A DNA stretch of 64,000 nucleotides from Stegostoma tigrinum (Eukaryota): positions 16,239,479-16,303,478 of the forward strand of contig NC_081393.1 of assembly GCF_030684315.1 (NCBI RefSeq). The letters run 5' to 3'. Position numbers and translations under genes: made by a program. Positions 1 through 64,000 of this stretch are shown here, one piece after another; the first letter of the stretch is position 1, and every line of letters begins with the position of its first letter. The notes below the pieces were generated by a model. It did not search any database, was not told the DNA's origin, and was given only the letters and a program-made list of their open reading frames with translations.

Positions 1-456
1 CCGATTGTTTCATTTTTAATCAATCCTATTCGTGTACCTGATCTGAGAGAAGTTTTGAACTTCTAAACACATGCTTTGTTTTAAACCACTTTTGAACTGT
101 TCTGACCGTGTGATGAATTATCTGTAAGAGTGGCCGAACAGGACTGTTTGACACTTCAGATGTTTGTTCATTGATCTTGGTTTCAGATCATAACATCAAC
201 TGCTGGATTTTTTGAACCAGCCAAAACCAGCTGCTATAATGGCTATTGAGAACCTGAGTTCGTTGTCTACACTTTTCCTAAATGGGTGTGAAGTAACTTG
301 TAGCAATATCAATTTAGCAATTTAAATTGGGTGTTAAAATACAAACACGATTATGTGTCTTGTAAGCATTGTTCATATTAACCTGTGCCATTCAGTTCCT
401 GCTCTTGCTGGGCAAAATGCTACCTTTGAATGGTAACACAACATCATTACAAAACA

Positions 457-667
457 AAAATCAAAGTGTGAAGCTGGAGGAATACAGCAGGCCAGGCAGC
501 ATCAGAGGAACAGGAAAGTTGATGTTTCAGGTCGGGACCCTTTTTTTGAAGGGTCCCGACCTGAAACATCAGCTTTCCTGTTCCTCTGATGCCACCTGGC
601 CTGCTGTGTTCTTCCAGCTCCGCTTTGTTATTCTCTGACTCCAGGATCTACAATTCTTGCTATTTCT
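457..667. mobile_element. Fold-back mini-insertion of Neptune-like PLE terminal repeat (family A)
   Basis: ~80 bp inverted arms centred near 545 (gggaccctt-ttttg-aagggtccc) plus a one-sided tail. Flanked by direct repeat TTACAAAACA (447-456, 668-677). Confidence 0.85.
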
Positions 668-2439
668 TTACAAAACAGTTAATTTCTCTGTATTGAAACT
701 ATTTAAATTCTCTCTTTATGCTGACATCTCCTACTGTGACGCTATCTCATTTTACCAGTTAAACCAAAGGCTTCATTCTGATGCAGTTTTGGAAATGCTG
801 CCGTTTAAAAATAAGAGCAGCAAATGGCAGCAGTTAACGCTTTATTTCAGGCAGATATTGAATCCTTGAGCTCTGAAACTATGGAAAGTTTACTGGTATG
901 TTAAGGTGTAGTCAAGTAACAAAGGAATATGTGAAAGAAAACATGGCATATTGCTTGACAACATTAAGATCTTTGTACAACTATATTTTTTTAAGCATTC
1001 TTAAATAGGCAAAATAGGTTTCAGACTAAATAGAATTGTATATTTTATGAAATATTGGCATACAGTTTCTAAATAGAATATAACTATCAATTTTATTAGC
1101 CTTATCATCTCCAGTAGTATCTTTAACAGACCATCATGCTTGATTTATAACAATCCAGTACATACTGTATAAAAATATTTATTATATGTCATCACACGGT
1201 TCATGATGAAGGCTCAATTTGACTTCTGTATTTGATTGTGGAACAATTATTATATTTCCAAGTTGCAGGTGATACAAATCTTGGTTGGAATATGAGCTGT
1301 GAGGAGCATGTAAAAAGACTTTAAGGAGATCTAGGTAGGCTGTGAAAGTGGGCAAGAACATATTTAATATGAATGTAATGTGAATACAAATAGTAATTTA
1401 GAAGTACAAAATTTCTGTTTTACTCGTTCATGGGATGTGGTTGTTGCTGGCTAAACCAACATTTATTCGCATCTGTAATTGCCCAGAAGGCAGTTAAGAT
1501 TCAACCATGTTGCTGTGGTCTAGAGTCACATGTAGGCCAGACTGGATAAAGGTTGCAGAATTGCTTTTCCATTGGACATTGGTGAACCAGATGTGTTGTT
1601 ATGACGAATAACAGCGGTCATACATGGTTACTATTTGACTTGATTTCTATTCCAGATTTTCATTGAAATTAAATTTTACTATCTGCTGTGGTGGGATTTG
1701 AACCCAGGCCCCTAAAACATTAACATGGGGTTCTAGTTTACTGTCCTGTTAAATTTCCAAGACCATTGCTACCGCCATCCCATCAGTGTAGATGGAAAAC
1801 AAAACACACATTTGGCTGAAGCTTCTTGTCTTGCACTTGAGGCCAATTCACAGGAAATACCAGAACAACGGGAAAAGGACATTGAAACTATATGAGAGAA
1901 CAGTTCTAATTGGTAGGCAAGTGGGCTCTAATCGGTACAGGCATTACTAAGGAGAGTGCGCCAGTTAATGATTGTCATTTAAATACTACATTTTGTTTAA
2001 ATTGTTCAAAACAGTGTTCTGAGAAATAAACCAGAGAATGGTTATCACCTCTTCTGTTGTGTTGAGATAGGTGCAATACGTGTACGTTTTTTGTGTAAAC
2101 AACAGGGCCCTGTGTATTAATGTATATAGCTTCCCGGTGCATGCAAGTGCACCATACTACAATCCCAACCCTAAATTGAGTGTTAGCATAATACTTCCAA
2201 TGCTGAGGAGAATGCAGGCAAGTGTGAGGCTATCCAGTTTAGTAGGAAGAACAAAGGTGCAGTGTATTTCTTAAGTGGGACTGATTATAAAGTTTTCTCC
2301 TCAAAGAGACCATAGGTTGAGGTGTTTAAAAATCATTGAAAGCTAACATGTAGATGCAGCAAGCATTCCAGACGGCAACTGAAATACTGACCTTTAATCA
2401 TAAGATTTGGATTTGAATGTAGGTGCAAAGAAATATTAC

Positions 2440-2920
2440 TTCAGTTATATAGAACATTAGTGTGATTGCAGTTGTGGTTTTATTTACTGTTTTGATTGTT
2501 TGCCTGAAGGAGATACCTGCCATTGAGGTAGTGCAGTGGAAGTTTCCTAGATTTATTTCTGAGATGGTGAAACAGTCGAAAGAGAAGAGATTGAGGACAC
2601 TGGGCCTGTAATTGTTGGAATTTGGAAGCATGAGAGATGATCTCATGAAAAGATGGAATTTTTCAAAAGGGTTAATAAGCAGAATTGATTTGGAAAGGAT
2701 GTTTCCCCATGATTGAGGTATAGAATCAAGGGACACGGTCTCTGAATAAAAGGTAAATTGTTCAGAAATGAGATATGGTTAAACATTTTCACTCAGGAGT
2801 GAACCTTTAGAATTTCCTACTCCAGAGAGCTATGGAAATTCAGTCATTAAAATAGGTTCAATGAGCTAACGCCATCAAAGGCTATGGGGAAATTACAGAA
2901 ATGAGGCATTCAGGGAGATG
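2440..2920 (+). mobile_element. Old, degenerate CR1-type LINE 3' fragment
   Basis: Decayed ORF2 C-terminal-like sequence (gtgcagtggaagttt..., ttggaagcatgagagatgatctc...). Confidence 0.7.
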
Positions 2921-2924
2921 ATCT

Positions 2925-3072
2925 TCGCCAACTTTAGGTACATTTAAGTCGTCATTGGATAAGCATATGGAGTACATGGAATAGCGTAGGTTAGATGGGC
3001 TTGAGATCGGTATGACAGGTCGGCACAACATCGAGGGCCGAAGGGCCTGTACTGTGCTGAAATGTTCTATGT
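2925..3072 (+). mobile_element. Young CR1 LINE extreme 3' end (~150 bp)
   Basis: Near-identical to 5963-6118 and 35071-35229; ends in the TGTTCTATG tail. Confidence 0.9.
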
Positions 3073-3227
3073 ATCTAAAATTGTGGCGCCATTGAAGAGT
3101 TGAAATGTCTCCTCTGCTCCGATGTTCCCTTTTTTTTGTTGTTATCTGCCCCAAGTTGCTCTTGAGAAGATGGTGGTGGTGAGCTGCATTCTTGAACTGC
3201 TGCATTCGTTGTGTGTGCAGCCACAGT

Positions 3228-3883
3228 CCGATTAGGTTGTGGTTGGTTGGTTTGCGAAGCTGGTTCTTTGTTGTTTCACAGATGTTTCATTACCCTGCTG
3301 GGTAACATCATCAGCGCAGCCTCCGATAAAGTGCCTTTGTGTTTTCCTTCCTGGTTTTTAAACCCTGGAGTTGGTTGAGCTGGATCACCTCACTTGCGGT
3401 TTTCCTTTGCAATGGAGTGCACATAGGGTTGAGCTCGATGTCTTTTTGTCTTTGTTGATGGCTTTCTTAGTGGAGTATCAGGCTTCTAGGAGCCCCCATG
3501 CCTGTCTCTGCTTTGCTTGTCCCAGAATCTTGATGTGTCCCAATTGAATTGGTAGTTCTTATCCATATGGATAGAGATGAGTGGATGAGTGAGTATCGGT
3601 CGTGTCTTTTTGTAGCCAAAAGATGTTCGCGTACCCTTGTTATTAATTTCCTTCCTGTTTGTCCGATATATTGTTTGTCACAGTCTCTGCAGGGAATCTT
3701 GCATATGACATTTGGTCCTGTCCATAGTGGGGAGTGGATCTTTGGTTCAGGTGAGCAGGTGTCATAGGGTAAATGCGGGTTTGTGTGCTACTCTGATGCC
3801 CAGTGGTCCTAGGAGTCATGTGGTTAGTTCTGATGTGTTCTTGAAATAAGATAGCGTGATGAGTGTGTCGGGGTGCATGGTAT
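3228..3883 (-). mobile_element. Poseidon-like Penelope element, 3' part (linker, GIY-YIG endonuclease, terminal repeat with hammerhead motif)
   Basis: Minus strand reads MHPDTLITLSYFKNTSELTT*LLGPLGIRVAHKP, then NVICKIPCRDCDKQYIGQTGRKLITRVREH. Hammerhead-like motif at 3277-3318. Confidence 0.88.
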
Positions 3884-3939
3884 TTAAAATGCCATTGCAC
3901 TGGTCAAGTGCTGGTAGTCCAGAGCTGGCCTGCGTTGCT

Positions 3940-4120
3940 TGATTCCAAATATGAAAGTCCTGGTGAATGGAGTGAAGCAAAGAAGTGATGTTATCTTCTC
4001 CCTGGGCAGCTAGGGAAGGCGACAGCACCAGGCCCTTCCGGCCTGGCCATAAGTTGTCACCCAGGTCAGTGCACTGTCAATGGTCCAGACAATGGCCAGC
4101 AATGCAGCAAGAAAGATGTT
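3940..4120 (+). pseudogene. Degenerate Myb/SANT-like domain, probably from a Harbinger-type transposon
   Basis: Reads KVLVNGVKQRSDVIFSLGS*GRRQHQALPAWP*VVTQVSALS, then a frameshift to NGQQCSKK. The pattern resembles NAIF1/MSANTD-type domains. Confidence 0.5.
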
Positions 4121-4429
4121 CTCTACTCCCTCCAGGGCAAATGCCATTATCTCCTCTCTGCTACCTCCCACTTACTCGAAATCTACTACTACACCCATCT
4201 CCCACCAAGCATTATGCTCTACCACTCCCAATATTGCAAGCAATATCTTCCCTTGCCCATTTCACTTACCCCAACACCCTACCACACCCTGTACCACCCC
4301 ACCGCAAAGGACTGAAAGGCAAGGAAAGACAAGAAAAGTACGCTATGAGTGTCCAAGTAGATGCAAAGTGAGTGAGCACTAAGAGAGAAAGTGAGCAGCA
4401 TTGCAATATTACCGGTCCATGCCTTTAGA

Positions 4430-4690
4430 TGTGCGAAGCATTTAGAAAACAATGTTTGGATCAGACAGAGTCATCATAGAATTATGAAGGAGAACCATGC
4501 TTGAAAAATCTGTTGGATTTCTATGAAGATGGAACTTGTAGAGTTGACAAGGGGGAGCCAGTCAATATGGTATATTTGCACTTTCAGAAAGCATTTGACA
4601 AAGTCCCGCGTATCAGATTATTATGCAAGATTAAAGTGTGTTGGATTGGGGGAAGTGTATTGTGATGGAGAGAAAACTGGTTGGCAGAGA
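4430..4690 (+). mobile_element. Older CR1 RT fragment
   Basis: Degenerate RT-coding stretch (…ctttcagaaagcatttgacaaagtccc…). It duplicates RT motifs that recur in the young copy at 4850-5070. Confidence 0.75.
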
Positions 4691-6118
4691 GGAATAGCAA
4701 ATGTGGTTCCCCTGTTCAAGAAGGAGAGTAGAGACAACCCTGGTAATTATGGACCAGTGAGCCTTACCTCAGTTGTTGGTAAAGTGTTGGGAAAGGTTAT
4801 AAGGGACAGGATTTATAAACATCTAGAAAAGAATAAATTGATTCGAGATAGTCAGCATGGTTTTTTGAAGGGAAGGTCGTGCCTCACAAACCTTATTGAG
4901 TTCTTTGAGAAGGTGACCAAACAGGTAGATGAGGGTAAACCGGTTGATGTCTTGTATATGGATTTCAGCAAGGTGTTCGATAAGGTTCCCCACAGTAGGC
5001 TATTCTACAAAATGCGGAGGAATGAAATTGTGGGAGATATAGCAGTTTGGATCGGAAATTGGCTTTCTGAAAGAAGACGGAGGGTGGTAGTTGATCGGAA
5101 ATGTTCATCCTGGAGACCAGTTACTAGTGATGTACCACAAGGGTCGGTGTTGGGTCCACTGCTGTTTGTCATTTTTATAAATGACCTGGATGAGGGCGTA
5201 GAAGGATGGGTTAGTAAATTTGCAGATGACACTAAGGTCGGTGGAGTTGTGGATAGTGACGAAGGATGCTGTAGGTTGCAGAGAGACATAGATAAGCTGC
5301 AGAGCTGGGCTGAGAGGTGGCAAATGGAGTTTAATGCAGACAAGTGTGAGGTGATACACTTTGGTAGGTGTAACCGGAAGGCAAAGTACAGGGCTAATGG
5401 TAAGATTGTTAGTAGTGTAGATGAGCAGAGAGATCTTGGTGTCCATGTACACAGATCCTTGAAAGTTGCCACCCAGGTTGACAGGGTTGTTAAGAAGGCA
5501 CACAGTGTTTTAGCTTTTATTAATAGAGGGATCGAGTTCCGGAACCAAGAGGTTATGGTGAAGCTGTACAGAAATCTGGTGCGGCCGCACTTGGAGTATT
5601 GTGTACAGTTCTGGTCACCGCATTATAAGAAGGATGTGGAAGCTTTGGAAAGGGTGCAGAGGAGATTTACTGGGATGTTGCCTGGTATGGAGGGGAGGTC
5701 TGACGAGGAAAGGCTGAGGGACTTGAAGCTGTTTTCATTAGAGAGAAGAAGGTTGAGAGAGGTGACTTAATTGAAACATATAAAATAATCAATGGGTTAG
5801 ATAGGGTGGATAGGGAGAGCCTTTTTCCTAGGATGGTGACGGCGAGCACGAGGGGGCATAGCTTTAGACTGAGGGGTGAAAGATATAGGACAGATGTCAG
5901 AGGTAGTTTCTTTACGCAGAGAGTAGTAAGGGAATGGAATGCTTTGCCTGCAGTGGTAGTAGATTCGCCAACTTTAGGTACATTTAAGTCGTCATTGGAT
6001 AAGCATATGGATGTACATGGAATGGTGTAGGTTAGATGGGCTTGAGATCGGTATGACAGGTCGGCACAACATCGAGGGCCGAAGGGCCTGTACTGTGCTG
6101 TAATGTTCTATGTTCTAT
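4691..6118 (+). mobile_element. Young 5'-truncated CR1 LINE (RT domain to 3' tail)
   Basis: ORF with QHGF, PQGSVLGP and KFADD motifs. Frameshift near 5760. Ends in (TGTTCTA)n. Confidence 0.95.
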
Positions 6119-7050
6119 GTATCTTCCTGGTGTTGTTCGTGTAATAGGCATTTTCTGACCCGGTTTTTTAGATATCCGTTCTCCTTGAATACCTGGTAGA
6201 GGTATTCTTCTTCTTGGTATAGTTTTGTGCTGCTGCAGCACGTTATTGCCCATTTAAATAATGTTAGCACGCAGCTTTGTTTGTGTGTGTTAGGATGGTT
6301 TCTGTTGAAGTTCAGTACTTCGTGAGAGTGTGTGACTTTTCTGAGTACTTTCGTTTGGAATTCCCCATTTGTCCTGTGCTCTACCATGATGTCCAGGAAT
6401 GGGAGCTGTTTGTTCTTCTCCTCCTTTCTGATGAATTTGATTCCAGTGAGGGTGTTGTTTATTAGTTTGTGTGTCTCTTCTGGTTTGGTCCATTTAATGA
6501 TGACAGAGGTGTCATCCACATAGCGTATCCATAGTTTTGGTTGGATTAGCGGAAGGGCTGTACTTTCCAATCTTGACATCACTGCCTCGGCTATTAGCCC
6601 CGAGGTAGTTGATCCCATGGCTGTCCCGTTGATCTGTTCGTATATTTGGCCATTGAAAGTGAAGTGGGTGGTGAGGCATAGGTCCAGTAGCTTCAGCATG
6701 TTTTCTGTGGAGACGTTTTCACTGGAACCTTGTTCTTGTTCTTGTTCTGGTAGTGCTGTCATTGTTTCCCTTGCTAGTGGTAAGCCTATTGATGTGAATA
6801 GGGCAGTGACGTCAAACGATTCCATGGTCTCATCGTCATCTATCCTTATGCCTTTAATGGAATTGAGGGACTCCTGGGCTGAATGGATTGAGTGGGGTGA
6901 TTTGTTGATGAGGTGCCTTAGTTTCCTTTGTAGTTCCTTGGCTAGTCTGTGTGATGGACGGTGTGCCTGGTAGGGAGACTAAGGGTTTAAGGGGTACTTC
7001 CGGTTTGTGTACTTTGAGGAGGCCATAGAATCAGGGTATGTTGGTTACTT
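6119..7050 (-). mobile_element. Poseidon-like Penelope element, RT part (continues into 3228-3883)
   Basis: ORF 6115-6825: SFDVTALFTSI, GTAMGS, WIRYVDDT and LPFLDI are PLE RT motifs. Confidence 0.92.
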
Positions 7051-9701
7051 CAGTTGGCTTCTTTCACCATGTCAGTCACCATTAGTTTTAAGAAGTCCCG
7101 CTTGCTCAAGAAACAGTTGGCAAGATTTTCCAAACTATTAGAACTAATTAGAAGGGCCTGTTTCCACACTGTGTAAGGATTCAAGATTCTGTGAACATTT
7201 CTGAACTATTTTTGTGTGTGCTGAAGATCTTGTTATTAGTTCAAAGTTTTTACAGGCTTAACATAACCTCTCTACTTTTTAATTCTGTTCCCACAGAAAT
7301 TGATCCTAGTGCTTTTTTTAAATGTATGTTATAAGTGTAGATTGTATATCACTATTTTAAGCAGCTAACAATATATACAGTTTTTTGAGCTATTTGTCCC
7401 ACTTAAATGGTTATTTTTACAACCAGCTTAGTCTTAACTATATTACAACTCAGTTGCCAAATACATACCTATTCTTCAAGTTTGTTAACAATTTTCTTCT
7501 TGTAATCATACACTAATTTTCCTTAGATCTGGTGTTAAGCTGTGGATTTGTTCTACCTTTTTTTTAAATATAAGCTGTATGGTGGCTTTTCACCAATGTA
7601 ATTCTCTATTCCTTTTCTTCATCACTTTTTATATATGTGTATTATCTCTCACCTGACTTTTAATATGTGCAGGGACTCGAATACTCTCATTGAGCATTTT
7701 TATGGGACAACAAGGTATAGAGCTGGAAGAACACAGCAGGCCGAGCAGGAATGCTGGTGTTTCGGGCCTAGACTCCTGTTCAGAAATGGGGAAGGGGAAA
7801 GGCATTCTGAAATAAATAGGGAGAGAGGGGGAGGCGGATAGAAGATGGATGGTGGAGAAGATAGGTGGAGAGGAGACAGTCAGGTCAAAGAGCCGGGGAT
7901 GGAGCCAGTAAAGGTGAATGTAGGTGGGGAGTTAGGGAGGAGATAGGTCAGTCCAGGGAGGACGGACAGGTCAAGTGGGGGAGGTGCGGAATGAGGTTAG
8001 GAGGTAGGGGATGGGGGTGGGGCTTGAGGTGGGAAGAGGGGATTGGTGAGAGGAAGGACAGGTTAGGGAGACGGTGACGAGCTGGGCTGGTTTTGGGATC
8101 CCATAGAGGGAGGGGAGATTTTGAAGCTTGTGAAATCCACTTTGATACCATTGGGCTGCAGTGTTCCCAAGTGGAATATGAGTTGCTGTTCCTGCAACCT
8201 TTGGGTGGCATTGTTTGGCATTGCAGGTGGTCCAGGATGGACATGTCGTCTGAGGAATGAGAGGGGAAGTTGAAATGGTTCGTGACTGGGAGGTGCAGTT
8301 GTTTATTGCAAACCGAGCATGGGAGTTCTGCAAAGCGGTCCCCAAGCCTCCGCTTGGTTGCCCCAATGTAGAGGAGGCCACAACGGGAACAGTGGATGCA
8401 GTATACCACATTTGCAGATGTACGGGTGAACATCTGCTTGATGTGGAAAGTCTTCCTGGGGCCTGGGATGGGGGTGAGGGGGGTGATGTCTAATGGCAAG
8501 TGTAGCACTTCCTGCGGTTGCGGGGAAAAGTGGAGTGGGGCTGGAGACGTGTATGGAGTGGACAGGGAGTCACAGAGAGAGTGGTCCCTCCAGAAAGCAG
8601 GTAAGGATGGGGAGGGAAAAATGTCTTTGGTGGTGGGGTCGGATTGCAGATGGCGGACATGTCGGAGGATGATGTGTTGGATCCGGAGGTTGGTGGGGTG
8701 ATACGTGAGGATGAGGGGGATTCTGTTTTGGTTGTTATTGCGGGGAGGGGGTCTGAGGGGTGAGTTGCGGGAAATGTGGAAGACACAGTCGAGGGCATTC
8801 TTGACCACCGAGGTGGGGGAATGTTGCGGTCCTTGAAAAATGAGGACATCTAAGAAGTATGGGAGTGGAATGCCTCATCCTGGGAGCAGATATAGCGGAG
8901 GCAAAGGAGTTGGGAATAGGGGATGGCATTTTTGCAGGAAGGTGAGTGGGCGGAGGTACATTCTCAGTAGCTGTGGGAGTCAGTGGGCTTGAAATGGACA
9001 TCGGTTTCTAGGTGGTTGCCAGAGGTGGAAACAGAGACACCTAGGATGGGGAGAGAGGTATTAGAGATGGTCCAGGGGAAGGGGTGGAAGGTGTTGGTGA
9101 AGTGGATGAGCTCCTCGTGAGAGCACGAGGTGGCGTTGATACAGTCATCGATGTAACGGAAGAAGAGGTGGGGTTTAGGGCCAGTGTAGCCACGGAAGAG
9201 GGATTGTTCCACGTAACCTCCAAAGATGCAGGCATAGCTTGGGTCCATGCTTGGGCCCTTTGTCTGTTGGAAGTGGGAGGAATTGAAAGAGAAGTTGTTG
9301 AGGGTGAGGACGAGTTCGGTTAAGTGGATGAGGGTGTCATTGGAGGGGTCTGGTCGGGCCTGTGGGACAGGAAGAAGCAGAGGGCCTTTCGGCCATCTGT
9401 TTGGGGAGTGCAGGTGTATAGGGACTGGATGTCTATGGTAGAGATGAGGTGTTGGGGACTGGAGAGTTGGAAGTTCTGGAGGAGGTAAAGGGCGTGGGTA
9501 ATGTCACCGACTTAGGTAGGGAGTTCCTGGACTATCAACATTTCAGTTGCTTTATGATCTTTAATGAAGAAATTTCTTTTATTTTTGGCATTTTTTATTT
9601 GTAGATATTTCTAATTAGTTTGGAAAATCTTGCCAACTGTTTCTTGAGCAAGAGGGACTTCTTAAAACTTATGATGACTGACATGTGAAAAAGGCCAATT
9701 G
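7051..9701. repeat. ~95 bp inverted repeat pair of non-TE-looking DNA (7051-7150 vs 9609-9701)
   Basis: ttgctcaagaaacagttggcaagattttccaaacta is the reverse complement of tagtttggaaaatcttgccaactgtttcttgagcaa; similarity extends to both sides. Confidence 0.9.
7705..9532 (-). mobile_element. Neptune-like Penelope element (family A), 5'-truncated and frameshifted
   Basis: RT fragments (FFRYIDDCI), Cys-rich linker (RRKCYTC), GIY-YIG (NVVYCIHCSRCGLLYIGATKRRLGDRFAE), C-rich 3' region, decayed hammerhead near 7760-7785. Confidence 0.93.
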
Positions 9702-11339
9702 TCATAGTAAACTACGTTGTGTTTATAGCTCAGGAATTTATTGTTGCTTGTATGTTTCACCAAAGATGTCTGTGCATCAGAAGTAAGTAACACAAGAATA
9801 TGTTTCAAGCTTATTGCCAAATAGAACCAGAAAATACTCAAAATTAAGCCATCATCTTGGGGTGGGGGGAAACTAGAAATAGCATGGTAAGGTTTTAATT
9901 GTCGGTTGGAAACTAGTAGAAAGGCTTCCCGCTGTCAGCTCAGTCTGCTTTCTTTTCCATTTAAGCCATTGGTAGCAACGTAAGTGGGTATATCATAAGT
10001 GGATTGATTACTGCTGCCATTTTCACTCTTGTCAATGCAAGTTAAAATCAATCTGACTGAACTATGAGATAATCCTACAGCCTAAATGGTGAGCACATGG
10101 CATAGCATTACTTCAAGACTGGAAATAGTTTTAATAACTTTAATTTGTGTGGAGTAGTGTGTTTCAAAGAGAGGAATGTTAGTATTCGGGAGCAGCATTT
10201 GTACTAACTAATCAGGGAGCACTACAGCACAGTTAGATGCTGAGTGAAGCCTCAAACTCGATGAAATTCTTACTGCTTTACAGAAAATGCTGGAAGTACT
10301 CAGCAGGCTGTGCCAAGAGAAAGAGAAGCAGAGTTTAAGTTTCAGGCCTATGATGCCTCTGTTGTTGATTTCCAGCATTCCCAGTATTTTGCTTTGCTCG
10401 AGAGTGATTTTGTTTTCAGTTTTGAAAGGTTTTCTGAGTGCAGTTGAAAATGAGTGCTATGTGTGGAACAGTTTTATGCTGTAAACCTACGGCTACAAGA
10501 AATATGACTACCGTTGCCGATTCACTTGGGACCATTTACAGCCTGTAGATAAAGAAGACTTTTTCGTTCATCAATCTGAGCTTGATTCAAGAATCATTGA
10601 TTCTTCAAGTGTATCAGCTAGCATTCTTGCTTAATTTTTTTTGGAATAGTAATGTGATGAGAGCTCAGAAGACTAACTTCTCTGTAATGGTTTGAAAGGA
10701 TTTGAAATTCATGTTACTTACAAGCCCAAAGGCATGGCAATGATCTATGGAAAACATAAAAAGAAAAAGTACCTGCTCCCGGGAGAATTTTTTATTTGGT
10801 TTATCTTGTTGGACGGGTGAAGAGGAGAAGGGAGGAGTGGCAGCCAAAGGATCAGTACAGCTGCTGGGATGCTTGAGGCTGCATTGATGTAAGTTGTGGA
10901 AATAAGTCTAACTAGGGTATTCCTACTTATGTATGTGCCACTGCTTGCCCACAAAAAATGTTGGTTGTATGCCATGAATTACTGGAAGCAATTAATCTCA
11001 CAGTAGATTCCTGTGTACACTTTCTTTACACAATCATTCATCTATTTGCTTTCAAATTTACTTTATAAGTTAAAAGTGAGGAATTTAGCCCAAGAATTTT
11101 GAGTGTACTTGTAAATAGAAGATCTGTGGTGATTAGTGTAAAATTTAAAAGAAAAATGGAAGCCTGGCAACCATGAAGCAGCAAATTTGAGAAAGAAAGT
11201 ATTATCTCGTTTTTAGGACCTTCACATTGTCATGGGCTTATAGCTGGCCTTTCCCCATCCTCTTCCGATGTGTATTTTGAGTTCCAAATGTATATGGTTA
11301 TGGCCTTGAGAAGTATCCCTTTTGTAGAAAATTATTATT

Positions 11340-11502
11340 TATATGCCTAGTCCAGTTATGTTTCCAGTCAATTTGCAATTCTGTTTGGAAGTTTGGAAGA
11401 GAGTGCAGAGTAGAAAATTATTTATTTTCTACTCTGCACTCTCTTCCAAACTTCCAAACAGAATTGCAAATTGACTGGAAACATAACTGGACTAGGCATA
11501 TA
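11340..11502. repeat. Perfect palindrome, 79 bp arms with a 5 nt spacer
   Basis: 11340-11418 is the exact reverse complement of 11424-11502. Confidence 0.97.
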
Positions 11503-14354
11503 CATATTGTGGCTATAAGTAAGTAAGTTGGAGACTGGGAATTACGTGGCACATGACTCACTTCCTCACTCCCCTAAGCCTATCCACCATCTACAAGGCA
11601 CAAACCAGGAGTGTTTTGGAATACTTTCTGTTTAACTCAATGAAAGCATCTCCAGCAATACTCTAAAAGTTCAACACCATCCAGAACGAAACAGTCCTTT
11701 CCATCAAGATCCCATGCACTCCTTTAAACATTCACTACCAAAGCACATTGGCAGCAGTTTCTGTACCATTCAGAAGAAGCACTTCTGTGACTCACCAAGA
11801 TTCCTTAAAAACCTGTGATTTCTTGTACTTGCTAAGGTAAAGGCAGGAGACACACCACACTCTTAAACTTATTTGCAATTTAGTTTATACTGATTAGGAA
11901 GCCCTAAAGTTTTACAATAGTTAAATCTTTGAATAAACTGTAACAGACATTTAATGCAGCATTTAAAAAAGAAACAAGAGTAGGCCACTCAATCATTCGA
12001 GCTGGCTCCATCATTTAACAAGATCATGGCACATCTGATTTTGACCTCAACTGTACACACCAGCATATCACCAGTAATCTTTCATCCCCTTGGTAGTCAA
12101 GAATCTTCACAATCTCTGCAATTCTGCAGAGAATTCCATTGAAATCAATTGTGAGTTTAACCAACAGAATTCTATTCTGTATGATATTAGTGCTTTGCAG
12201 ACAATAATTCTGCTATGTTGAACATCAGGCAGAGAATGAAGAACAAGCCACCTGCCTACCCGTTCTTGGAAAGTCTAAATTCCATGGATCCAGAGGGAGC
12301 AGGAGTAATAATTTAAAATTGATGGGAGGCTGTAAACCTGAAATCTGTAACACTGCCAGTTAAATGTGCTTGTCATGTCAGTACGTAATAATTCTTTAGA
12401 GCATTTGTTCTGTGTGTATGACATGCCTGCAGCAGAGATGAGGAAATGAGATCTGAGCCCAACACGCCATAAGAGATAACAAAGGCTTTTAGAGTGGTGA
12501 GCTGAACTGCAGGATGTGGTTTCTGCAGAGTCTGCTAATGGCATGCTGTATAGGAAGCAGGAGGCTTCACGCTTCTAACTGAGAGTCTCATTTTGGGCTA
12601 GTAATTGATTTAATTATGACTTTGAACTTTACAGCCGTTGTGGGAAGGGGAAGAGGTTTTATATAATGCTTTGCCTACAGCTGTATTTTATGGGAATGAT
12701 AGAATATCTTGTACAAATTGCTTGGCACCCTTGTCCTGAAAATCAGTTATTCTCTTAAGGACCTACCACAATAATGGATTTGAATTTGTTCCATTAGAAT
12801 ATAATGAACAGGGTATGACTGGCCAGACCATTTCGTGGAGAACCCTTAAAGCCAGTAGGCAGAGGAGTGTTATCTCATTGACTAAAGATTTCATGACCTA
12901 CTTTATTCCTCAATTACATATCAGTCTTCATGCATTGGAGAAGTAATATCAATGTGGAGTTGAAGTGTTATCTGTGAAACAGTTGTAAAAGATTTTATAT
13001 TTAAGTCAGGTTCTCCACAGCTATCAAGGTCCAGACAATATCTCGAGCTTGAAGGAGTAGCTGCATGTCTAAGGAGGGATGAGAGTAGCTGCCCTTCATG
13101 CTCTCATGAGGTGGATATGGCACCAATGAGCCATTGAAACAGATCATTGTTGTCCAAGGGAAATCCCTATAATTCCTACCAGTTACAGAAGCCGATTGTT
13201 ATAGTTTTTAAAGGGCAGTCATTGTAGCCATAGAAAATCATTGCTGCTAGAATTCCTTTCAGATGACTTGACCATCTTTAGGTGCTTTAAAAGTCACCTC
13301 CCATCCATCATAAAAATCAGGAGGGGATCCGCTTGCTGTCTATTCCAGGACTCAGCTGTGTTCACAAATGCTGTGATAATGAAGCAACTGATACCATCAA
13401 CCCCGTAGTCTGTGTTTTTGTATTTCCCTGCCAGATTATAACTGTGGGCCACAAATACTGAGATAAGTGGCCAACATTGATGCCTTGCTTGGATGAGCCT
13501 AGTGTAGAAATGCTACTAGGCTGACAACTGACATTGAGTAGTCTAATGAGGTTTGTGCGCCATTTCCATCAACATTAGGTCCTTTAGATTTGGATGTTTG
13601 CTAGTCACCTGATGCCAAGGGTTTGAAAACGGGTTGAGGAATAATATGAATCTGAATGCTTTCTGTCTGTTATCTCATGCATTGGTACAAACAATGAGGA
13701 AGAAATTCATATTTGCAGTATGTCCAAACAAACATATGTAATTCTGTTATTTATAAACTGTAGGACAGAGGGGAATACATGTGGACAGCACCTGCAGTCA
13801 GTTTGCTTAAATTGGTGATTGAATTTGTGTTGAAGATAGGCATTGCTTATTTTTGGCATGGGGAGAATGGAGAAGGTGTGTTGTTGCAATAATGTCCCTG
13901 AGGACATCAATGTTCAGAATTGCAGTTGTGTATTCTGAGCGCACATGTTCAGTATGAGTAGCAATAGAATTTGTAACGCCAAATTTTAAAATTAGTTTGA
14001 AAATGTCTTGCCTTTTCGTACACCTTTTCTTTCATTACAACACCAATTGGCACCTTTTTAAGTAAAATTTCACAGGTGCTAGCAGCCTTCTGACGACTCC
14101 CAAAATTAGGTACTCTTTACATGCCTAGACAAATTAATTTGACAGACTATTCATAAAATACATCCTAGCTCAAATCTGGTCCTGTCCAATGCATGCATTC
14201 CATTAGTTCAAATCATAGCAATTTGGAATGCAAACTGTAATAATTTTTCACCTTGCTTCTCTCATCATCTTTGACTAACACTAAGGCCAGGGTATCATCC
14301 CATACTCTGTCCTGTTGAAGATCATCTAACCAAACCAGGTTACTTCTTGGATGT

Positions 14355-14740
14355 CAGGAATGGTACAGTGGTTGAACTTTTGCCTCTGACTGAAGGTTAC
14401 AAATTCAAATACCACACCAGTTACCAGAGTGCAAAATCTTGTCCATACTGAGGGAATGCTCTGTTGTTTGAAGTGCTGTCTTATGAATGAGACTTTAACA
14501 CAAGTCGCTCATCTTTCCTCTTGGGAAGATGTGAGAAATCCCTTCACACAGCTTTGAAGAGCAACGGCATTATCCTTGGTATCCTGGCTGATATTTATCT
14601 CTCAACTAGTATCATTGAGTCAAATGAAATGATCTAGTTGCTGGCTGACACAGTTTGACCTCATCACAACAGTGAGTATACTTCTTCAATATACTTAAGT
14701 ATGTAATAGACTTTATAATATAAAAGCGTGAGATATATGA
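14355..14740 (+). mobile_element. Degenerate Deu-domain SINE (SacSINE1/AmnSINE-like)
   Basis: tRNA-like head, then actgagggaatgctctgttgtttgaagtgctgtcttatgaatgagactttaa...tcctggctgatatttatctctcaac, resembling the Deu core as I recall it. Confidence 0.7.
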
Positions 14741-15470
14741 GCAGTTGTGGACCAGTCAACCCATTGAGTCTACTCCACCATTCAACAAGATCGTGGCTGA
14801 TCTGATAATACTCAACCTTACTGTCCTACTTTTTCCGCATAACCGCCAATTCCCCCTACTGATTAAAAATCTGTCTATCTTGGGCTCGAGTATACTTAAC
14901 AATCCAGCCTTGATTGTCTTCTGTGGTAAAGAATTCCATAGATTCACTGCCTCCCAAGAGAAGACGTTCCTCCTGGTCCCTGACTTAAATGTGTGATCTC
15001 TTGTGAAATTATACTGTCTGGTTCCAGACTCTCTTACAAGGGGAGATTTGTCAAGTCTGTGAAGAATCTTGTTCAAAAAGGTCGCCTTCGTGCTTCTAAA
15101 TTCCGGTTAGTGTGAACTCACCCTCCTAATAAGATCGATATCAGGCTTGTGAATCTTCCCTGGATTGCCCTCAATACCAGTACAGGGGGTTTCTGTTTTA
15201 TGAACATCCGACTTGTGAATGCTCATATTTATGAACGAGTTCCCATACAAGGGTGTATTAATATTAATTTTAAAGATCTTACCCGCAAGGGTTTCCATGT
15301 ATATATGTACAAACAGCTATTTTACATTGTCCTGTATTGTACAAATTACGAATATACACGCACTTTCCAACCAGGGACAGCCTGTATATCTTTCCTTAGA
15401 TAAGGGGCCCAAACCTGTTCACAACATCCCAGCAGTGATTTGACTAGCGACATGTATAATTTTTAACAAA
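14741..15470 (-). mobile_element. Old CR1-type LINE 3' fragment interrupted by a short unrelated insert (~15177-15350)
   Basis: Minus ORF 14756-15076 (RRNVFSWEAVNLWNSLPQK) is a CR1 ORF2 C-terminus. Confidence 0.7.
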
Positions 15471-18261
15471 GCCTCAACTAAAATCCTGAGGTTGTGAGAG
15501 TAGCGCAACAAATGCAAGCATTTTTCTGTTTTTCCTTTCATTCGGATCAGCACTATTATGTTTTCTGACTGAAAAATTTAAGCTCAATTTCTCATTTTTA
15601 AAAAAAAGTGTAATTTTTCCTTTGTTCCCATATTACTGCCCATACTCAGGAATGGTGTTAGATCCCGATCTTCCCAATAACTTTTAACATTACGCCACTG
15701 AAAGTCCCAGAAACTCCAGAATTCTTAGCTCATCTCTAGGTATCCCCTCTCAAATATTATATCATATAGTCACACAAAATCTCATCATTCATTACCAACG
15801 CTCTTAAATGTTGACTCTTGCTGCGAGCCAAGATGTCTGTCCCAGTGCCTCACTTAAAACTACTCCATCACTGTCCCTGCCCCCTCTCTTCCACCCTGTC
15901 ATTTTCATGCTCTCCATATCTCTCCTAACAGTATTGCACTTTCGATAAGCAACTTCTCTTGTTGCCATAAGAAATAGGAAGAGAAGTAGGTCATTCAGCC
16001 CCTCGAGAGCTCTGCCATTCATTAGATTATGGCTGATACAACATTTTCCCAAGTTCACTTTCCTGCCATTTCTCCCTGTAACCCTTGATTCGCCAGTTCT
16101 CACCACTGCAACTAGCCTCTCCCTTCCATTGCGTTGTGGCTATTTTTCTGCTAGCCGTCCAGTTTGTCTCAGGTTTTAAAATTTTAATGCATATGTTTTG
16201 AACTATAACCTGAAGTTGATGGAGCAGAGATACAATTCACATTTATGTAGCCTGAACCTGCAAACTATCTGTACAGTTTAAGTAATGTGAGGACCATGAA
16301 TCTGTAGTCATTCTAATATACCCAATTTTGAACAAAGCAAGGGTATTGTGGAGTTTGTTATTGCACAAATAATCCAGAGAATTTGAACTAAAACACCAAT
16401 ATGCTAATTGAGAATTTGAATTCAGTGTCAACAAAAAGGCTAGAACTGTATAATGTTGTCACTAAAAATGACTATAAAGCTGTTGAATGGTCATAAGGAC
16501 CCAGCTGAATACTCCTTCTTTTGTGACAAAACCTGCTTCTTTACCTGATCTTAGCCTCTATGTAGTTGACTGTTAACTGCTAGCAGCAGTGGCTCAGCAG
16601 GACATTCAGTTGCGTCAAACCCCAGGCAAAATATGGACGATAAATAGTAGCCTTGTCAACAGCACACAGGTCTGAGAATGAGCAGTACAATTTGAGATCT
16701 ACACACCTGCCAATGTGTGGAATTGTTTAAAAAGATGAGTTTTAGTTGAATAATGGCACACCTTAAAATTTTATCACAGAATTCATTCTGTTTTCTAACT
16801 GTGTTATCCTATTATAGAATAGAATTCTATATACAATCCTATAATTCTATATAAAATAGAATTAATTCCTGTTTTGTCTGAAAATGAAACTTTTTGGAAT
16901 TGCTTGTATGAAGTTATAAATAAGGAAGTTAAATCCTGTATTGTTTTTCCTACTCATCAGAATTTTTATTTGGTACAAATTGTTTAAGCTGAGTCGAGGG
17001 TAATTTATCTCCAGCGTCTGCAGTTCCCATTATCTCTGATCACAATATTACAGTTCACTGTTAGTTTTCATTGTCTGCTTCAGTTTTTATATATATAATC
17101 CAGTTACTTTAGGCTGTTCTTTGTGGAAAAGAAAATTGTTTATGAACAACAGCTCCAGGAATTAATTGTGGCAGTGCATCTAGTTTATAAATTCTTTTGA
17201 AATGCAGTTGAGTTGGTTTTGATTCACAAAACTAAAATTACTTGTTGTTTCAATCTAGCATATAAATTTTAGGAAAGATTATATTCCCTTCATCTCATGG
17301 GAATTCCCATATTGTATGTCAATCTTTGTCATCACTTAAGACGCAGATAACCTGCTCTCAGGCTTATGTTTTTAGTCATCTAAATGTTTCCTGGGAATTA
17401 AACCTTAATTACCAGAATGCCACCCCTTTTCATCTGCCTACTCCTACATATTCCGCTCAATCTTGTCCTTGCCTTACCAGAAGACAGTGACTTCTATTCA
17501 GAGTTGGATCTGGGTTGGAATTTGTCTCGCATCACCATTCTTCATGTGTGAATCCAGACTATGGGCTGTTCGACCTTCAGTTGTAAATGGGAACTTGTAT
17601 TGCCTGATTTTTAACTGTCTCTTCCATGGGCACAGGCTAATTGGATTGCTTCTACGTCCACAACAATGGAAGGCAGATGACTTGGCCCAGAAGTTGCTGG
17701 TGTCTGGGGCCTTCCTGGCATCCATTTACTACTCCTTGTGATATTCCTGCTCAGATTCAAAATACATTTTGGGAGCTGATTCCCAGTCCCTCAGCAGCAT
17801 GGCAGGTATCACCACATATGAATGTACAAAGCATAGCAAGAACAGAAGTAGACCTTCCAGCTTTTTGAGCCTGTTCAACCATTCACCAAGATCATGGCAG
17901 ATTTATTTCTGTCTTGGATTCCACATTCTCACTGACCCCTGATGATATTCGATTTTTATTAGATGAGCGAATCATATTCCTCTCCCTTAAAAATATTCTA
18001 TAACCCCATTTCCATTGCTTTCCGAGGCTAGGTGTTCCACTGTTGCATAACCCTCTGAGAGAAAAAAAATTCTCAGGATCTCTGCCTAAAAGGGAGACAC
18101 CTAATTTTAAAACAGTGCCCCGTGACGTGAAGGAGTGCCCCTTTCTTACATATTGCTACAGAAACATGCTGTGTTATTTCAATTCCAGGGCAGTTGGTAA
18201 AATATGAAATGAGACACTAATAGTTTATTTGATGATAGGTATATTCACAAAATTCAGCATT

Positions 18262-18601
18262 GTGCATGGTGGCTCAGTGGTCAGCACTGCTGCCTCACAA
18301 TGCTAGGGATCCTGGTTCGATTCCACCCTTGAATGACTGTGTGGAGGTTGCATATTCTCCCCATGTCGGTGTGGGTTTCTGCTGGATGCTGCAGTTTCCT
18401 CCCATAGTTCAGAGATGTGCAGGGTAGATGGATTGGCTATGCTAAATTGCTTATAGTGTTCAGGATTTGTGCAGGTGTATTAGCCACGGAAAATGCAAGG
18501 TTACAGGGAACGTGTAGGGGAATGGTTCCGGGTGAGATGCTTTCAGAGGGCACAGGTTGGGCTGACTGGCCTGTTTCCACACTGTAGGGATTCCATGATT
18601 C
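18262..18601 (+). mobile_element. HE1-like V-SINE (tRNA-derived)
   Basis: A box tggctcagtgg, B box ggttcgattcc, V-domain ...ttgcatattctccccatgtc...gtttcctccca. Confidence 0.9.
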
Positions 18602-19849
18602 TTCCTGGGTGACCCACTGTCCCAGTGCAGCCTCTTTTTAAAATATTTTTATTGAACCGAGTAACCCCTTTAAAGGAGTGCTTTAACACAGGTCAAATTG
18701 CCAAAGAAAACTTAAATGAATGCCATTTTTAAGGGGTGGCCAATGATGCACACTAGACTGTGTAGTTCCCACCAGAGAAGGTGTGACATATGCCAGAGGA
18801 GACTTAGGCATCCTTTCCAGGAAACTGAGCCAGAGAGACAACACTGAAGAGAGAGAGAGGCAGTCAGATTTTACAGCCCCTCTGTGGCCCACTGCCTGAA
18901 TCTGTAGATAGCCACTGTGGCCAGGCCCGGAAGCAGACCTGAGACGTCATCCTGTGTTCTGCCTGCCTCTGTGGTCTGTTTTTAAGCACTCCAAGTGGAT
19001 ATTTTTAATCAAACCATTCAGAAGTGTTAGAAAGTAGCATTGGAGCAGATGGGGCTTGAATCAGAGTCTTCTGGCTCAGAGTTAGGTATGCTGTCACTGT
19101 ACTGCAGCGGCCCCCAAAATTGTTTCAATTGTGCTTAATTAAACCCTCACTGATGTATGTTAACTACATAATTAACAAGCCATGAGCAAGTTGTCAAAAA
19201 TTTTGTGCTGGCACCATACTTAGCTGTGGTTAACTTGACTTTCTTTGTGTCTGATATTTCATGTTAGTTCCTGATCTTGGCCAATTGCTATCGAAGTGAT
19301 TATTTCCAATGTGGTACAGGTTGATTATGAAGCAGATTGTTACAGATATTAACATTGTGATATGGAAAAATAGCTACATTTGTGAAGAAAGCAAGATAGT
19401 GATCAAAAATTCCATGTAATGTCATGAGCTATAAAGAATTTCAAGTTCACAGAACAGGAAGGTCAGAGTGAACAACAGTGTTTAAACACTGCATGTCAAA
19501 GAAGTAGGATCTCAAGGTCATGTTCTATTTTCTGAAGCTGAATTCAAATGAAATAATGTTGCTTTGAAATAAAGATAACTCTCTGACTCAAGAGTTAGTG
19601 AGTTGAAGTCACGCCAACATAAGGGAGGAGACGAGTAATTTTCAGTATACCATAGACCTCCATCACAACTTGTAGAAGTAAAGGATCAAAAGTGGGCTTG
19701 GTGTAGCCATTAGTGTTCTGAGTAAGGATAATGCGAATGAGACCAAGAAAGTGACCTGCATAGGATAATTGATTTGATCTGATGGGCATGTCAGCTGCCT
19801 ATGAGGATAGGATTAAGTTTGCCTGAAGAAAGCTGACCAAGACATTTCA

Positions 19850-20300
19850 GAGCAGGAGAATGTCCAGAGTTGGTGGGACCTGTTGGCTGGAGAAGAAAGA
19901 AGCAAAGTAAAATGAGTTAGGTGTAGGGAATTCAATAATTAGGGTGAGCGACATTTCGATTTTGTCTGAAAGGATAGAGAATGAGGGTGAAAATCCATAT
20001 TGTGATCTGGATTGGCGCCAATACCACGGGGAAAGACTGGGTAAGCCTTATTTGGAGAGCACTGGGAAATAGTAGCTAATTTAAAAAGCTTGACCTCAAA
20101 GTATTATCGAACCATGTGGAAATTGACATAGGGACAACATTTGAGGAAGGTAAACATGTGTCTGAAGGAGCGACGTAGAAAAGAGGATTCCCGGTCATGG
20201 GCTGCTTGTATTTGGTCAGGGAGGATTGGGACTGTTGGCACAAGCTGCATCTGTACTGGCCTGGGATTGGGGTCTTCACAGAAAAGATAACGAGTAGTTA
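19850..20300 (+). mobile_element. CR1 ORF1 (SGNH/GDSL esterase) remnant
   Basis: gtagggaattcaataattagg (VGNSIIR, cf. VGDSIVR) and a degenerate GLHL-like motif near 20240. Confidence 0.5.
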
Positions 20301-21529
20301 TCAGGACTAGCAAAAGGAAGGGGAAAATTTGGGTAGAAAGAGTAATATAAATGACAGTTCTAACCCAGCAAAAATGGTGGAACGAAGAAATGTGACAGCT
20401 ATAATTAAGATTCCAGATTTGGGTAGGGCTGATTTCATTGGGATGTACTTGTGCTTTTTGGAGTAAACTGGATGTAACCTGGAATAATGTGTGCAGTTTT
20501 GCTGTCCTTATCCCAGGAACAATGTTCCTTCCAACTCCAATGTTTCTGCGCGTGTGCAATTGCTCCAAGATTGTGTGGGGTGATTGTTTTGCAGCATTGA
20601 CTTCTGGGACCTGAAGTCACTGCTGCACGTGAACTTTTGAGATTTACACAGAAGGTGGTAAATTTAGTGTAAATGCTTATCAGAAGCATCATGACAAAAG
20701 TTCACCACTTGTTTCTGGGATAGCGAAATTGTCCTGTGAATAGGGATTGGGCAAACTAGGCCTGTGTTCTCCAGAGTTTTGAAGAATGAGAGGCGATCTC
20801 ATTGAAACATCTTAAATACTTAAAGTGATAGCTGTAGTTAATGTTTCCCTTAGTTGGAGACGAGAACGCATGGCAAAATTTGAAAATAAGGGAAATGCTC
20901 TTTAGGTCTAAGATGAGGTCTCAGCTGGTTATGAACCTTTTGGAGTTCTTCAACACAGAGTACAAGGAAAGTTCAGTCTTTGAGCATGTTTAAGGTAGAG
21001 TTTGATAAATTTCTATGGCATTTGGGTTCTGATGATGATGTGGATATAAGACGAAGTGTTTGATCAGCTATGATCAATTTGATGGTGAGGCAGGCTAAAG
21101 GGTTGAATGGCCTAGTTCTGTTCCTTTCTTCCTGTATTGATGGGTCAAATGATACAGGACCTTTGGTAGTGTTGTTCAATAATTAATTTGATTTAGAAAC
21201 AGTTTATGACCTGAAGGGATAAGTGTTCTTACCGAAAGTAACAGCCAAGGGCAGCCAGAAAGCTAAGGAAAAGACATATGAAAATGCAAAAGCTAGTGCA
21301 ACTCCTGGCAACTAGGAGAGTGACAAAGAACACCAAAGAGTGACGAAACAAATAAGAGCTCCGGAAAGGGAGTATGGGAAGAAACTAAAGGATGTCAAGA
21401 TTGATGCAATTTTCTCCGATTATTTTAGAAAAAGGGAGGTGATAGAAAGCAGTGTGGGCCCTTTGAAAACTATTAAGTGATATTATAAATGGAAATTGGG
21501 AAATAGTGAACATGGAATAATTAGCATGG

Positions 21530-22520
21530 AACAAAAGAAATGCAGATGCTGAAGATCTGAAACAAAAATAAATTGCTGAAAAACTCAGCAGGTCTGGCAG
21601 CATCTGTGATGAGAATGTAGAGTTATCATTTCAAGTCCAATGACCCATCTTTAGAACTGATAGCAGCTAGGAAAATGTGTTTATGCTGATATTTTCTCCC
21701 TCCTCACAATGTAAAGCTCCAGACACAGCAACACATGTTGCCAAATGAAGCAGCAATTTACCTGCACTTACAGGAGCAGAAAGAAAAAGTTGGAGAATGG
21801 CACTGATGTACAGAAGATGAAGGGAGAAAGTTGATGAAAGCTGTACAGAAAGAAAGGCAGAGTGTTGGAAAGTGGGAGTAGTGTTGATTTAGTGTATTTT
21901 CTGCTCACAATGTGGTCTCCAAGGAAGACAAAAGACAGACTGGGTGACGGCTTTGCAGAACATCTACATTCTGTCTGGAAAAAATGACCTTGAGGTTCCA
22001 GTTCCCTGCCACTTCAACTCACCACTGTGCTTCCTGACCAACATTTCTATCTTGGGCCTGCTGCAGTGCTCCAGTGAGGCTCAACCACAAGGTGGAACAA
22101 TAGCATCTCATCTTCTGCTTGGGGATACTGCAGTCTCCAGGACCCGGGATAGAGTTCAGTAATTTTAGAGCCTGACTACCTCCTTCCATATCCTTTACCA
22201 ACCCCACAAATCAGGTTTGCTATGATATAGGCTGCTTTCAGCACAGCCAACCTATTTTCACCTACTTATTGTCCCCATGATGAGCTTTCCTCCTTCCAAG
22301 GCTTACTCTCTGTCATTGTTTTGTCTGCCTAAATTACTTTCTCTCGCTTTGTGCTCCAACTTCATCTGTCTGCTCCCTAGCAACTCTGACCCACTTCCCC
22401 CTCCCCCACTGTTATCTAACTACTGTCAGTTCTGAAGTAAGGTTGCTGGACTCGGTGTTAACTGTGTTGTCTGTCCACAGATGCTGCCAGACTGACGAAT
22501 TTCTCCAGCAATTTCTGCTG
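21530..22520 (+). mobile_element. Older Penelope element (family C) with inverted 5' terminal-repeat piece and GIY-YIG remnant
   Basis: cagactgggtgacggctttgcagaacatct (RLGDGFAEH). Inverted termini: ctcagcaggtctggcagcatctgtg vs cacagatgctgccagactga. Confidence 0.75.
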
Positions 22521-23874
22521 ATGTTGAATAAATATTCTGTCAGTTTTCAAGACAGTGACAAGTGCCAAAGCATTTCACAGAAGGGTTTTAAAGCAAAATT
22601 TGGCACTGTGCCACGTAAGGCAGTATTAGTGGAAATGACCATAAGTTTGGCCAAATCTTAGCAAATATCGTAAATGAGGAACAAATGTGATGGATGGGAA
22701 GCTTTACAGAGAGCTTTCAGGGCTTTTGGCTATGGCAGCCAAAGACTCCTCAAACAAAATAACAATTAAAATCTGGGGTGCTGAAGCAGTCAGAATCATA
22801 GGAGCTCAGACATGCTGATGCCGTGCTGGCCTTTATATTGGAACTTTAGGTTACAACTGATTTGATATTATACAACAGCTATGCCTGCAAAAGGTGTGAG
22901 GGGTTAAGAACTGTTCTTCAAACAAAACATCTGTTAAAGTTCATTGTGTGGTAGATCAAGGGACTATATGACCTACCCTTGTTCCTGTTTTTTCCCTTTC
23001 CTTTTTCACTAAAGGCATGTTCAGTTGATGTGTAATCACTTACCTTGTGAACTTCTTCACAAAAGGACAAGTTTTTATGTGAAAAGAATGCTGGAAAGTC
23101 AACAGTAGAAATAATTCTTGGAAGATGATCATGACTTCTGATACTAGCAATTTAATACTGATTCATTTTGTTTTAAAATGGAAATTTGGAAAATTGAGTA
23201 TTTGTGAAATGCTGAAATATTGACAGTTTGTTCATTTGATTTAATCAGAACAATGCACCAACTGTTGTGCTTTCAATCAACATCACTTTTCTTAGATACC
23301 ATCACTACACAGAATGCGATAAGAGGTAGAAGGTGAATTGCGGTTACCTCCTTGTAATATGTATGGAAATAGGGTGGTATGGGTTGTGGTTAATTTTGAC
23401 TGAATAAAATTTAGTAGAGGATTATTGGTGGTTAGCCAGCTGCTGCCTTTTGCCTGTTTGGAATGTTACTGTTTTGCATCTTTGAAGTGCTGATTGCAGA
23501 TATTGCCTGAAGCTCTGGGAATGCGGTGGTACCGGACAGAAGTCTGTATTTACAACCTAACTGCTGATTTTTTGGTGGCACCAGCACACCAAGTTGCAGG
23601 CTTAGTCTGGCTGCCTACCTGCTCATAAGGCCTGACTCAAATTTTTCCTGGAATCCTTTCACTGACACTGCTTTGGAGACAGTGATGAGGAAGCTGACAG
23701 TGTTATTAAGCTTTGAACAATGAAACCTTTGTGGGTTTTAATTTGCTCAGACCAAACCTCTTCCTTGCTAAAATCTTAATACATATTTTGTTAAATTAAT
23801 TTCCTGATTAAATAATCAAGTTCTGAATCACTACAGTAATTACTGCAGTATTGACCACAAAATGCACAAGTATC

Positions 23875-25598
23875 TATACACCTGCATTCCCATGCTGATG
23901 GTTTAAAAGCCCTCTGCTTCTTCCTGTCCCACAGACTCGACCAGTCCCCCTCCACTGACACCCTCGAGCGCTTAGCTGAACTTGTCCTCACCCTCAACAA
24001 CTTCTCCTCTAATTTCTCCCACTTCCGACAGACAAAGGGGGTGGCCATGGGTACCCGCATGGGCCCAAGCTATGCCTGCCTCTTTGTAGGTTACGTGGAA
24101 CAATCCTTCTTCCAAAGCTACGCTGGCCCTATCCCCCATCTCTTCCTCCGTTTCATTGATGACTTTCGGCGCCGCCTCATGTTCCCAGGAGGAGCTCAAA
24201 CAGTTCATCCACTTCACTAACACCTTCCACCCCAACCTTAAGTTTACCTGGACCATCTCTGACACCTCTCTCTCCTTCCTGGATCTCTCTGTCTCCATCT
24301 CTGGCATCCACCTGGAAACCGATATCCATTTTAAGCCTACCAACTTCCACAACTACCTAGAATATCCCTCCTCTCACCCACCTTCCTGTAAAAAGGCCAT
24401 CCCCTATTCCAAATTCCTTCGCTTCTGCCGCATCTGCTCCCGAGATGAGGCATTCCACTCCCGAACATCCCAGATGTCCTCTTTTTTTCAAAAACTGCAA
24501 CTTCCCCTCCACAGTGATCGGAAATGCCCTCGACCGTGTCTCCCGCAATTCATCCCTCACACCCCCTATCTGCAATAATAACCAAAATAGAATTACCACC
24601 CCACCAAACTCCAAATCCAACGTGTCATCCTCCGACATTTCCGCCATCTGCAATCTGACCCCACTACCAAAGACGTTTTTCCCTCCCCATCCTTATGTGC
24701 TTTCCGGAGGGACCACTCTCTCCGTGACTCCCTTGTCCGCTCCACACTCCCCTCCAGCCCCACCACCCCCGGCACTTTTCCCTGCAACCCAAGCAAGTGC
24801 TACACCTGCCCCTGTAGCTCACCCCTCACCCCCATCCCAGGCCCTAAGAAGACTTTTTGCATCAAACAGATGTTCACCTGCACATCTGTTAATGTGACAT
24901 ACTGTATCCGCTGTTCCCGTTGTGGTCTCCTGTACATCGGGGAAGCCAAACAGAGGCTTGGGGACCGCTTTGCAGAACACCTATGCTCAGTTCGCAACAA
25001 ACAACTACACCTCCCAGTTGCGAACCATTTCAAATCCACCCCCCCACCCCCCCCAACACTCCTTGGACGACATGTCCATCCTAGGCCTCCTGCATTGCCA
25101 CAATGACACCACCCGAAAGATGCAGGAATAGCATCTCATATTTCGCTTGGGAACCCTGCAGCCCAAGGGTATCATTGTGAACTTCACAAGCTTCAAAATC
25201 TCCCCACCCCCGACCACATGCCAAAACCAGCCCAGCTCGTCCCAGATTCCCTAACCATTCCTCCCACCTCAAGCCCCACCCCCATCCCCTACCCACCAAC
25301 CTCATCCCACTCCCCTGACCTGTCTGTCCTCCCTGGACAGGCCTATCCCCTCCCTAACTCCCCACCTAGATTCACTTTCACTGGCTCTAACCCCGCCTCT
25401 TTGACCCGTCTGTCTCCTCTCAGCCTAACTTCTCCTTTATCCATCTTCTATCCGCCTCCCCCATCTCCCTATTTATTTCAGAATCCCATTCCCCTCCCCC
25501 ATTTCTGAAGAAGGGTTCCAACCCTAAACGTCAAGCTTTCCTGCTCCTCTGATGCTGCTTGGCCTGCTATGTTCATCCAGCTTCACACCTTGTTATCT
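23875..25598 (+). mobile_element. Neptune-like Penelope element (family A), 5'-truncated and frameshifted
   Basis: GVAMGTRMGPSYA RT motif, GTFPCNPSKCYTCP linker, YCIRCSRCGLLYIGEAKQRLGDRFAEH GIY-YIG. Hammerhead at 25505-25532 has GAAA changed to TAAA. Confidence 0.94.
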
Positions 25599-26194
25599 AA
25601 GTGAGAAGTGTGCCTCCTATATTATTTATTAAAATGGAAGCATGCTCAGCACCTTTTTAGTTATCAAGCTATTGTAAGCAAGTAGAGAGTTCATTAAATT
25701 TATTGAAGCGCTTAACCAGGCTTTTGCCCCATTAATAAAATTATGTAGTCCTGCATTATCAAGATAATACAAACTGGTTCTGCAATTACAGCACTTACTG
25801 CAGTCCTGCATTCTTAAGTCTGTAATGCATAATCAGGACAACTTCAAGAAGAAAGACAATCATGATGGAAAATGTCTGTTGCTCTCAAAATTCCAATGTG
25901 CTGTTGGCATGTGCTATCTTGAGATATACTTAAGGGCAGCGCATACCAATGTGCACTTCTGTTGGGAAACATCCTTTTTGACTTGTTAGAAAAGACAGGC
26001 AGAGTTGTATTTATTGTACCCAGAGACCAAGATCTGAAGAGAATTTATTATTGCAATAAAGAGATAGCAAAGGACTTAAATCTGACATTAAATAAAGATA
26101 GTTTACAAATATGTTACTGCATTGGGCAATGCTTTTCCCTGGTTGTTACAATGGGTTTGTAGTGAAGTCACCAAACTAATGCTCAATTAATTGC

Positions 26195-26515
26195 GGGGGG
26201 CGGCACTGTGGCTTGGTGGTTAGCACTGCAGTCTCACAGCGCCAGGGACCTGAGTTCAAATCCACCCTTGTGCGACTGCTTGTGTGGAGTTTGCACATTC
26301 TCCCCATGTCTACGTGGGTTTCCTCCAGGTGCTCTGGTTTCCTCCCACAGTCCAAAAATGTGCAGGTTAGGTGGATTGGCCATGCTAAATTGCCCGTAGT
26401 ATTCAGGGGTGTGAGGGTTATAGGGGGATGGGTCTGGGTGGGATATATCAAGGGGCAGTGTGGACTTGTTGGGTTGAAGGGCCTGTTTCCACACTGTAGG
26501 GAATCTAATCTAATT
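26195..26515 (+). mobile_element. HE1-like V-SINE
   Basis: tRNA-like A/B boxes, V-domain, (AATCT)n tail; highly similar to 57818-58140. Confidence 0.93.
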
Positions 26516-26569
26516 ACCACATTATATGGGAATCTTTGGAATGGTGTTGAGACTACCTCAGGCTCATTT

Positions 26570-29500
26570 GTTTTCTACTCACTCATTGGATCTGGGCATC
26601 ACTGCTGGCCAGCATTTGTGGTTGTTCAGTAGTTGGTGGTGACATGCCTTCTTGAGCCACTCTAGTCTACGCACTGTAGGTTGACCCATAATGCACTAAG
26701 AGTGGGAATGTTTTTATTCGGCAACATTAGAGGAGATGGCAATATATTTCAAACAAAGGGTGGTGAGTGGCTTGGACGGGAATTTGCAGGAGGTATTGTT
26801 TCCATTTGTCTGCTACCCTTATCCTCCTAGATGGAAGTGATATGGGTTTGGAAGGTGCTCTCTAAACATCTTTGGTAAATTTCTGCAGTACATCTTCCTG
26901 CTACAGAGTGGTGGTGGTGGAGGGAGTTGATGCTCGTGGATGTGGTGCCAGTCAAGTGGGGTGCTTTGTCCTCTGGTGACAAGCTTCTGAGTGTTGTTGG
27001 AACTTCATCCATGCAAATAGGGAGTATTGCATCACACCCCTGACTTGTGCCTAGAAGGTGGTTAACCGGCTTTGGAGAGTCAGGAAATCAGTTACGAACT
27101 GCAATATTCCTACTCTCTCAGTGCTGTTTTAGCCACTGTCTTTATGTGGCCAGTGCAGTCGAACTTCTGATCCATGGTGACCCGCAGGATCTTGATAGTG
27201 GGTGATTCAGTGATGGTAATAATATTGATTGTTGGGTGGTGGTCGGTGTTTAGATCGTGTTTTACTGAAGCTGGTCATTGCCTCGCGTTTGTGTGGTGCA
27301 AATGTTACTTGCCACTTTTCAACCCAAGCCTAGATATTGTCCAGATCTTGTTGCATTTGAACATGGACTATTCAGTATGTGAGGAGTTGTGAATGGTGCT
27401 CAGTATTGTGCAGTCATGTGAACATTTCCATTTTTGACCTGATGATAGAAGAAGGTCATTAATGAAGCATAGAACTCAGAACATAGAACAAGACAGTGCA
27501 GAACAGGCCCTTCGGCCCTCGATATTGTGCCGACCTATGAACTAATCTAAGCCCCTCCCCCGATACTATCCCATCATCATCCATATGCTTATCCAAGGAC
27601 TGTTTAAATGCCCCTAATGTGGCTGAGTTAACTACATTGGCAGGCAGGGCGTTCCACCCCCTTACCACTCTCTGAGTAAAGAACCTGCCTCTGACATTTG
27701 TCTTAAATCTATCACCCCTCATTTTGTAGCTATGCCCCTTTGTACATGCAGAAGTCATCGCCCTCGGAAAAAGACTCTCATTGTCCACCCTATCTAATCC
27801 TCTGATCATCTTGTACGTCTCTATTAAATCCCCACTTAGCCTCCTTCTCTCCAATGAGAACAGACCCAAGCCCCTCAGCCTTTCTTCATAGGGCCTGCAC
27901 TCCAAGCCAGGCAACATCCTGGTAAATCTCCTCTGCACCTTTTCCAGTGCTTCCACATCCTTCCTGTAATGGGGCGACCAGAACTGCACGCAATATTCCA
28001 AGTGAGGCCGCACTAGCGTCTTGTACAGTTGCAGCATGACATCATGGCTCCGGAACTCAATCCTTCCACCAATAAAACCCAAAACACCGTAAGCCTTCTT
28101 AACAGCACTATCAACCTGGGTGGCAACTTTCAGGGATCTATGTACATGGACACCAAGATCCCTCTGCACATCCACACTACCAAGAATCTTTGCATTGACC
28201 CGGTATTCTGCCTTCCTATTATTCCTCCCAAAGTGAATCACCTCACATTTATCCGTATTAAACTCCATTTGCTACCTTTCAGCCCAATTCTGCAGTTTAT
28301 CCAAGTCTCCCTGCAACCTGCAACATTCCTCCACACTGTCCACCACTCCACCGACTTTAGTGTCATCTGCAAACTTACTAACCCATCCACCTATGCCTGC
28401 GTCGAAGTCATTTATAGAAATGACAAACAGCAGTAGTCCCAAAACAGATCCTTGAGGCACACCACTAGTAACCGGACTCCAGGTTGAATATTTTCCATCA
28501 ACCACCTCTCTTTGCCTTCTTACAGAAAGTCAGTTTCTAATCCAAACTGCTAAATCTCCCTCAATCCCATGTCTCTGCATTCTCTCCAATAGCCTACCAT
28601 GTGTAACCTTATCAAAGGCTTTACTGAAGTCCATGTACACCACATCACCTGTCCTACCCTCATCCACACGCTTGGTCACCTTCTCAAAACCTCAATGAGG
28701 TTTGTGAGACATGACCTGCCCTTAACGAATCCATGCTGACTATCTCCAATCAAATTGTTGTTTGCTAAATGATTATAAATCTTATATCTTATAACCCTTT
28801 CCAAAACTTTTCCTACAACAGACGTAAGGCTCACACGTCTATAATTACCTGGGTCATCTCTACTGCCCTTCTTGAACGAGGGCTCAACATTTGCAATCCT
28901 CCAGTCCTCTGGTACTAAACCTGTAGAAATGAGGACTCAAAGACCAAGGCCAAAGGCTCTGCCACCTCCTCCCTAGCTTCCAGAGAATCCTGGGAAAAAT
29001 CCCATCCAGCCCAGGGGATTTATCTACCTTCACACATTCTCGACTTGATAACACCTCCTCCTTTCTAACCTCAATCCTTTTAATTCTAGAAGCTCGTAAC
29101 TCAGTCTTCTCCTCTGCAATATTCGCCTTTTCCTGAGTGAAAACAGATGAGTAATATTCGTTTAGGACCCCTCCGATCTCCACAGGGTCCACACACAACT
29201 TCCCACTTCTGTCTTTGACTGGCCCTATTCCTCCCCTAGTCATCCTCTTATTCCTCACATACCTATAGAAAGCTTTAGGGTTCTCCTTTATTCCACCTGC
29301 TAATGTCTGCTCATGTGTCCTCCTTGCTCTTCTTAACTCTCTCTTTAAATCCTTCCTAGCTAATCTGTAACTCTCCATCGCCTCGTCTGAATCATCTCGT
29401 CTCATCGTCACATAAGCCTCCCTCTTCCGCTTAACAAGAGGTACAATTTCTTTAGTAAACCACGGTTCCCTTACCTTATCACTTCCTCCCTGCCTGACGG

Positions 29501-30605
29501 GCATACCTATCGAGGACATGCAATATCTGTTCGTTAAACCAGCTCCACATTTCGATTGTTGCCATCCCCTGCATTTTGCTACCCATTCTATGCCTCCTAA
29601 GTCTTGCCTAATCACATTATAATTGCCCTTTCCCCATCTATAATTCTTGCCCTGTGGCATGTTCCTATCCCTTTTCATTACTAAAGTAAACATGACCAAA
29701 TTATGGTCACTACCCCCAAAGGGCTCACCTACCACTAAATCAAACACCTGGCCTGGTTCATTACCAAGTACCAGATCCAGTGTGGCCTCCCCCTCTTGTC
29801 GGCAAGCAGCTGAAAGTGGTTGGCCGAGGACACTAACCTGAGGAACTCTTGCAGAGATGTCCTGGACCTGAGTTGGCTGATCCCGAACAACCACAATCAT
29901 CTTCCTATTTACCAGGTATGACTTCAACCAGGGGAGTGTTTGCCCCCCTGATTCCAGTTTTGCTCGGGTTCCTTGATGCCGCACTCTGTTAAATATGGCT
30001 TCGATGTCAAGGGATGTCACTCTTATTTCTCTTCTGAGATTTAGCTCTTTTGTTGATCTTTGAACCAAGGCTGTAATGAGATCAGGAGCTGAGTGGCCAA
30101 ACTGGGTGTCACTGAGCAAGTGGTGTTTAATGGCACTGTTGATGATACCTTCCATCACTTTACTCATGATCAAGAGTAAACCAATGGGGCCGCAATCGCC
30201 AGATTGGATTTGTCCTGCTTTTTTGTGTCCAGGATATAACAGGGCAATTTTCCACTTTGTCACGTAGATGCCAGTGTTGTAACTGTACTGGAACAACTTG
30301 TTAAGTTTTGGAATCTTCAGTACTGTTGGTAGAATGTTGTCAGGGCCTGCAGCGTTTGCAGTATCCAGTAGCTCTAACCGTTTCTGGAAGTACACAGAGT
30401 GCTTCACATTGGCTGGAGACTGATATCTGTAATGCTGGGGACCTTGGAGGAAGCCAAGATGAATCATCCACTCAGCGCTTTTGGCTGAAGATTGCTGCAA
30501 ATGCTTCAGCCTTATCTTTTGTACTGATGTGTTGGGCTTTTCGATTGTTGAGGATTGAGATGTTTGTGGAGTCACCTCCTTTCGTAAGATGTTTAATTGT
30601 CCTCC
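26570..30605 (-). mobile_element. Older LINE (CR1/L2 group) split by a younger CR1 at 27470-29803
   Basis: The N-terminal half of ORF 28884-30629 gives degenerate RT motifs (AAGPDNI, VPQVSVLG). The sequence resumes at 27469 across the insertion. Confidence 0.85.
27470..29803 (-). mobile_element. Young 5'-truncated CR1 LINE (end of endonuclease, RT, tail)
   Basis: LDLVLGNE and GSDHN endonuclease motifs, PQGSVLG/KFADD, TTCTATG tail. AAGCA duplicated at 27465-27469 and 29804-29808. Confidence 0.95.
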
Positions 30606-31569
30606 ACGAGACACGAATGGAGAGAGCATTGTGATAAAGAGGAGGTACTGTGTAAAAAGTACAATTCATTTCCAGCTATTTCGTGGGAAGAGGAGATGTG
30701 CTGGGATGACTAAATGGCTCAAGATACCTTTGTGGGCAGCTTTTTTCAAGCACAGCAGTGAGAGCCATCCATTTACTGCTGAATGCAACAGCTGGACTGA
30801 TGTCATACAACATATTTTATGATGAGTTCTTTCACAGCTACATAGTTCAAGATAATCTGTCCTTTACGTCATATTATGAGAAGAGAGATTTATAAACTGT
30901 TTATTTCTGCTTTGTTATATGTTAGCAGCACTTACAACACCAGCAAATCCCAGATAACAGATATTCGGTCATGCAAGCTCGATATCGTCTATTGTCTTGT
31001 GTTTGGTTGTCATTAACAAAATCCCTGCTTCCAAGCTTTGTCTAACTAGCTATTTTAAAGTGCAAAAAGCAGTTTTAGCAGGATTATTGAGGCCAGAATC
31101 ATAAATATTTCCTCCATGCACTAATAATTTTTAGCATTCTTCTTGGTTTCTGACATTGTTCAGAGAACTTAAAATATTGTTTGGACGTTTTCAAATTTAT
31201 TACGGATGTTAAGTTGGATGATGAGAGACAGCGTGTAACAATACATTTGAAAAGCTGAGAAGAAGACAGGGTGAAAAATAAAGAAGAACACAGAAAAGTA
31301 AGAAAAGAAACAAAAGAAGACTGGGGGTAGCTGGAAGATACATGCAGGAGCATTGATATATGAAGAGAGACTGGATCAGTTTGGAGAATATTCACTGGAG
31401 TTTAGAAGGATGGGGGGACCTCATAGAAGCCTATAAATTCTAACAAGACTAGATGGGATTAATGCAGAAAGGATGTTTCCAATGACTGGGGGAGTCCAGA
31501 ACCAAGCATCACAGTTTAAGGATATTGGATAGGCCCTTTAGGATGGAGATAAAGAGAATTAAATATTTT

Positions 31570-32615
31570 CTTAGAGTCACAGAGATGAACAGCACAGAAA
31601 TTGACTCTTTGGTCCAGCTTGTCCATGCTGACCAGATATCCTACATAAATCTAGTCCCATTTGCGAGCATTTGGCCTGGACCCTTTTAAACCTTTCCTAT
31701 TCGTATAACCATCTAGATGCCTTTTAAATGTTTTAATTGTAACAGACTCCACCACTTTCTCTGGCAGCTCATTCCGTACACGCACCACCCACTGCGTGAA
31801 AACGTTATCCTTGGATTCCTTTTAAATCTTACCCCTCTCATCTTAAACCTATGCCGTCTAGTTTTGGACTTCCGTAGCCTGAGGAAAAAACCTTATTTAT
31901 TCATCCCATCCATGCCCTCGTGATTTTATAAACCTCTATAAGGTCACCCCTCAGCCTCCACACTCCAGGGAAAATAGCTGCTGCCTATTCAGCCTGTCCT
32001 TATGGCTCAAACCCTTCAACCCTGGCAACATCCTTATAAATCTTTTCTGAACCCTTTTCATGTTTCACGACATCCTTCTTATAGCATGGAGACCAGAATG
32101 GCTGACACTGTTCCAAACGCGGCCTGACCAATGTCCTGTGCAGTTACAACATGACCTCCCAACTCCAAGACTCAATGCACTGACCAAAAAAGATAAGCAT
32201 ACCAATGCCTTCTTCACTGCCCCGTCGTCCTGGGACTCCACTTTCAAGAAACTATGAACCTGCCTCCAAGGTCTGTTTGTTCAGTGACAGTTCACAGGAC
32301 TTTACCATTACCCAATACCCATTGGCCCATCCGATTGTCTCATTGTACTGTGAGATAACCTCCTTAACTGTCCACTGCACCTCTGATTTTAGTGTCGTCT
32401 GCAAACTTTCTAACCAGACCTCCAAATTACTAAACATGCAAATCATTTATATAAATGACGAAAAACAATGGACCTGGCATCATCCTTGTGGTACACCACT
32501 GGTCACAGGCCAGTCTGAAAAGCAATCTTCCACCACCACCCACTGTCTTCTACCTTCAAGCCAGTTCTGTGTCCAAACGGCTAGTTCTCCTGAATTCCGG
32601 ATTATCTTACCTTGC
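31570..32615 (-). mobile_element. Degenerate CR1 LINE 3' portion
   Basis: Frameshifted RT/C-terminal motifs (gtgtaccacaaggatg, tttgcagacgacac). Confidence 0.85.
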
Positions 32616-34329
32616 TAACCGGTCTCGCCAGCTTTTCTGTAACTCCAGATTCACGGTAGTCTGGTTGATTCGTAACTGTTCTTAGAAATGGCTGAGCAAG
32701 CCACTTAGTTTAAGGGTATTTAGGTTAGGGAACGAATGCAAGCTGTGCCAGCTGTGACAAAATCCCATGAAGGAATGAATAAGAACAAAGTCAAGTTGGA
32801 ACAGCTCAAAGCCAGGGCAGAAATGAAATGTTCTACACATTCCTAAAATCAATTCTAAGTCAAGTATATGATTTTTTTTTAAATGTAAAAGTAGCAATTA
32901 AAAGAAGATGCTGTTATCTCATTAACCAAATGTGTTGGAACATTTCAAGGCTTTGTACCTTCTAAATGATTGTCTATTGACTTTCCCTCATTCTTTGAAT
33001 AAATGCCTTGGAATATTTTTGATGCATCTAATAAGATGGGTTGATCTGGGTTTAATATCTTGTCTGAAGAATAATATTCCCCTACTGTCGCACAGAAAAA
33101 GCAACTCAGATTGCGTGATTGAGCCTTGGAGTGGGATCTGAAACCACAAACTTGCAACACACATAAGAACACTGCATTCAGTTGAGTTGATACACAAGTA
33201 TGACTAAAAACTATCAATTGACAGTTCCAATAAATATTGGTATACCCATCAATATCTCTGGTAATCTGCAGTAGCTTCAGTAATGTGCCACATTTTAGCC
33301 CTTTCCTGTCTCTTTTGCATACTTTGCCACTTTGACCAGTTTATCAAACTTTATTCTGCTGATCAATGCAAAAAGCAAGTGTTGTTAAGAATAGGGCTTG
33401 GTGCATCTTGCTACGAAAGTGGGCAGATAATCCTTTTATGATCTAACACATCGGTTATAAAAGATGTCTACCCATAAAAGGTAAACCTTTGTATTGTGAG
33501 GTTCCTCATACCATATTATAAATACATATAAGTCCTTTAGATATTATTAATCAACCTTTTCATTCTGTCTTCATCCACTTCAATGAGAGCAAGCGGCCCA
33601 ATGTCTCCCGGAGAACTGGTCAAAATGAAGGAGATCGAGACCTTGCAAGGAGTGTGAGTCCAGCATGGCTACGCACTTAAGAAAGACAGTGGAACTATTA
33701 ACTTGATTTCTTTACAGTCCTTCCTAGTATTAAGTAGAAACATCATGTTTAACTTCTTTTAACTTTGTTTCTTTATTTTTCTACTTTTGTACCTAACATT
33801 TTGACCCTAGGAACCTTTGTACCTAAGTTGGGGTGCTGGGAATGGTGACATTGTACACTTCTGTACTTGAGTACACGTGACAATACAATCTAATTCTAAG
33901 TTTTAGTTCGTTTCAATCCATATTTCCTTATGGCTTTTATTGTTAATCTCCTCTGTTGGAGGTATGTGGTTTACTTTCACTGGGTAGGCAATTTCCTGCC
34001 AATTCAACATGCCTGTCAATTTTACAGTCATAAACCCCATTTTTGTTCAATCATCATAATACACTCAATATTCCAAAGCAAATTTCAATTACATGGTCTT
34101 TTGGAATTAACACATCTGTGAGCAATTGGCTATTTTAATCATATTATCCTGCTTTATCTTGCCACTATTTTGTTCAGAGTTTGCAATTTATCTGTTGAGT
34201 TGTTTGCCAATTGGTGATGTGCAACTTAAAAAGATGTTTTCACTGTTGGCCTAACTAAGATTTTTTTTGGAGCTGAATACATTGTCTAAGTCTCAAGTTT
34301 TACTGTAGACAAAAACAAAAACAGACCCC

Positions 34330-34660
34330 AGATTTAAAAACCAGGTGGGAAAAATCACCAAGATAATAAAATGTGAGGCTGGATGAATACAGCAGGCCAA
34401 GCAGCATCTCAGGAGCACAAAAGCTGATGTTTCGGGCCTAGACCCTTCATCAGAGAGGGAATTCTCCAGCATCTGCAGTTCCCATTATCTCTGGGAAAAA
34501 TCACCAACGCTTCATCAGGGCAACGGACCCTAGAGTTTAAAAGCCAGGCGGGAAAACACGCCGACACTTCTTCAGAGGCTGCACTGAGGATGTTACCAAG
34601 CATGGTAACGAAACGTCTGCGGAACAGCAAACCAGCTCGACGAGCCAACCAACCTCACCA
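34330..34660 (+). mobile_element. Poseidon-type terminal-repeat fragment (partly tandem-duplicated) hosting a family A mini-insertion at 34362-34491
   Basis: Homologous to 3240-3370. Insertion flanked by 16 bp TGGGAAAAATCACCAA (34346-34361, 34492-34507). Confidence 0.85.
34579..34622 (+). ncRNA. Minimal type I hammerhead ribozyme motif, intact core
   Basis: Stem I CUGCA/UGCGG; CUGAGGA; extra U; stem II GUUACCA-agca-UGGUAAC; GAAA; palindromic ACGU stem III; GUC site with predicted cleavage after 34617. Confidence 0.85.
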
Positions 34661-34838
34661 GAAGCACCAAATAAGATCCATTCAATAATAAGAATAAAAA
34701 GTGTCAGTGTGCTTTCTGTGAGGTGCTTATACACCTTACTGTGGAATATCTTTCTAAGAAATAAAGCTTTATCCTATCTTGGCAATCTATCACTTCGTAA
34801 CCATCCATCACTGCTGTCAGAAAATTATAAGTAAATGC

Positions 34839-35229
34839 TGTTTTCATTAGAGAGAAGAAGGTTGGGAGGTGACTTAATTGAAACATATAAAATAATCAGA
34901 GGGTTAGATAGGGTGGATAGGGAGAGCCTTTTTCCTAGGATGGTGACGGCGAGCACGAGGGGGCATAGCTTTAAATTGAGGGGTGAAAGATATAGGACAG
35001 ATGTCAGAGGTAGTTTCTTTACTCAGAGAGTAGTAAGAGAATGGAACGCTTTGCCTGCAACAATAGTAGATTCGCCAACTTTAGGTACATTTAAGTCGTC
35101 ATTGGATAAGCATATGGACGTACATGGAATAGTGTGGGTTAGATGGGCTTGAGATCGGTATGACAGGTCGGCACAACATCGAGGGCTGAAGGGCCTGTAC
35201 TGTGCTGTAATGTTCTATGTTCTATGTTC
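34839..35229 (+). mobile_element. Young CR1 3' fragment
   Basis: Nearly identical to 5728-6118. TAAATGC duplicated at 34832-34838 and 35230-35236. Confidence 0.95.
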
Positions 35230-38200
35230 TAAATGCACAACACTCTAGTTGTTGGTCTTGTTTACAATATATTCATCCCAAGAATACATGAAAAAAAGTG
35301 ATGCTACATGTAGCTGATTGTGAGTGGCTCATTCGTCTCAGCTTTAAAGTTATTCATAGTCTCTTGAGCCTTAAATCCTTTTCAAACTGCTTTGAGAAAT
35401 GTAAAAACACCTTTAAACCATTGAAGCCGAGTCAAAGGTATATTTTGTTAACACCAGAAGCAGCACTTTGATCTCTAATAATATGTGCATCTAATACCTT
35501 AAAAGTTTGAAGTTCACTCATTGTTGAGGAACATTCACAGATTCCACAAAAATGAGAATGGTTGATTGTGTCTGCGAATGAAGAGGTTGAGAGGAGTGAG
35601 GCTATTTTCAGTTCACCTCCTTCAAGTGCCCCCTTAAGAAGGGTAAAGCACAATACTGACTAATCCTAAAGATGTACACTTGGACAAACCATTCTTACAA
35701 ATGAGAACAATGGCATGAAGGTAGTAATAAAGCAAAACTTTTATATGTCAAATATGTTTCTTTTTCCATATGATGGATTTTTATTCCAAGCAAATACTGC
35801 AATTTATAATACAACTAAAAGCCTACATATGTATTTCAGTTTTAAAATAATGTATGTTTCTCGAGCTCTAAAAGAGTCATTTTATATACTAATTCAAGAG
35901 AACAGATCAGCTAAGTGGTGCAAGATATAGACACTTGGCAAATTAGATTCAAAAGATATTAGGCCCAAAGAAATATAAACAGTTATAGATTATCACAAAC
36001 TAAGGTAGCAATTTTCGTGATTAATCCAGAATTGCCCTGCAATCGTCCCATCCCTCTTTTCATTAACATTTGTAGAACGAGTGCCCATGAAATCAAAAAG
36101 TTGCATTTATGTTACTTGTTTTTCTTCTCAAATCTGCAAGAACTAACATATATGTAGCAATTTTATCTGGTGAAGTATTTCAATGCCCTGCATAGGAATC
36201 CTATTAACTAAAAATTAAGCTAAGCTCCATAGGTGTTTGGACAGGTGGCCAAACCCTTGATTGAAGAACAGACTTTAAGAACTGTCTTAAAGAAGAAAAG
36301 TAGGGTTGAGAGGTTTAGGGAGGTAATCCCTGAACTGAGGGCCCAAGAATCTAAAGATATGATGGTCAATAGTGGAGTGATTAAAATCAGAAAATTATGA
36401 GACCAGAATTGGAGGAGTACAAAAATCTAGTACAGTATTGTAGGACAGTAGAGGTAAGATGAACCTTCCACAGAGAAATGACATGTTCCAACCTATATGC
36501 TGGCCACATGTCTTTTATGGTAAACCATGTAACTTAAGAGGACAATGAGTAAATTTCTTCCACATAGTTGAAATTTCTATTGTGTGGAAATTGCGTAATT
36601 CAGATTTTCTTTTGCATCATTTTAAGGATTTCCTAAAGTTTTAACTTCTAGAGAAAGGTTCACACATTGATTGGCTTCCTCCCTTTTCTCGTTAGAAGAG
36701 CTTGTCAAGATCTGTTGTAGCTTTTTTTTTCATATAGTTTCAGAACCTGCAGTTTCTTTTCATTTTATAATTTTTCCCGACTTTATTAATGCACCTTTAA
36801 TTGTAATATATGTTTACGTAGTGGTACAGAGAAAATCATGTATGCACAGACTTTGCAAGTCCCAAAAGTACTGGATTTATTTTGTTCACACAACTGTGAT
36901 GAAGGATGTATGATATGCACCTTACTTGTGATGTGTCACCAGGTTTCTATTTCCTGTAGATTTGTAATGCTTGTATTTCACATTCAGAAGGAACCTTATC
37001 ATTTTTAAATTGCCACTTGGATGAGAAACATGCAATGGTGGAAGATAATCTTAATTTTATCATGTGAATACAGACACCAAGGAACATCTGCTTGAACATA
37101 TTTATTATTCAGATTAAGGTTTTATTTAAAGCAGCCTCAATTGCTGTTTGATGTTTTAATTATCTAACAATCCATAGTGTCACATTCTGAGAATATTATA
37201 CGTGCAGATCAGCTTTGGAATTTTGTTGAGATAATCCTCTCTCCTGAATGTTGCCCTTTCAAGTATATGATGTCCAATCATTTGTTGTTCACATGACTTG
37301 AAAGAATAACTCTCCTTGCAATTGTGGACAAACTAAAGGTTCATGAGCATTCAAGGTGGCTTTGGTTTCTACTGCTCACGGACCTAACTGCAGAATTTAA
37401 TTTGTAAGCATGATTTGAGCTCATCTGGAATTTGTCATCTGTTTGCCAAGCACCTGTAACTGAAAATGTGTTTTCCTCATGCTATTCTCCAGATATTGAA
37501 ATGCTACAATAGAATTATTGGCAGGAAAGGTGCATGCAGAAGATCTGCTGTCTTTTAGCTTCAGGCCTTTCCCATCAGAAATTTCTGAGCTGAGTGAACA
37601 GCTGTCTTCACACCAGGCTGTCTGAGAGAGATTATGTACTCATGCTTGAACTGACGACAGCAACTACTTGCAGTAAGCTACCTCGATGAGTGTCACTGTG
37701 AAGTGACTCTACACAATTACTTCACATGAATCTTTTTGTTGTTTTATCAAAAAATAAATAGTTTTGAACTTTTTGAATAATTTTTCAGCTGATACTGGCA
37801 CATTCTGAGAGTTCAGGCTATTGATGAAAACTTCAATACTGTAGATTCATGGCACTTTGTTCACAGACATTATCTTTTAGAAATGAAAACATTAGCAGCT
37901 GCTGATTGTGAAGGGAGAGTAATTTCAGAAGATGTAAAATAACATTATAGGATTTTAATTCAAGTTACTGAAGCGATAGTGCCGATATTTATAGATAGGC
38001 ACGCACAGCGCACGCTTGTGAAAGAAGCAGTGTCACTTTACAAGTATTGTTATCCTTCAATAATATCCAGTGAAGTATACATCTTGTGCAGCCACTTTTC
38101 CCCTCTTTTTATTCTAATCTAAATACTCAGTTGTTGCTTATTTTTATGCAACAGTACTCCCTATTGCGAGGACCTGGGATAATTCTGGTATCCACCCTTC

Positions 38201-38233
38201 AGTGGTTTCAAATTACATTTCTCCTAATATTCA

Positions 38234-39434
38234 GAGATAATAAGAACTGCAGATGCTGGACAATCTGAGATAACAAAGCATACAGCTGGATGAACAAAGC
38301 TGGCCAAGCAGCATCTTAGGAGCACGAAAGCTGACATTTCGGATCGAAGATGGATAGCGGAGAAGATAGGTGGAGAGGAGATAGACAAGTTAAAGAGGCA
38401 GGAGTGGAGCCAGTAGAAGTGAGTGTAGGTGGGGAAGTAGGGAGGCGATGGGTCAGTCCGGGGAGGATGGACAGGTCAAGAGGGCGGGATTAGGTTAGCA
38501 GGTAGGAAATGGGGGTGCGGCTTGAAGTGGTAGGTGGGGATAGGTGAGAGGACAAACAGGTAAGGGAGACGGGGACAAGCTGGGCTGGTTTTGGGATGCG
38601 TTAGTGGGAGGGGAGGTATTGAAGCTTGTGAAATCCTCATTGATACCATTGGTCTGCAGGGTTCCTAAGCGGAATACGAGTTGCTGTTCCTGCAACCTTA
38701 AGGTGGCATCGTTGTGGCACTGCAGAAGGCCCAGGATGGACATGTCCTCTAAGGAATGGGAGGAGGAGTTGAAATGGTTTGCAACTGAGAGGTGCAATTG
38801 TTTATTGCAAACTGAGCATAGGTGTTCTGCAAAGCAGTCCCCAAGCCTCCGCTTGGTTTCCCCGATGTAGAGGAGGCCACAACGGCTACAGCGGATGCAG
38901 TATACTGCATTGGCAGATGTGCAGGTGAACATCTGCTTGATGTGGAAAGTCTTCCTGGGGATGAGGGTGAGGGAGGAGGTATGGTATCACTGTGGATTTC
39001 ACAAGCTTCAAAATCTCCCCTCCACCGACTGCATCCCAAAACCAGCCCAGCTCATCCCCGCCTTCCTAACCTGTTCTTCCTCACACCTGTCCCCTGCTCC
39101 CACCTCAAGCCCCACTCCCATTTCCTACCTGCAAACCACATCCCGCCCCCTTGAGCTGTCCGCCCTCCCCGGACTGACCCATCCCCTCCCTACCTCCCTA
39201 CCTACACTCACCTCTACTGGCTCCATCCCTGCCTCTTTAACTTGTCTATCTCCTGTCCACCTATCTTCTCCTCTATCCATCTTCAATCTGCCTCCCCCTC
39301 TCTCCCTATTTATTTCAGAACCCTCTCCCCCTCTCCCATTTCTGATAAAGGGTCTAGGCCCGAAACGTCAGCTTTTGTGCTCCTAAGATGCTGCTTGGCC
39401 TGTTGTGTTCATCCAGCTCTACGCTTTGTTATCT
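38234..39434. mobile_element. Neptune-like PLE in inverted head-to-head arrangement
   Basis: Minus-strand GIY-YIG and terminal repeat (38234-38978) joined to a plus-strand copy (38979-39434). Flanks tctcctaatattca / tctcctaaagttca. Hammerhead at 39342 has CUGAUAA (G8 changed to A). Confidence 0.9.
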
Positions 39435-39679
39435 CCTAAAGTTCACATTAATTCATTTCGCAAAATTACATGGTATTTATTCCATGTGTATGAGGACTAA
39501 TTTCTAGCCTCAATAATCAAATCGGACTGGATTAATTTAAGATATCTGGTTGGAAAGGGCGAGTTGGACTGAAGGGTATGTTTCTGTGCTGTATATCTTT
39601 ATGATCTAATTAAAAAGCTTTTTCTTAGAGTTTCATCTAACATAGTCACAGTAATCCATACTAGGGCAGAAAAACCACA

Positions 39680-40760
39680 AGACCATAAGACGTAGGAGTG
39701 GAGGTAAGGCCATTCAGCCCATCAAGTCCACTCTGCCATTTAAATCATGGCTGATGGGCATTTCAACTCCACTTCCCTGCACTCTCCCCGTAGCCCTGAT
39801 TCCTTGTGAGATCAAGAATTTGTCGATCTCTGCCTTGAAGGCATCCAACGTCCCGGCCTCCACTGCACTCCGTGGCAATGAATTCCACAAGCCCACCACT
39901 CTCTGGCTGAAGAAATATTGTCTCGTTTCAATTTTCAATTTACCCCCTCTAATTTTAAGGCTGTGCCCACAACTTCCTTGCGGCCACCCCTTCTAAGCCA
40001 TACATTATCTTGTAAGTTTCTATTAGATCGCCCCTCAACCTTCTAAACTCTAATGTGTACAATCCCAGGATCCTTAGCCGGTCATTATACGTTAAACCTA
40101 CCATTCCAGGGATCATCTGTGTGAATCTCCGCTGGGCATGCTCCAGGGCTAGTATGTCCTTCCTGAGGTGTGGGGCCCAAAATTGGGCACAGTATTCTAA
40201 ATGGGGCCTAACTAGAGCTTTATAAAGCCTCAGAAGCACATCGCTGCTTTTATATTCCAACTCTCTTGAGATAAACGACAACATTACATTCGCTTTCTTA
40301 ATCACGGACTCTACCTGCAAGTTAACTTTTAGAGAATCCTGAACCAACACTCCCAGATCCCTTTGTACTTCTGCTTTACGAATTTTCTCACCATTTAGAA
40401 AATAGTCCATGCCTGTATTCTTTTTTCCAAGATGCAAAACCTCACATTTACTCACATTGAATTTCATCAGCCATTTCCTGGACCACTCTCCTAAACTGTC
40501 TAAATCTTTCATCAGCTTCCGCACCTCCTCAGTGCTACCTCCCTGTCCACCTATCTTCGTGTCATCGGCAAACTTCGCCAGAATGCCCCCGGTCCTTTCA
40601 TCCAGATCATTAATATACAAGGTGAACAGCTGCAGCCCCAACACTGAGCCCTGCGGGACACCACTCGTCACCGGTCGCCATTCCGAAAAAGAGCCTTTTA
40701 TCCCAACTCTCTGCCTTCTGTCAGACAGCCAATCCTCAATCCAAGCCAGTAGCTCACCTC
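39680..40760 (-). mobile_element. CR1 LINE 3' portion, different subfamily, small internal deletion near 39970
   Basis: ORF 39955-40671 with PQGSVLG/KFADD, followed by C-terminal ORF 39714-39938. Confidence 0.92.
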
Positions 40761-40889
40761 GTTATAACTCTGGAGATAACTCAGCAAATCTGCAAGCACC
40801 AGTTGGGAGAGAATCACGTTTAACATTTCAAGACCAATACAATGATTCTTCAAGCTGAAACATAAAGCAGCTAATTTGATTTTCACCAT

Positions 40890-41280
40890 ATTCACAAACA
40901 GCCACTTCTTCCACCACATTGCTTAGTAGCAGGAGTGTGTGGCCCTCTACAAGATGCCCTGCAGAAATTCACCAAGGCTCCTAAGATAGCATCTTCAAAA
41001 CCCATAATCTCTTCCATTGAGAAGGAAAAGGCAGCAGGTACATGGGAACAGCACCAGCTGCGAGTTCTCCTCCAAGCCACTAACTTGGAAATCTATCACT
41101 GTTCCTTCAGTGTGGTTGGCTCAAAAATTGTGGAACTCCTTTTCTCAAAGCTTTGAGGGTGTCACTACATCTCATGAACTGCAGGCGTTCAAGAAGGCAG
41201 CACGCCACCTACTTCTCAAGGGCAATGGCGATGGGCAGTAAATGCTGGCCCAGCCTATAATGCCCACATCCCACCAATAA
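40890..41280 (+). mobile_element. LINE 3' end (same family as 26570-27469 and 49190-49370)
   Basis: ttcaagaaggcagcacgccacctacttctcaagggcaa...aaatgctggcc tail shared with other copies. Confidence 0.75.
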
Positions 41281-44200
41281 GTTTGGAATAAGCAGACAGG
41301 GTAGCTCAACTTGTGCTGACTACTGCATCCTGTAAGCTGCATTCAGCTCTTGTCATGTACAGTCTCATTTGCAGATTCTATCCACTAACGTGTTATATAA
41401 CATTCCTTTTGGTTTATGTTAAGTTTATTTGCTTTCCTTCAAAGACTCAATATTTCAAAACATGTCAGTACAAGAGCCACATTAGCCATATACTTAACCA
41501 GTGGCTATTTTACTGTTAATGCAGTGGTTTGCGTTCTCTTTCCACCACAGCAAACATTATCCTTTTTAATTAAAGTTGTGTTTTGAGAGATGGCACCAGA
41601 AAATAACATTTTGTGATTGAAATAAAAATACAGATCATTAATCTGCTTCAGCGATAGTAACTTCCAAAAGCCAACTAGAATCTACTGAAAAAGAAGAAAT
41701 TTGCAGGGCTTTGTGAAAAGAGCAATGGCGTAGAGTTCATTGGATGAAGAACCAGTACAGGCTTGATACCACCAAATTGGCTTCGTCCTGTGCTGAGAAA
41801 TATAGAGAGTCTGTCCTGCATGTGACTCTGGTCCCATACTATATGGCTAACTTCTAATGCTATCAAGTGAATTAAGAATAGGCATTAGGTAATATCTTAC
41901 CACTGTAGCCTTGATCTCAAGAACAAATATAAAAAACATACATAATCTGGTCATAGTGAGGATGAAAAGCTCATTGGCTGCAGTGTTATTTCAAATTTAA
42001 TGTTTCTTCCATTTAAGTTACAGTCAACCATGATGTAATTCAAATATGTTTAGTAGCCATTTCTGTTCTTTTCTTCTCAAGATCAGGCAATGGAAATAAA
42101 ATCCAAGTTGTAAGCTTCCGAATGGCTCAGTTTGTTTGTGTTGTCTTGTTGACTGCAGTACAAATGAGATGGTCCCAGGATCCACAGCCTTGAACCCTTC
42201 GTTGTACAGAAGTTGCTGTTTATGAAAGCTGAAATGAAATTTGTGACACCCATCATCAATGAGAGAAAGCTCCTGAGCGAATACGGTTTAGAAACAGAAA
42301 GTTGATATTTCAAACTTCTTGTGTTGTGACCCATTGATTCTTGTGCAGGCAACAAGACAACGTTGTTAAGTGTTGAAGAACAGGAGGATAAGAGAGACAA
42401 GAGATCCAAATTTCTGAAATATAGTCTTGTTCCTCTGGAACGTAATTTGAGCAGAGCTTCAGAAAGAAACTTTTGTCAGGGCTTTCAGGATGCCGTTGTT
42501 TGCTGTTCCAGCTGCTCCCTTTTGTCTCAATATGAAAGATATCTTTTTCTTACGTGGTACAATCTTAAATTTGCAACTCTGTGTGAATTTGGAATTTGTA
42601 ATTAAAAACTAATGAAAGGGAACATTGGAATGAGTTCATGATTTCCATAAGACTAGCTTATTTGTGCTGACATAAGTTTTTGTTTTATCCGCATGATTGC
42701 AGTTACATGTCAAATGTGTTAGCTTTGTCAACTAATTTAATATAGGTTTTAGAGTATTGGTTGTACCAATAGATATAGAACTTTTCCCGTTTTCATCTTT
42801 TCAAAATAATTATAGCCATTTTTGGTAGGATTGCTATTCCCTCATATAAAGCCATTTTGTTTTCAAGGTGGACAATGATTTCGTTTTGGTTTGAAATTAG
42901 AAAATGCTATTGGAAGGAACACTGTTCCAATTTCATCTGAAAAGAAGCATTGATTGTTAGCAAATGAAATATTACAATTAACTGTCAACATTTAAGAACA
43001 CAAAAGTGAAATCTGGTGTCAGTCTTCTAAAATTTTACTTGCTCCTTTCACATATTTTCTCCGTTTAATCTGAATGAAATTGTACTAAAGTGCAATGTTT
43101 CCATTTCATTTTCCAATATTGTAGTATATTTCTGACAGAAACAATTTGCACATCATTACTTTAAGATGCACACCAGTGATATTGCGAGTTTATTTAATTT
43201 GAAAACATTTCCCACAATAGTTTTCACATTGGATTAAAAAAATCATAATGGCATTTTCACTATAATCATCTTCAAATTCCATGGGATACGGGTCAAAAAT
43301 GAAGTTTGTTATCAAGGAGAGAATTACCTTTTTAATATTAGCAGAGAAGATTATTGAAACAAAAGTGAGGCAAAGGGGGAATTATGTGTTTCTTAATATA
43401 GAAAAGCTGAGTTGTATAATCATTAGGTAAGATTGACTTGGATAGAACACTGGGATATCTGGGCTTGATGGATTTCTCTTGAATTCCTAAAGTATTAACA
43501 TTCTTTAATAAAAGATTGCATTGTCAGCTTTGTCAAGAGGAAATGTTTAGGTGGATCTGATGAAGACCAAACAAACAAGGAATTTCAAGAGACTCCCATG
43601 TAAGTCACGGACATTGAAGTTGATCTGCGGGAAGCAAGTGATGATAAAGAATTTGGGACAGGAGTCCACAACTTTCTCTGTGGTTGCCCTTGATGCATAT
43701 TCCTGATCTCGATTTTTGGAAAGAAATGCTACCCCATAAGTTCCAAAAAACTCTGAAATGGCAAATAACTTAAGCATTTCCATAATTGCACTAAAATTAA
43801 TATTGTTTGAGAGGGTCCACATTTGTCCTGATTATGCCAGCTGATAACCTTTGCCGACTGATAAGCTGTTTTGAGTGGGCTTAAATTTTTTTTTACAAGT
43901 CCTTTTGAATTTTGTAATCATACTCCTGTATCCGTATTTCTGTCTTTGTTTTTGATACTGTGCTTCTCACTTTATAAGAGATACTGTTACTCTTTCGGTG
44001 GAGAAACGATCCCGAGAAAGGTACAACAGAAATAATTATAAAAAACCTCTACGCAAAAGTAGAGTGTCCACTGGAGCTTTGAACATTTGTTATATCACAG
44101 ATTCTTCTTTCTGTTATGAAGTGGCCAGTGAGGATAAAATTAAAGAATAATCACAGAAAGACTTTGTATAAACTGTTTTGTAAAATCCATATTGTTTATT

Positions 44201-44283
44201 TCAAAGTAAAAGAGGAATTCTATTCACTGAATTGAATGGGGTTAATGGCAACATTTTTGAATGAGCACAGTGTGGCTTCAACT

Positions 44284-44665
44284 CACTTGAGTAAAAGAAA
44301 AATACTGTGGATGCTTGAAACCTAAAACGAAAAAAGAGAATGCTGAAGAAAGTCATTTCAGAGATAGTAGGAACTGCAGATGCTGGAGAATCTGAGATAA
44401 CAAGGTTTTCTGAAGAAGGGTCTCGGCCCAAAACGTCAGCTTTCCTGCTTCCCTGATGCTGCTTGGCTGGCTGTGTTCATCCAGCTCTACACCTTGTTAT
44501 CTCTGCTAAAGAAAGTCAACAGGTCATGTAGCATCAATGGAGAGAGAGACAATGTTAACATTTCTAGTGTCGAGTGTGACTGTTCTTCAGAAGGAAAGTG
44601 AAGACATACTGGACTCAAAATATTAACTGTGGTTGCCAGACCTGCTGAGTTTCTCCAATGTTTTT
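44284..44665. mobile_element. Family C PLE fold-back insertion containing a nested family A mini-insertion (44356-44503)
   Basis: Outer direct repeat TGGCTTCAACT (44273-44283, 44666-44676). Inner repeat TGCT(G/A)AAGAAAGTCA (44341-44355, 44504-44518). Hammerhead at 44410 has GAAA changed to AAAA. Confidence 0.85.
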
Positions 44666-45684
44666 TGGCTTCAACTTGCTGTTAAATTGCAAGTTCAAGC
44701 TGCATGTTAAATTGCAGTGAGCATTCCATTGTGTTTTTGCAATAAGCTGAGAGATATAAGCCAGATTTAAACACTTTGGTTTGCATTGCATCGTATCTTT
44801 TCATTAATAGACATGTTATTTTATTCCACGACTTGTGAAATTTGCAGTCTGATTTGCAAATCAGCAGTCATGCCTTGACAAAAACTAAAGTTGTTCACAA
44901 CCAACATAAAATAACGAATAAAGTTACATGAATACACTCAAAACTATCAAAATAAATACAAAGAATGAAGCATTTATTGCCTGATCTTGAACTATGTGTG
45001 CTGAGCTTCTTTTTCTGCCTCTAGCACCTGTAACTAGGTTGGGAAAAGTACGCAAGAGAGGACTAAAATAGTCAACCAGTTTTAGTCATTTTAAAAAATT
45101 TCTTCCTCTTTGGGGTTGTCCATCGCCAACTCAGCAACTTTCATCTGTTCTGTATTAATATATTTTACAAATCTACCTCACGGTTGCACTGACTCAAGGC
45201 CACTTGCACATCAGGTTTCAAAGCCAGTTTCCACTAGTTGTTCCCACTGACTTTGATAATCTTTCTGCATCTGATTGTAAAGAATCACATGGGGAGACTT
45301 CAATCACAAAAATGCAGCGTTGATATTTATTGAAATGTTATTTCGTTACTGTGCTGTAGTTGCCCTATAGACTAAATAATGGCACTTTGTGAGTGGTACC
45401 CTTCAATGTGCCTAGGTAACTGCAAAAATCATGACGGGCAACTTCCAGGGAAGTTCTAAAAAGGGGTCATTGGACTTGAATCATAATTCTGTTTTCCGTC
45501 CTCAGGTGCTGCCATACTTGCTGAGTTTCTCCGGAATTTCTGTTTTTATGTTAAGAAAGTGGCATTCTTTTCTGAGATACAGACGTGATGGGCAAAATGA
45601 GATTCCTCCTGTGCGTTATTATTCTCTCATCTCTGGAGCCATTGTGTTTCACCAACTGTTTCTTTGCCTTTCCTTCTTCAACAG

Positions 45685-45749
45685 GGTGTTTGCCGATTGC
45701 CAGATGATAGTGATGGTAGTGATTATCCCTTCAGGAGAATTGACATTAG
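45685..45749 (+). CDS. POLB: DNA polymerase beta, internal exon (equivalent to human exon 12, 65 bp)
   Basis: Polypyrimidine tract and CAG acceptor, GTAAGT donor at 45750. Translates GVCRLPDDSDGSDYPFRRIDI(R), matching human [22 protein letters not shown] including catalytic D256. Confidence 0.96.
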
Positions 45750-48700
45750 GTAAGTTAATTTATCCGATATTTGTAAATTCTCAAAGTCACTCAGAATGCT
45801 ACTCCCTCAACTGTCACCTGTCCGATTAATGTGGTCAACACCCCAAGATAGCAGTTTGATAACTTATGCTTTATAAAGTAGCTCAATGTTGTAAGGTCTT
45901 TCTTTTTGCTAGCTTTTCTTTTGCACTGAAAAAGTTGTAATCATTCCACTTTTTCACCTGTTAGTTAGGAACCATGTGCAATATAAACTGACAGCAGGTG
46001 CAGAATATGGATGGTTGCCAAGGAATAATGAACTGAGTAGTTAACTTGGATACCATATTATTCTCCACATTAGGGAAATTATGTTTGTGAGGTAGCTGGA
46101 AGTTCATTTTCTGCTTTAAACTTGTTACAAGTTGCTGAATAAACCTTCTTAGCAAAAACATATGGTTTGTTTATAATGAGCTGTATGTCGCTTGAATGCT
46201 GTTGTACTCTGTCTTTTTTGTTTATTTTCATTTTGTTTAGAACTCCTCAGCTTCGCTGTTTCCCCTCTCTCTTGAGCTGTGCGTTTATTTATTGTCTTCT
46301 AAATCCATAGAATTGTGGAAGTTTATCACATTATTTATTAATCTCAAAATGTTATTGAGGCTTTTTTGTGATTTTATTTAGACCCTAGGAATTGTACAGT
46401 TGAACCCCATGAATCATTTTGCTTGGTTGTACCCGTTTGCAAAGTTTTGAGGTGTGGACACTGTATTCTCACTCTCTGTTTTTTTCTCCCAGAATGTAGT
46501 AACTTGCACTTCTCCATGACAAGTTGTACTGGCCAGCTGTTTAATCATTTCACTAAATTTTGCTGTTCCCAGAGCATTTTTTGTGTTTGCAGGTTTTCTA
46601 CTTTTTCTGTAGTTTGTTCCTATTTTCCTGTGTTCCTTTTCCTTGATGGCTGAAGGTGATGACTCCCTCACAGCTCGTGTTGCTGATAAAAATATGTATA
46701 AGACAATGACTTTAGCACTAATTCACTCTTTACTGAACTGGATTTAGAGGCTCAATTTTAAATCCAGTTTTATTTTCAACAAAAGGGCAGAGGCTAAACT
46801 TCAGCAGGAAACTAAGAGATAGGGATTCAATCTCATTCCTTTTGCTTCTTGTCTGCACTTACTTCAGAGATGGTTTCCGTTAAATTAATCTAATAATTCT
46901 AAACTAAAAAGGCAAATTCTACCTTGCATAGATTCTTTGCATGGACTTCAGGAACTTAATGTCATTGTAGTGTGATTCTGCATTTTGCACTTCAAGGAAG
47001 TTGCAATTTAAGTTCTTAATCAATATTCAGCTAATTTGATATGGTACAATTGACCTCAGTGCTTGTAAGGGGAGAACATTTATTAAGAGCTGTGCCTATT
47101 CCTGCTGAAGATTATGGATGACAGGAAAAAAAACAGGATCTGGCTGAGTCTTCATGTCCTCCCACATAGCTAATTGTCCTGCTTGGACTAATTATCAAGA
47201 TTATGTGAACAATGGTTATTTGGATGTGGTTCAAAATAGTTACTGGGGTCTATGGAATTGTAATCCAGTATTGCCTTCAGAAGTAAAGCGGAGGTTGGTG
47301 GGGTCACATGGAGAGAATGCAGAAAGGATGCCAAAAGGGAAATTCATAATCCTGTATGAAACCAACATGGAGCTGAATTTATATGAACCTAATTTTCAGG
47401 ACTAAGCAAGGTCCTTATTTTGATGCCTATGGCTTTTTGCTGTATGTAATTGATAATTCCCAATTGACAGTTGTCAAGGTTGATTTGTAACTTGTACATT
47501 GAATAACATGTAGCTACGACGTTTTGTTCAATTGTTCCTAATTTGACATCTGATTCTTTTTAGTTTGTGTTTTCACATAGCCATTCAAATATGAGATTGA
47601 TGGTGGTCTTGTATTTGGTGTCTTGTGATGAGATGAGATGCTTCATGTGGGTGGCCTCCAGGAGGAAAAGTAAAATGAAACAATTAGCCTGACATTGGCA
47701 GTTACACTTCAGTTTGTATCAGCTGTGTTTATGGGGATGCCTGGGCCGTTGGTCACAATAGTTAGCAGGAACAGAAGAGTTTTTTTGTGGATTGGATTTT
47801 GGATCATTCTCTTATCTCCAAAACTAGATATCTTACTCCAAATGGGAAGTATGCTGGAATTTAAACTCATATAGCGCTTCAGGCCAGTGGAATCTATAAG
47901 GCTGAAGGGTTATTAATTGCCACCAAAGTTGCCTTTGTGAGAGTTGCAGGGTCAGTGTCCTGGAACTGGAAGTGCAAAGCATTGTGGGATGCTTAGAGAT
48001 ACAGCAATCAAGAAGAAGGCACCAGCTTCTCCAGGGCAACCATTGACCGGCAATAAATATCAACCTTGCAACATCATCTGGGGAAAAAAAAGCTTGACCT
48101 TTTAACTGTGCTAAATAACAATCTTAGTCAACAATTTAGCTGTATAAAGTTTGAGTCACTCCACGATGTTTATACTGAGACCCTTCTAATAGCCATTGAA
48201 TAGTGTACAAAGCACAGTTTCTGCCAGATCACTGATTGCTCTCTCATCACTAATTCTGTCTTCTCTATTACAGTATCTTTTTGTCTGTTCCTATTGATCT
48301 ATTTGATACTTTGGTCCTGGCTCTAGGATCTTGCCTTCAAAGCTGCAAGTAAAAGTATATTGATTTGCACATTGTTTCTCTTCCCCATCTAGTTCTTTTA
48401 TCATCATTAGTTGTCGCAGTTTCTTAAGTTTACTGTTTTTTAAACTCTGTATATTCCTTAGCATTTAAAACCCAAAATTAGCATTGCCTATTTACTCATC
48501 TTTGATTTACCTTGATCTTTCCAAATTCACGAAATGTTGTGGAATCTTCACCATGTCTTGGCTTATCAGCCCCATTTCTGATAAAAATCTTCTGGACGTT
48601 CACGTATCCCTTTTGTTTTTACTCAGTGGAGCTTATTTAGAACCCTTCTCTTTAAGTTTTCTGATTTGCCTGCCTTTTTCCATTTCTGTCTGATATGTTA

Positions 48701-51367
48701 ACAAAATTACCTGGTTAGTATTGGATAGTGTTCTATAATTTTACAAAATAATTCAATAATTAGTAATAGTTAGCATCTTTGAGCTGGCTTAGTTTTACCA
48801 CTCATGACTGTGAATTAAGTATATCTTATCTGTGGCATTAGCCAACGGTTCTAATACTCCTGAGCAAATCTCTCATCTTTTTCATAAGTGACTGTGTGGT
48901 CTGTGTGGTCTTTGTTTGTTCATTTTAAAGCCATTAGTTCAAGCAGAGTTGAGTTTGGGATGGCAGTTTGTCATTATAAAACATTGCAAATCCTTTTGAG
49001 ACACTCAGTTATAAACTGTACTTTGTGTTTCTAAATTGTCTAAGTTTTGTTCATCTTGCTGAAAGGGATCAATTCACATAGGTTAACAGTGGTTAGTTTC
49101 AGCTCATTTTCTAAGGATTGAGCTCGTACAGCTAAAGTATTCTGAAATTTCAGGTGATAGTTGCTCATCAAAGATAGAGGAGTGATCTCCATGGAAAATG
49201 GGTCAAAATCCTGGAATTCCCTTCCTAATAGCATTGCAGGTCAACCTACAGCAGGAGGACTGCAGCGGTTCAAGAAGGTAGCTCACCACCACTTTCTCAA
49301 GGGCAACTAGGGATGGGCAAGAAATGCTGGCCAGCCAGCGACACCCACATCCCACAAACAAATAGAAAAAAAAGTGTACCTCTCTTCAACTGTTTCTGCT
49401 TATTCAAAGTGTTGCTTCTTGAATGTGAGCACTTGCAATGTCTAATTGCCTGATTATTCAATCAGAAAGCTCACAGTTTCAGGCAATAAACAATCTCCTA
49501 AATTGACAGTAAGGGAGGGGGAGGTAGCACTGCTCATTGTGGCGCTGTTATTGGATGCAGTTTGCGATTCATTTCAATGTGCCTCAGTTTCTAGTTTATT
49601 TTCATATGATAATTTTCACAAGCCTCGTTTGATAAACGAAAAATACTCCCAATTCTTCTATTATCCTGTCCCCTAAAAGGGACTAGGCAGTTCGCCCACT
49701 CCTGGCAGAGTTTATCCAATTCCAAAACAAAGTTAATCTTTTTTTTAAATGGACAAGAAACTTATAAGTGAGCGACAACTGCTCTGGAGTAACACTGTAG
49801 AATAACCAGAAATTAACTAAGCAGAGAGATTGAATCATAATGCATCTTCACTGGGCCACAAATAACCGGTCATTAGAATGATTGCTGAAATAGAGAAGGT
49901 GGTTTGAATGATAAAGTAGGACTTTTTAGTGTGCGGATGCTGGGAATGAGTGAGTTTACCCAAATGTGATCTTTTGTTGAATGCTTGTGGAAGATAAACC
50001 AAGGAAATGTCAAATGGCGCAGTCTGTTGGGCAGATGTGGATTCTTGCATTTAAGATATTTCTAATGACCCTATTAGAAATACCTAGATTTATAGTCAAC
50101 TTTCCCCAAACTAATGTAAATTTAACGTGTATTTTGCTTTTATGTCTAGATATTGTTTAATGGTGCACTATCATGCTTTATTTTCAGTTTTGTATATCAG
50201 CTCAGATTGCTGTGTGTTCCCCATTGTGGTTTAGGTTTTGTCTTTGTTTAGCCTAAGCACGGTAGACCTCCCATACTGCCAATCTTGGTTCTTCCCATTC
50301 ACATCAGAACAGAGTCTCCAATTGAAGCCATGGACTGACTACTTCTCTCAACCCCGGTACAACAAGCAATTTTCAATTTAAAGTCAACTGAAAACAGCTT
50401 GATGTGCATTCTTTTTTAAATAAAAAGTGACATTTTGCTTAAATGAAGGTTATGAAATTCTAACCATTATGATTAGAAAAATTGCCTATATTTAAGAGGC
50501 ATTCTGCTATTTTATTAAGGCTTCTGTTGAATTGCCTATGTGAAGACTGTGACTGATTTAGATTACCCTGCCACTTTATCTAGTAACCTCTTAAATAAAA
50601 TATGCTTTTATTTGCTTTTGGCCCCTCCATATAGTTTTCAAATCATGTCATACATATTACTTGGCTCTAACTGATTATATATCTACTTCAACACAACCGA
50701 TTATATATCTATTTAGTTGACCAGTTTAGAGTTGTTAAACAATAATTTAGGCCACAGGAAGTTAAACATAATTGCCACAGTTTCCGGTACAGGTTAACAA
50801 GGCAATCCTGAATTAAATATTAATGTGATGATTTATGCTTAATTTTATGTAATTTTGTTGGTAACCTCTTCTGACTGTAATCTGTAAATTCAGAAGTGGC
50901 AATATGTTATGGAGAGTATGAGCACTGCTCTGTTAAAAACCTCATTCTGAAATAGATCATGGGGTGAAACTTACTTCACATCTAGTCCATGATACTTCCC
51001 TTTATTTAGTCTTTGTCCTTGATGTATGCATTTTGAATATATTCTCTGTTCGGACTAGAACGTTTCTTTGTCTATTCAGTCTTGGAGCACCGTGCCCATA
51101 TTTGTGAAAATCACCTGCAGGTGTTACTTACTCTGGTTGTATCATTGAAGTCAATGATTACGTATCAAACGTTCAGAAATGATGCTGAAGAGGATGCAAC
51201 TATGCCTCAGAAGGAACTTTGGGTTGTCTCTGTTTTCAATCTTGAAAGTTGGTTCCAGATGCCGGTATTTCAAAATTAAACAAATTATGTATTTATCCAG
51301 CCTTCCATGTGACTCACTTTGGCCAAGTTTGGGGTTCAAACACTCTGACGACCCAGTATTGTTTTAA

Positions 51368-51564
51368 GATAACAAGGAGTGGAGCTGGATGAACGCAGCA
51401 GGCCAGGCAGCATCAGAGGACCAGGAAGGCTGACGTTTTCTGAAGAAGGGTCCAGATCCGAAACGTCAGTTATCCTGCTTCTCTGATGCTGCCTGGCCTG
51501 CTGTGTTCATCCAGCGCCACTCCTTGTTATCCCAGACTCCAGCATCCTACTATCTCTGAGTCAA
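51368..51564. mobile_element. Family A PLE fold-back mini-insertion just upstream of POLB exon 13
   Basis: ~70 bp inverted arms plus tail. TATTGTTTTAA duplicated at 51357-51367 and 51565-51575. Confidence 0.9.
51438..51469 (+). ncRNA. Minimal hammerhead ribozyme motif, intact core, weak stem I
   Basis: CUGAAGA-A-GGGUC-ca-GAUCC-GAAA-CG-UC; predicted cleavage after 51467. Confidence 0.65.
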
Positions 51565-51631
51565 TATTGTTTTAACTTGTGTCTATTAAATTTGGAATCT
51601 CACTGCTGACTGTGCATTTCTCCTGTTGCAG

Positions 51632-51771
51632 GCTAATTCCAAAAGATCAGTATTTCTGCGGTGTGCTTTATTTCACTGGCAGTGATCTTTTTAACAAGAA
51701 CATGAGGACCCAAGCACTAGAAAAAGGCTTCACATTGAATGAGTACACAATTCGTCCTTTGGGAAGCACAG
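51632..51771 (+). CDS. POLB: DNA polymerase beta, internal exon (equivalent to human exon 13, 140 bp)
   Basis: tgttgcag acceptor, GTAAGA donor. Encodes (R)[46 protein letters not shown](G), with the YFTGS, N279 and R283 motifs of Pol beta. Phase continues from exon 12. Confidence 0.98.
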
Positions 51772-53456
51772 GTAAGAACTGAATGATATTGGAAACTTAA
51801 TGTTTTTACAGAGTTTGCCTGCTGACTAAATCAACCAAACTGACGAAGATTCCTTCTTTATTAACTGGGTTAAATGAAAAGTATGTATCTAGTTTGGAAT
51901 TAAATCACTAAAATTCTAATATCATTTGATTACATTTCAGAAATACTTCCGAATGGAAGAACTTTGCTAAATAAATGTTAAAGTTGGACATTGTCACCCT
52001 GATGGAATATTTACAACTTCAGTTACTTTTTTTCCCCTTCAGAGGGCTGAGGCTTGTATATCTGAAGAAAAGTTAATCAATGTATATCCAAATGCATGTA
52101 CTAGGCTTTACTTTGTTGCAGTTTTGGAAGCATGGCAACGAAACATCGTGAAACTCCACTTTTTTTTTCTTCTGTCAAAAAGACTTGGTGCTTTAGAAAC
52201 TGAAATTCACGCAAATAGTGTATTTCTTCTTGAGGTCTCATTTTGTGCAGATAATTAGTCACAAACTGGAATAATACAACTTAATCTTGTTCTTGGCCAA
52301 TGTACTTTCTCCCAGTCTGATAAATAACTGCTCACTGCTACAAGCTGCTTTTGTCCCTTGGTAAATTTAACTTCTACACTGCCACCATCCTTTTTGTTGA
52401 GAAAAAGCTGAGAATGCCTCTGTCCAAATCCCACCTGCTCTAAGCATGTCACATTGATTGATTGAAAAATATAAAATCCAATACAGGAGAGTTCTTTGGT
52501 GCAGTGTTAGTTTTCCTATCTCTAAGCCAGAAGGCCCAGGTACAAGTCCCATCTGCCTCACATGTGTACCATGATATCTGATTGGTTTTTAAAAAAAGTC
52601 TTTAAATCCAACAACGAATTCAGGGAAAGGAATAGAAGTAAATACTGATAAAATGAGATTAATAGGAAGTGGGAAGAGGCTTGCGAGCTATGCAAATGCT
52701 AGCATTACCAGGTGGGCTAAATGTTCTGTTTTTCAGCTGTAGGTGTGACTTTTCTGTTAAGCAGTATATTGAAAGTAAGTTGAGTTCAAATGACTGAAAA
52801 AGACAGCATCTTCAGTGTTTCTTTGTTCAAGTAAATCTTGAACTCAATAAACTTGTCTTTCTGTGGTTTGCTGTGTTTTTCATTATGGTGTAAAAGAAGT
52901 TGTATCTTAAGAGTCTATGATTGCTTGACTTTGGTGCACTGGATGGTGAGAAATTATTTGTTTCGTAGTTGGTCAGAATTTATAGTGAGTGTCACTGGTG
53001 AATTGTGCAAATCATCATTTAATTGCTGGCAGTCAAGACCATGTTAGTGGTTCAAAAATGTATCTTCGTACATGTGGCAAGAAAAAGTCACCTTCTAGCT
53101 CATTACTCTTCTAATGTCAGAACTGAATTTTTGAATTGATTCCAGGTTATTGACTCTTTCTTCAGCCTGTGTACGACATAAAATTTCTCTTTGAAGAGCA
53201 ATATGTGGAAATGCCTGGAGTTTGTGATTTTCAGCCATTATAGAACCATAACAGCCAAAGTCTTTGCAATACTTTCCTAAATTTAGAAGTCTTAAACAAC
53301 TCCTGGTGTCAGCCTCTGCCCCATTTCGTAACAAGTGAGCCACAATTGCAGTGGGACATAAAATAAGATTGATAGTGGCAATATCTAATTATACTATTTA
53401 AGTGTGTGTGTATAGTGGCATTCCCATGGCAGTAACTCTTAGAATTAGGGGATGTA

Positions 53457-53784
53457 TAGAATCACAGAACCCCTACAGTGCAGTTAAAGGCCACTCAGCC
53501 TATTGGACCTGCACTGACTGTCTGAAGAGCATCCCATCCCCACCCTATCCCGTAATTCCCACATTACCGCAGTTAATCCACCTAACCTGCTCATCCCTGG
53601 ACACAATGGGGAAATTTAGCATGGCCAGTCCACCTAACTGCAGATCTTTGGACTGCAGGAGGAAACGGGAACACCCAGCTCAAACTCTCACAAAAAAAGG
53701 AAGAACATGCACACTCCACATAAGGCTGGCATTTTTCCTGGGTGCCTGGTACCATGAGGTAGCAGTGCAAACCACTGTGCCACC
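53457..53784 (-). mobile_element. HE1-like V-SINE, diverged
   Basis: Reverse complement of the V-domain and tRNA-like head (aatttagcatggccagtccacctaac...). Confidence 0.85.
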
Positions 53785-54707
53785 AATTTGTGTTTTGTTT
53801 AATTATCAGATTTATGACATAAGCGTGATACAAACAATGAATGTGGCACTTGCAACAAATACATGCTTTTAATTAGACTTAAAATTATTTAAAATTTGCA
53901 TTTGTAGTAGACTTCATTATTGTCGACGAAAAATCAAAACATTGAAGGCCTGTAGTATTTTGATCTTAGTCCGATACATTTGACAGTGAAAAGAATCTTC
54001 TTTTGACAAAATCAGTTCAAAACTTTCACATTTACCAATGGCCTATCTTTATTTTAAAAAATTCTATTCAGACTGCAGACCAAAGACAAGTAATGCTGTA
54101 ATGGCCTCTTTAAATTCTCAATCAAGGTGTGAACTCAGAATTCCATGCTTAGGTAATTGTTGCTTTTGAAACTGAGCCAAGCATTCATAATGACATAACG
54201 ATCGTCTTTGGGGAAATATCAAACACTACCAGTTGTTGCTACTTTTATCTAAGCTGTCAGTCAAAACAGTCCACCAGAAAGGTATTTTAGAAACTGTTTC
54301 AATGACAGCTACAGCTTGTTTTTTTCTTAAAACTGATTGAGCACAGCATTGAAAAAAAACTCCAGACCAAGTCAGTGTACTAGCCATATTTGCCCTTCAA
54401 GTATGTTTACATCTGCTCCAAGAGATTGTATTTCTGCAAAGTGTCGATCTGAAGAAGAATTATATTGGACTCAAAACGTTGACTCTGTTCTTCCCTCCAC
54501 AGATGTAGCCAGACCTGCTGAGTTGTCTGCCACTTTCTGGTTTAACTTAAGATCTCCAGCACCTGCAATACTTTGTTTTTTGTCTGGTTTAAATGGCCCC
54601 TGCTGAGTTTGTGTTTCCTTACTTGTGTGAATCACACCCTGCTTTCCAGCTGTGCAAAAGTCTGACCGACCTGTCTACCCTTCATTAGTATGGTTGGCCT
54701 GGTCATT

Positions 54708-54806
54708 GTCATTTTTCAGTCAACCTTTATGACACACCTCTGAAACAGATAAGACTTGAACTGTGGCCTCCTGTTTCAGAGGAAGGAACACTACCATTAG
54801 AGCCTC
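54708..54806 (-). mobile_element. Short (~100 bp) tRNA-like SINE with 13 bp target-site duplication
   Basis: TGGCCTGGTCATT at 54695-54707 and 54807-54819. Related copies at ~19000-19115 (-) and ~52485-52595 (+). Confidence 0.7.
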
Positions 54807-56160
54807 TGGCCTGGTCATTATTTACAGGTTGGGAATAACTTGTACCTTCTTCCTATTTGAACGCCTGGTCTTCCCTTGAACCTTGAGGAACAGAATGACT
54901 GAAGCTTGTTGTGGGGCTGAACTTATGACGGGTCATGTGATCCTCTTCATCTCTCCATTTCATCTGAGAGAGACAGTGCCAAGACATAAGAATGCTGCAA
55001 ACCTCACTTGTGACAAGGGGCATAGACCTCTCAAAAGTGGGATTCAGATTCTCCATCTCACAGAAAGGCTGAAAGGAAGTTTTGCAGACAGCGTTGATAC
55101 TAGATAACAAAGTGTAGAGCTGGATGAACACAGGCCAAGCAGCATCTTAGGAGCACAAAAGCTGATGTTTCAGGCCTAGACCCTTTGTTAATTTGAAACC
55201 TCAGTGTGATGTGTGTTTATCAGAGGTATCCAAGGATATGGGGCAATGCTGGGTTTGTGCATTTAGGTCACGTCGGCTGTCATCTCATTGAATATCAGCA
55301 GAACAGATTCAAGGAGCTAAATGACCAACTCCTATTCCAATGATCTTACTCATGCTGAGAAATACTAGAAGTCAGAATTAGGTACACTTCCGCAGTGAAA
55401 TGTTAATTGTCATAATCTTGCACAAGCTACTCCATACTGCCTTGAGCTTTCATTAAAAACTATCTCATTTGTTATTTAATATTTCTGTTTTTGATAGTTT
55501 AGTGTGCATGATAAAAGGTAGAACTATCTTTCAAAATTTCTGTACTACAAAAACAGCTTACCGTGGAAATACATGTAAGACCTTAATTAGACTATTGCCG
55601 TGGTTTTCCAGAGTTAGAATATTAATCGCTGCTTTTATTCACAACATGTTAGCCAATTTTAGTTTGGCTTTCCTACCGAAAAAGGATTGAACTAATTCAT
55701 GAAAATATGTTAAGCGTCTCAGAGTTCTACCTCTGGTACCTCATACAGCAATTACATTTAACAGATAAATCAGAAGCATGAGTGTCACATGCTAACAGCT
55801 TGCCAGTGTTCAACGAAATGAGAAACAAGCAGGCAGAGTGAAGAAATTGTTTCCAGCATAGACTGCAAAATGAGCAGAAGGTGAGAGTAGAATGTTTGAC
55901 CATATGTTTATTCCTCATGTTCAGTCATTGGACTTCAGATGGTAGTTCAGAAGACTGCAATTGTGAAAAGGTAGATTTGAGAAATTTTTGTAAATTTGGG
56001 GAGGCTGAAGGGGTTAAAAAATCAGCTGTGAGGACTCAATGTTCCTGCCTGGTACTCCGGTGGTTAGTTTCCCTGACCCAAGAAATCACAGCTTCTTCAT
56101 TATTCTTTTATTCAAATAAATCTTGTCGTGAATGCTTTAAACTTGTTCTACTGTACTGTG

Positions 56161-56291
56161 GTCAGAAGTCACATGACACCAGGTTATAACCCAACAGGGT
56201 ATGATTTCAGATAAACCTGTCGGACTATAACCTAGCATCATGTCACTTCTGACTTTGTCTGCCCAAGCCCAACACTGGCACATCCACATGA
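56161..56291. mobile_element. Fold-back mini-insertion of a fourth repeat family with the same architecture
   Basis: Arms gtcagaagtcacatgacaccaggttata / tataacctagcatcatgtcacttctgac plus tail. Flanks CT(A/G)CTGTACTGTG (56148-56160, 56292-56304). Confidence 0.75.
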
Positions 56292-57487
56292 CTGCTGTAC
56301 TGTGTTATGTTTTTGATAATGGTGTAAACATTGTGAGGTGGGGAGTAAGAAATTACTGGTTTTATAGAGGTCATATTGGTGCCGTATTTCAAGTTTTAAC
56401 GTAATTGCAAAGAGTCAAGATCATGCTGAAATTTCCAGAATTTATCCTCCTATATAAATGAATTCCTTGTCAACCACTTTTCTAGTGTCAAGTTAGAATT
56501 GAGCTTCCAATTTTGCACTGATGACAGGCTTTGAAATCTGTCTTCAACCTCACTTGTGAGGTTTTCGTAAAAATGTAAAAATCAAAGAACTGTTCTTTGA
56601 AGAGAAAGTTGAGGAAGATAGTGATTCACAGTCACTATAAATCTTAAGCCTATCCAGAACCTTGACATTAGACTTCTGTCAGATTTCAGTTAGCTCGATG
56701 GTTAGGGTGTTAATGGTGACAGACACACCCTGACCTGGCTGAGTTTAGATTTAGGGCCTGTAATGTTGTCGTGAACCCTTGGCATAAGCTGTGTTTCAGC
56801 AACACGTTCATAATCACAATGATACCTAGGGAAGAGAAGAGCACAAGAAACATGCAAGCAAGATCAGGGGTTTATTGCAGGTTTTTACTTTTAAATTAGC
56901 ATTTTTTAAAAAAGTAAAAACTATTTGAGTATCTATTTGTTACAAAAATAACATCTTGCTTACAATAATAAACGAGTAGACTGTGACCAGGGAATAGGAA
57001 ACCTTGGAGTAGATTTTGAGCTTTCTTACAGTTGGTGGGACAGGGAAACTAGAAATTGCAGATGATAATTTGTGAAGACTCATTCATCCCGATTAGTTGT
57101 TATACTGGCGTCACAGGCAGGTGAAATAGTTTTCTACCAATTTACAACAGGCGTACAATATCCCAACTTTGGGAAACCACCAATGCTACCAGCAAGGATT
57201 TGCAAGTATTGTAAGAATAAATGGACTTCTCTCTTTTGGTCCTTTTCACAATTCAGCACGTATAGATATCTTTGCTTCCATATTTGATTACTTTTTGGAT
57301 GCAGAAGTGCTCCAGCAGCTACCAAAAAATTGGAAGTCTCCGTAGTCAAACTGTGAATACTTACCTTTTGTGTGAAAAATGTCAGAGATTTGTGCCAAAG
57401 ATTGGAGGTAGAATCGCAAAGAGGTACAAAATTCTGGCACTGCAGAACATACTGAGCTGCATCCAGACAATGTTGCAGTTTTATTTA

Positions 57488-57677
57488 AAAACTGAAAAAA
57501 CTGCGGATGCTTTAAATCAGAGACAAAAACAAAGTTGCTGATAAAGCCTAGCAGGTCTGGCAGCATCTATGAAGGCAAAAACAGAGTTAACATTTTGGGT
57601 CTGGTGACCCTTCCTCTGCTTTTTCCTTCACAGATGTTGCCAGACCTACTGGGATTTTCCAGCAACTTTGTTTTTGA
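57488..57677. mobile_element. Family C PLE fold-back mini-insertion
   Basis: Inverted arms (aggtctggcagcatct / agatgttgccagacct). Flanks TGCA(G/T)TTTTATTTA (57474-57487, 57678-57691). Confidence 0.8.
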
Positions 57678-57817
57678 TGCATTTTTATTTACCCATGATT
57701 GATATGTCAGGTTTTCGGAACTTTGTCATCTCTGAAATGCACCAGTATTAAGATACAGCTTTGAGAAAGTGTTTCTTTCTGAGCTCATAGCTCTTTGGTT
57801 TCAACAAACCAAACTTA

Positions 57818-58140
57818 GGGCGGCACGTTGGCTCACTGGTTAGCACTGCAACCTCACAGTGCCAGGAACCCAGGTTCGATCCCAGCCTCAGGCAACTGTC
57901 TGTGCGGAGTTTGCACATTCTCCCCGTGTCTGTGTGGGTTTCTTCCGGGTGCTCCACTTTCCTCCCACAGTCCAAAGATGTGCAGGCTGGGTGGATCGGC
58001 CATGCTAAATTACCCGTAGTGTTCAGAGGTGTGTGGGTTATAGGGGGATGGGTCTGGGTGGGATGCTGCGAGGCACGGTGTGGACTTGTTGGGCCAAAGG
58101 GCCTGTTTCCACACTGTAGGGAATCTAATCTAATCTAATC
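57818..58140 (+). mobile_element. HE1-like V-SINE, well preserved
   Basis: A/B boxes, V-domain, (AATCT)3 tail. Confidence 0.94.
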
Positions 58141-59259
58141 AAAAACAGAAACACTCAGTTCACAACTGCTCATTAATTTATAATTGCTTTCAATCAAAAG
58201 CCTTTCCTGAATAAATAAATAAGGTAGTGGTAAAAAGGACTTTCAGGACCTTCTGCCCAAACTTGATTTTAAATATACCAGAATGTTGTCAAAATATTGC
58301 ACTGTTTTACCTTTTACGCACACATGGTGCATAAAGATCATAAACAAATAGTTTTCTTCACTATTTTCAGACTTTGTTAAAATAACAGTTAAAATATTTT
58401 ATAATTGAGTGAAGAGCTCTGAAATTTATTAAATGTGGCTTGGCCAATGGTATTCTTAAACTGAATTCAAGAAGTGGAACGCCTCTTAATATTCATGCAT
58501 TTTCCCATTTGCTTCCCTATCAGAGGAGTTAATATTGCGTTGCTACCTGAGAATGTTCTTCAGTGTATTTTTGTCAGTGGAAGCATATGCTAACAAGAAT
58601 TTCAGCCTATGCAGATAAGGTTTTGAACTCGGAAATACCCTTCAATACATGATGAAAATTATTCCTCCAAGTGCAAGTAGCAGGGTTCTAGTGGAGAAAT
58701 ATGTACTTGTTTCTCAGAAAAGATATGATGCACACCTGGCCAGGTGGGAATTACAGAATGAGCTTCCTGAATATCATTGCAAAAGCAGTTAAAATTATAG
58801 TTTGCCACTAATTAGCTAATGATGTGAAAGACTGTCTGTTTCTCTGAAGGGATTCAAAAGTATTGCAGGTGTTGTATTAAACAATGTCAAAGCATCAATA
58901 AACATGTTAACTAATTTATGTCATGTTTTAACAAAATGTAATAAATTCACGTACATAATTTAAGAAATTTAAACCAACCTTTTAGGTGTCTTACCAAAAA
59001 TATCAGCCCTGTTGTTTGAAAATTATTTCCACTGGTTTCTGATGCTTCTTGAATGTTGAAATTGAGCCTGAATTTTCTTAATTGTGTTGCCTTATTTTGC
59101 AAGCATATGACACAAGTTACAAAGCATTGCTTACCCAATCACAGTTTCTTATTTTGCCTCCTCTTGTTTTTGTCTCCAGTGGGTCTAGATGTTTTTCTAT
59201 CACAACTTTTTGTCTTCATCGGTTAATGTGTAGTATTGCAGTCAGAGATTCTCAGAATT

Positions 59260-59482
59260 AGCAAGTTTTGAGAAGATTTTTAGCTCAGGTTGAGGTTCTG
59301 GATGTGAGTTTGCTCGCTGAGCTGGAAGTTTAGTTTTCAGACATTTCGTCACCATTCTAGGTAACATCATCAGTGAGCCTCCGATGAAGCTTCATCGGAG
59401 GCTCACTGATGATGTTACCTAGAATGGTGACGAAACGTCTGAAAACTAACCTTCCAGCTCAGCAAGCAAACTCACATCCAGA
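59260..59482. mobile_element. Poseidon-type fold-back mini-insertion: loop-less 93 bp palindrome with two opposed hammerheads
   Basis: 59297-59389 vs 59390-59482, 3 mismatches, centre GAAG|CTTC. Flanks AGATT(C/T)TCAGAATT (59246-59259, 59480-59493). Confidence 0.92.
59403..59442 (+). ncRNA. Minimal type I hammerhead ribozyme motif, intact core
   Basis: UCA-CUGAUGA-U-GUUACC-uagaau-GGUGAC-GAAA-CG-UC-UGA; predicted cleavage after 59439. Confidence 0.8.
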
Positions 59483-60949
59483 TTTTCAGAATTCTATGTC
59501 AATCCTCACTCCATTGACCTGGACAGTCCTCACCTACCCTACATTCTCACTTATCACCATCCCTTAACCTAATGCATAGTTGTGATCATCCCACAACTGT
59601 GGAACCTATTTCCATCAATTCATGCTTTCCTTCTACATTCCAAGTCTTGAACATCGGGTAGATAAGGAAAATCTTCCGAACTCAAAGATCTTTTGAGGCC
59701 AATTGCCTGCTGCAAAGATAACTTGAAGAAGCTGGGACTTCTTCCTGAAGAGAAGTCTGAAAGGAGAATTGAAATAATTTTGTTAGAATTTTTCAATGTT
59801 GAGAGTGAGCTGAATAGAGTAAACTGATGTGCAAAAGAAGCAAGGGTGATATTAAAACAAATGTTTTCATTCAGCAAGAAGTTAGGAGATAGGCTGCACT
59901 GCTTGGAAGTGTGGTTGGAGACAGGTTCAGCTGAGACAGTCAAGAAGGCTTTCAGTGATTATTTGGATTGGAAAGGTGTGTTGGGGTGTGGTGAAAAGAC
60001 AATATTGGTAATGATGTTATCACTTGGTAAAGATGCCCATTTGAAAAGCTGGTTCATGCACAGCAGGCCAGTCACCTTTTGCATCAAGCAATTGTGACAT
60101 AGCAATTCTATGAACGATTTCCTCTTCTACTTTATCTAACTTCAAAATTGTCTGGCACAGAGTCTTTCAGGAGAGGAGTGCATTTTTTGGATTTTAATGT
60201 GGCAGACATCTGACCAAATCACAGGCATGATTTTGTCTCTGGAGTTCTGCATCTGGAGGACTGAATCTTAAAATTTACCCCTCACACTCATAATTAGCTG
60301 ATCATCTCTGTGAAATTCAGGCAAATAGTTAGAGGTGTTGCCTTGTCCTGCCTCTATTTTACTTTTTATTAAATGTTATTTTCTTAGCTTCCTTACTTTT
60401 GTCCAGCAAGCACTGTGTTGCCAGGACTTCTCAAAGATACAAGCTTAGGTTAAAGTATCTAGCCCTGTGATCGTATCAGTTATGCTTAAAAGTTCCTTGA
60501 ATGTATGAACAAGGAGCAAGAAGAGGCTACTCGATCGTCCCATCTGCTCTGCTATTATATAAGATCATGGATAATTTGATTTTAACCTCAACTCTACATT
60601 CCTGCATATCCCTGATCATTTTTCCTCCCCTTGGTAATAAAAATTCTCACCATCTCTCATTTAAACATATTTTAAAATTCTGCATCCACTGCATTTGGAG
60701 GAAGGAAATTCCTCAGACTCTCAATCCTCTGAGGGAAAAGTGTTTCCTCATCTCTGTTTTGGGGAGAAAGCAGGAAAGTGAAGTTGGGATTATCAGATCA
60801 GTCATGATCTCATTGAATGACAGAGCAGACTCAGTGAGCTGAATGGCCTATTTCTACTGTGTCTTATGGTCTTAAGGAGCTAACTCTTTTTTTCAAACTA
60901 TGATCTCTAGTTCTAGATTCTCCCACAAGAGAAAACATGTTTTCAAAAT

Positions 60950-61175
60950 TCATAACTCTGCAGAAGCGGGTACTCGGTCACTGAGTCATCCTTTATTTAC
61001 ACAGGAGAGTCCTTGACACTGATCCAGTTTCCCCAGCACCAGCTTTCAGAGTAAACAGAACCTCTGACACTTCTCTTCTTATCAGCCCAGGTTCCCTGAT
61101 TGGACCAGATTAACAGCCCCAATCAGGGAACTCATTCTCTGAGGTCTACCTGGCTGACCTCATTACAATCACCAA
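60950..61175. mobile_element. Possible solo LTR inserted in an old CR1 fragment (60500-61550)
   Basis: The surrounding minus-strand CR1 sequence is interrupted by an unrelated ~225 bp block with a minus-strand ATAAA signal and CCAAT-like motifs. Confidence 0.4.
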
Positions 61176-62169
61176 ACCCTCAAACTCTTTCATGTTTCAT
61201 TTAATTCACCTCTGAATCTTCTGCATTCCAGAAGATACAGGCCAAATCTGTCTATCTTTCCTCATAAGGCCATCTACTCTTTACAGGTTTTAATCCAGTA
61301 AACCTCTAAACTGCTTCCAACACATTGACATCCTTCACTAAGTACTGAGACCAGTACTATACACACTACTTTAAATGTGGTCTTACCAATGCAATGTTTA
61401 ACTGAAGCATAATCTCCCTACTCTTGAATTCAATTCCCTCACCAAACAATATGACATTCTATTAGCTTTCCTGATTCCTTACTTTACCAGTACACAAACC
61501 TTCTGTGGTTCATACATTAGGACACGCAGATTTCTCTGCGTCTCAATTCACCTCAGAATATGTTTCTGCTGTCAGCTGAATTGATAGTGTACATTTCTGA
61601 TGCTTAAGATGGACTCAATGAATTAGATGTCTTGATTGAGCCTTTCATATCCTTCATTCTTCAACCAATTCCATGGTTCTGTATGACAGCAATGAATCAT
61701 ACTTTAGTTGTAATCGGGAGGTCTAGGAGTTGGCTGTCATGATGGGAGCATTTTGAAACACTTTTAAAGGATGTGAAAGTAATCCAGTCAACTTTAGTTG
61801 CCACTAACTATATAGCTAGAGTTCTGCATCAAGATTTTGGGACTGCAAGCTCTGAGGCAGCAAAGGCTGCCATATAACTTGGACTAGAGACTCATGTCAG
61901 CGATTGGGCGCTTTTCTGATGGTGGGCATGATGTAACAGAAAGATCTTTTGAGGCCTGATGCCTGATGCAAACAAACATGCCTGCAGTTTAAAAATTCCC
62001 ACCCTGCTCAACCTTTCTCCTGGTTGAAGTCCACCCCAGCCTCCTCTTGTTGTATCCTGCAAAAAGCACAATGTCTGAATGTTTTTTATTCTCACCCAAT
62101 GTTCATAGTTTCCCAAAAGGCTCATTGAGCAACTTTCACAATGGAAAATGGGGTGCTGTACTTTACTCA

Positions 62170-62365
62170 AAAATAAAAGCAAAATCATGCAGATGCTGGA
62201 GGACTGAAATGAAACCATAAATTGCTGGAGAAACTTAGCAAATCTGGCAGCATTTTGGAAACAAACAGTTAACATTTCGAGTCCAATATGACACTTTTTC
62301 AAATGGTACATCTCTCCTCAGCTGCTGCCAAACCCACTGGTCTACTCCAGCAATTCTGTTTTATT
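62170..62365. mobile_element. Degenerate family C PLE fold-back fragment
   Basis: aattgctggagaaacttagcaaatctggcagc vs gctgccaaacccactggtctactccagcaatt. Confidence 0.65.
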
Positions 62366-63474
62366 TTCTATGAAGTCTAGCCTTGCAGGGTCATTTGAAG
62401 CAGCTCTAACTTTTGCTTTGGCTGGAATGGACCAGAGGCTGATCAAATTGGGAATTGAACTGGAGGTCTAGTAGCCCCCACTTTGGCTATTACGTTATCA
62501 CATTGAGCAATTAGGCAGCTCTATGACACATCATTCAGGTTATTTTTAAGCTGTGACGGAGTATCAACAAAACTTTCTTGTTTGTTTTTTTAAGCCTTGA
62601 CTGATTCCTAGCTGTGATTTGATTTTGCAACAACGTATAATTCCTGAGTGGAGGATTGAGCCTGCTGTTCCTGAACTGAGTTCTTGATGATAGTATTATT
62701 TCTCTGGATCTTGCGATTCTGGACACATCAGGGCAAAATTCACAGTGATATGTTCAAGTTAAAATCCTTGGCAGCAAGAATTAATGACTTAATTTTGCTC
62801 TGCTTCATGTTGCACTGGACTTCTGCACATCAGCAGTGTGACGTTGCAAATATGTAGCTGAAGCTCTTCAGAAAAATTTAACTTCTGTAATCATTCCTGT
62901 TCTTTGACTTACTATCAGTCTTCTGCAAGAAGTTTTTTTTTGAATCAGAACAATCTCTGCTTGCAAGTGGTAAATTGACAGATTGAAGGCATCCTTGTAT
63001 ATGTGAACTGTTTTCTTACAGTTCTCTCATCCGTTTTAGATAAATGGATCCACTATCCCCGCACCCTTGGTGGTGTATCCAGTGGCTAACAGTACCCTTA
63101 AGAGGAAAAAGTATTATGACCTAATTAGTCTTAGTAACACTAAAGACTTGCTGGAATTGAGGGTGAAGTCTGTGTCACCAAAGTAGTTTCTCTTTTGAGT
63201 TCACACTCTGGCTTTTTAAGACCATAAAACCTCAGAGCAGAAGTTGGCCATTTAACCCAGTGAGTCTGCTGTGCCATTCAGTGATATCATGGCTGACCTG
63301 ATAATCCTCATCTCTAATTTCCTGCCTTTTCCCCCAACCCTTGATTCTCTTGCTTAATAAACTTATACTATCTCCACCTGAATATTAAAAATGGATCTTC
63401 ACCTTCATTCTAAATTGATTTTATCTGTAGAATTGTGTCTGTATCCTTAACAGCCTATTGTTTGTTAACTGCAG

Positions 63475-63569
63475 GAATGCCAGGAGAACCGCTGCCTGTT
63501 GAAAGTGAAAAGGACATCTTTGATTACATTGACTGGCAATACCGAGAGCCACAAGAGCGAAGTGAGTGA
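63475..63569 (+). CDS. POLB: DNA polymerase beta, terminal coding exon (equivalent to human exon 14)
   Basis: ctgcag acceptor. Encodes (G)[30 protein letters not shown]-stop (TGA 63567-63569); human is [31 protein letters not shown]. Confidence 0.98.
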
Positions 63570-63808
63570 GTGTCACTGAGGATTACCCTGAGAACCTCTT
63601 TACATGAAAAATACTCTGAAGTTCTGTAGGAATAAGAATACAGTGAGTCCTGATAAATGTAGAGCTAGTTAAAACATTCATAAGAATTTCTCGATTTGCT
63701 TGCTAAATAACTTTGTGTCCCCACAAATGTGATTGGTATATTATGCATGAAGTTTGAATGTATTTGTAGAGAAGACCATCTTTCGATAAAGTACTGTGCA
63801 GTAATATC

Positions 63809-63869
63809 AATAAACCATTTTGTAGATTCATTGTCGCATTTAATAATGAATAAAAAATAGAATATTAAA
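63809..63869 (+). promoter_or_regulatory. Candidate POLB polyadenylation signals
   Basis: AATAAA at 63809-63814 and 63849-63854, ATTAAA at 63864-63869, 240-300 nt after the stop codon. Confidence 0.6.
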
Positions 63870-64000
63870 TACAAAAAAATGCACATGATTATTCAATACT
63901 GTTTGTAAAAGTAGTGAAACCAATGGGCTGCTCATATATGATCTTAAAGAACACAAGCCACAGCAACTTTCACTATTGGACCTTCTTGAACGCTAATCTA

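What the first reader, a model, noticed from the sequence alone, without database searches (positions are those of the whole stretch)
447..62365. Multi-family system of tiny direct-repeat-flanked fold-back elements, many carrying hammerhead ribozyme motifs
Seen: about ten insertions, mostly 130-380 bp, share one architecture: direct repeat, inverted partial arm, terminal-repeat arm plus a 30-50 nt tail, direct repeat. They are at 457-667, 34362-34491, 38234-39434, 44284-44665, 44356-44503, 51368-51564, 56161-56291, 57488-57677, 59260-59482 and 62170-62365 (the last lacks a clear flanking repeat). Flanking repeats are 10-16 bp. At least four sequence families are involved, and three match termini of coding PLEs in this window. 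Established: PLEs carry minimal hammerheads in their pseudo-LTRs and often have inverted termini. Inference: these are either abortive two-ended PLE integrations or self-propagating non-autonomous ribozyme elements (retrozyme/MITE-like). At about one per 6 kb here, they would be a large, under-annotated class of hairpin and ribozyme RNA in shark introns.
Basis: partly seen in the sequence, partly recalled or inferred. Interest (0 to 1): 0.85.

Follow-up and report, generated by a model that had tools for sequence, protein, structure and literature searches.

The report
Truncated two-armed Penelope retrotransposon insertions
The small repeat-flanked hairpin elements are real, but they look like the known dead-end debris of Penelope-like retrotransposon integration in a shark genome, not a new self-copying ribozyme element.

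Summary
Nine of the ten listed elements have exact 8-16 bp flanking duplications. All ten have two inverted arms, and a 35-45 nt "tail" sits on only one arm.

The architecture matches what is already published for Penelope-like elements (PLEs): strong 5' truncation, an adjacent inverted 5'-truncated copy, a one-sided 30-40 bp tail, variable target-site duplications and minimal hammerheads.
- Families A and B match the 3' ends of coding PLE fragments in the window (reverse transcriptase plus GIY-YIG endonuclease).
- Families C and D have no coding partner here.
- Only three of the ten elements (34362, 51368, 59260) keep an intact hammerhead core, and Rfam finds no hammerhead.
- There are no tandem ribozyme units, so these are not retrozymes.
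- Every internal junction is different, and the two arms of a fold-back share private substitutions.
- Both outer ends fall on the two reverse-transcription start sites.
- Inner ends cluster at the 5' edge of the hammerhead.

Best reading (about 0.72): single integration events in which both ends of the DNA break primed cDNA synthesis.

Unchecked first-reader notes list the same kind of element on other pieces of this genome.

The parts
457..667 (.). Family A fold-back. Inverted arm 457-550 without tail. Sense arm 548-631 plus tail 632-667. TSD TTACAAAACA at 447-456 and 668-677.
   Evidence: I4, 87%; hairpin z -26. The CUGANGA box is mutated.
34362..34491 (-). Family A. One sense arm on the minus strand (34361-34459) with an intact min-hammerhead core (34422-34453), joined to an inverted tail-only arm (34461-34491). 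TSD TGGGAAAAATCACCAA, 16 bp.
38231..39435 (.). Family A 1.2-kb fold-back. Antisense arm with tail (38231 to about 38976) includes a GIY-YIG-coding fragment (38498-38986, minus strand). Sense arm without tail runs from about 38981 to 39435. Weak TSD TCTCCTAA (8 bp, 3-nt filler on the left). Core is CUGAUAA (G8 mutated to A).
   Evidence: (I1, I5)
44284..44665 (.). Family B old fold-back with tail on the left arm, interrupted by the family A element at 44356-44508. TSD TGGCTTCAACT, 11 bp.
44356..44508 (+). Family A. Inverted arm made of tail plus 13 nt (44356-44404), joined to a sense arm from -3 to site 1 (44405-44508). TSD AAGAAAGTCA. Core G12 mutated to A.
51368..51564 (.). Family A fold-back. 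Short arm 51368-51438 (inner end +21, no tail). Long arm 51437-51531 (inner end -3) plus tail 51532-51564. Intact min-hammerhead core at 51440-51471 (+). TSD TATTGTTTTAA.
   Evidence: I6; z -14
56161..56294 (.). Family D fold-back with arms of about 39 nt (74% identical) and a 39-nt tail on the right. TSD CTGTACTGTG. No hammerhead and no other copy in the window, so PLE origin is inferred from architecture only.
57488..57682 (.). Family B fold-back with tail on the left arm (57488-57523). Degenerate hammerhead relic on the minus strand. TSD TTTTATTTA, 9 bp.
   Evidence: I7; z -14
59260..59485 (.). Family C young perfect palindrome. Tail 59260-59296. Arms 59297-59389 and 59390-59482 are 97% complementary with zero spacer. 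Min-hammerhead cores at 59336-59373 (-) and 59406-59443 (+). TSD TCAGAATT (8 exact, 10 with one mismatch).
   Evidence: I2; z -23
62170..62365 (.). Family B old fold-back with tail on the left arm. No TSD.
21534..22519 (.). Family B long fold-back. Antisense arm with tail from 21534 to about 21679. Long sense arm to 22519 containing an endonuclease-like ORF (21893-22159), 39% identical to the GIY-YIG region of the whale-shark PLE protein P0001.
   Evidence: (I8)
7706..9503 (-). Family A coding PLE fragment with RT (YIDD) and endonuclease region. 3' end at 7706, no tail.
   Evidence: 77% identical to P0001
24090..25598 (+). Family A coding PLE fragment with a GIY-YIG domain (24870-25106). 3' end at 25598 (…GTTATCT), no tail.
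55102..55198 (-). Family A single arm (-3 to site 1). No tail, no TSD.
54447..54582 (+). Family B single arm with tail. No TSD.
45452..45549 (+). Family B single arm (-4 to site 1). No tail, no TSD.
40770..40858 (-). Family B single arm (-6 to site 1). No TSD.
16992..17040 (+). Family A tail-only fragment.
34567..34656 (+). Family C single copy with an intact min-hammerhead core (34584-34621). Homology continues upstream past the axis point of the 59260 element.
3234..3331 (-). Family C single copy with a min-hammerhead core (3277-3314, minus strand).

Best explanation
These are dead-on-arrival by-products of Penelope-like element (PLE) retrotransposition in a shark genome (nearest protein relatives are in whale shark and zebra shark).

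Proposed mechanism:
1. Each element is one integration event at a staggered double-strand break, which gives the 8-16 bp duplication around the whole unit.
2. Both DNA ends prime reverse transcription on PLE RNA at the element's internal start sites. One cDNA starts at site 1, right after GTTATCT(C) in family A. The other starts 35-45 nt further downstream at site 2, which produces the one-sided tail.
3. Both cDNAs run toward the RNA 5' end and are joined head-to-head. This gives two inverted arms of the PLE 3'/pLTR end.
4. The hammerhead is present only because it lies 70-95 nt upstream of site 1.
5. Many arms stop at one place, the 5' edge of the hammerhead. I take this to be a discrete 5' end of the template RNA (a run-off product). 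That would explain the recurrent 200-230 bp palindromes without any self-copying.

What is shown: architecture, duplications, homology to coding PLEs, start-site mapping, junction diversity, inner-end clustering.

What is inferred: two-ended priming, the RNA 5' end, and that the copies are immobile.
For: 1. PLE origin.
- Family A arms match the 3' ends of coding fragments at 7706-9503(-) and 24090-25598(+). These fragments carry a GIY-YIG domain.
- They are 70-77% identical to whale-shark protein P0001, which has RT plus GIY-YIG.
- Family B's long fold-back holds an endonuclease-like ORF 39% identical to P0001.
- The long arm of element 38231-39435 contains endonuclease coding sequence.

2. 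One event per element. Exact 8-16 bp duplications flank the whole two-armed unit in 9 of 10 elements.

3. Outer ends.
- In family A every no-tail arm ends within 0-6 nt after GTTATCT(C).
- Every tailed arm ends about 37 nt further on, at …TATCTCTGA.
- Exactly one arm has the tail in all 11 two-armed elements. Among the six found blind by the inverted-repeat search, p<=0.016.
- This matches the published tail, defined as the sequence between two internal RT start sites, and the finding that the PLE protein cleaves and extends both DNA strands in vitro (PMC11167929). It also matches the published scheme of an inverted 5'-truncated copy with a one-sided 30-40 bp tail (PMC8557442, Fig. 2).

4. Junctions.
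- All inner junctions differ.
- The arms of a fold-back are each other's nearest or tied-nearest relatives and share private substitutions.

5. Inner-end clustering. 12 of 19 short-arm inner ends lie within -10 to +5 of C3 of CUGANGA (binomial about 6e-7 for a post hoc window).

6. Precedent. Opposite-strand min-hammerhead pairs 100-700 bp apart were already read as truncated PLEs in Schistosoma (PMC4209133).
Against: - There is no genome-wide census. Only about 20 copies in 64 kb were compared, so a propagating subfamily could be missed.
- Inner ends clustering at one point, and recurrent palindromes of about 200 bp, would also be expected from unit-wise copying of a master element.
- Families C and D have no coding partner in this window.
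- The published in vitro work saw no start-site difference between the two strands, whereas here the two arms always differ.
- The RNA 5' end at the hammerhead edge is inferred, not observed.
Confidence: 0.72

Rival explanations
1. Self-propagating non-autonomous mini-PLEs (SINE-, MITE- or retrozyme-like). A fold-back or roughly 100-nt unit is transcribed and re-inserted as a unit by PLE proteins acting in trans.
For: - Short arms have a discrete inner boundary at the hammerhead edge, giving a recurrent unit size of about 97 nt per arm.
- Single-arm units of the same extent exist (45452-45549, 40770-40858, 55102-55198).
- First-reader notes on other pieces of this genome report recurring palindromes of about 200 bp (unchecked).
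- Vertebrate non-LTR retrozymes are proposed to be non-autonomous PLE derivatives (bioRxiv 10.64898/2026.07.22.740005).
Against: - No two copies in the window share a junction.
- The arms of one element are closest to each other, not to the corresponding arm of another element.
- Both outer ends coincide with RT start sites. Unit copying would need transcription to begin exactly at the first base of the inverted arm.
- The copies end at the RT start site, so they lack the downstream RNA that the only studied PLE needs for template use (PMC11167929; extrapolated to sharks).
- There are no tandem units, and most ribozyme cores are mutated.
Confidence: 0.13
2. Snap-back variant of the same process. 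One cDNA folds back on itself and self-primes second-strand synthesis, giving a palindrome, rather than two independently primed cDNAs.
For: - Element 59260-59485 is a perfect palindrome with a zero-nt spacer.
- Element 457-667 has only a 6-nt spacer.
Against: - Self-copying would duplicate the tail onto both arms, yet the tail is always on one arm only.
- Direct (not inverted) target duplications flank the units.
- Unequal arms (51368, 57488, 62170, 38231, 21534) need two different stop points.
Confidence: 0.08
3. Two independent insertions: a second PLE end inserted in opposite orientation into or beside an older copy (self-targeting). Alternatively, MITEs of a DNA transposon.
For: - PLEs are reported to nick their own pLTR (PMC11167929).
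- Real nesting exists in the window (44356-44508 inside 44284-44665).
Against: - Duplications flank the complete two-armed unit, not one arm.
- Arms share private substitutions.
- For the MITE reading: duplication length varies from 8 to 16 bp, the ends are asymmetric because of the tail, and the arms are homologous to a retroelement 3' end.
Confidence: 0.04

Closest known systems
Complex insertions of Penelope-like elements (Evgen'ev & Arkhipova 2005; Arkhipova 2006; Craig et al. 2021, PMC8557442 Fig. 2; Frangieh et al. 2024, PMC11167929)
   Same: Strong 5' truncation, an adjacent inverted 5'-truncated copy, a 30-40 bp tail at only one end, a hammerhead in the terminal repeat, a GIY-YIG/RT coding partner and variable target duplications.
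   Different: Here the truncation is extreme (arms of 0-100 nt), so the whole insertion is a 130-230 bp hairpin. The families are shark-specific. Arm inner ends cluster at the hammerhead's 5' edge, which I did not find stated in the papers read.
Widespread single and opposite-strand minimal hammerheads of truncated PLEs (Cervera & De la Pena 2014, PMC4209133)
   Same: - Core of CUGANGA, one unpaired base, helix II closed by G10.1-C11.1, then GAAA.
- Palindromic ACGU in place of helix III, and a short helix I.
- Pairs of motifs 100-700 bp apart on opposite strands, read as truncated PLEs.
   Different: That work was done in Schistosoma and other genomes. No shark families, duplications or tail mapping were described there.
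Metazoan non-LTR retrozymes (Cervera & De la Pena 2020, PMC7229834; bioRxiv 10.64898/2026.07.22.740005)
   Same: Small hammerhead-bearing non-coding sequences related to PLE terminal repeats.
   Different: Retrozymes are direct tandem repeats of 150-450 bp units with canonical type I hammerheads, expressed as circular RNAs. Here there are no tandem units, the ribozymes are minimal or mutated, and the two copies are on opposite strands.
L1 twin priming
   Same: Both ends of the target break prime cDNA synthesis in one event, producing an inverted segment flanked by a target duplication.
   Different: In L1 the second priming site is internal and variable, so the segments do not overlap. Here both primings use the same terminal start region, so the segments overlap as an inverted repeat.

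Membership tests
Penelope-like element insertion (truncated, two-armed) | Sequence homology to the 3' end of an element encoding a PLE-type RT plus a GIY-YIG endonuclease | tested here: met
   - Family A.
- Family B: (endonuclease-like ORF, 39% identity).
- Families C and D: no coding partner found in the window.
Penelope-like element insertion (truncated, two-armed) | Adjacent inverted 5'-truncated copy | tested here: met
Penelope-like element insertion (truncated, two-armed) | 30-40 bp tail present at only one end | tested here: met
   11 of 11 two-armed elements have a tail of about 35-45 nt on exactly one arm.
Penelope-like element insertion (truncated, two-armed) | Target-site duplication of variable length around the whole unit | tested here: met
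   9 of 10 elements, 8-16 bp exact.
Penelope-like element insertion (truncated, two-armed) | Minimal hammerhead in the terminal repeat | tested here: met
   8 strict cores against 0.92 expected, of which 6 lie in families A and C and 2 look like chance matches (46218-46250, 62289-62321). Family B has relics only and family D has none.
Non-LTR retrozyme | Direct tandem repeats of 150-450 bp units, each carrying a hammerhead | tested here: not met
   No such arrays. No two same-strand cores are near each other.
Non-LTR retrozyme | Canonical type I hammerhead with helix III and loop-loop contacts | tested here: not met
   No Rfam hammerhead family matched at gathering score or at E<=10.
Non-LTR retrozyme | Expression as small circular RNA | not testable with these tools
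   No RNA run holds the stretch.
MITE (DNA-transposon derivative) | Fixed-length target duplication and symmetric terminal inverted repeats | tested here: not met
   Duplications vary from 8 to 16 bp, and the ends are asymmetric because of the tail.
Catalytically competent hammerhead ribozyme | Intact core (C3-A9, G12-A14, U16.1-H17), helix II, a helix I, and a partner copy on the same strand for dimeric helix III | tested here: inconclusive
   - The core and helix II are intact in three listed elements.
- Helix I is at most 2-3 bp, and its 5' strand is mostly missing because arms start at -3.
- The second copy is on the opposite strand.
- In RNA the motif is buried in a hairpin of -139 to -169 kcal/mol.
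- Cleavage was not assayed.

The most novel reading that the evidence does not exclude
The mini-elements may be a natural in vivo record of the PLE integration mechanism. Three regularities, if they hold genome-wide, would show that two-ended target-primed reverse transcription with asymmetric start-site choice and run-off at a defined RNA 5' end is the rule for PLEs:
- both ends of the break prime cDNA, always from different start sites (a tail on exactly one arm);
- arms stop at a discrete RNA 5' end at the hammerhead's 5' edge;
- clean duplications occur only when two arms are present.

These features are not established in the papers I read. A further possibility is that a minority of the hairpins are transcribed in host genes and processed into small RNAs.
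Probability: 0.3. Interest if true: 0.5.

Novelty: new member of a known kind. Interest (0 to 1): 0.3.

Why it matters
For genome annotation, these hairpins should be labelled as truncated Penelope-like insertions. They are not a new ribozyme or MITE class. In this window PLE-derived pieces occur about once per 3.5 kb.

For transposon biology, their regular anatomy gives a cheap genome-wide readout of how PLEs integrate, a mechanism so far studied for one lizard element in vitro. The relevant features are the two start sites, the tail on one arm only, inner ends at the hammerhead edge, and duplications only in two-armed copies.

For RNA biology, transcribed fold-backs would form long perfect hairpins rather than active ribozymes.

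Tried and rejected
- Rfam at gathering score and at E<=10 found no hammerhead family. The sub-threshold microRNA-precursor hits on the fold-backs are generic hairpin matches.
- The look-up of sequencing runs listed the source species and two related species as DNA contigs and found no RNA holder.
I worked beside them.
- An exact 31-mer scan for family A in metagenome contigs found nothing.
- The first paper search was swamped by hammerhead-shark papers.
- The RT ORFs at 4505-6027, 27462-30665 and 39717-40761 were considered as PLE partners. I rejected this because their best solved relatives are R2 and LINE-1 ORF2.
- A search for a coding partner of family C near 3234-3400 found nothing.
- Retrozyme and MITE memberships were tested and not met.

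Full report
**Observation**

A blind inverted-repeat search recovered the fold-backs at:
- 459-632
- 38267-39435 (two nested arm pairs)
- 51368-51531
- 57524-57676
- 59297-59482, which is 97% complementary with zero spacer

Exact direct repeats of 8-16 bp abut nine of the ten elements. For random position pairs the 99th percentile is 8 and the maximum 9. Element 62170-62365 has none.

Elements 34362-34491 and 44356-44508 are not hairpins. Each is a roughly 100-nt arm joined to an inverted tail. The second is nested in 44284-44665 with its own duplication.

BLAST and nhmmer within the window sort the copies into four families:
- A: 9 places
- B: 8 places, distantly related to A
- C: 3 places
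- D: 1 place

**What they are made of**

Family A arms are the 3' end of a coding element.
- The fragments 7706-9503(-) and 24090-25598(+) continue upstream into ORF pieces with a GIY-YIG domain.
- They also contain an RT stretch 77% identical to a whale-shark protein (P0001) that carries RVT_1 plus GIY-YIG, the canonical PLE architecture.
- The 1.2-kb element 38231-39435 contains endonuclease coding sequence in its longer arm.
- Family B's long fold-back at 21534-22519 holds an endonuclease-like ORF 39% identical to P0001.
- Families C and D have no coding partner in the window.
- The other RT ORFs (4505-6027, 27462-30665, 39717-40761) resemble R2/LINE-1 enzymes and are not PLEs.
- A second, divergent PLE-type RT lies at 6118-6978(-).

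**Hammerheads**

The terminal 100 nt of families A and C carry the PLE-type minimal hammerhead described by Cervera & De la Pena (PMC4209133). Its parts are:
- CUGANGA
- one unpaired base
- helix II closed by G10.1-C11.1 (4 bp in A, 6 bp in C)
- GAAA
- a palindromic ACGU in place of helix III
- a cut site after GUC

A strict scan found 8 cores against 0.92 +/- 1.0 in shuffles.
- Six hits belong to families A and C. Three listed elements carry them: 34362, 51368 and 59260 (59260 on both strands).
- The other two hits (46218-46250 and 62289-62321) look like chance matches.
- Elements 457, 38231 and 44356 have single inactivating core changes.
- Family B has only relics, and family D has none.
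- Rfam reports no hammerhead even at E<=10. This is expected for motifs without helix III.

As RNA, the fold-backs 457, 51368, 57488 and 59260 form near-perfect hairpins (z -14 to -26). These pair the ribozyme strand with its complement. The second copy is on the opposite strand, so the dimeric active form is not available.

No tandem units exist.

**Anatomy that bears on mechanism**

1. Outer ends.
   - In family A every no-tail arm ends within 0-6 nt after GTTATCT(C).
   - Every tailed arm ends about 37 nt further on, at …TATCTCTGA. Both sites follow a TATCTC motif.
   - Families B, C and D show the same two-site pattern.
   - Exactly one arm carries the tail in all 11 two-armed elements. 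For the six found blind, p<=0.016.
2. Inner ends.
   - 12 of 19 short arms start within -10 to +5 of C3 of the CUGANGA box. In family A the values are -2, +5, -6, -3, -3 and -3.
   - The remaining seven start at -25, -22, +21, +27, +38, +81 and +94 (a tail-only arm).
   - The long arms, which are not among the 19, run into coding sequence.
3. Every inner junction is different.
4. The two arms of a fold-back share private substitutions and are each other's nearest or tied-nearest relatives.
5. Clean duplications occur in 9 of 10 two-armed elements. They occur in 0 of 4 short single-armed copies (Fisher p=0.005).

**Comparison with what is known**

- Craig et al. (PMC8557442, Fig. 2 and text) describe PLE insertions as highly 5'-truncated. 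They often have an inverted 5'-truncated copy adjacent, and a 30-40 bp tail at only one end.
- Frangieh et al. (PMC11167929) show for a lizard PLE that reverse transcription starts at two adjacent internal sites. The tail is the sequence between them. The protein cleaves and extends both DNA strands. The template needs RNA downstream of the start sites.
- Cervera & De la Pena noted opposite-strand minimal hammerheads 100-700 bp apart and read them as truncated PLEs.

**Mechanism proposed**

Each element is one integration event.
1. Both ends of a staggered break prime cDNA on PLE RNA, one at site 1 and one at site 2.
2. Both cDNAs run toward the RNA 5' end and are joined head-to-head. Microhomology is seen at some junctions, for example TTTC at 51437 and the near-palindromic TTCTGAA at the arm start.
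3. The clustering of inner ends suggests run-off at a discrete RNA 5' end at the hammerhead's 5' edge. This explains recurrent 200-230 bp palindromes without self-copying.
4. Because the copies end at the start sites, they lack the downstream RNA needed for another round (extrapolated from the lizard element). They should therefore be immobile.

Two-ended priming, the RNA 5' end and immobility are inferences.

**Rivals and limits**

Self-propagation is not supported by the roughly 20 copies here, but it could not be tested genome-wide.
- A metagenome scan found nothing.
- No RNA run holds the stretch, so expression, cleavage and small RNAs are untested.
- Intronic location is unverified.
- First-reader notes on other pieces of this genome list the same kind of mini-element. 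They are unchecked and not independent evidence.

**Verdict**

This is a real, well-described feature and a new shark member of a known kind. It is not a new class of ribozyme element. Its modest interest lies in the regularities listed above, which could inform the PLE integration mechanism.

Noticed in passing
window 11336-11506: 171-bp near-perfect palindrome (83-nt arms, 99% complementary, 5-nt loop; hairpin z -28). It has no similarity to the PLE families and no flanking repeat longer than 5 bp. Its sub-threshold Rfam hits to plant microRNA precursors look like generic hairpin matches.
   Followed up: partly
window 4505-6027(+), 27462-30665(-), 39717-40761(-), 34835-35149(+), 31654-32614(-): Several copies of one LINE-like retrotransposon family. 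Its RT is closest to R2 and LINE-1 ORF2 among solved structures. Other first-reader notes in this genome speak of Tx1 LINEs inserted into Penelope hammerheads. Family C hammerhead copies lie near two of these LINE pieces (3234-3331 and 34567-34656), but I did not map the junctions.
   Followed up: partly
window 6118-6978(-): Fragment of a second, divergent PLE-type RT (RYVDD motif, 27% identical to the whale-shark PLE protein). No terminus could be assigned to it.
   Followed up: partly
window 45452-45549, 40770-40858, 54447-54582, 55102-55198: Short single-armed PLE ends have no detectable target duplication, whereas 9 of 10 two-armed elements have one (Fisher p=0.005). This could mean that one-ended insertions are resolved differently, for example with target deletion.
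   Followed up: partly
window 38231-38268, 51532-51564, 44356-44392 (family A tails): Both family A start sites follow a TATCTC motif (GTTATCTC|AGA… and …CTATCTCTGA|). The tail contains a small CAGAT…ATCTG stem.
   Followed up: no
window 34320-34570: Element 34362-34491 sits inside a family C sequence. That sequence carries an internal direct repeat of a motif of about 60 nt (TTTAAAA[AG]CCAGG[TC]GGGAAAA…), just upstream of the family C hammerhead.
   Followed up: no
Nothing was laid, and I worked beside them.
   Followed up: no

What the first reader, a model, noticed from the sequence alone, without database searches (positions are those of the whole stretch)
25590..55110. Six family A copies terminate at the same nucleotide (TTGTTATCT), with the downstream tail placed in the opposite orientation
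Seen: one arm ends at TTGTTATCT (or starts at AGATAA on the other strand) at 25598, 34361, 39434, 44502, 51367 and 55102. Where present, the following ~40 nt tail (attctccagcatctgcagttcccattatctc) lies at the other end of the insertion in the opposite orientation (34461-34491, 38234-38268, 44360-44395, 51531-51557). A tail-only copy sits at ~16998-17040. The tail ends in a second TTATCTC. Inference: this is a genomic footprint of a fixed internal reverse-transcription start, with the second target end primed from the true RNA 3' end, i.e. a two-ended integration mechanism.
Basis: partly seen in the sequence, partly recalled or inferred. Interest (0 to 1): 0.7.

Follow-up and report, generated by a model that had tools for sequence, protein, structure and literature searches.

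The report
Penelope retroelement tail signature in shark
The shared end point and the flipped 35-base tail are real and match the published insertion scar of Penelope-like jumping genes, likely made when both cut ends of the target DNA start copying the element's RNA at two fixed internal sites, so the pattern is ordinary for this class.

Summary
Observation confirmed, with corrections. Family A is a Penelope-like retroelement (RT, CX4CX2C linker, GIY-YIG; 84% identical to a whale-shark protein) with a minimal hammerhead motif about 93 nt before the arm end. All 6 named ends stop at ...TTATCT or 1 nt later. 5 of 9 units tested (4 named, plus 457-667) sit in 12-16 bp target duplications, each with one tailless and one inverted tailed end. 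The tail is usually not alone: 4 of 6 tails carry their own arm, which reads through TTGTTATCT. In whole-genome contigs the tail end is a sharp peak (429 and 435 contigs at one base). This anatomy is in print (PMC3846280, PMC8557442), and PMC11167929 showed in vitro that two internal RT starts bound the tail and both target strands are extended. The 'true RNA 3' end' is not supported: no poly(A), and in relatives (L017, L037, L081) the module continues into the ORF. Priming from both nicks is inferred (about 0.65). The scan noted this anatomy before in other shark or fish windows. Already known; interest 0.2.

The parts
23891..25598 (+). Long 5'-truncated family A copy: RT and GIY-YIG remnants, 3' UTR, hammerhead motif, arm ending TTGTTATCT; no tail, no duplication found
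   Evidence: tblastn with P0001, 72-85% over residues 12-402 in pieces
24783..24809 (+). CX4CX2C linker motif between RT and endonuclease (C65-C73 of the 24591-25106 frame)
   Evidence: translation; definition in PMC8557442
25505..25532 (+). Minimal hammerhead-type motif (CTGA core at -93, GAAAC-GTC box at -66 from the arm end), decayed
   Evidence: no Rfam hammerhead match; activity untested
34346..34507 (.). Composite unit: 16-bp duplication (34346-34361), tailless arm on - (34361-34459), tail on + (34461-34491), duplication (34492-34507, 16/16)
38220..39445 (.). Composite unit: tail on - (38233-38267) joined to arm, 3' UTR and endonuclease remnant on - (to 38983), then + copy 38983-39434 ending tailless; duplication 8/8 by script, 12/14 by eye
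44341..44518 (.). Composite unit: duplication (44341-44355), tail plus 12 nt of arm on - (44356-44406), tailless arm on + (44407-44503), duplication (44504-44518, 14/15)
51354..51575 (.). Composite unit: duplication (51354-51367), tailless arm on - (51367-51438), arm plus deleted tail on + (51437-51561), duplication (51562-51575, 13/14)
55102..55189 (-). Solo tailless arm, no duplication found
444..677 (.).
7705..9535 (-). Second long 5'-truncated copy, tailless, arm end decayed (0 to +2); no duplication found
17009..17038 (+). Tail-only copy, no duplication found

Best explanation
These are truncated insertions of a Penelope-like retrotransposon whose halves end at two fixed points 35 nt apart and share one target duplication, likely because both nicked target strands prime reverse transcription at two internal sites of the element RNA. 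Shown: class identity, the two end points, the one-tailed head-to-head layout, the duplications. Inferred: the GIY-YIG domain would nick both strands 12-16 nt apart; one 3'-OH would start at site A (arm end), the other at site B (tail end, 35 nt downstream); both cDNAs would stop early, be joined at their 5' ends and be filled in by repair. Site B is likely internal to the RNA too, since the module is the 5' leader of the next ORF. Confidence in the class and the known tail signature is about 0.95; in priming from both nicks about 0.65.
For: Class: P0001 (Rhincodon typus) 84% and P0002 (Stegostoma tigrinum) 77% to the 24591 frame; P0001 has GIY-YIG above the Pfam cut-off and a weak RVT_1 match; family A groups with them at 97 SH-aLRT in a quick tree. 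Single events: duplication scores 16, 12, 11, 10, 8 for the 5 composite units; 0, 0, 0, 2 and 25 of 2985 random pairs reach them; 0 of 72 non-cognate pairings reach 10. Both halves look like the same subfamily in 5 of 5 units (by eye). One tailed and one tailless end in 5 of 5 family A units, 3 of 3 of an older sister family and 1 of 1 of a distant family, and in 3 of 3 duplication-bounded units of relatives (L002, L047, L054). Units 34361 and 44359 have a 98-99 nt tailless arm but 0 and 12 nt of arm on the tailed side, which a simple fold-back cannot make. Genome-wide: loose ends at 38233 in 429, 435 and 127 contigs of runs X1, X2, X5 with flank agreement 0.37-0.38; strand-switch joints at 38276/38339 and 38334-38342. 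In print: two internal starts bound the tail, both strands are cut and extended, no homology to the target is needed (PMC11167929). Leader continues into the ORF in L017, L037, L081, and 3' ends of L011, L012, L088 fall inside that leader.
Against: 4 of 9 units tested have no duplication and one end only (55102, 17009, 25598, 7705). The 38233 duplication is marginal: 2 of 72 non-cognate pairings reach its score. PMC11167929 saw no difference in start site between the two strands, so it does not by itself predict one tail per unit, and it does not state a two-nick pairing model. Palindromes lose arm sequence after insertion (established knowledge), which could turn fold-backs into the asymmetric units. 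The arm end was not seen as a peak, because the reference copy has a mismatch cluster at 38277-38285. In relatives the ends are two-peaked but broad (10 tailless ends spread over about 16 nt). Read-through into the ORF was shown for relatives of other families only, not for family A itself.
Confidence: 0.65

Rival explanations
1. One priming event at the tail end, then the cDNA folds back on itself and copies itself up to the arm end, where it is joined to the second target end; asymmetric units arise by later deletion of one arm.
For: Units 457-667 and 51367-51561 are near-symmetric palindromes; self-priming was proposed for head-to-head palindromes in PMC3846280; it predicts one tail per unit directly.
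Against: Units 34361 and 44359 lack most or all of the arm on the tailed side; in 38233 the tailless half holds the hammerhead segment that the tailed half lacks; solo and long tailless copies (25598, 7705, 55102) end at the same point without a tailed partner.
Confidence: 0.15
2. One cDNA is made through the tail and the endonuclease then cuts the intermediate at the arm/tail boundary, so that the tail ends up at the other end.
For: PMC8557442 ascribes the tail to endonuclease-mediated resolution; PMC11167929 cites that the D. virilis endonuclease needs the tail for recognition. Tail-only pieces begin near the arm end (34461, 17009; L072).
Against: Does not explain tails that carry 12-715 nt of their own arm while a second full arm lies opposite; both boundaries are RT starts in vitro.
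Confidence: 0.11
3. One reading: site A is internal, but the second target end primes at the true 3' end of the RNA.
For: The tail end is very sharp genome-wide and no common continuation is seen behind it; PMC11167929 saw a weak band likely from 3'-end priming. A family A RNA that ends at the tail was not excluded, since no RNA run was available.
Against: No poly(A) after 6 of 6 tails; the module continues into the ORF in three relatives; pLTR plus tail encodes the first 22 residues of the ORF in A. vaga; 3' extensions did not move the main product in vitro.
Confidence: 0.07
4. The halves are independent insertions or later rearrangements, and the shared end is a by-product of alignment or of picking copies by their ends.
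For: Copies are 75-93% alike and old; 4 of 9 units lack duplications.
Against: Duplications enclose both halves in 5 units far above chance; all 8 tailless arms and all 6 tails end in two narrow windows; genome-wide peak.
Confidence: 0.02

Closest known systems
PAc, Poseidon element of Anolis carolinensis (Frangieh et al. 2024, PMC11167929)
   Same: Two fixed end points bounding a 30-40 nt tail downstream of a hammerhead motif; no homology to the target needed; A/T-rich flanks.
   Different: Family A has the CX4CX2C linker (Neptune/Nematis type, not Penelope/Poseidon). No stable stem-loop at its start sites (fold z-scores 0.2 to 1.4); both sites follow a TATCT(C) motif instead. The paper does not treat the inverted partner or the duplications.
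Canonical EN+ Penelope-like insertion unit: inverted 5'-truncated pLTR, tail at one end, duplication (Arkhipova et al. 2013, PMC3846280; Craig et al. 2021, PMC8557442)
   Same: Identical layout: inverted partial copy at the 5' side, 30-40 bp tail at one end only, flanking duplication, tail continuing into the ORF start.
   Different: Duplications here are 12-16 bp against 8-10 bp in the A. vaga examples seen; most units here are under 250 bp. Those papers explain the layout by self-priming or endonuclease resolution.
Minimal hammerhead motifs of metazoan PLE pseudo-LTRs (Cervera and De la Pena 2014, PMC4209133)
   Same: CUGANGA, one bulged base, G-C closed helix II, GAAAC-GUC with no helix III loop.
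   Different: Helix I is only 2 bp here (3 bp in the relatives); no copy ends at the predicted cut site.
L1 twin priming (recalled, not read here)
   Same: Both target nicks prime on the RNA and give a 5' inversion inside one duplication.
   Different: L1 starts on poly(A) and its second primer anneals by microhomology at variable sites, giving halves that do not overlap; here both starts are fixed, the halves overlap, and there is no poly(A).

Membership tests
EN+ Penelope-like elements | RT followed by C-terminal GIY-YIG endonuclease in one ORF | tested here: met
   P0001 maps in order along 23891-25242 and 9436-8087; Pfam GIY-YIG 23.2 bits on P0001 (cut-off 22.6), RVT_1 E 9e-5 below cut-off; window frames give only sub-threshold hits. 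Window copies are broken by frameshifts.
EN+ Penelope-like elements | CCHH motif in the endonuclease | tested here: met
   C108, C111, H130, H146 of the 24591 frame (read)
EN+ Penelope-like elements | Inverted 5'-truncated copy and 30-40 bp tail at one end, target duplication, no poly(A) | tested here: met
   5 of 9 units
EN+ Penelope-like elements | Hammerhead motif in the pseudo-LTR | tested here: inconclusive
   Core boxes and helix II present, helix I 2 bp, no Rfam hit; cleavage not testable
EN+ Penelope-like elements | Partial tandem with the terminal module also ahead of the ORF | tested here: inconclusive
   Seen in relatives L017, L037, L081; no full-length family A copy available
Neptune clade | CX2-5CxxC linker between RT and endonuclease (shared with Nematis) | tested here: met
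   CNPSKCYTC at 24783-24809; CNRRKCYTC in P0001; definition
Neptune clade | RT phylogeny with named Neptune references, apart from Nematis | not testable with these tools
   No named references on hand; the tree is a quick tree of unnamed rows
Penelope/Poseidon clade | No Zn-finger-like linker | tested here: not met
   Linker is present
Naiad/Chlamys | N-terminal endonuclease, no canonical hammerhead | tested here: not met
   Endonuclease is C-terminal
Non-LTR retrozymes | Tandem head-to-tail hammerhead-bearing units | tested here: not met
   No head-to-tail array of the module in the window; definition in bioRxiv 10.64898/2026.07.22.740005

The most novel reading that the evidence does not exclude
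A protein dimer sits on one RNA across the 35-nt tail and primes both target nicks in a fixed order, so every two-ended insertion has exactly one tail; the tail-primed cDNA often stalls where the other one started (3 of 6 tailed halves stop within about 12 nt of the arm end); and most short copies come from the 5'-leader copy of the module and run off at an RNA start just before the hammerhead core (6 of 7 short arms begin at -87 to -100). This would be a strict pairing rule and a third fixed boundary that the papers seen here do not state, testable on thousands of shark copies.
Probability: 0.3. Interest if true: 0.5.

Novelty: already known. Interest (0 to 1): 0.2.

Why it matters
How Penelope-like elements finish integration is still open, and this shark family has many short copies in which both ends and the duplication can be read, so it is good material to test whether the two known RT start sites are used one per target strand. 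It also extends the two-start picture from the Poseidon clade to a linker-bearing (Neptune-type) family. The pattern itself and internal initiation are published, so the gain is confirmation and a test set, not a new mechanism.

Tried and rejected
No whole genome is held for this window, so a full end histogram could not be built. Rfam at E<=1 gave 13 matches, all microRNA models on palindromes and below their gathering scores, none a hammerhead. Exact pattern scans for the arm end found 0 loci in metagenome and viral contigs. No RNA holder listed, which says nothing on expression. No solved structure related to P0001 (best E 0.1). Folding of 5 arm/tail stretches showed no excess structure (z 0.19 to 1.37), so a PAc-like stem-loop at the start sites was not found. 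Microhomology priming rejected: 0-1 matching bases after the arm end in 6 of 6. Hammerhead cleavage as the source of any boundary rejected: cut site is at -65/-66, and none of 9 5' ends tested lies there (nearest -72). Duplication tests failed for 8 of 10 units of other families and for L027 and L084. The careful tree did not finish; a quick tree was used. Paper searches 'Penelope + twin priming' (3 papers listed, not opened, none on PLE mechanism by title), 'Penelope + Neptune + shark + Poseidon' (0) and a 2024+ cryo-EM search (1 unrelated) found no explicit two-nick model and no description of this shark family; subscription papers are not in the library.
Full report
OBSERVATION. The window is 40.6% G+C and dense in repeats. 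The six named ends exist: TTGTTATCT at 25590, 39426 and 44494, AGATAACAA at 51367 and 55102, and AGATAATAA (one mismatch) at 34361. An alignment of 14 stretches and a base-by-base check show that the six leave the read-through sequence at 0 or +1. In all the window holds 12 arm copies, 8 tailless and 4 that read through into a tail, plus 2 tail pieces without arm. All 8 tailless arms end within about -1 to +2 (two are decayed), and all 6 tails end at TAT(C/T)TC(T) followed by at most 4 bases that are not part of the duplication. The tail is 35 nt (38233-38267). No tail is followed by poly(A).

SINGLE EVENTS. I tested 9 family A units for target duplications. Five have them: 16/16 (34346/34492), 14/15 (44341/44504), 13/14 (51354/51562), 12/13 (444/665) and 8/8 (38220/39432; 12/14 by eye). 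Of 2985 random pairs 0, 0, 0, 2 and 25 reach these scores; of 72 non-cognate pairings none reaches 10 and 2 reach 8, so the last is marginal. Four units have none (55102, 17009, and the long copies ending at 25598 and 7705, whose far ends I estimated). Each of the five has one tailless end and one inverted tailed end joined head to head; by hand, 0.5^5 = 0.03 under independent choice. An older sister family shows the same layout in 3 of 3 two-part units (57487-57676 with a 15/17 duplication; 62172-62362 and 10283-10395 without a significant one) and a distant family in 1 of 1 (59260-59482, 13/14). Two further palindromes (11336-11506, 56161-56253) could not be classified and are left out of that count.

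WHAT THE ELEMENT IS. The long copies carry RT and GIY-YIG remnants. The closest proteins are from Rhincodon typus (84%) and Stegostoma tigrinum (77%), so the host is likely a carpet shark (inference). The linker CNPSKCYTC fits the CX2-5CxxC motif that PMC8557442 gives for Neptune and Nematis (passages seen). A minimal hammerhead-type motif starts 92-93 nt before the arm end, of the kind described in PMC4209133 (parts 1-2 of 4 read); Rfam does not detect it.

GENOME-WIDE CHECK. No assembly is held, so I laid 4 of 22 listed runs on 38150-38450. Runs X1 and X2 (one study, same species label) laid 34273 and 33798 contigs. Loose ends at 38233, the tail end, number 429 and 435, and 127 in X5 (another organism), with flank agreement 0.37-0.38 and A/T-rich letters: a sharp end with unrelated flanks. 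Only six places per run are printed; neighbours of 38233 are not among them, so each holds fewer than about 250. The arm end is seen only indirectly: alignments break at a mismatch cluster and give 278 and 299 loose ends at 38284, whose consensus keeps the arm end and four more letters and then decays (agreement 0.57). That fits mostly tailless ends with some short read-through but is not a histogram, and tailed contigs are selected out of it. Strand-switch joints of both kinds seen in the window occur in contigs and raw reads. Loose ends at 38342 (469, 501) run on to three bases before the hammerhead core and then decay, matching the window, where 6 of 7 short arms begin at -87 to -100 and one at -72 (the 12-nt arm and the deleted arm left out).

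RELATIVES. Scans with a 14-protein alignment returned 88 loci (hosts not determined; 41-73% identity to the query). One family gave 28 module copies: 17 scored as tailed, 11 as tailless, one of which (L053) is a decayed tailed copy by eye. Tailless ends lie at -18 to -34 and most tailed ends at +28 to +36 of the tail core, two peaks but broad ones over mixed subfamilies. Of 5 units tested for duplications, 3 have them (L002 16/16, L047 13/13, L054 19/22) and each is one-tailed; L027 and L084 failed. In L017, L037 and L081 the module lies ahead of the ORF and runs on to its start codon, and the 3' ends of L011, L012 and L088 fall inside that leader. So the end points are internal to the element in these relatives; for family A this is inferred.

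WHAT IS IN PRINT. PMC11167929 (parts 1-2 of 4 read, covering abstract and main text; keyword passages; supplement 1 as figure text only; Fig. S2 and the .gbk file not seen, and these may bear on how genomic ends pair up) shows that the anole element cuts and extends both target strands, starts at two internal sites, and that the tail is the sequence between them. PMC3846280 (passages) describes an inverted pLTR, a 31-bp tail at one end, 8-10 bp duplications, and the tail as part of the ORF start, and proposes self-priming. PMC8557442 (passages) calls the inverted copy and one-sided 30-40 bp tail typical and ascribes the tail to endonuclease resolution. PMC2377424 (passages) places the promoter and RNA start in the pseudo-LTR. 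PMC9977147 (passages) reports de novo insertions of median 128 bp. Of bioRxiv 10.64898/2026.07.22.740005 I read part 1 of 5. Searches found no explicit statement that the two nicks use the two sites, and no description of this shark family; older subscription papers on the class were not searchable. L1 twin priming is recalled, not read. The scan's own notes report the same anatomy in other shark or fish windows.

MECHANISM. Shown: two end points, one-tailed head-to-head units, duplications, class. Inferred: staggered nicks 12-16 nt apart, priming at site A from one nick and site B from the other, early stops, joining and repair. For this reading: units 34361 and 44359 have a full tailless arm but 0 and 12 nt of arm on the tailed side, and solo tailless copies end at the same base. 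Against: palindromes can lose an arm later, the in vitro work saw no strand preference for either site, and four units show one end only.

VERDICT. Real, non-random, and the known Penelope-like tail signature. Already known; interest 0.2. What remains open is whether the one-tail rule is strict and whether the boundary before the hammerhead core is an RNA start.

Noticed in passing
window 34459, 44407, 51437, 55189, 548/549; loose ends at 38342: 5' ends of short family A arms cluster at the upstream edge of the hammerhead core (6 of 7 at -87 to -100), not at the cut site (-65/-66); seen genome-wide as well.
   Followed up: partly
window 21518-21679, 22407-22517, 45452-45571, 54447-54593, 57487-57676, 62172-62362, 10283-10395, 40770-40853, 44605-44673: Older sister family with a homologous arm and tail and the same one-tailed inverted layout; a diverged GIY-YIG remnant lies at 21863-22193.
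   Followed up: partly
window 6130-7030 (-), 3608-3721 (-), 3234-3382, 34492-34663, 59260-59482: A second, distant Penelope-like family (27% to P0001) with its own hammerhead motif; 59297-59482 is a 97% perfect palindrome with a one-sided extension and a 14-bp duplication. The family A unit at 34361 sits inside a copy of this family's module.
   Followed up: partly
window 11336-11506: 171-bp palindrome, 97% perfect, single copy in the window, no duplication found; origin unknown.
   Followed up: no
window 56161-56253: Decayed palindrome, single copy, possibly the end module of another Penelope-like family; no significant duplication.
   Followed up: no
window 25590-25598 and tails: Both start sites follow a TATCT(C) motif, and the arm end is followed by CAG after a pyrimidine run, which resembles a splice acceptor; not tested.
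   Followed up: no
window 4505-6116, 27459-28901, 31723-32598, 34837-35227, 39955-40761, 61186-61539: RT-bearing LINE remnants (Pfam RVT_1 E 8.5e-31 for the 4505-5770 frame); a young 3' end is 95-97% identical at 2924, 5964 and 35071.
   Followed up: no
L080-L088: Animal-type Penelope-like elements lie in contigs of two bacterial metagenome-assembled genomes, which suggests host DNA contamination in those bins.
   Followed up: no
L072:3947-4001, L030:1974-2027: Tail-only pieces in relatives that begin near the arm end; L072's is inverted and abuts the truncated ORF.
   Followed up: partly

Follow-up and report, generated by a model that had tools for sequence, protein, structure and literature searches.

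Can a 44-nt hammerhead motif on the sense strand of a DNA polymerase beta (POLB) intron cut the transcript that carries it, or is it what a mobile element left behind? The question arises at positions 34579-34622 of the stretch of Stegostoma tigrinum DNA analysed here (64,000 nt; hereafter the window). The motif is very probably a relic: a Poseidon-type Penelope-like hammerhead within a truncated end piece in POLB intron 11, likely inert because POLB holds no matching partner copy and a blocking hairpin is predicted. The single locus matters little in itself, since thousands of such decayed retroelement ends exist. If POLB pre-mRNA were cut here, a transposon ribozyme would be acting on a DNA-repair gene, yet the evidence points away from this.

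The motif and its setting in POLB

The preliminary description had listed a full core (CUGAGGA/GAAA/GUC), a 7-bp stem II, a 5-bp stem I, an extra nucleotide after A9 and a stem III reduced to the palindrome ACGU, all of which are read directly from the letters:

34579..34622, + strand: minimal type I hammerhead, predicted cleavage site 34617/34618
34579-34583, + strand: 5' arm of stem I, CUGCA
34584..34590, + strand: core C3-A9, CUGAGGA
34591, + strand: extra U after A9
34592-34598/34603-34609, + strand: stem II, GUUACCA/UGGUAAC, 7 bp with a 4-nt loop
34610..34617, + strand: GAAAC-GUC, that is G12-A15.1, ACGU instead of stem III, and C17
34610-34613, + strand: GAAA
34613-34616, + strand: palindrome ACGU, which replaces stem III
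34614-34615, + strand: C-G
34616, + strand: U16.1
34617, + strand: C17
34618-34622, + strand: 3' arm of stem I, UGCGG, giving a 5-bp stem I that includes one U-G pair

The segment has the core of a minimal hammerhead (min-HHR; CUGANGA, GAAA, UH), a helix II of 7-8 bp closed by G10.1-C11.1 with one base after A9, a helix I of 4-5 bp, though stem I is predicted to be unformed in the native context, and, in the absence of a loop 3, the palindromic 15.1-16.1 arrangement at 34613-34616. The seventh pair of stem II needs the T at 34603, where the commonest letter in the family is C. The intron 11 copy has lost none of the catalytic positions, and its stem I and the CpG of its palindrome are likewise intact; the fold of the 44-mer has a z-score of -2.8. 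Motifs with a stem II of at least 4 and a stem I of at least 3 were counted on both strands of 300 dinucleotide-shuffled versions of the window, 19.2 Mb altogether. These contained 6, or ~0.02 per window, whereas the real window has 4. An Rfam scan at E<=1 listed no hammerhead family. Judged on sequence, 34579-34622 is a genuine and complete Penelope-like minimal hammerhead motif.

Pfam searches and scans for splice-flanked open stretches placed 14 POLB exons on the + strand, from C52:16188389 to window position 63569, with polymerase-beta-type exons found by Pfam on this strand both upstream of and within the window. The exon scan used the exon lengths of vertebrate POLB, and the translations were recognised as those of POLB. 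The exon at 51663-51770 is similar to DNA polymerase beta chains, with an E-value of 4e-16. The hammerhead lies between the 11th and 12th of these exons, 38 kb downstream of exon 11 in an intron of ~49.2 kb, which bears out its earlier placement on the POLB sense strand. The exons that follow it are:

45685..45749, + strand: POLB exon 12, the first downstream exon, 11,068 nt past the predicted cut
51632..51771, + strand: POLB exon 13, with similarity to DNA polymerase beta chains (E 4e-16)
63475..63569, + strand: POLB exon 14, its coding portion up to the stop codon

POLB contains eight motifs with an intact core, four sense and four antisense, a 4:4 split that is too small for a selection test. 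Only 34579-34622 among the eight combines its own 5-bp stem I, a 7-bp stem II and the palindrome.

The element family and the history of the site

A query with 34507-34700 gave 3,516 first-look candidates in the 3.2-Gb genome, and the best among the 40 that were scored matched at 90-94% over 34520-34660. The site is built from the following pieces:

34520..34660, + strand: fragment of the 3' terminal repeat (pLTR) of a Poseidon-type Penelope-like element, 141 nt, 5'-truncated, stopping at the inner of two family 3' ends
34320..34361, + strand: first part of an incomplete duplicate (~55 nt overall) of the pLTR fragment's opening bases
34508..34519, + strand: end of this duplicate, whose UCAUCAG (34512-34518) keeps the family A that is a T in the main copy
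34362..34491, - strand: 130-bp insertion of a second Penelope-like family, with an inverted tail and its own minus-strand hammerhead at 34453-34426

At most of 29 other loci, the C-terminal end of an endonuclease frame lies upstream of the pLTR unit. In twenty longer copies, frames of reverse transcriptase (RT) and GIY-YIG type are present; these copies are truncated at the 5' end, and an inverted copy frequently lies upstream. Pfam recognised RVT_1 in one of five ORF scans (E 1.4e-10) and again in another (E 2e-4), while the GIY-YIG match was below the cut-off (E 0.16), with the motif visible by eye in the translations. The family thus has a single ORF with RT and, at its C terminus, GIY-YIG, the latter by a weak Pfam score and by eye, together with the Penelope-like traits of hammerhead-bearing terminal repeats, 5' truncation, inverted 5' copies and an optional tail of 30-40 nt. 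Its protein relatives (P0001-P0005) are 43-55% identical. An additional zinc-finger-like motif within the linker is a feature of Neptune and Nematis, according to PMC8557442; inspection by eye of the RT-endonuclease linker translations found no such motif, so that this criterion points to the Penelope/Poseidon clade. Family membership and the published architecture together confirm what the preliminary description had proposed, namely a Penelope-like minimal hammerhead of the dimer type.

In 66 family copies, the 3' end falls 66-74 nt past the AUG (34 copies), 103-110 nt past it (31 copies) or, once, at 79 nt; the outer peak falls where the query copy ends, yet copies there do run into unrelated flanks. 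The window copy ends at the inner site. A natural repeat-ORF-repeat copy, L050, contains stops and frameshifts, and a Pfam search of its first 43 codons gave nothing useful. The L050 protein (L050:2002-4446) is ~49-53% identical in RT and endonuclease to P0004, which is named from the fluke Dicrocoelium dendriticum, and the two are similar also in their first ten residues, which the hammerhead itself encodes. This likeness may reflect slow evolution or horizontal transfer.

The 130-bp insert is flanked by a 16-bp target duplication (34346-34361 and 34492-34507), which places the Poseidon piece first and the insert second. At locus L048, the end that matches the insert follows an ORF with a cysteine-rich linker, so the second family is likely Neptune-type; Pfam found nothing useful in that family's ORF. 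The partial duplicate stops before stem I. A plausible course of events begins with the element's RT starting on a tandem transcript, ~70 nt inside the following ORF copy, and copying back through the hammerhead. It would have halted after ~140 nt and then re-copied ~55 nt; a second element would subsequently have entered the duplicate, leaving the target duplication, and the copy would thereafter have decayed neutrally.

Relatives of the motif are abundant. Exact matches to a loose core pattern number 13,907 across the genome, compared with 2 for the reversed control, and the perfect family core with stem II has 204 copies against 0. The window copy differs from the commonest letters by 5.8%, the family median being 6.0% (66 copies), and every sampled copy is at least 2% away from them. 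Bases private to the window copy stand at 34531, 34560, 34571, 34627 and 34640. The core is intact in 43 of the 66, and core plus ACGU in 35. Among 29 copies from loci picked by a 961-nt RT/endonuclease query, which carries the repeat at its end, non-CpG mismatches amount to 6/174 and 6/145 in the core boxes (0.034 and 0.041) and to 85/2098 in the rest of the repeat (0.041). Over all 66 copies, the core lies slightly below its flanks (0.025 versus 0.038), in a set that includes 30 loci picked for likeness to the stretch around the motif. We read these figures as family cores decaying as fast as their flanks, which would mean neutral decay after insertion.

The window holds further repeats of this kind. 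At 3236-3883 (- strand) lies an older relative of the Poseidon family, ~72-77% identical, with an endonuclease tail, an intact core and GAAACAUC in place of the palindrome. Hammerheads of the second, very abundant family stand at 25505, 39342, 44410 and 51440 (+) and at 34453 (-), with a 5-bp stem II and a stem I of at most 2 bp; the one at 51440 is ~160 nt upstream of POLB exon 13. A family-B hammerhead folded back at its upstream arm occupies 59257-59484 (cores at 59373, minus, and 59406, plus; L067/L068), and its junction sequence recurs at another locus, which may mean that a hairpin subfamily was copied or that fold-back recurs at this point. A near-perfect 170-nt inverted repeat at 11336-11506, whose Rfam microRNA matches are far under the gathering score, is probably a fold-back repeat. 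Another high-copy repeat, at 34837-35235, ends in a short tandem tail and presumably resembles a LINE 3' end. Beyond this genome, a metagenome scan reduced 182 candidate stretches to 8 loci, three of which contain four hammerhead-like motifs (L089:3405, L092:52 and 2709, L093:654) that adjoin related endonuclease frames and have longer stem II regions. No ORF-starting AUG was seen in the cores of these four motifs, and an upstream complementary arm was absent by eye at all three loci.

Predicted folding and prospects for cleavage

The motif had been described as not trapped in a hairpin. This holds insofar as a search of 33000-36500 found no long inverted copy of it, in contrast to the cores at 59373 and 59406. 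The accompanying statement that no adjacent antisense arm sequesters it does not stand up to prediction, as a short arm immediately upstream is predicted to pair with the core:

34569..34575, + strand: anti-core arm UCUUCAG, 7 nt, 8 nt upstream, complementary to CUGAGGA

In nearest-neighbour predictions, which leave aside tertiary contacts, Mg2+ and proteins, stem I forms with a probability of 0.93 in the bare 44-mer, 0.36 with 12 nt of upstream sequence and at most 0.05 in all eight longer contexts. The competing hairpin reaches 0.87-0.99 in six of the eight contexts with at least 20 nt of native flank on each side, the remaining two giving 0.24 and 0.62. Its probability is 0.85 within 411 nt and 0.94 once the chain reaches 34591. 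Absolute folding numbers mean little here, since even the bare 44-mer is given an open core of only 0.006. The arm-core hairpin is valued at -6.9 kcal/mol, compared with -3.0 in three typical family copies. Position 34571 is A in 61 of 66 family copies, G in 3 and T in 2, the window copy having T; the A is also kept by the neighbouring duplicate and by contigs from other copies. In the four contig runs, which come from one sample, unique contigs broke at the repeats. The rare T turns a mismatch into a U-G pair and thereby strengthens the predicted blocking hairpin. For predicted core sequestration, the window copy ranks second of 32 intact-core family copies, whose median is 0.13. We also considered as a trap, and rejected, the antisense boxes of the minus-strand neighbour (34426-34433 and 34447-34453), which are complementary on paper but were not among the top partners above a probability of 0.03. 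Tests of the 44-nt motif should include the upstream flank.

Cleavage would further call for a partner. For min-HHRs, PMC4209133 reports no cleavage of single motifs and low cleavage of dimers, and proposes a dimer model for Penelope-like hammerheads. In a live element, cleavage would be expected only from a double hammerhead, two copies joining to form stem I and the 4-bp ACGU helix, and the element's own protein would probably help. Since both helices span two copies, as we infer from the topology, partners need matching arms. The other three sense-strand intact cores in POLB can form no more than 2 bp of stem I with the arms of the window copy, so a dimer in cis has no partner to complete it. 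For the bare 44-mer, the dimer is predicted to be less stable than two monomers by 5.5 kcal/mol, and with 20-nt flanks by 22.9 kcal/mol. The Poseidon hammerhead of an anole depended on the protein of its element, and RNA-seq showed no ends at its site (PMC11167929). On POLB pre-mRNA, the arm at 34569-34575 would be transcribed first and is predicted to capture the core, with no second copy to pair with. The earlier ranking of the motif as the best candidate for an active ribozyme therefore survives on paper, where it is the best-formed of the eight POLB motifs; as a statement about activity it is undercut by the predicted sequestration, the missing cis partner and the published inactivity of single motifs.

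Might the relic nevertheless be cut now and then in trans, another family transcript or a live protein-RNA complex completing the double hammerhead, as an incidental event that serves the host in no way? The motif has kept its core, its stem I and its palindrome, partner arms could come from at least 204 perfect family copies, and the protein of the anole element activates its hammerhead in vitro (PMC11167929). However, the dimer is predicted to be unfavourable even at a 1 M standard state, the sole natural two-repeat copy seen (L050) carries stops and frameshifts, and among the sampled copies, all at least 2% from the commonest letters, no live family member was seen. We regard such cleavage as quite unlikely.

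Lower still, and very unlikely in our estimate, stands co-option of the hammerhead as an intronic POLB regulator that would cut the pre-mRNA in a race with splicing, in the manner of CPEB3. The sense-strand position, the status of best-formed motif in POLB and the 11,068 nt to the next exon, near the 9,931 nt given for Cpeb3 in PMC10919898, would fit such a role. Within a 49-kb intron, however, the match in exon distance is unremarkable. The Cpeb3 ribozyme cuts alone with a half-life of 2-3 min (PMC10919898), whereas the minimal architecture does not cut alone (PMC4209133). Moreover, the divergence of the copy is ordinary, and the single change that sets it apart makes the predicted blocking hairpin stronger.

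That the motif arose by chance within the intron, as the Rfam scan without a hammerhead family might suggest, has a negligible probability, given ~0.02 expected per window and a location at the known position of such motifs, and is refuted by membership of the repeat family. An inert relic of the Poseidon family thus remains our preferred reading of the locus.

Codons in the core and comparison with known systems

The core has a second, coding role in the family:

34590..34592, + strand: A9-U9.1-G10.1, AUG, start codon of the element ORF, from the L050 two-repeat copy and the P0004 alignment
34585-34587, + strand: U4-G5-A6, the codon at which the family RT-endonuclease frame ends

Residue 1 of P0004 (824 aa) aligns to the AUG made of A9, the extra U and G10.1 in the upstream repeat of L050, so the extra nucleotide is the U of the start codon. 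A start codon in the hammerhead was already known for PAc, the anole element (PMC11167929). At the other end of the frame, the endonuclease enters the core in the U4-G5-A6 phase in 39 of 45 anchored family copies (12 further copies have no anchor), and the codon is UGA in these 39 except for two with a mutated U. In sister family B, all nine anchored copies enter the core in another phase, with no stop in the core. As far as these aligned copies go, the family hammerhead core is dual-coding, with a start codon at A9-U9.1-G10.1 and a stop codon at U4-G5-A6. A core with both codons makes the role of the Penelope hammerhead, be it in RNA processing or in translation control, easily testable.

For the Poseidon family, as distinct from the window copy, the terminal repeat could even be a three-way switch, in which stop and start share cUGAnGAUG and the upstream arm holds the ribozyme off until the protein refolds it. 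If true, this would explain why such hammerheads need protein and would tie cleavage to translation. We consider it unlikely. In each of the three related families sampled, an arm with complementarity to the core lies 7-8 nt upstream. Its pairing, 95% over nine hand-picked rows, was matched or exceeded in 159 of 500 shuffles and so does not rise above them, which keeps our estimate low. The same nine rows, two of them chosen for a U at position 7, show the hammerhead helices 90.6% paired with 2 pairs changed on both sides, and 45-94 of 500 shuffles score as high. In typical copies, the arm hairpin is a minor predicted fold (median probabilities 0.13 and 0.17). Family B, lacking the stop in the core, and the armless metagenome motifs count against the switch and leave its support thin. 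A literature search on Penelope hammerheads together with an inactive alternative conformation found no report.

Min-HHRs in the terminal repeats of metazoan Penelope-like elements were described in 2014 by Cervera and De la Pena (PMC4209133). Their accessible text gives a helix II of 7-8 bp, a helix I of 4-5 bp, an unpaired base between 9 and 10.1, G10.1-C11.1 and palindromic 15.2-16.2, and thousands of motifs per genome, mostly as single copies. The POLB copy shares all of these listed features, with no architectural difference. That part of the paper names neither a shark-type genome nor a stop codon within the core, nor an anti-core arm upstream.

Another close system is PAc, the Poseidon element of Anolis carolinensis (PMC11167929). 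As in our family, its ORF combines RT with a C-terminal GIY-YIG and starts at the base of stem II. PAc is cut 26 nt after the start codon, the POLB copy's predicted site lying 28 nt from the A of its AUG. The two PAc 3' ends are a tail of 30-40 nt apart (~36 nt in this family), and its two reverse-transcription starts are matched by the family's two 3' ends. PAc, however, was investigated as an entire element together with its protein, whereas the POLB copy is a 141-nt remnant without an ORF.

Non-LTR retrozymes also carry a type I hammerhead, related to Penelope terminal repeats, and solo monomers are common, as stated in a preprint (bioRxiv 10.64898/2026.07.22.740005). The preprint describes them as tandem arrays with a hammerhead in each unit, while the POLB copy is single and its family runs upstream into RT and endonuclease. 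We rejected a retrozyme at this site, since POLB has one sense-strand hammerhead of the family, the duplicate ends before stem I and there are no tandem units.

The CPEB3 ribozyme (PMC10919898) resembles the POLB copy in being intronic, on the sense strand and ~10 kb ahead of the next exon. It differs in its HDV-like fold, in being active alone and in being described as functionally conserved, none of which applies to the POLB copy. By every testable sequence feature, then, the POLB copy is the min-HHR of a Penelope-like element, an ordinary relic of a known kind.
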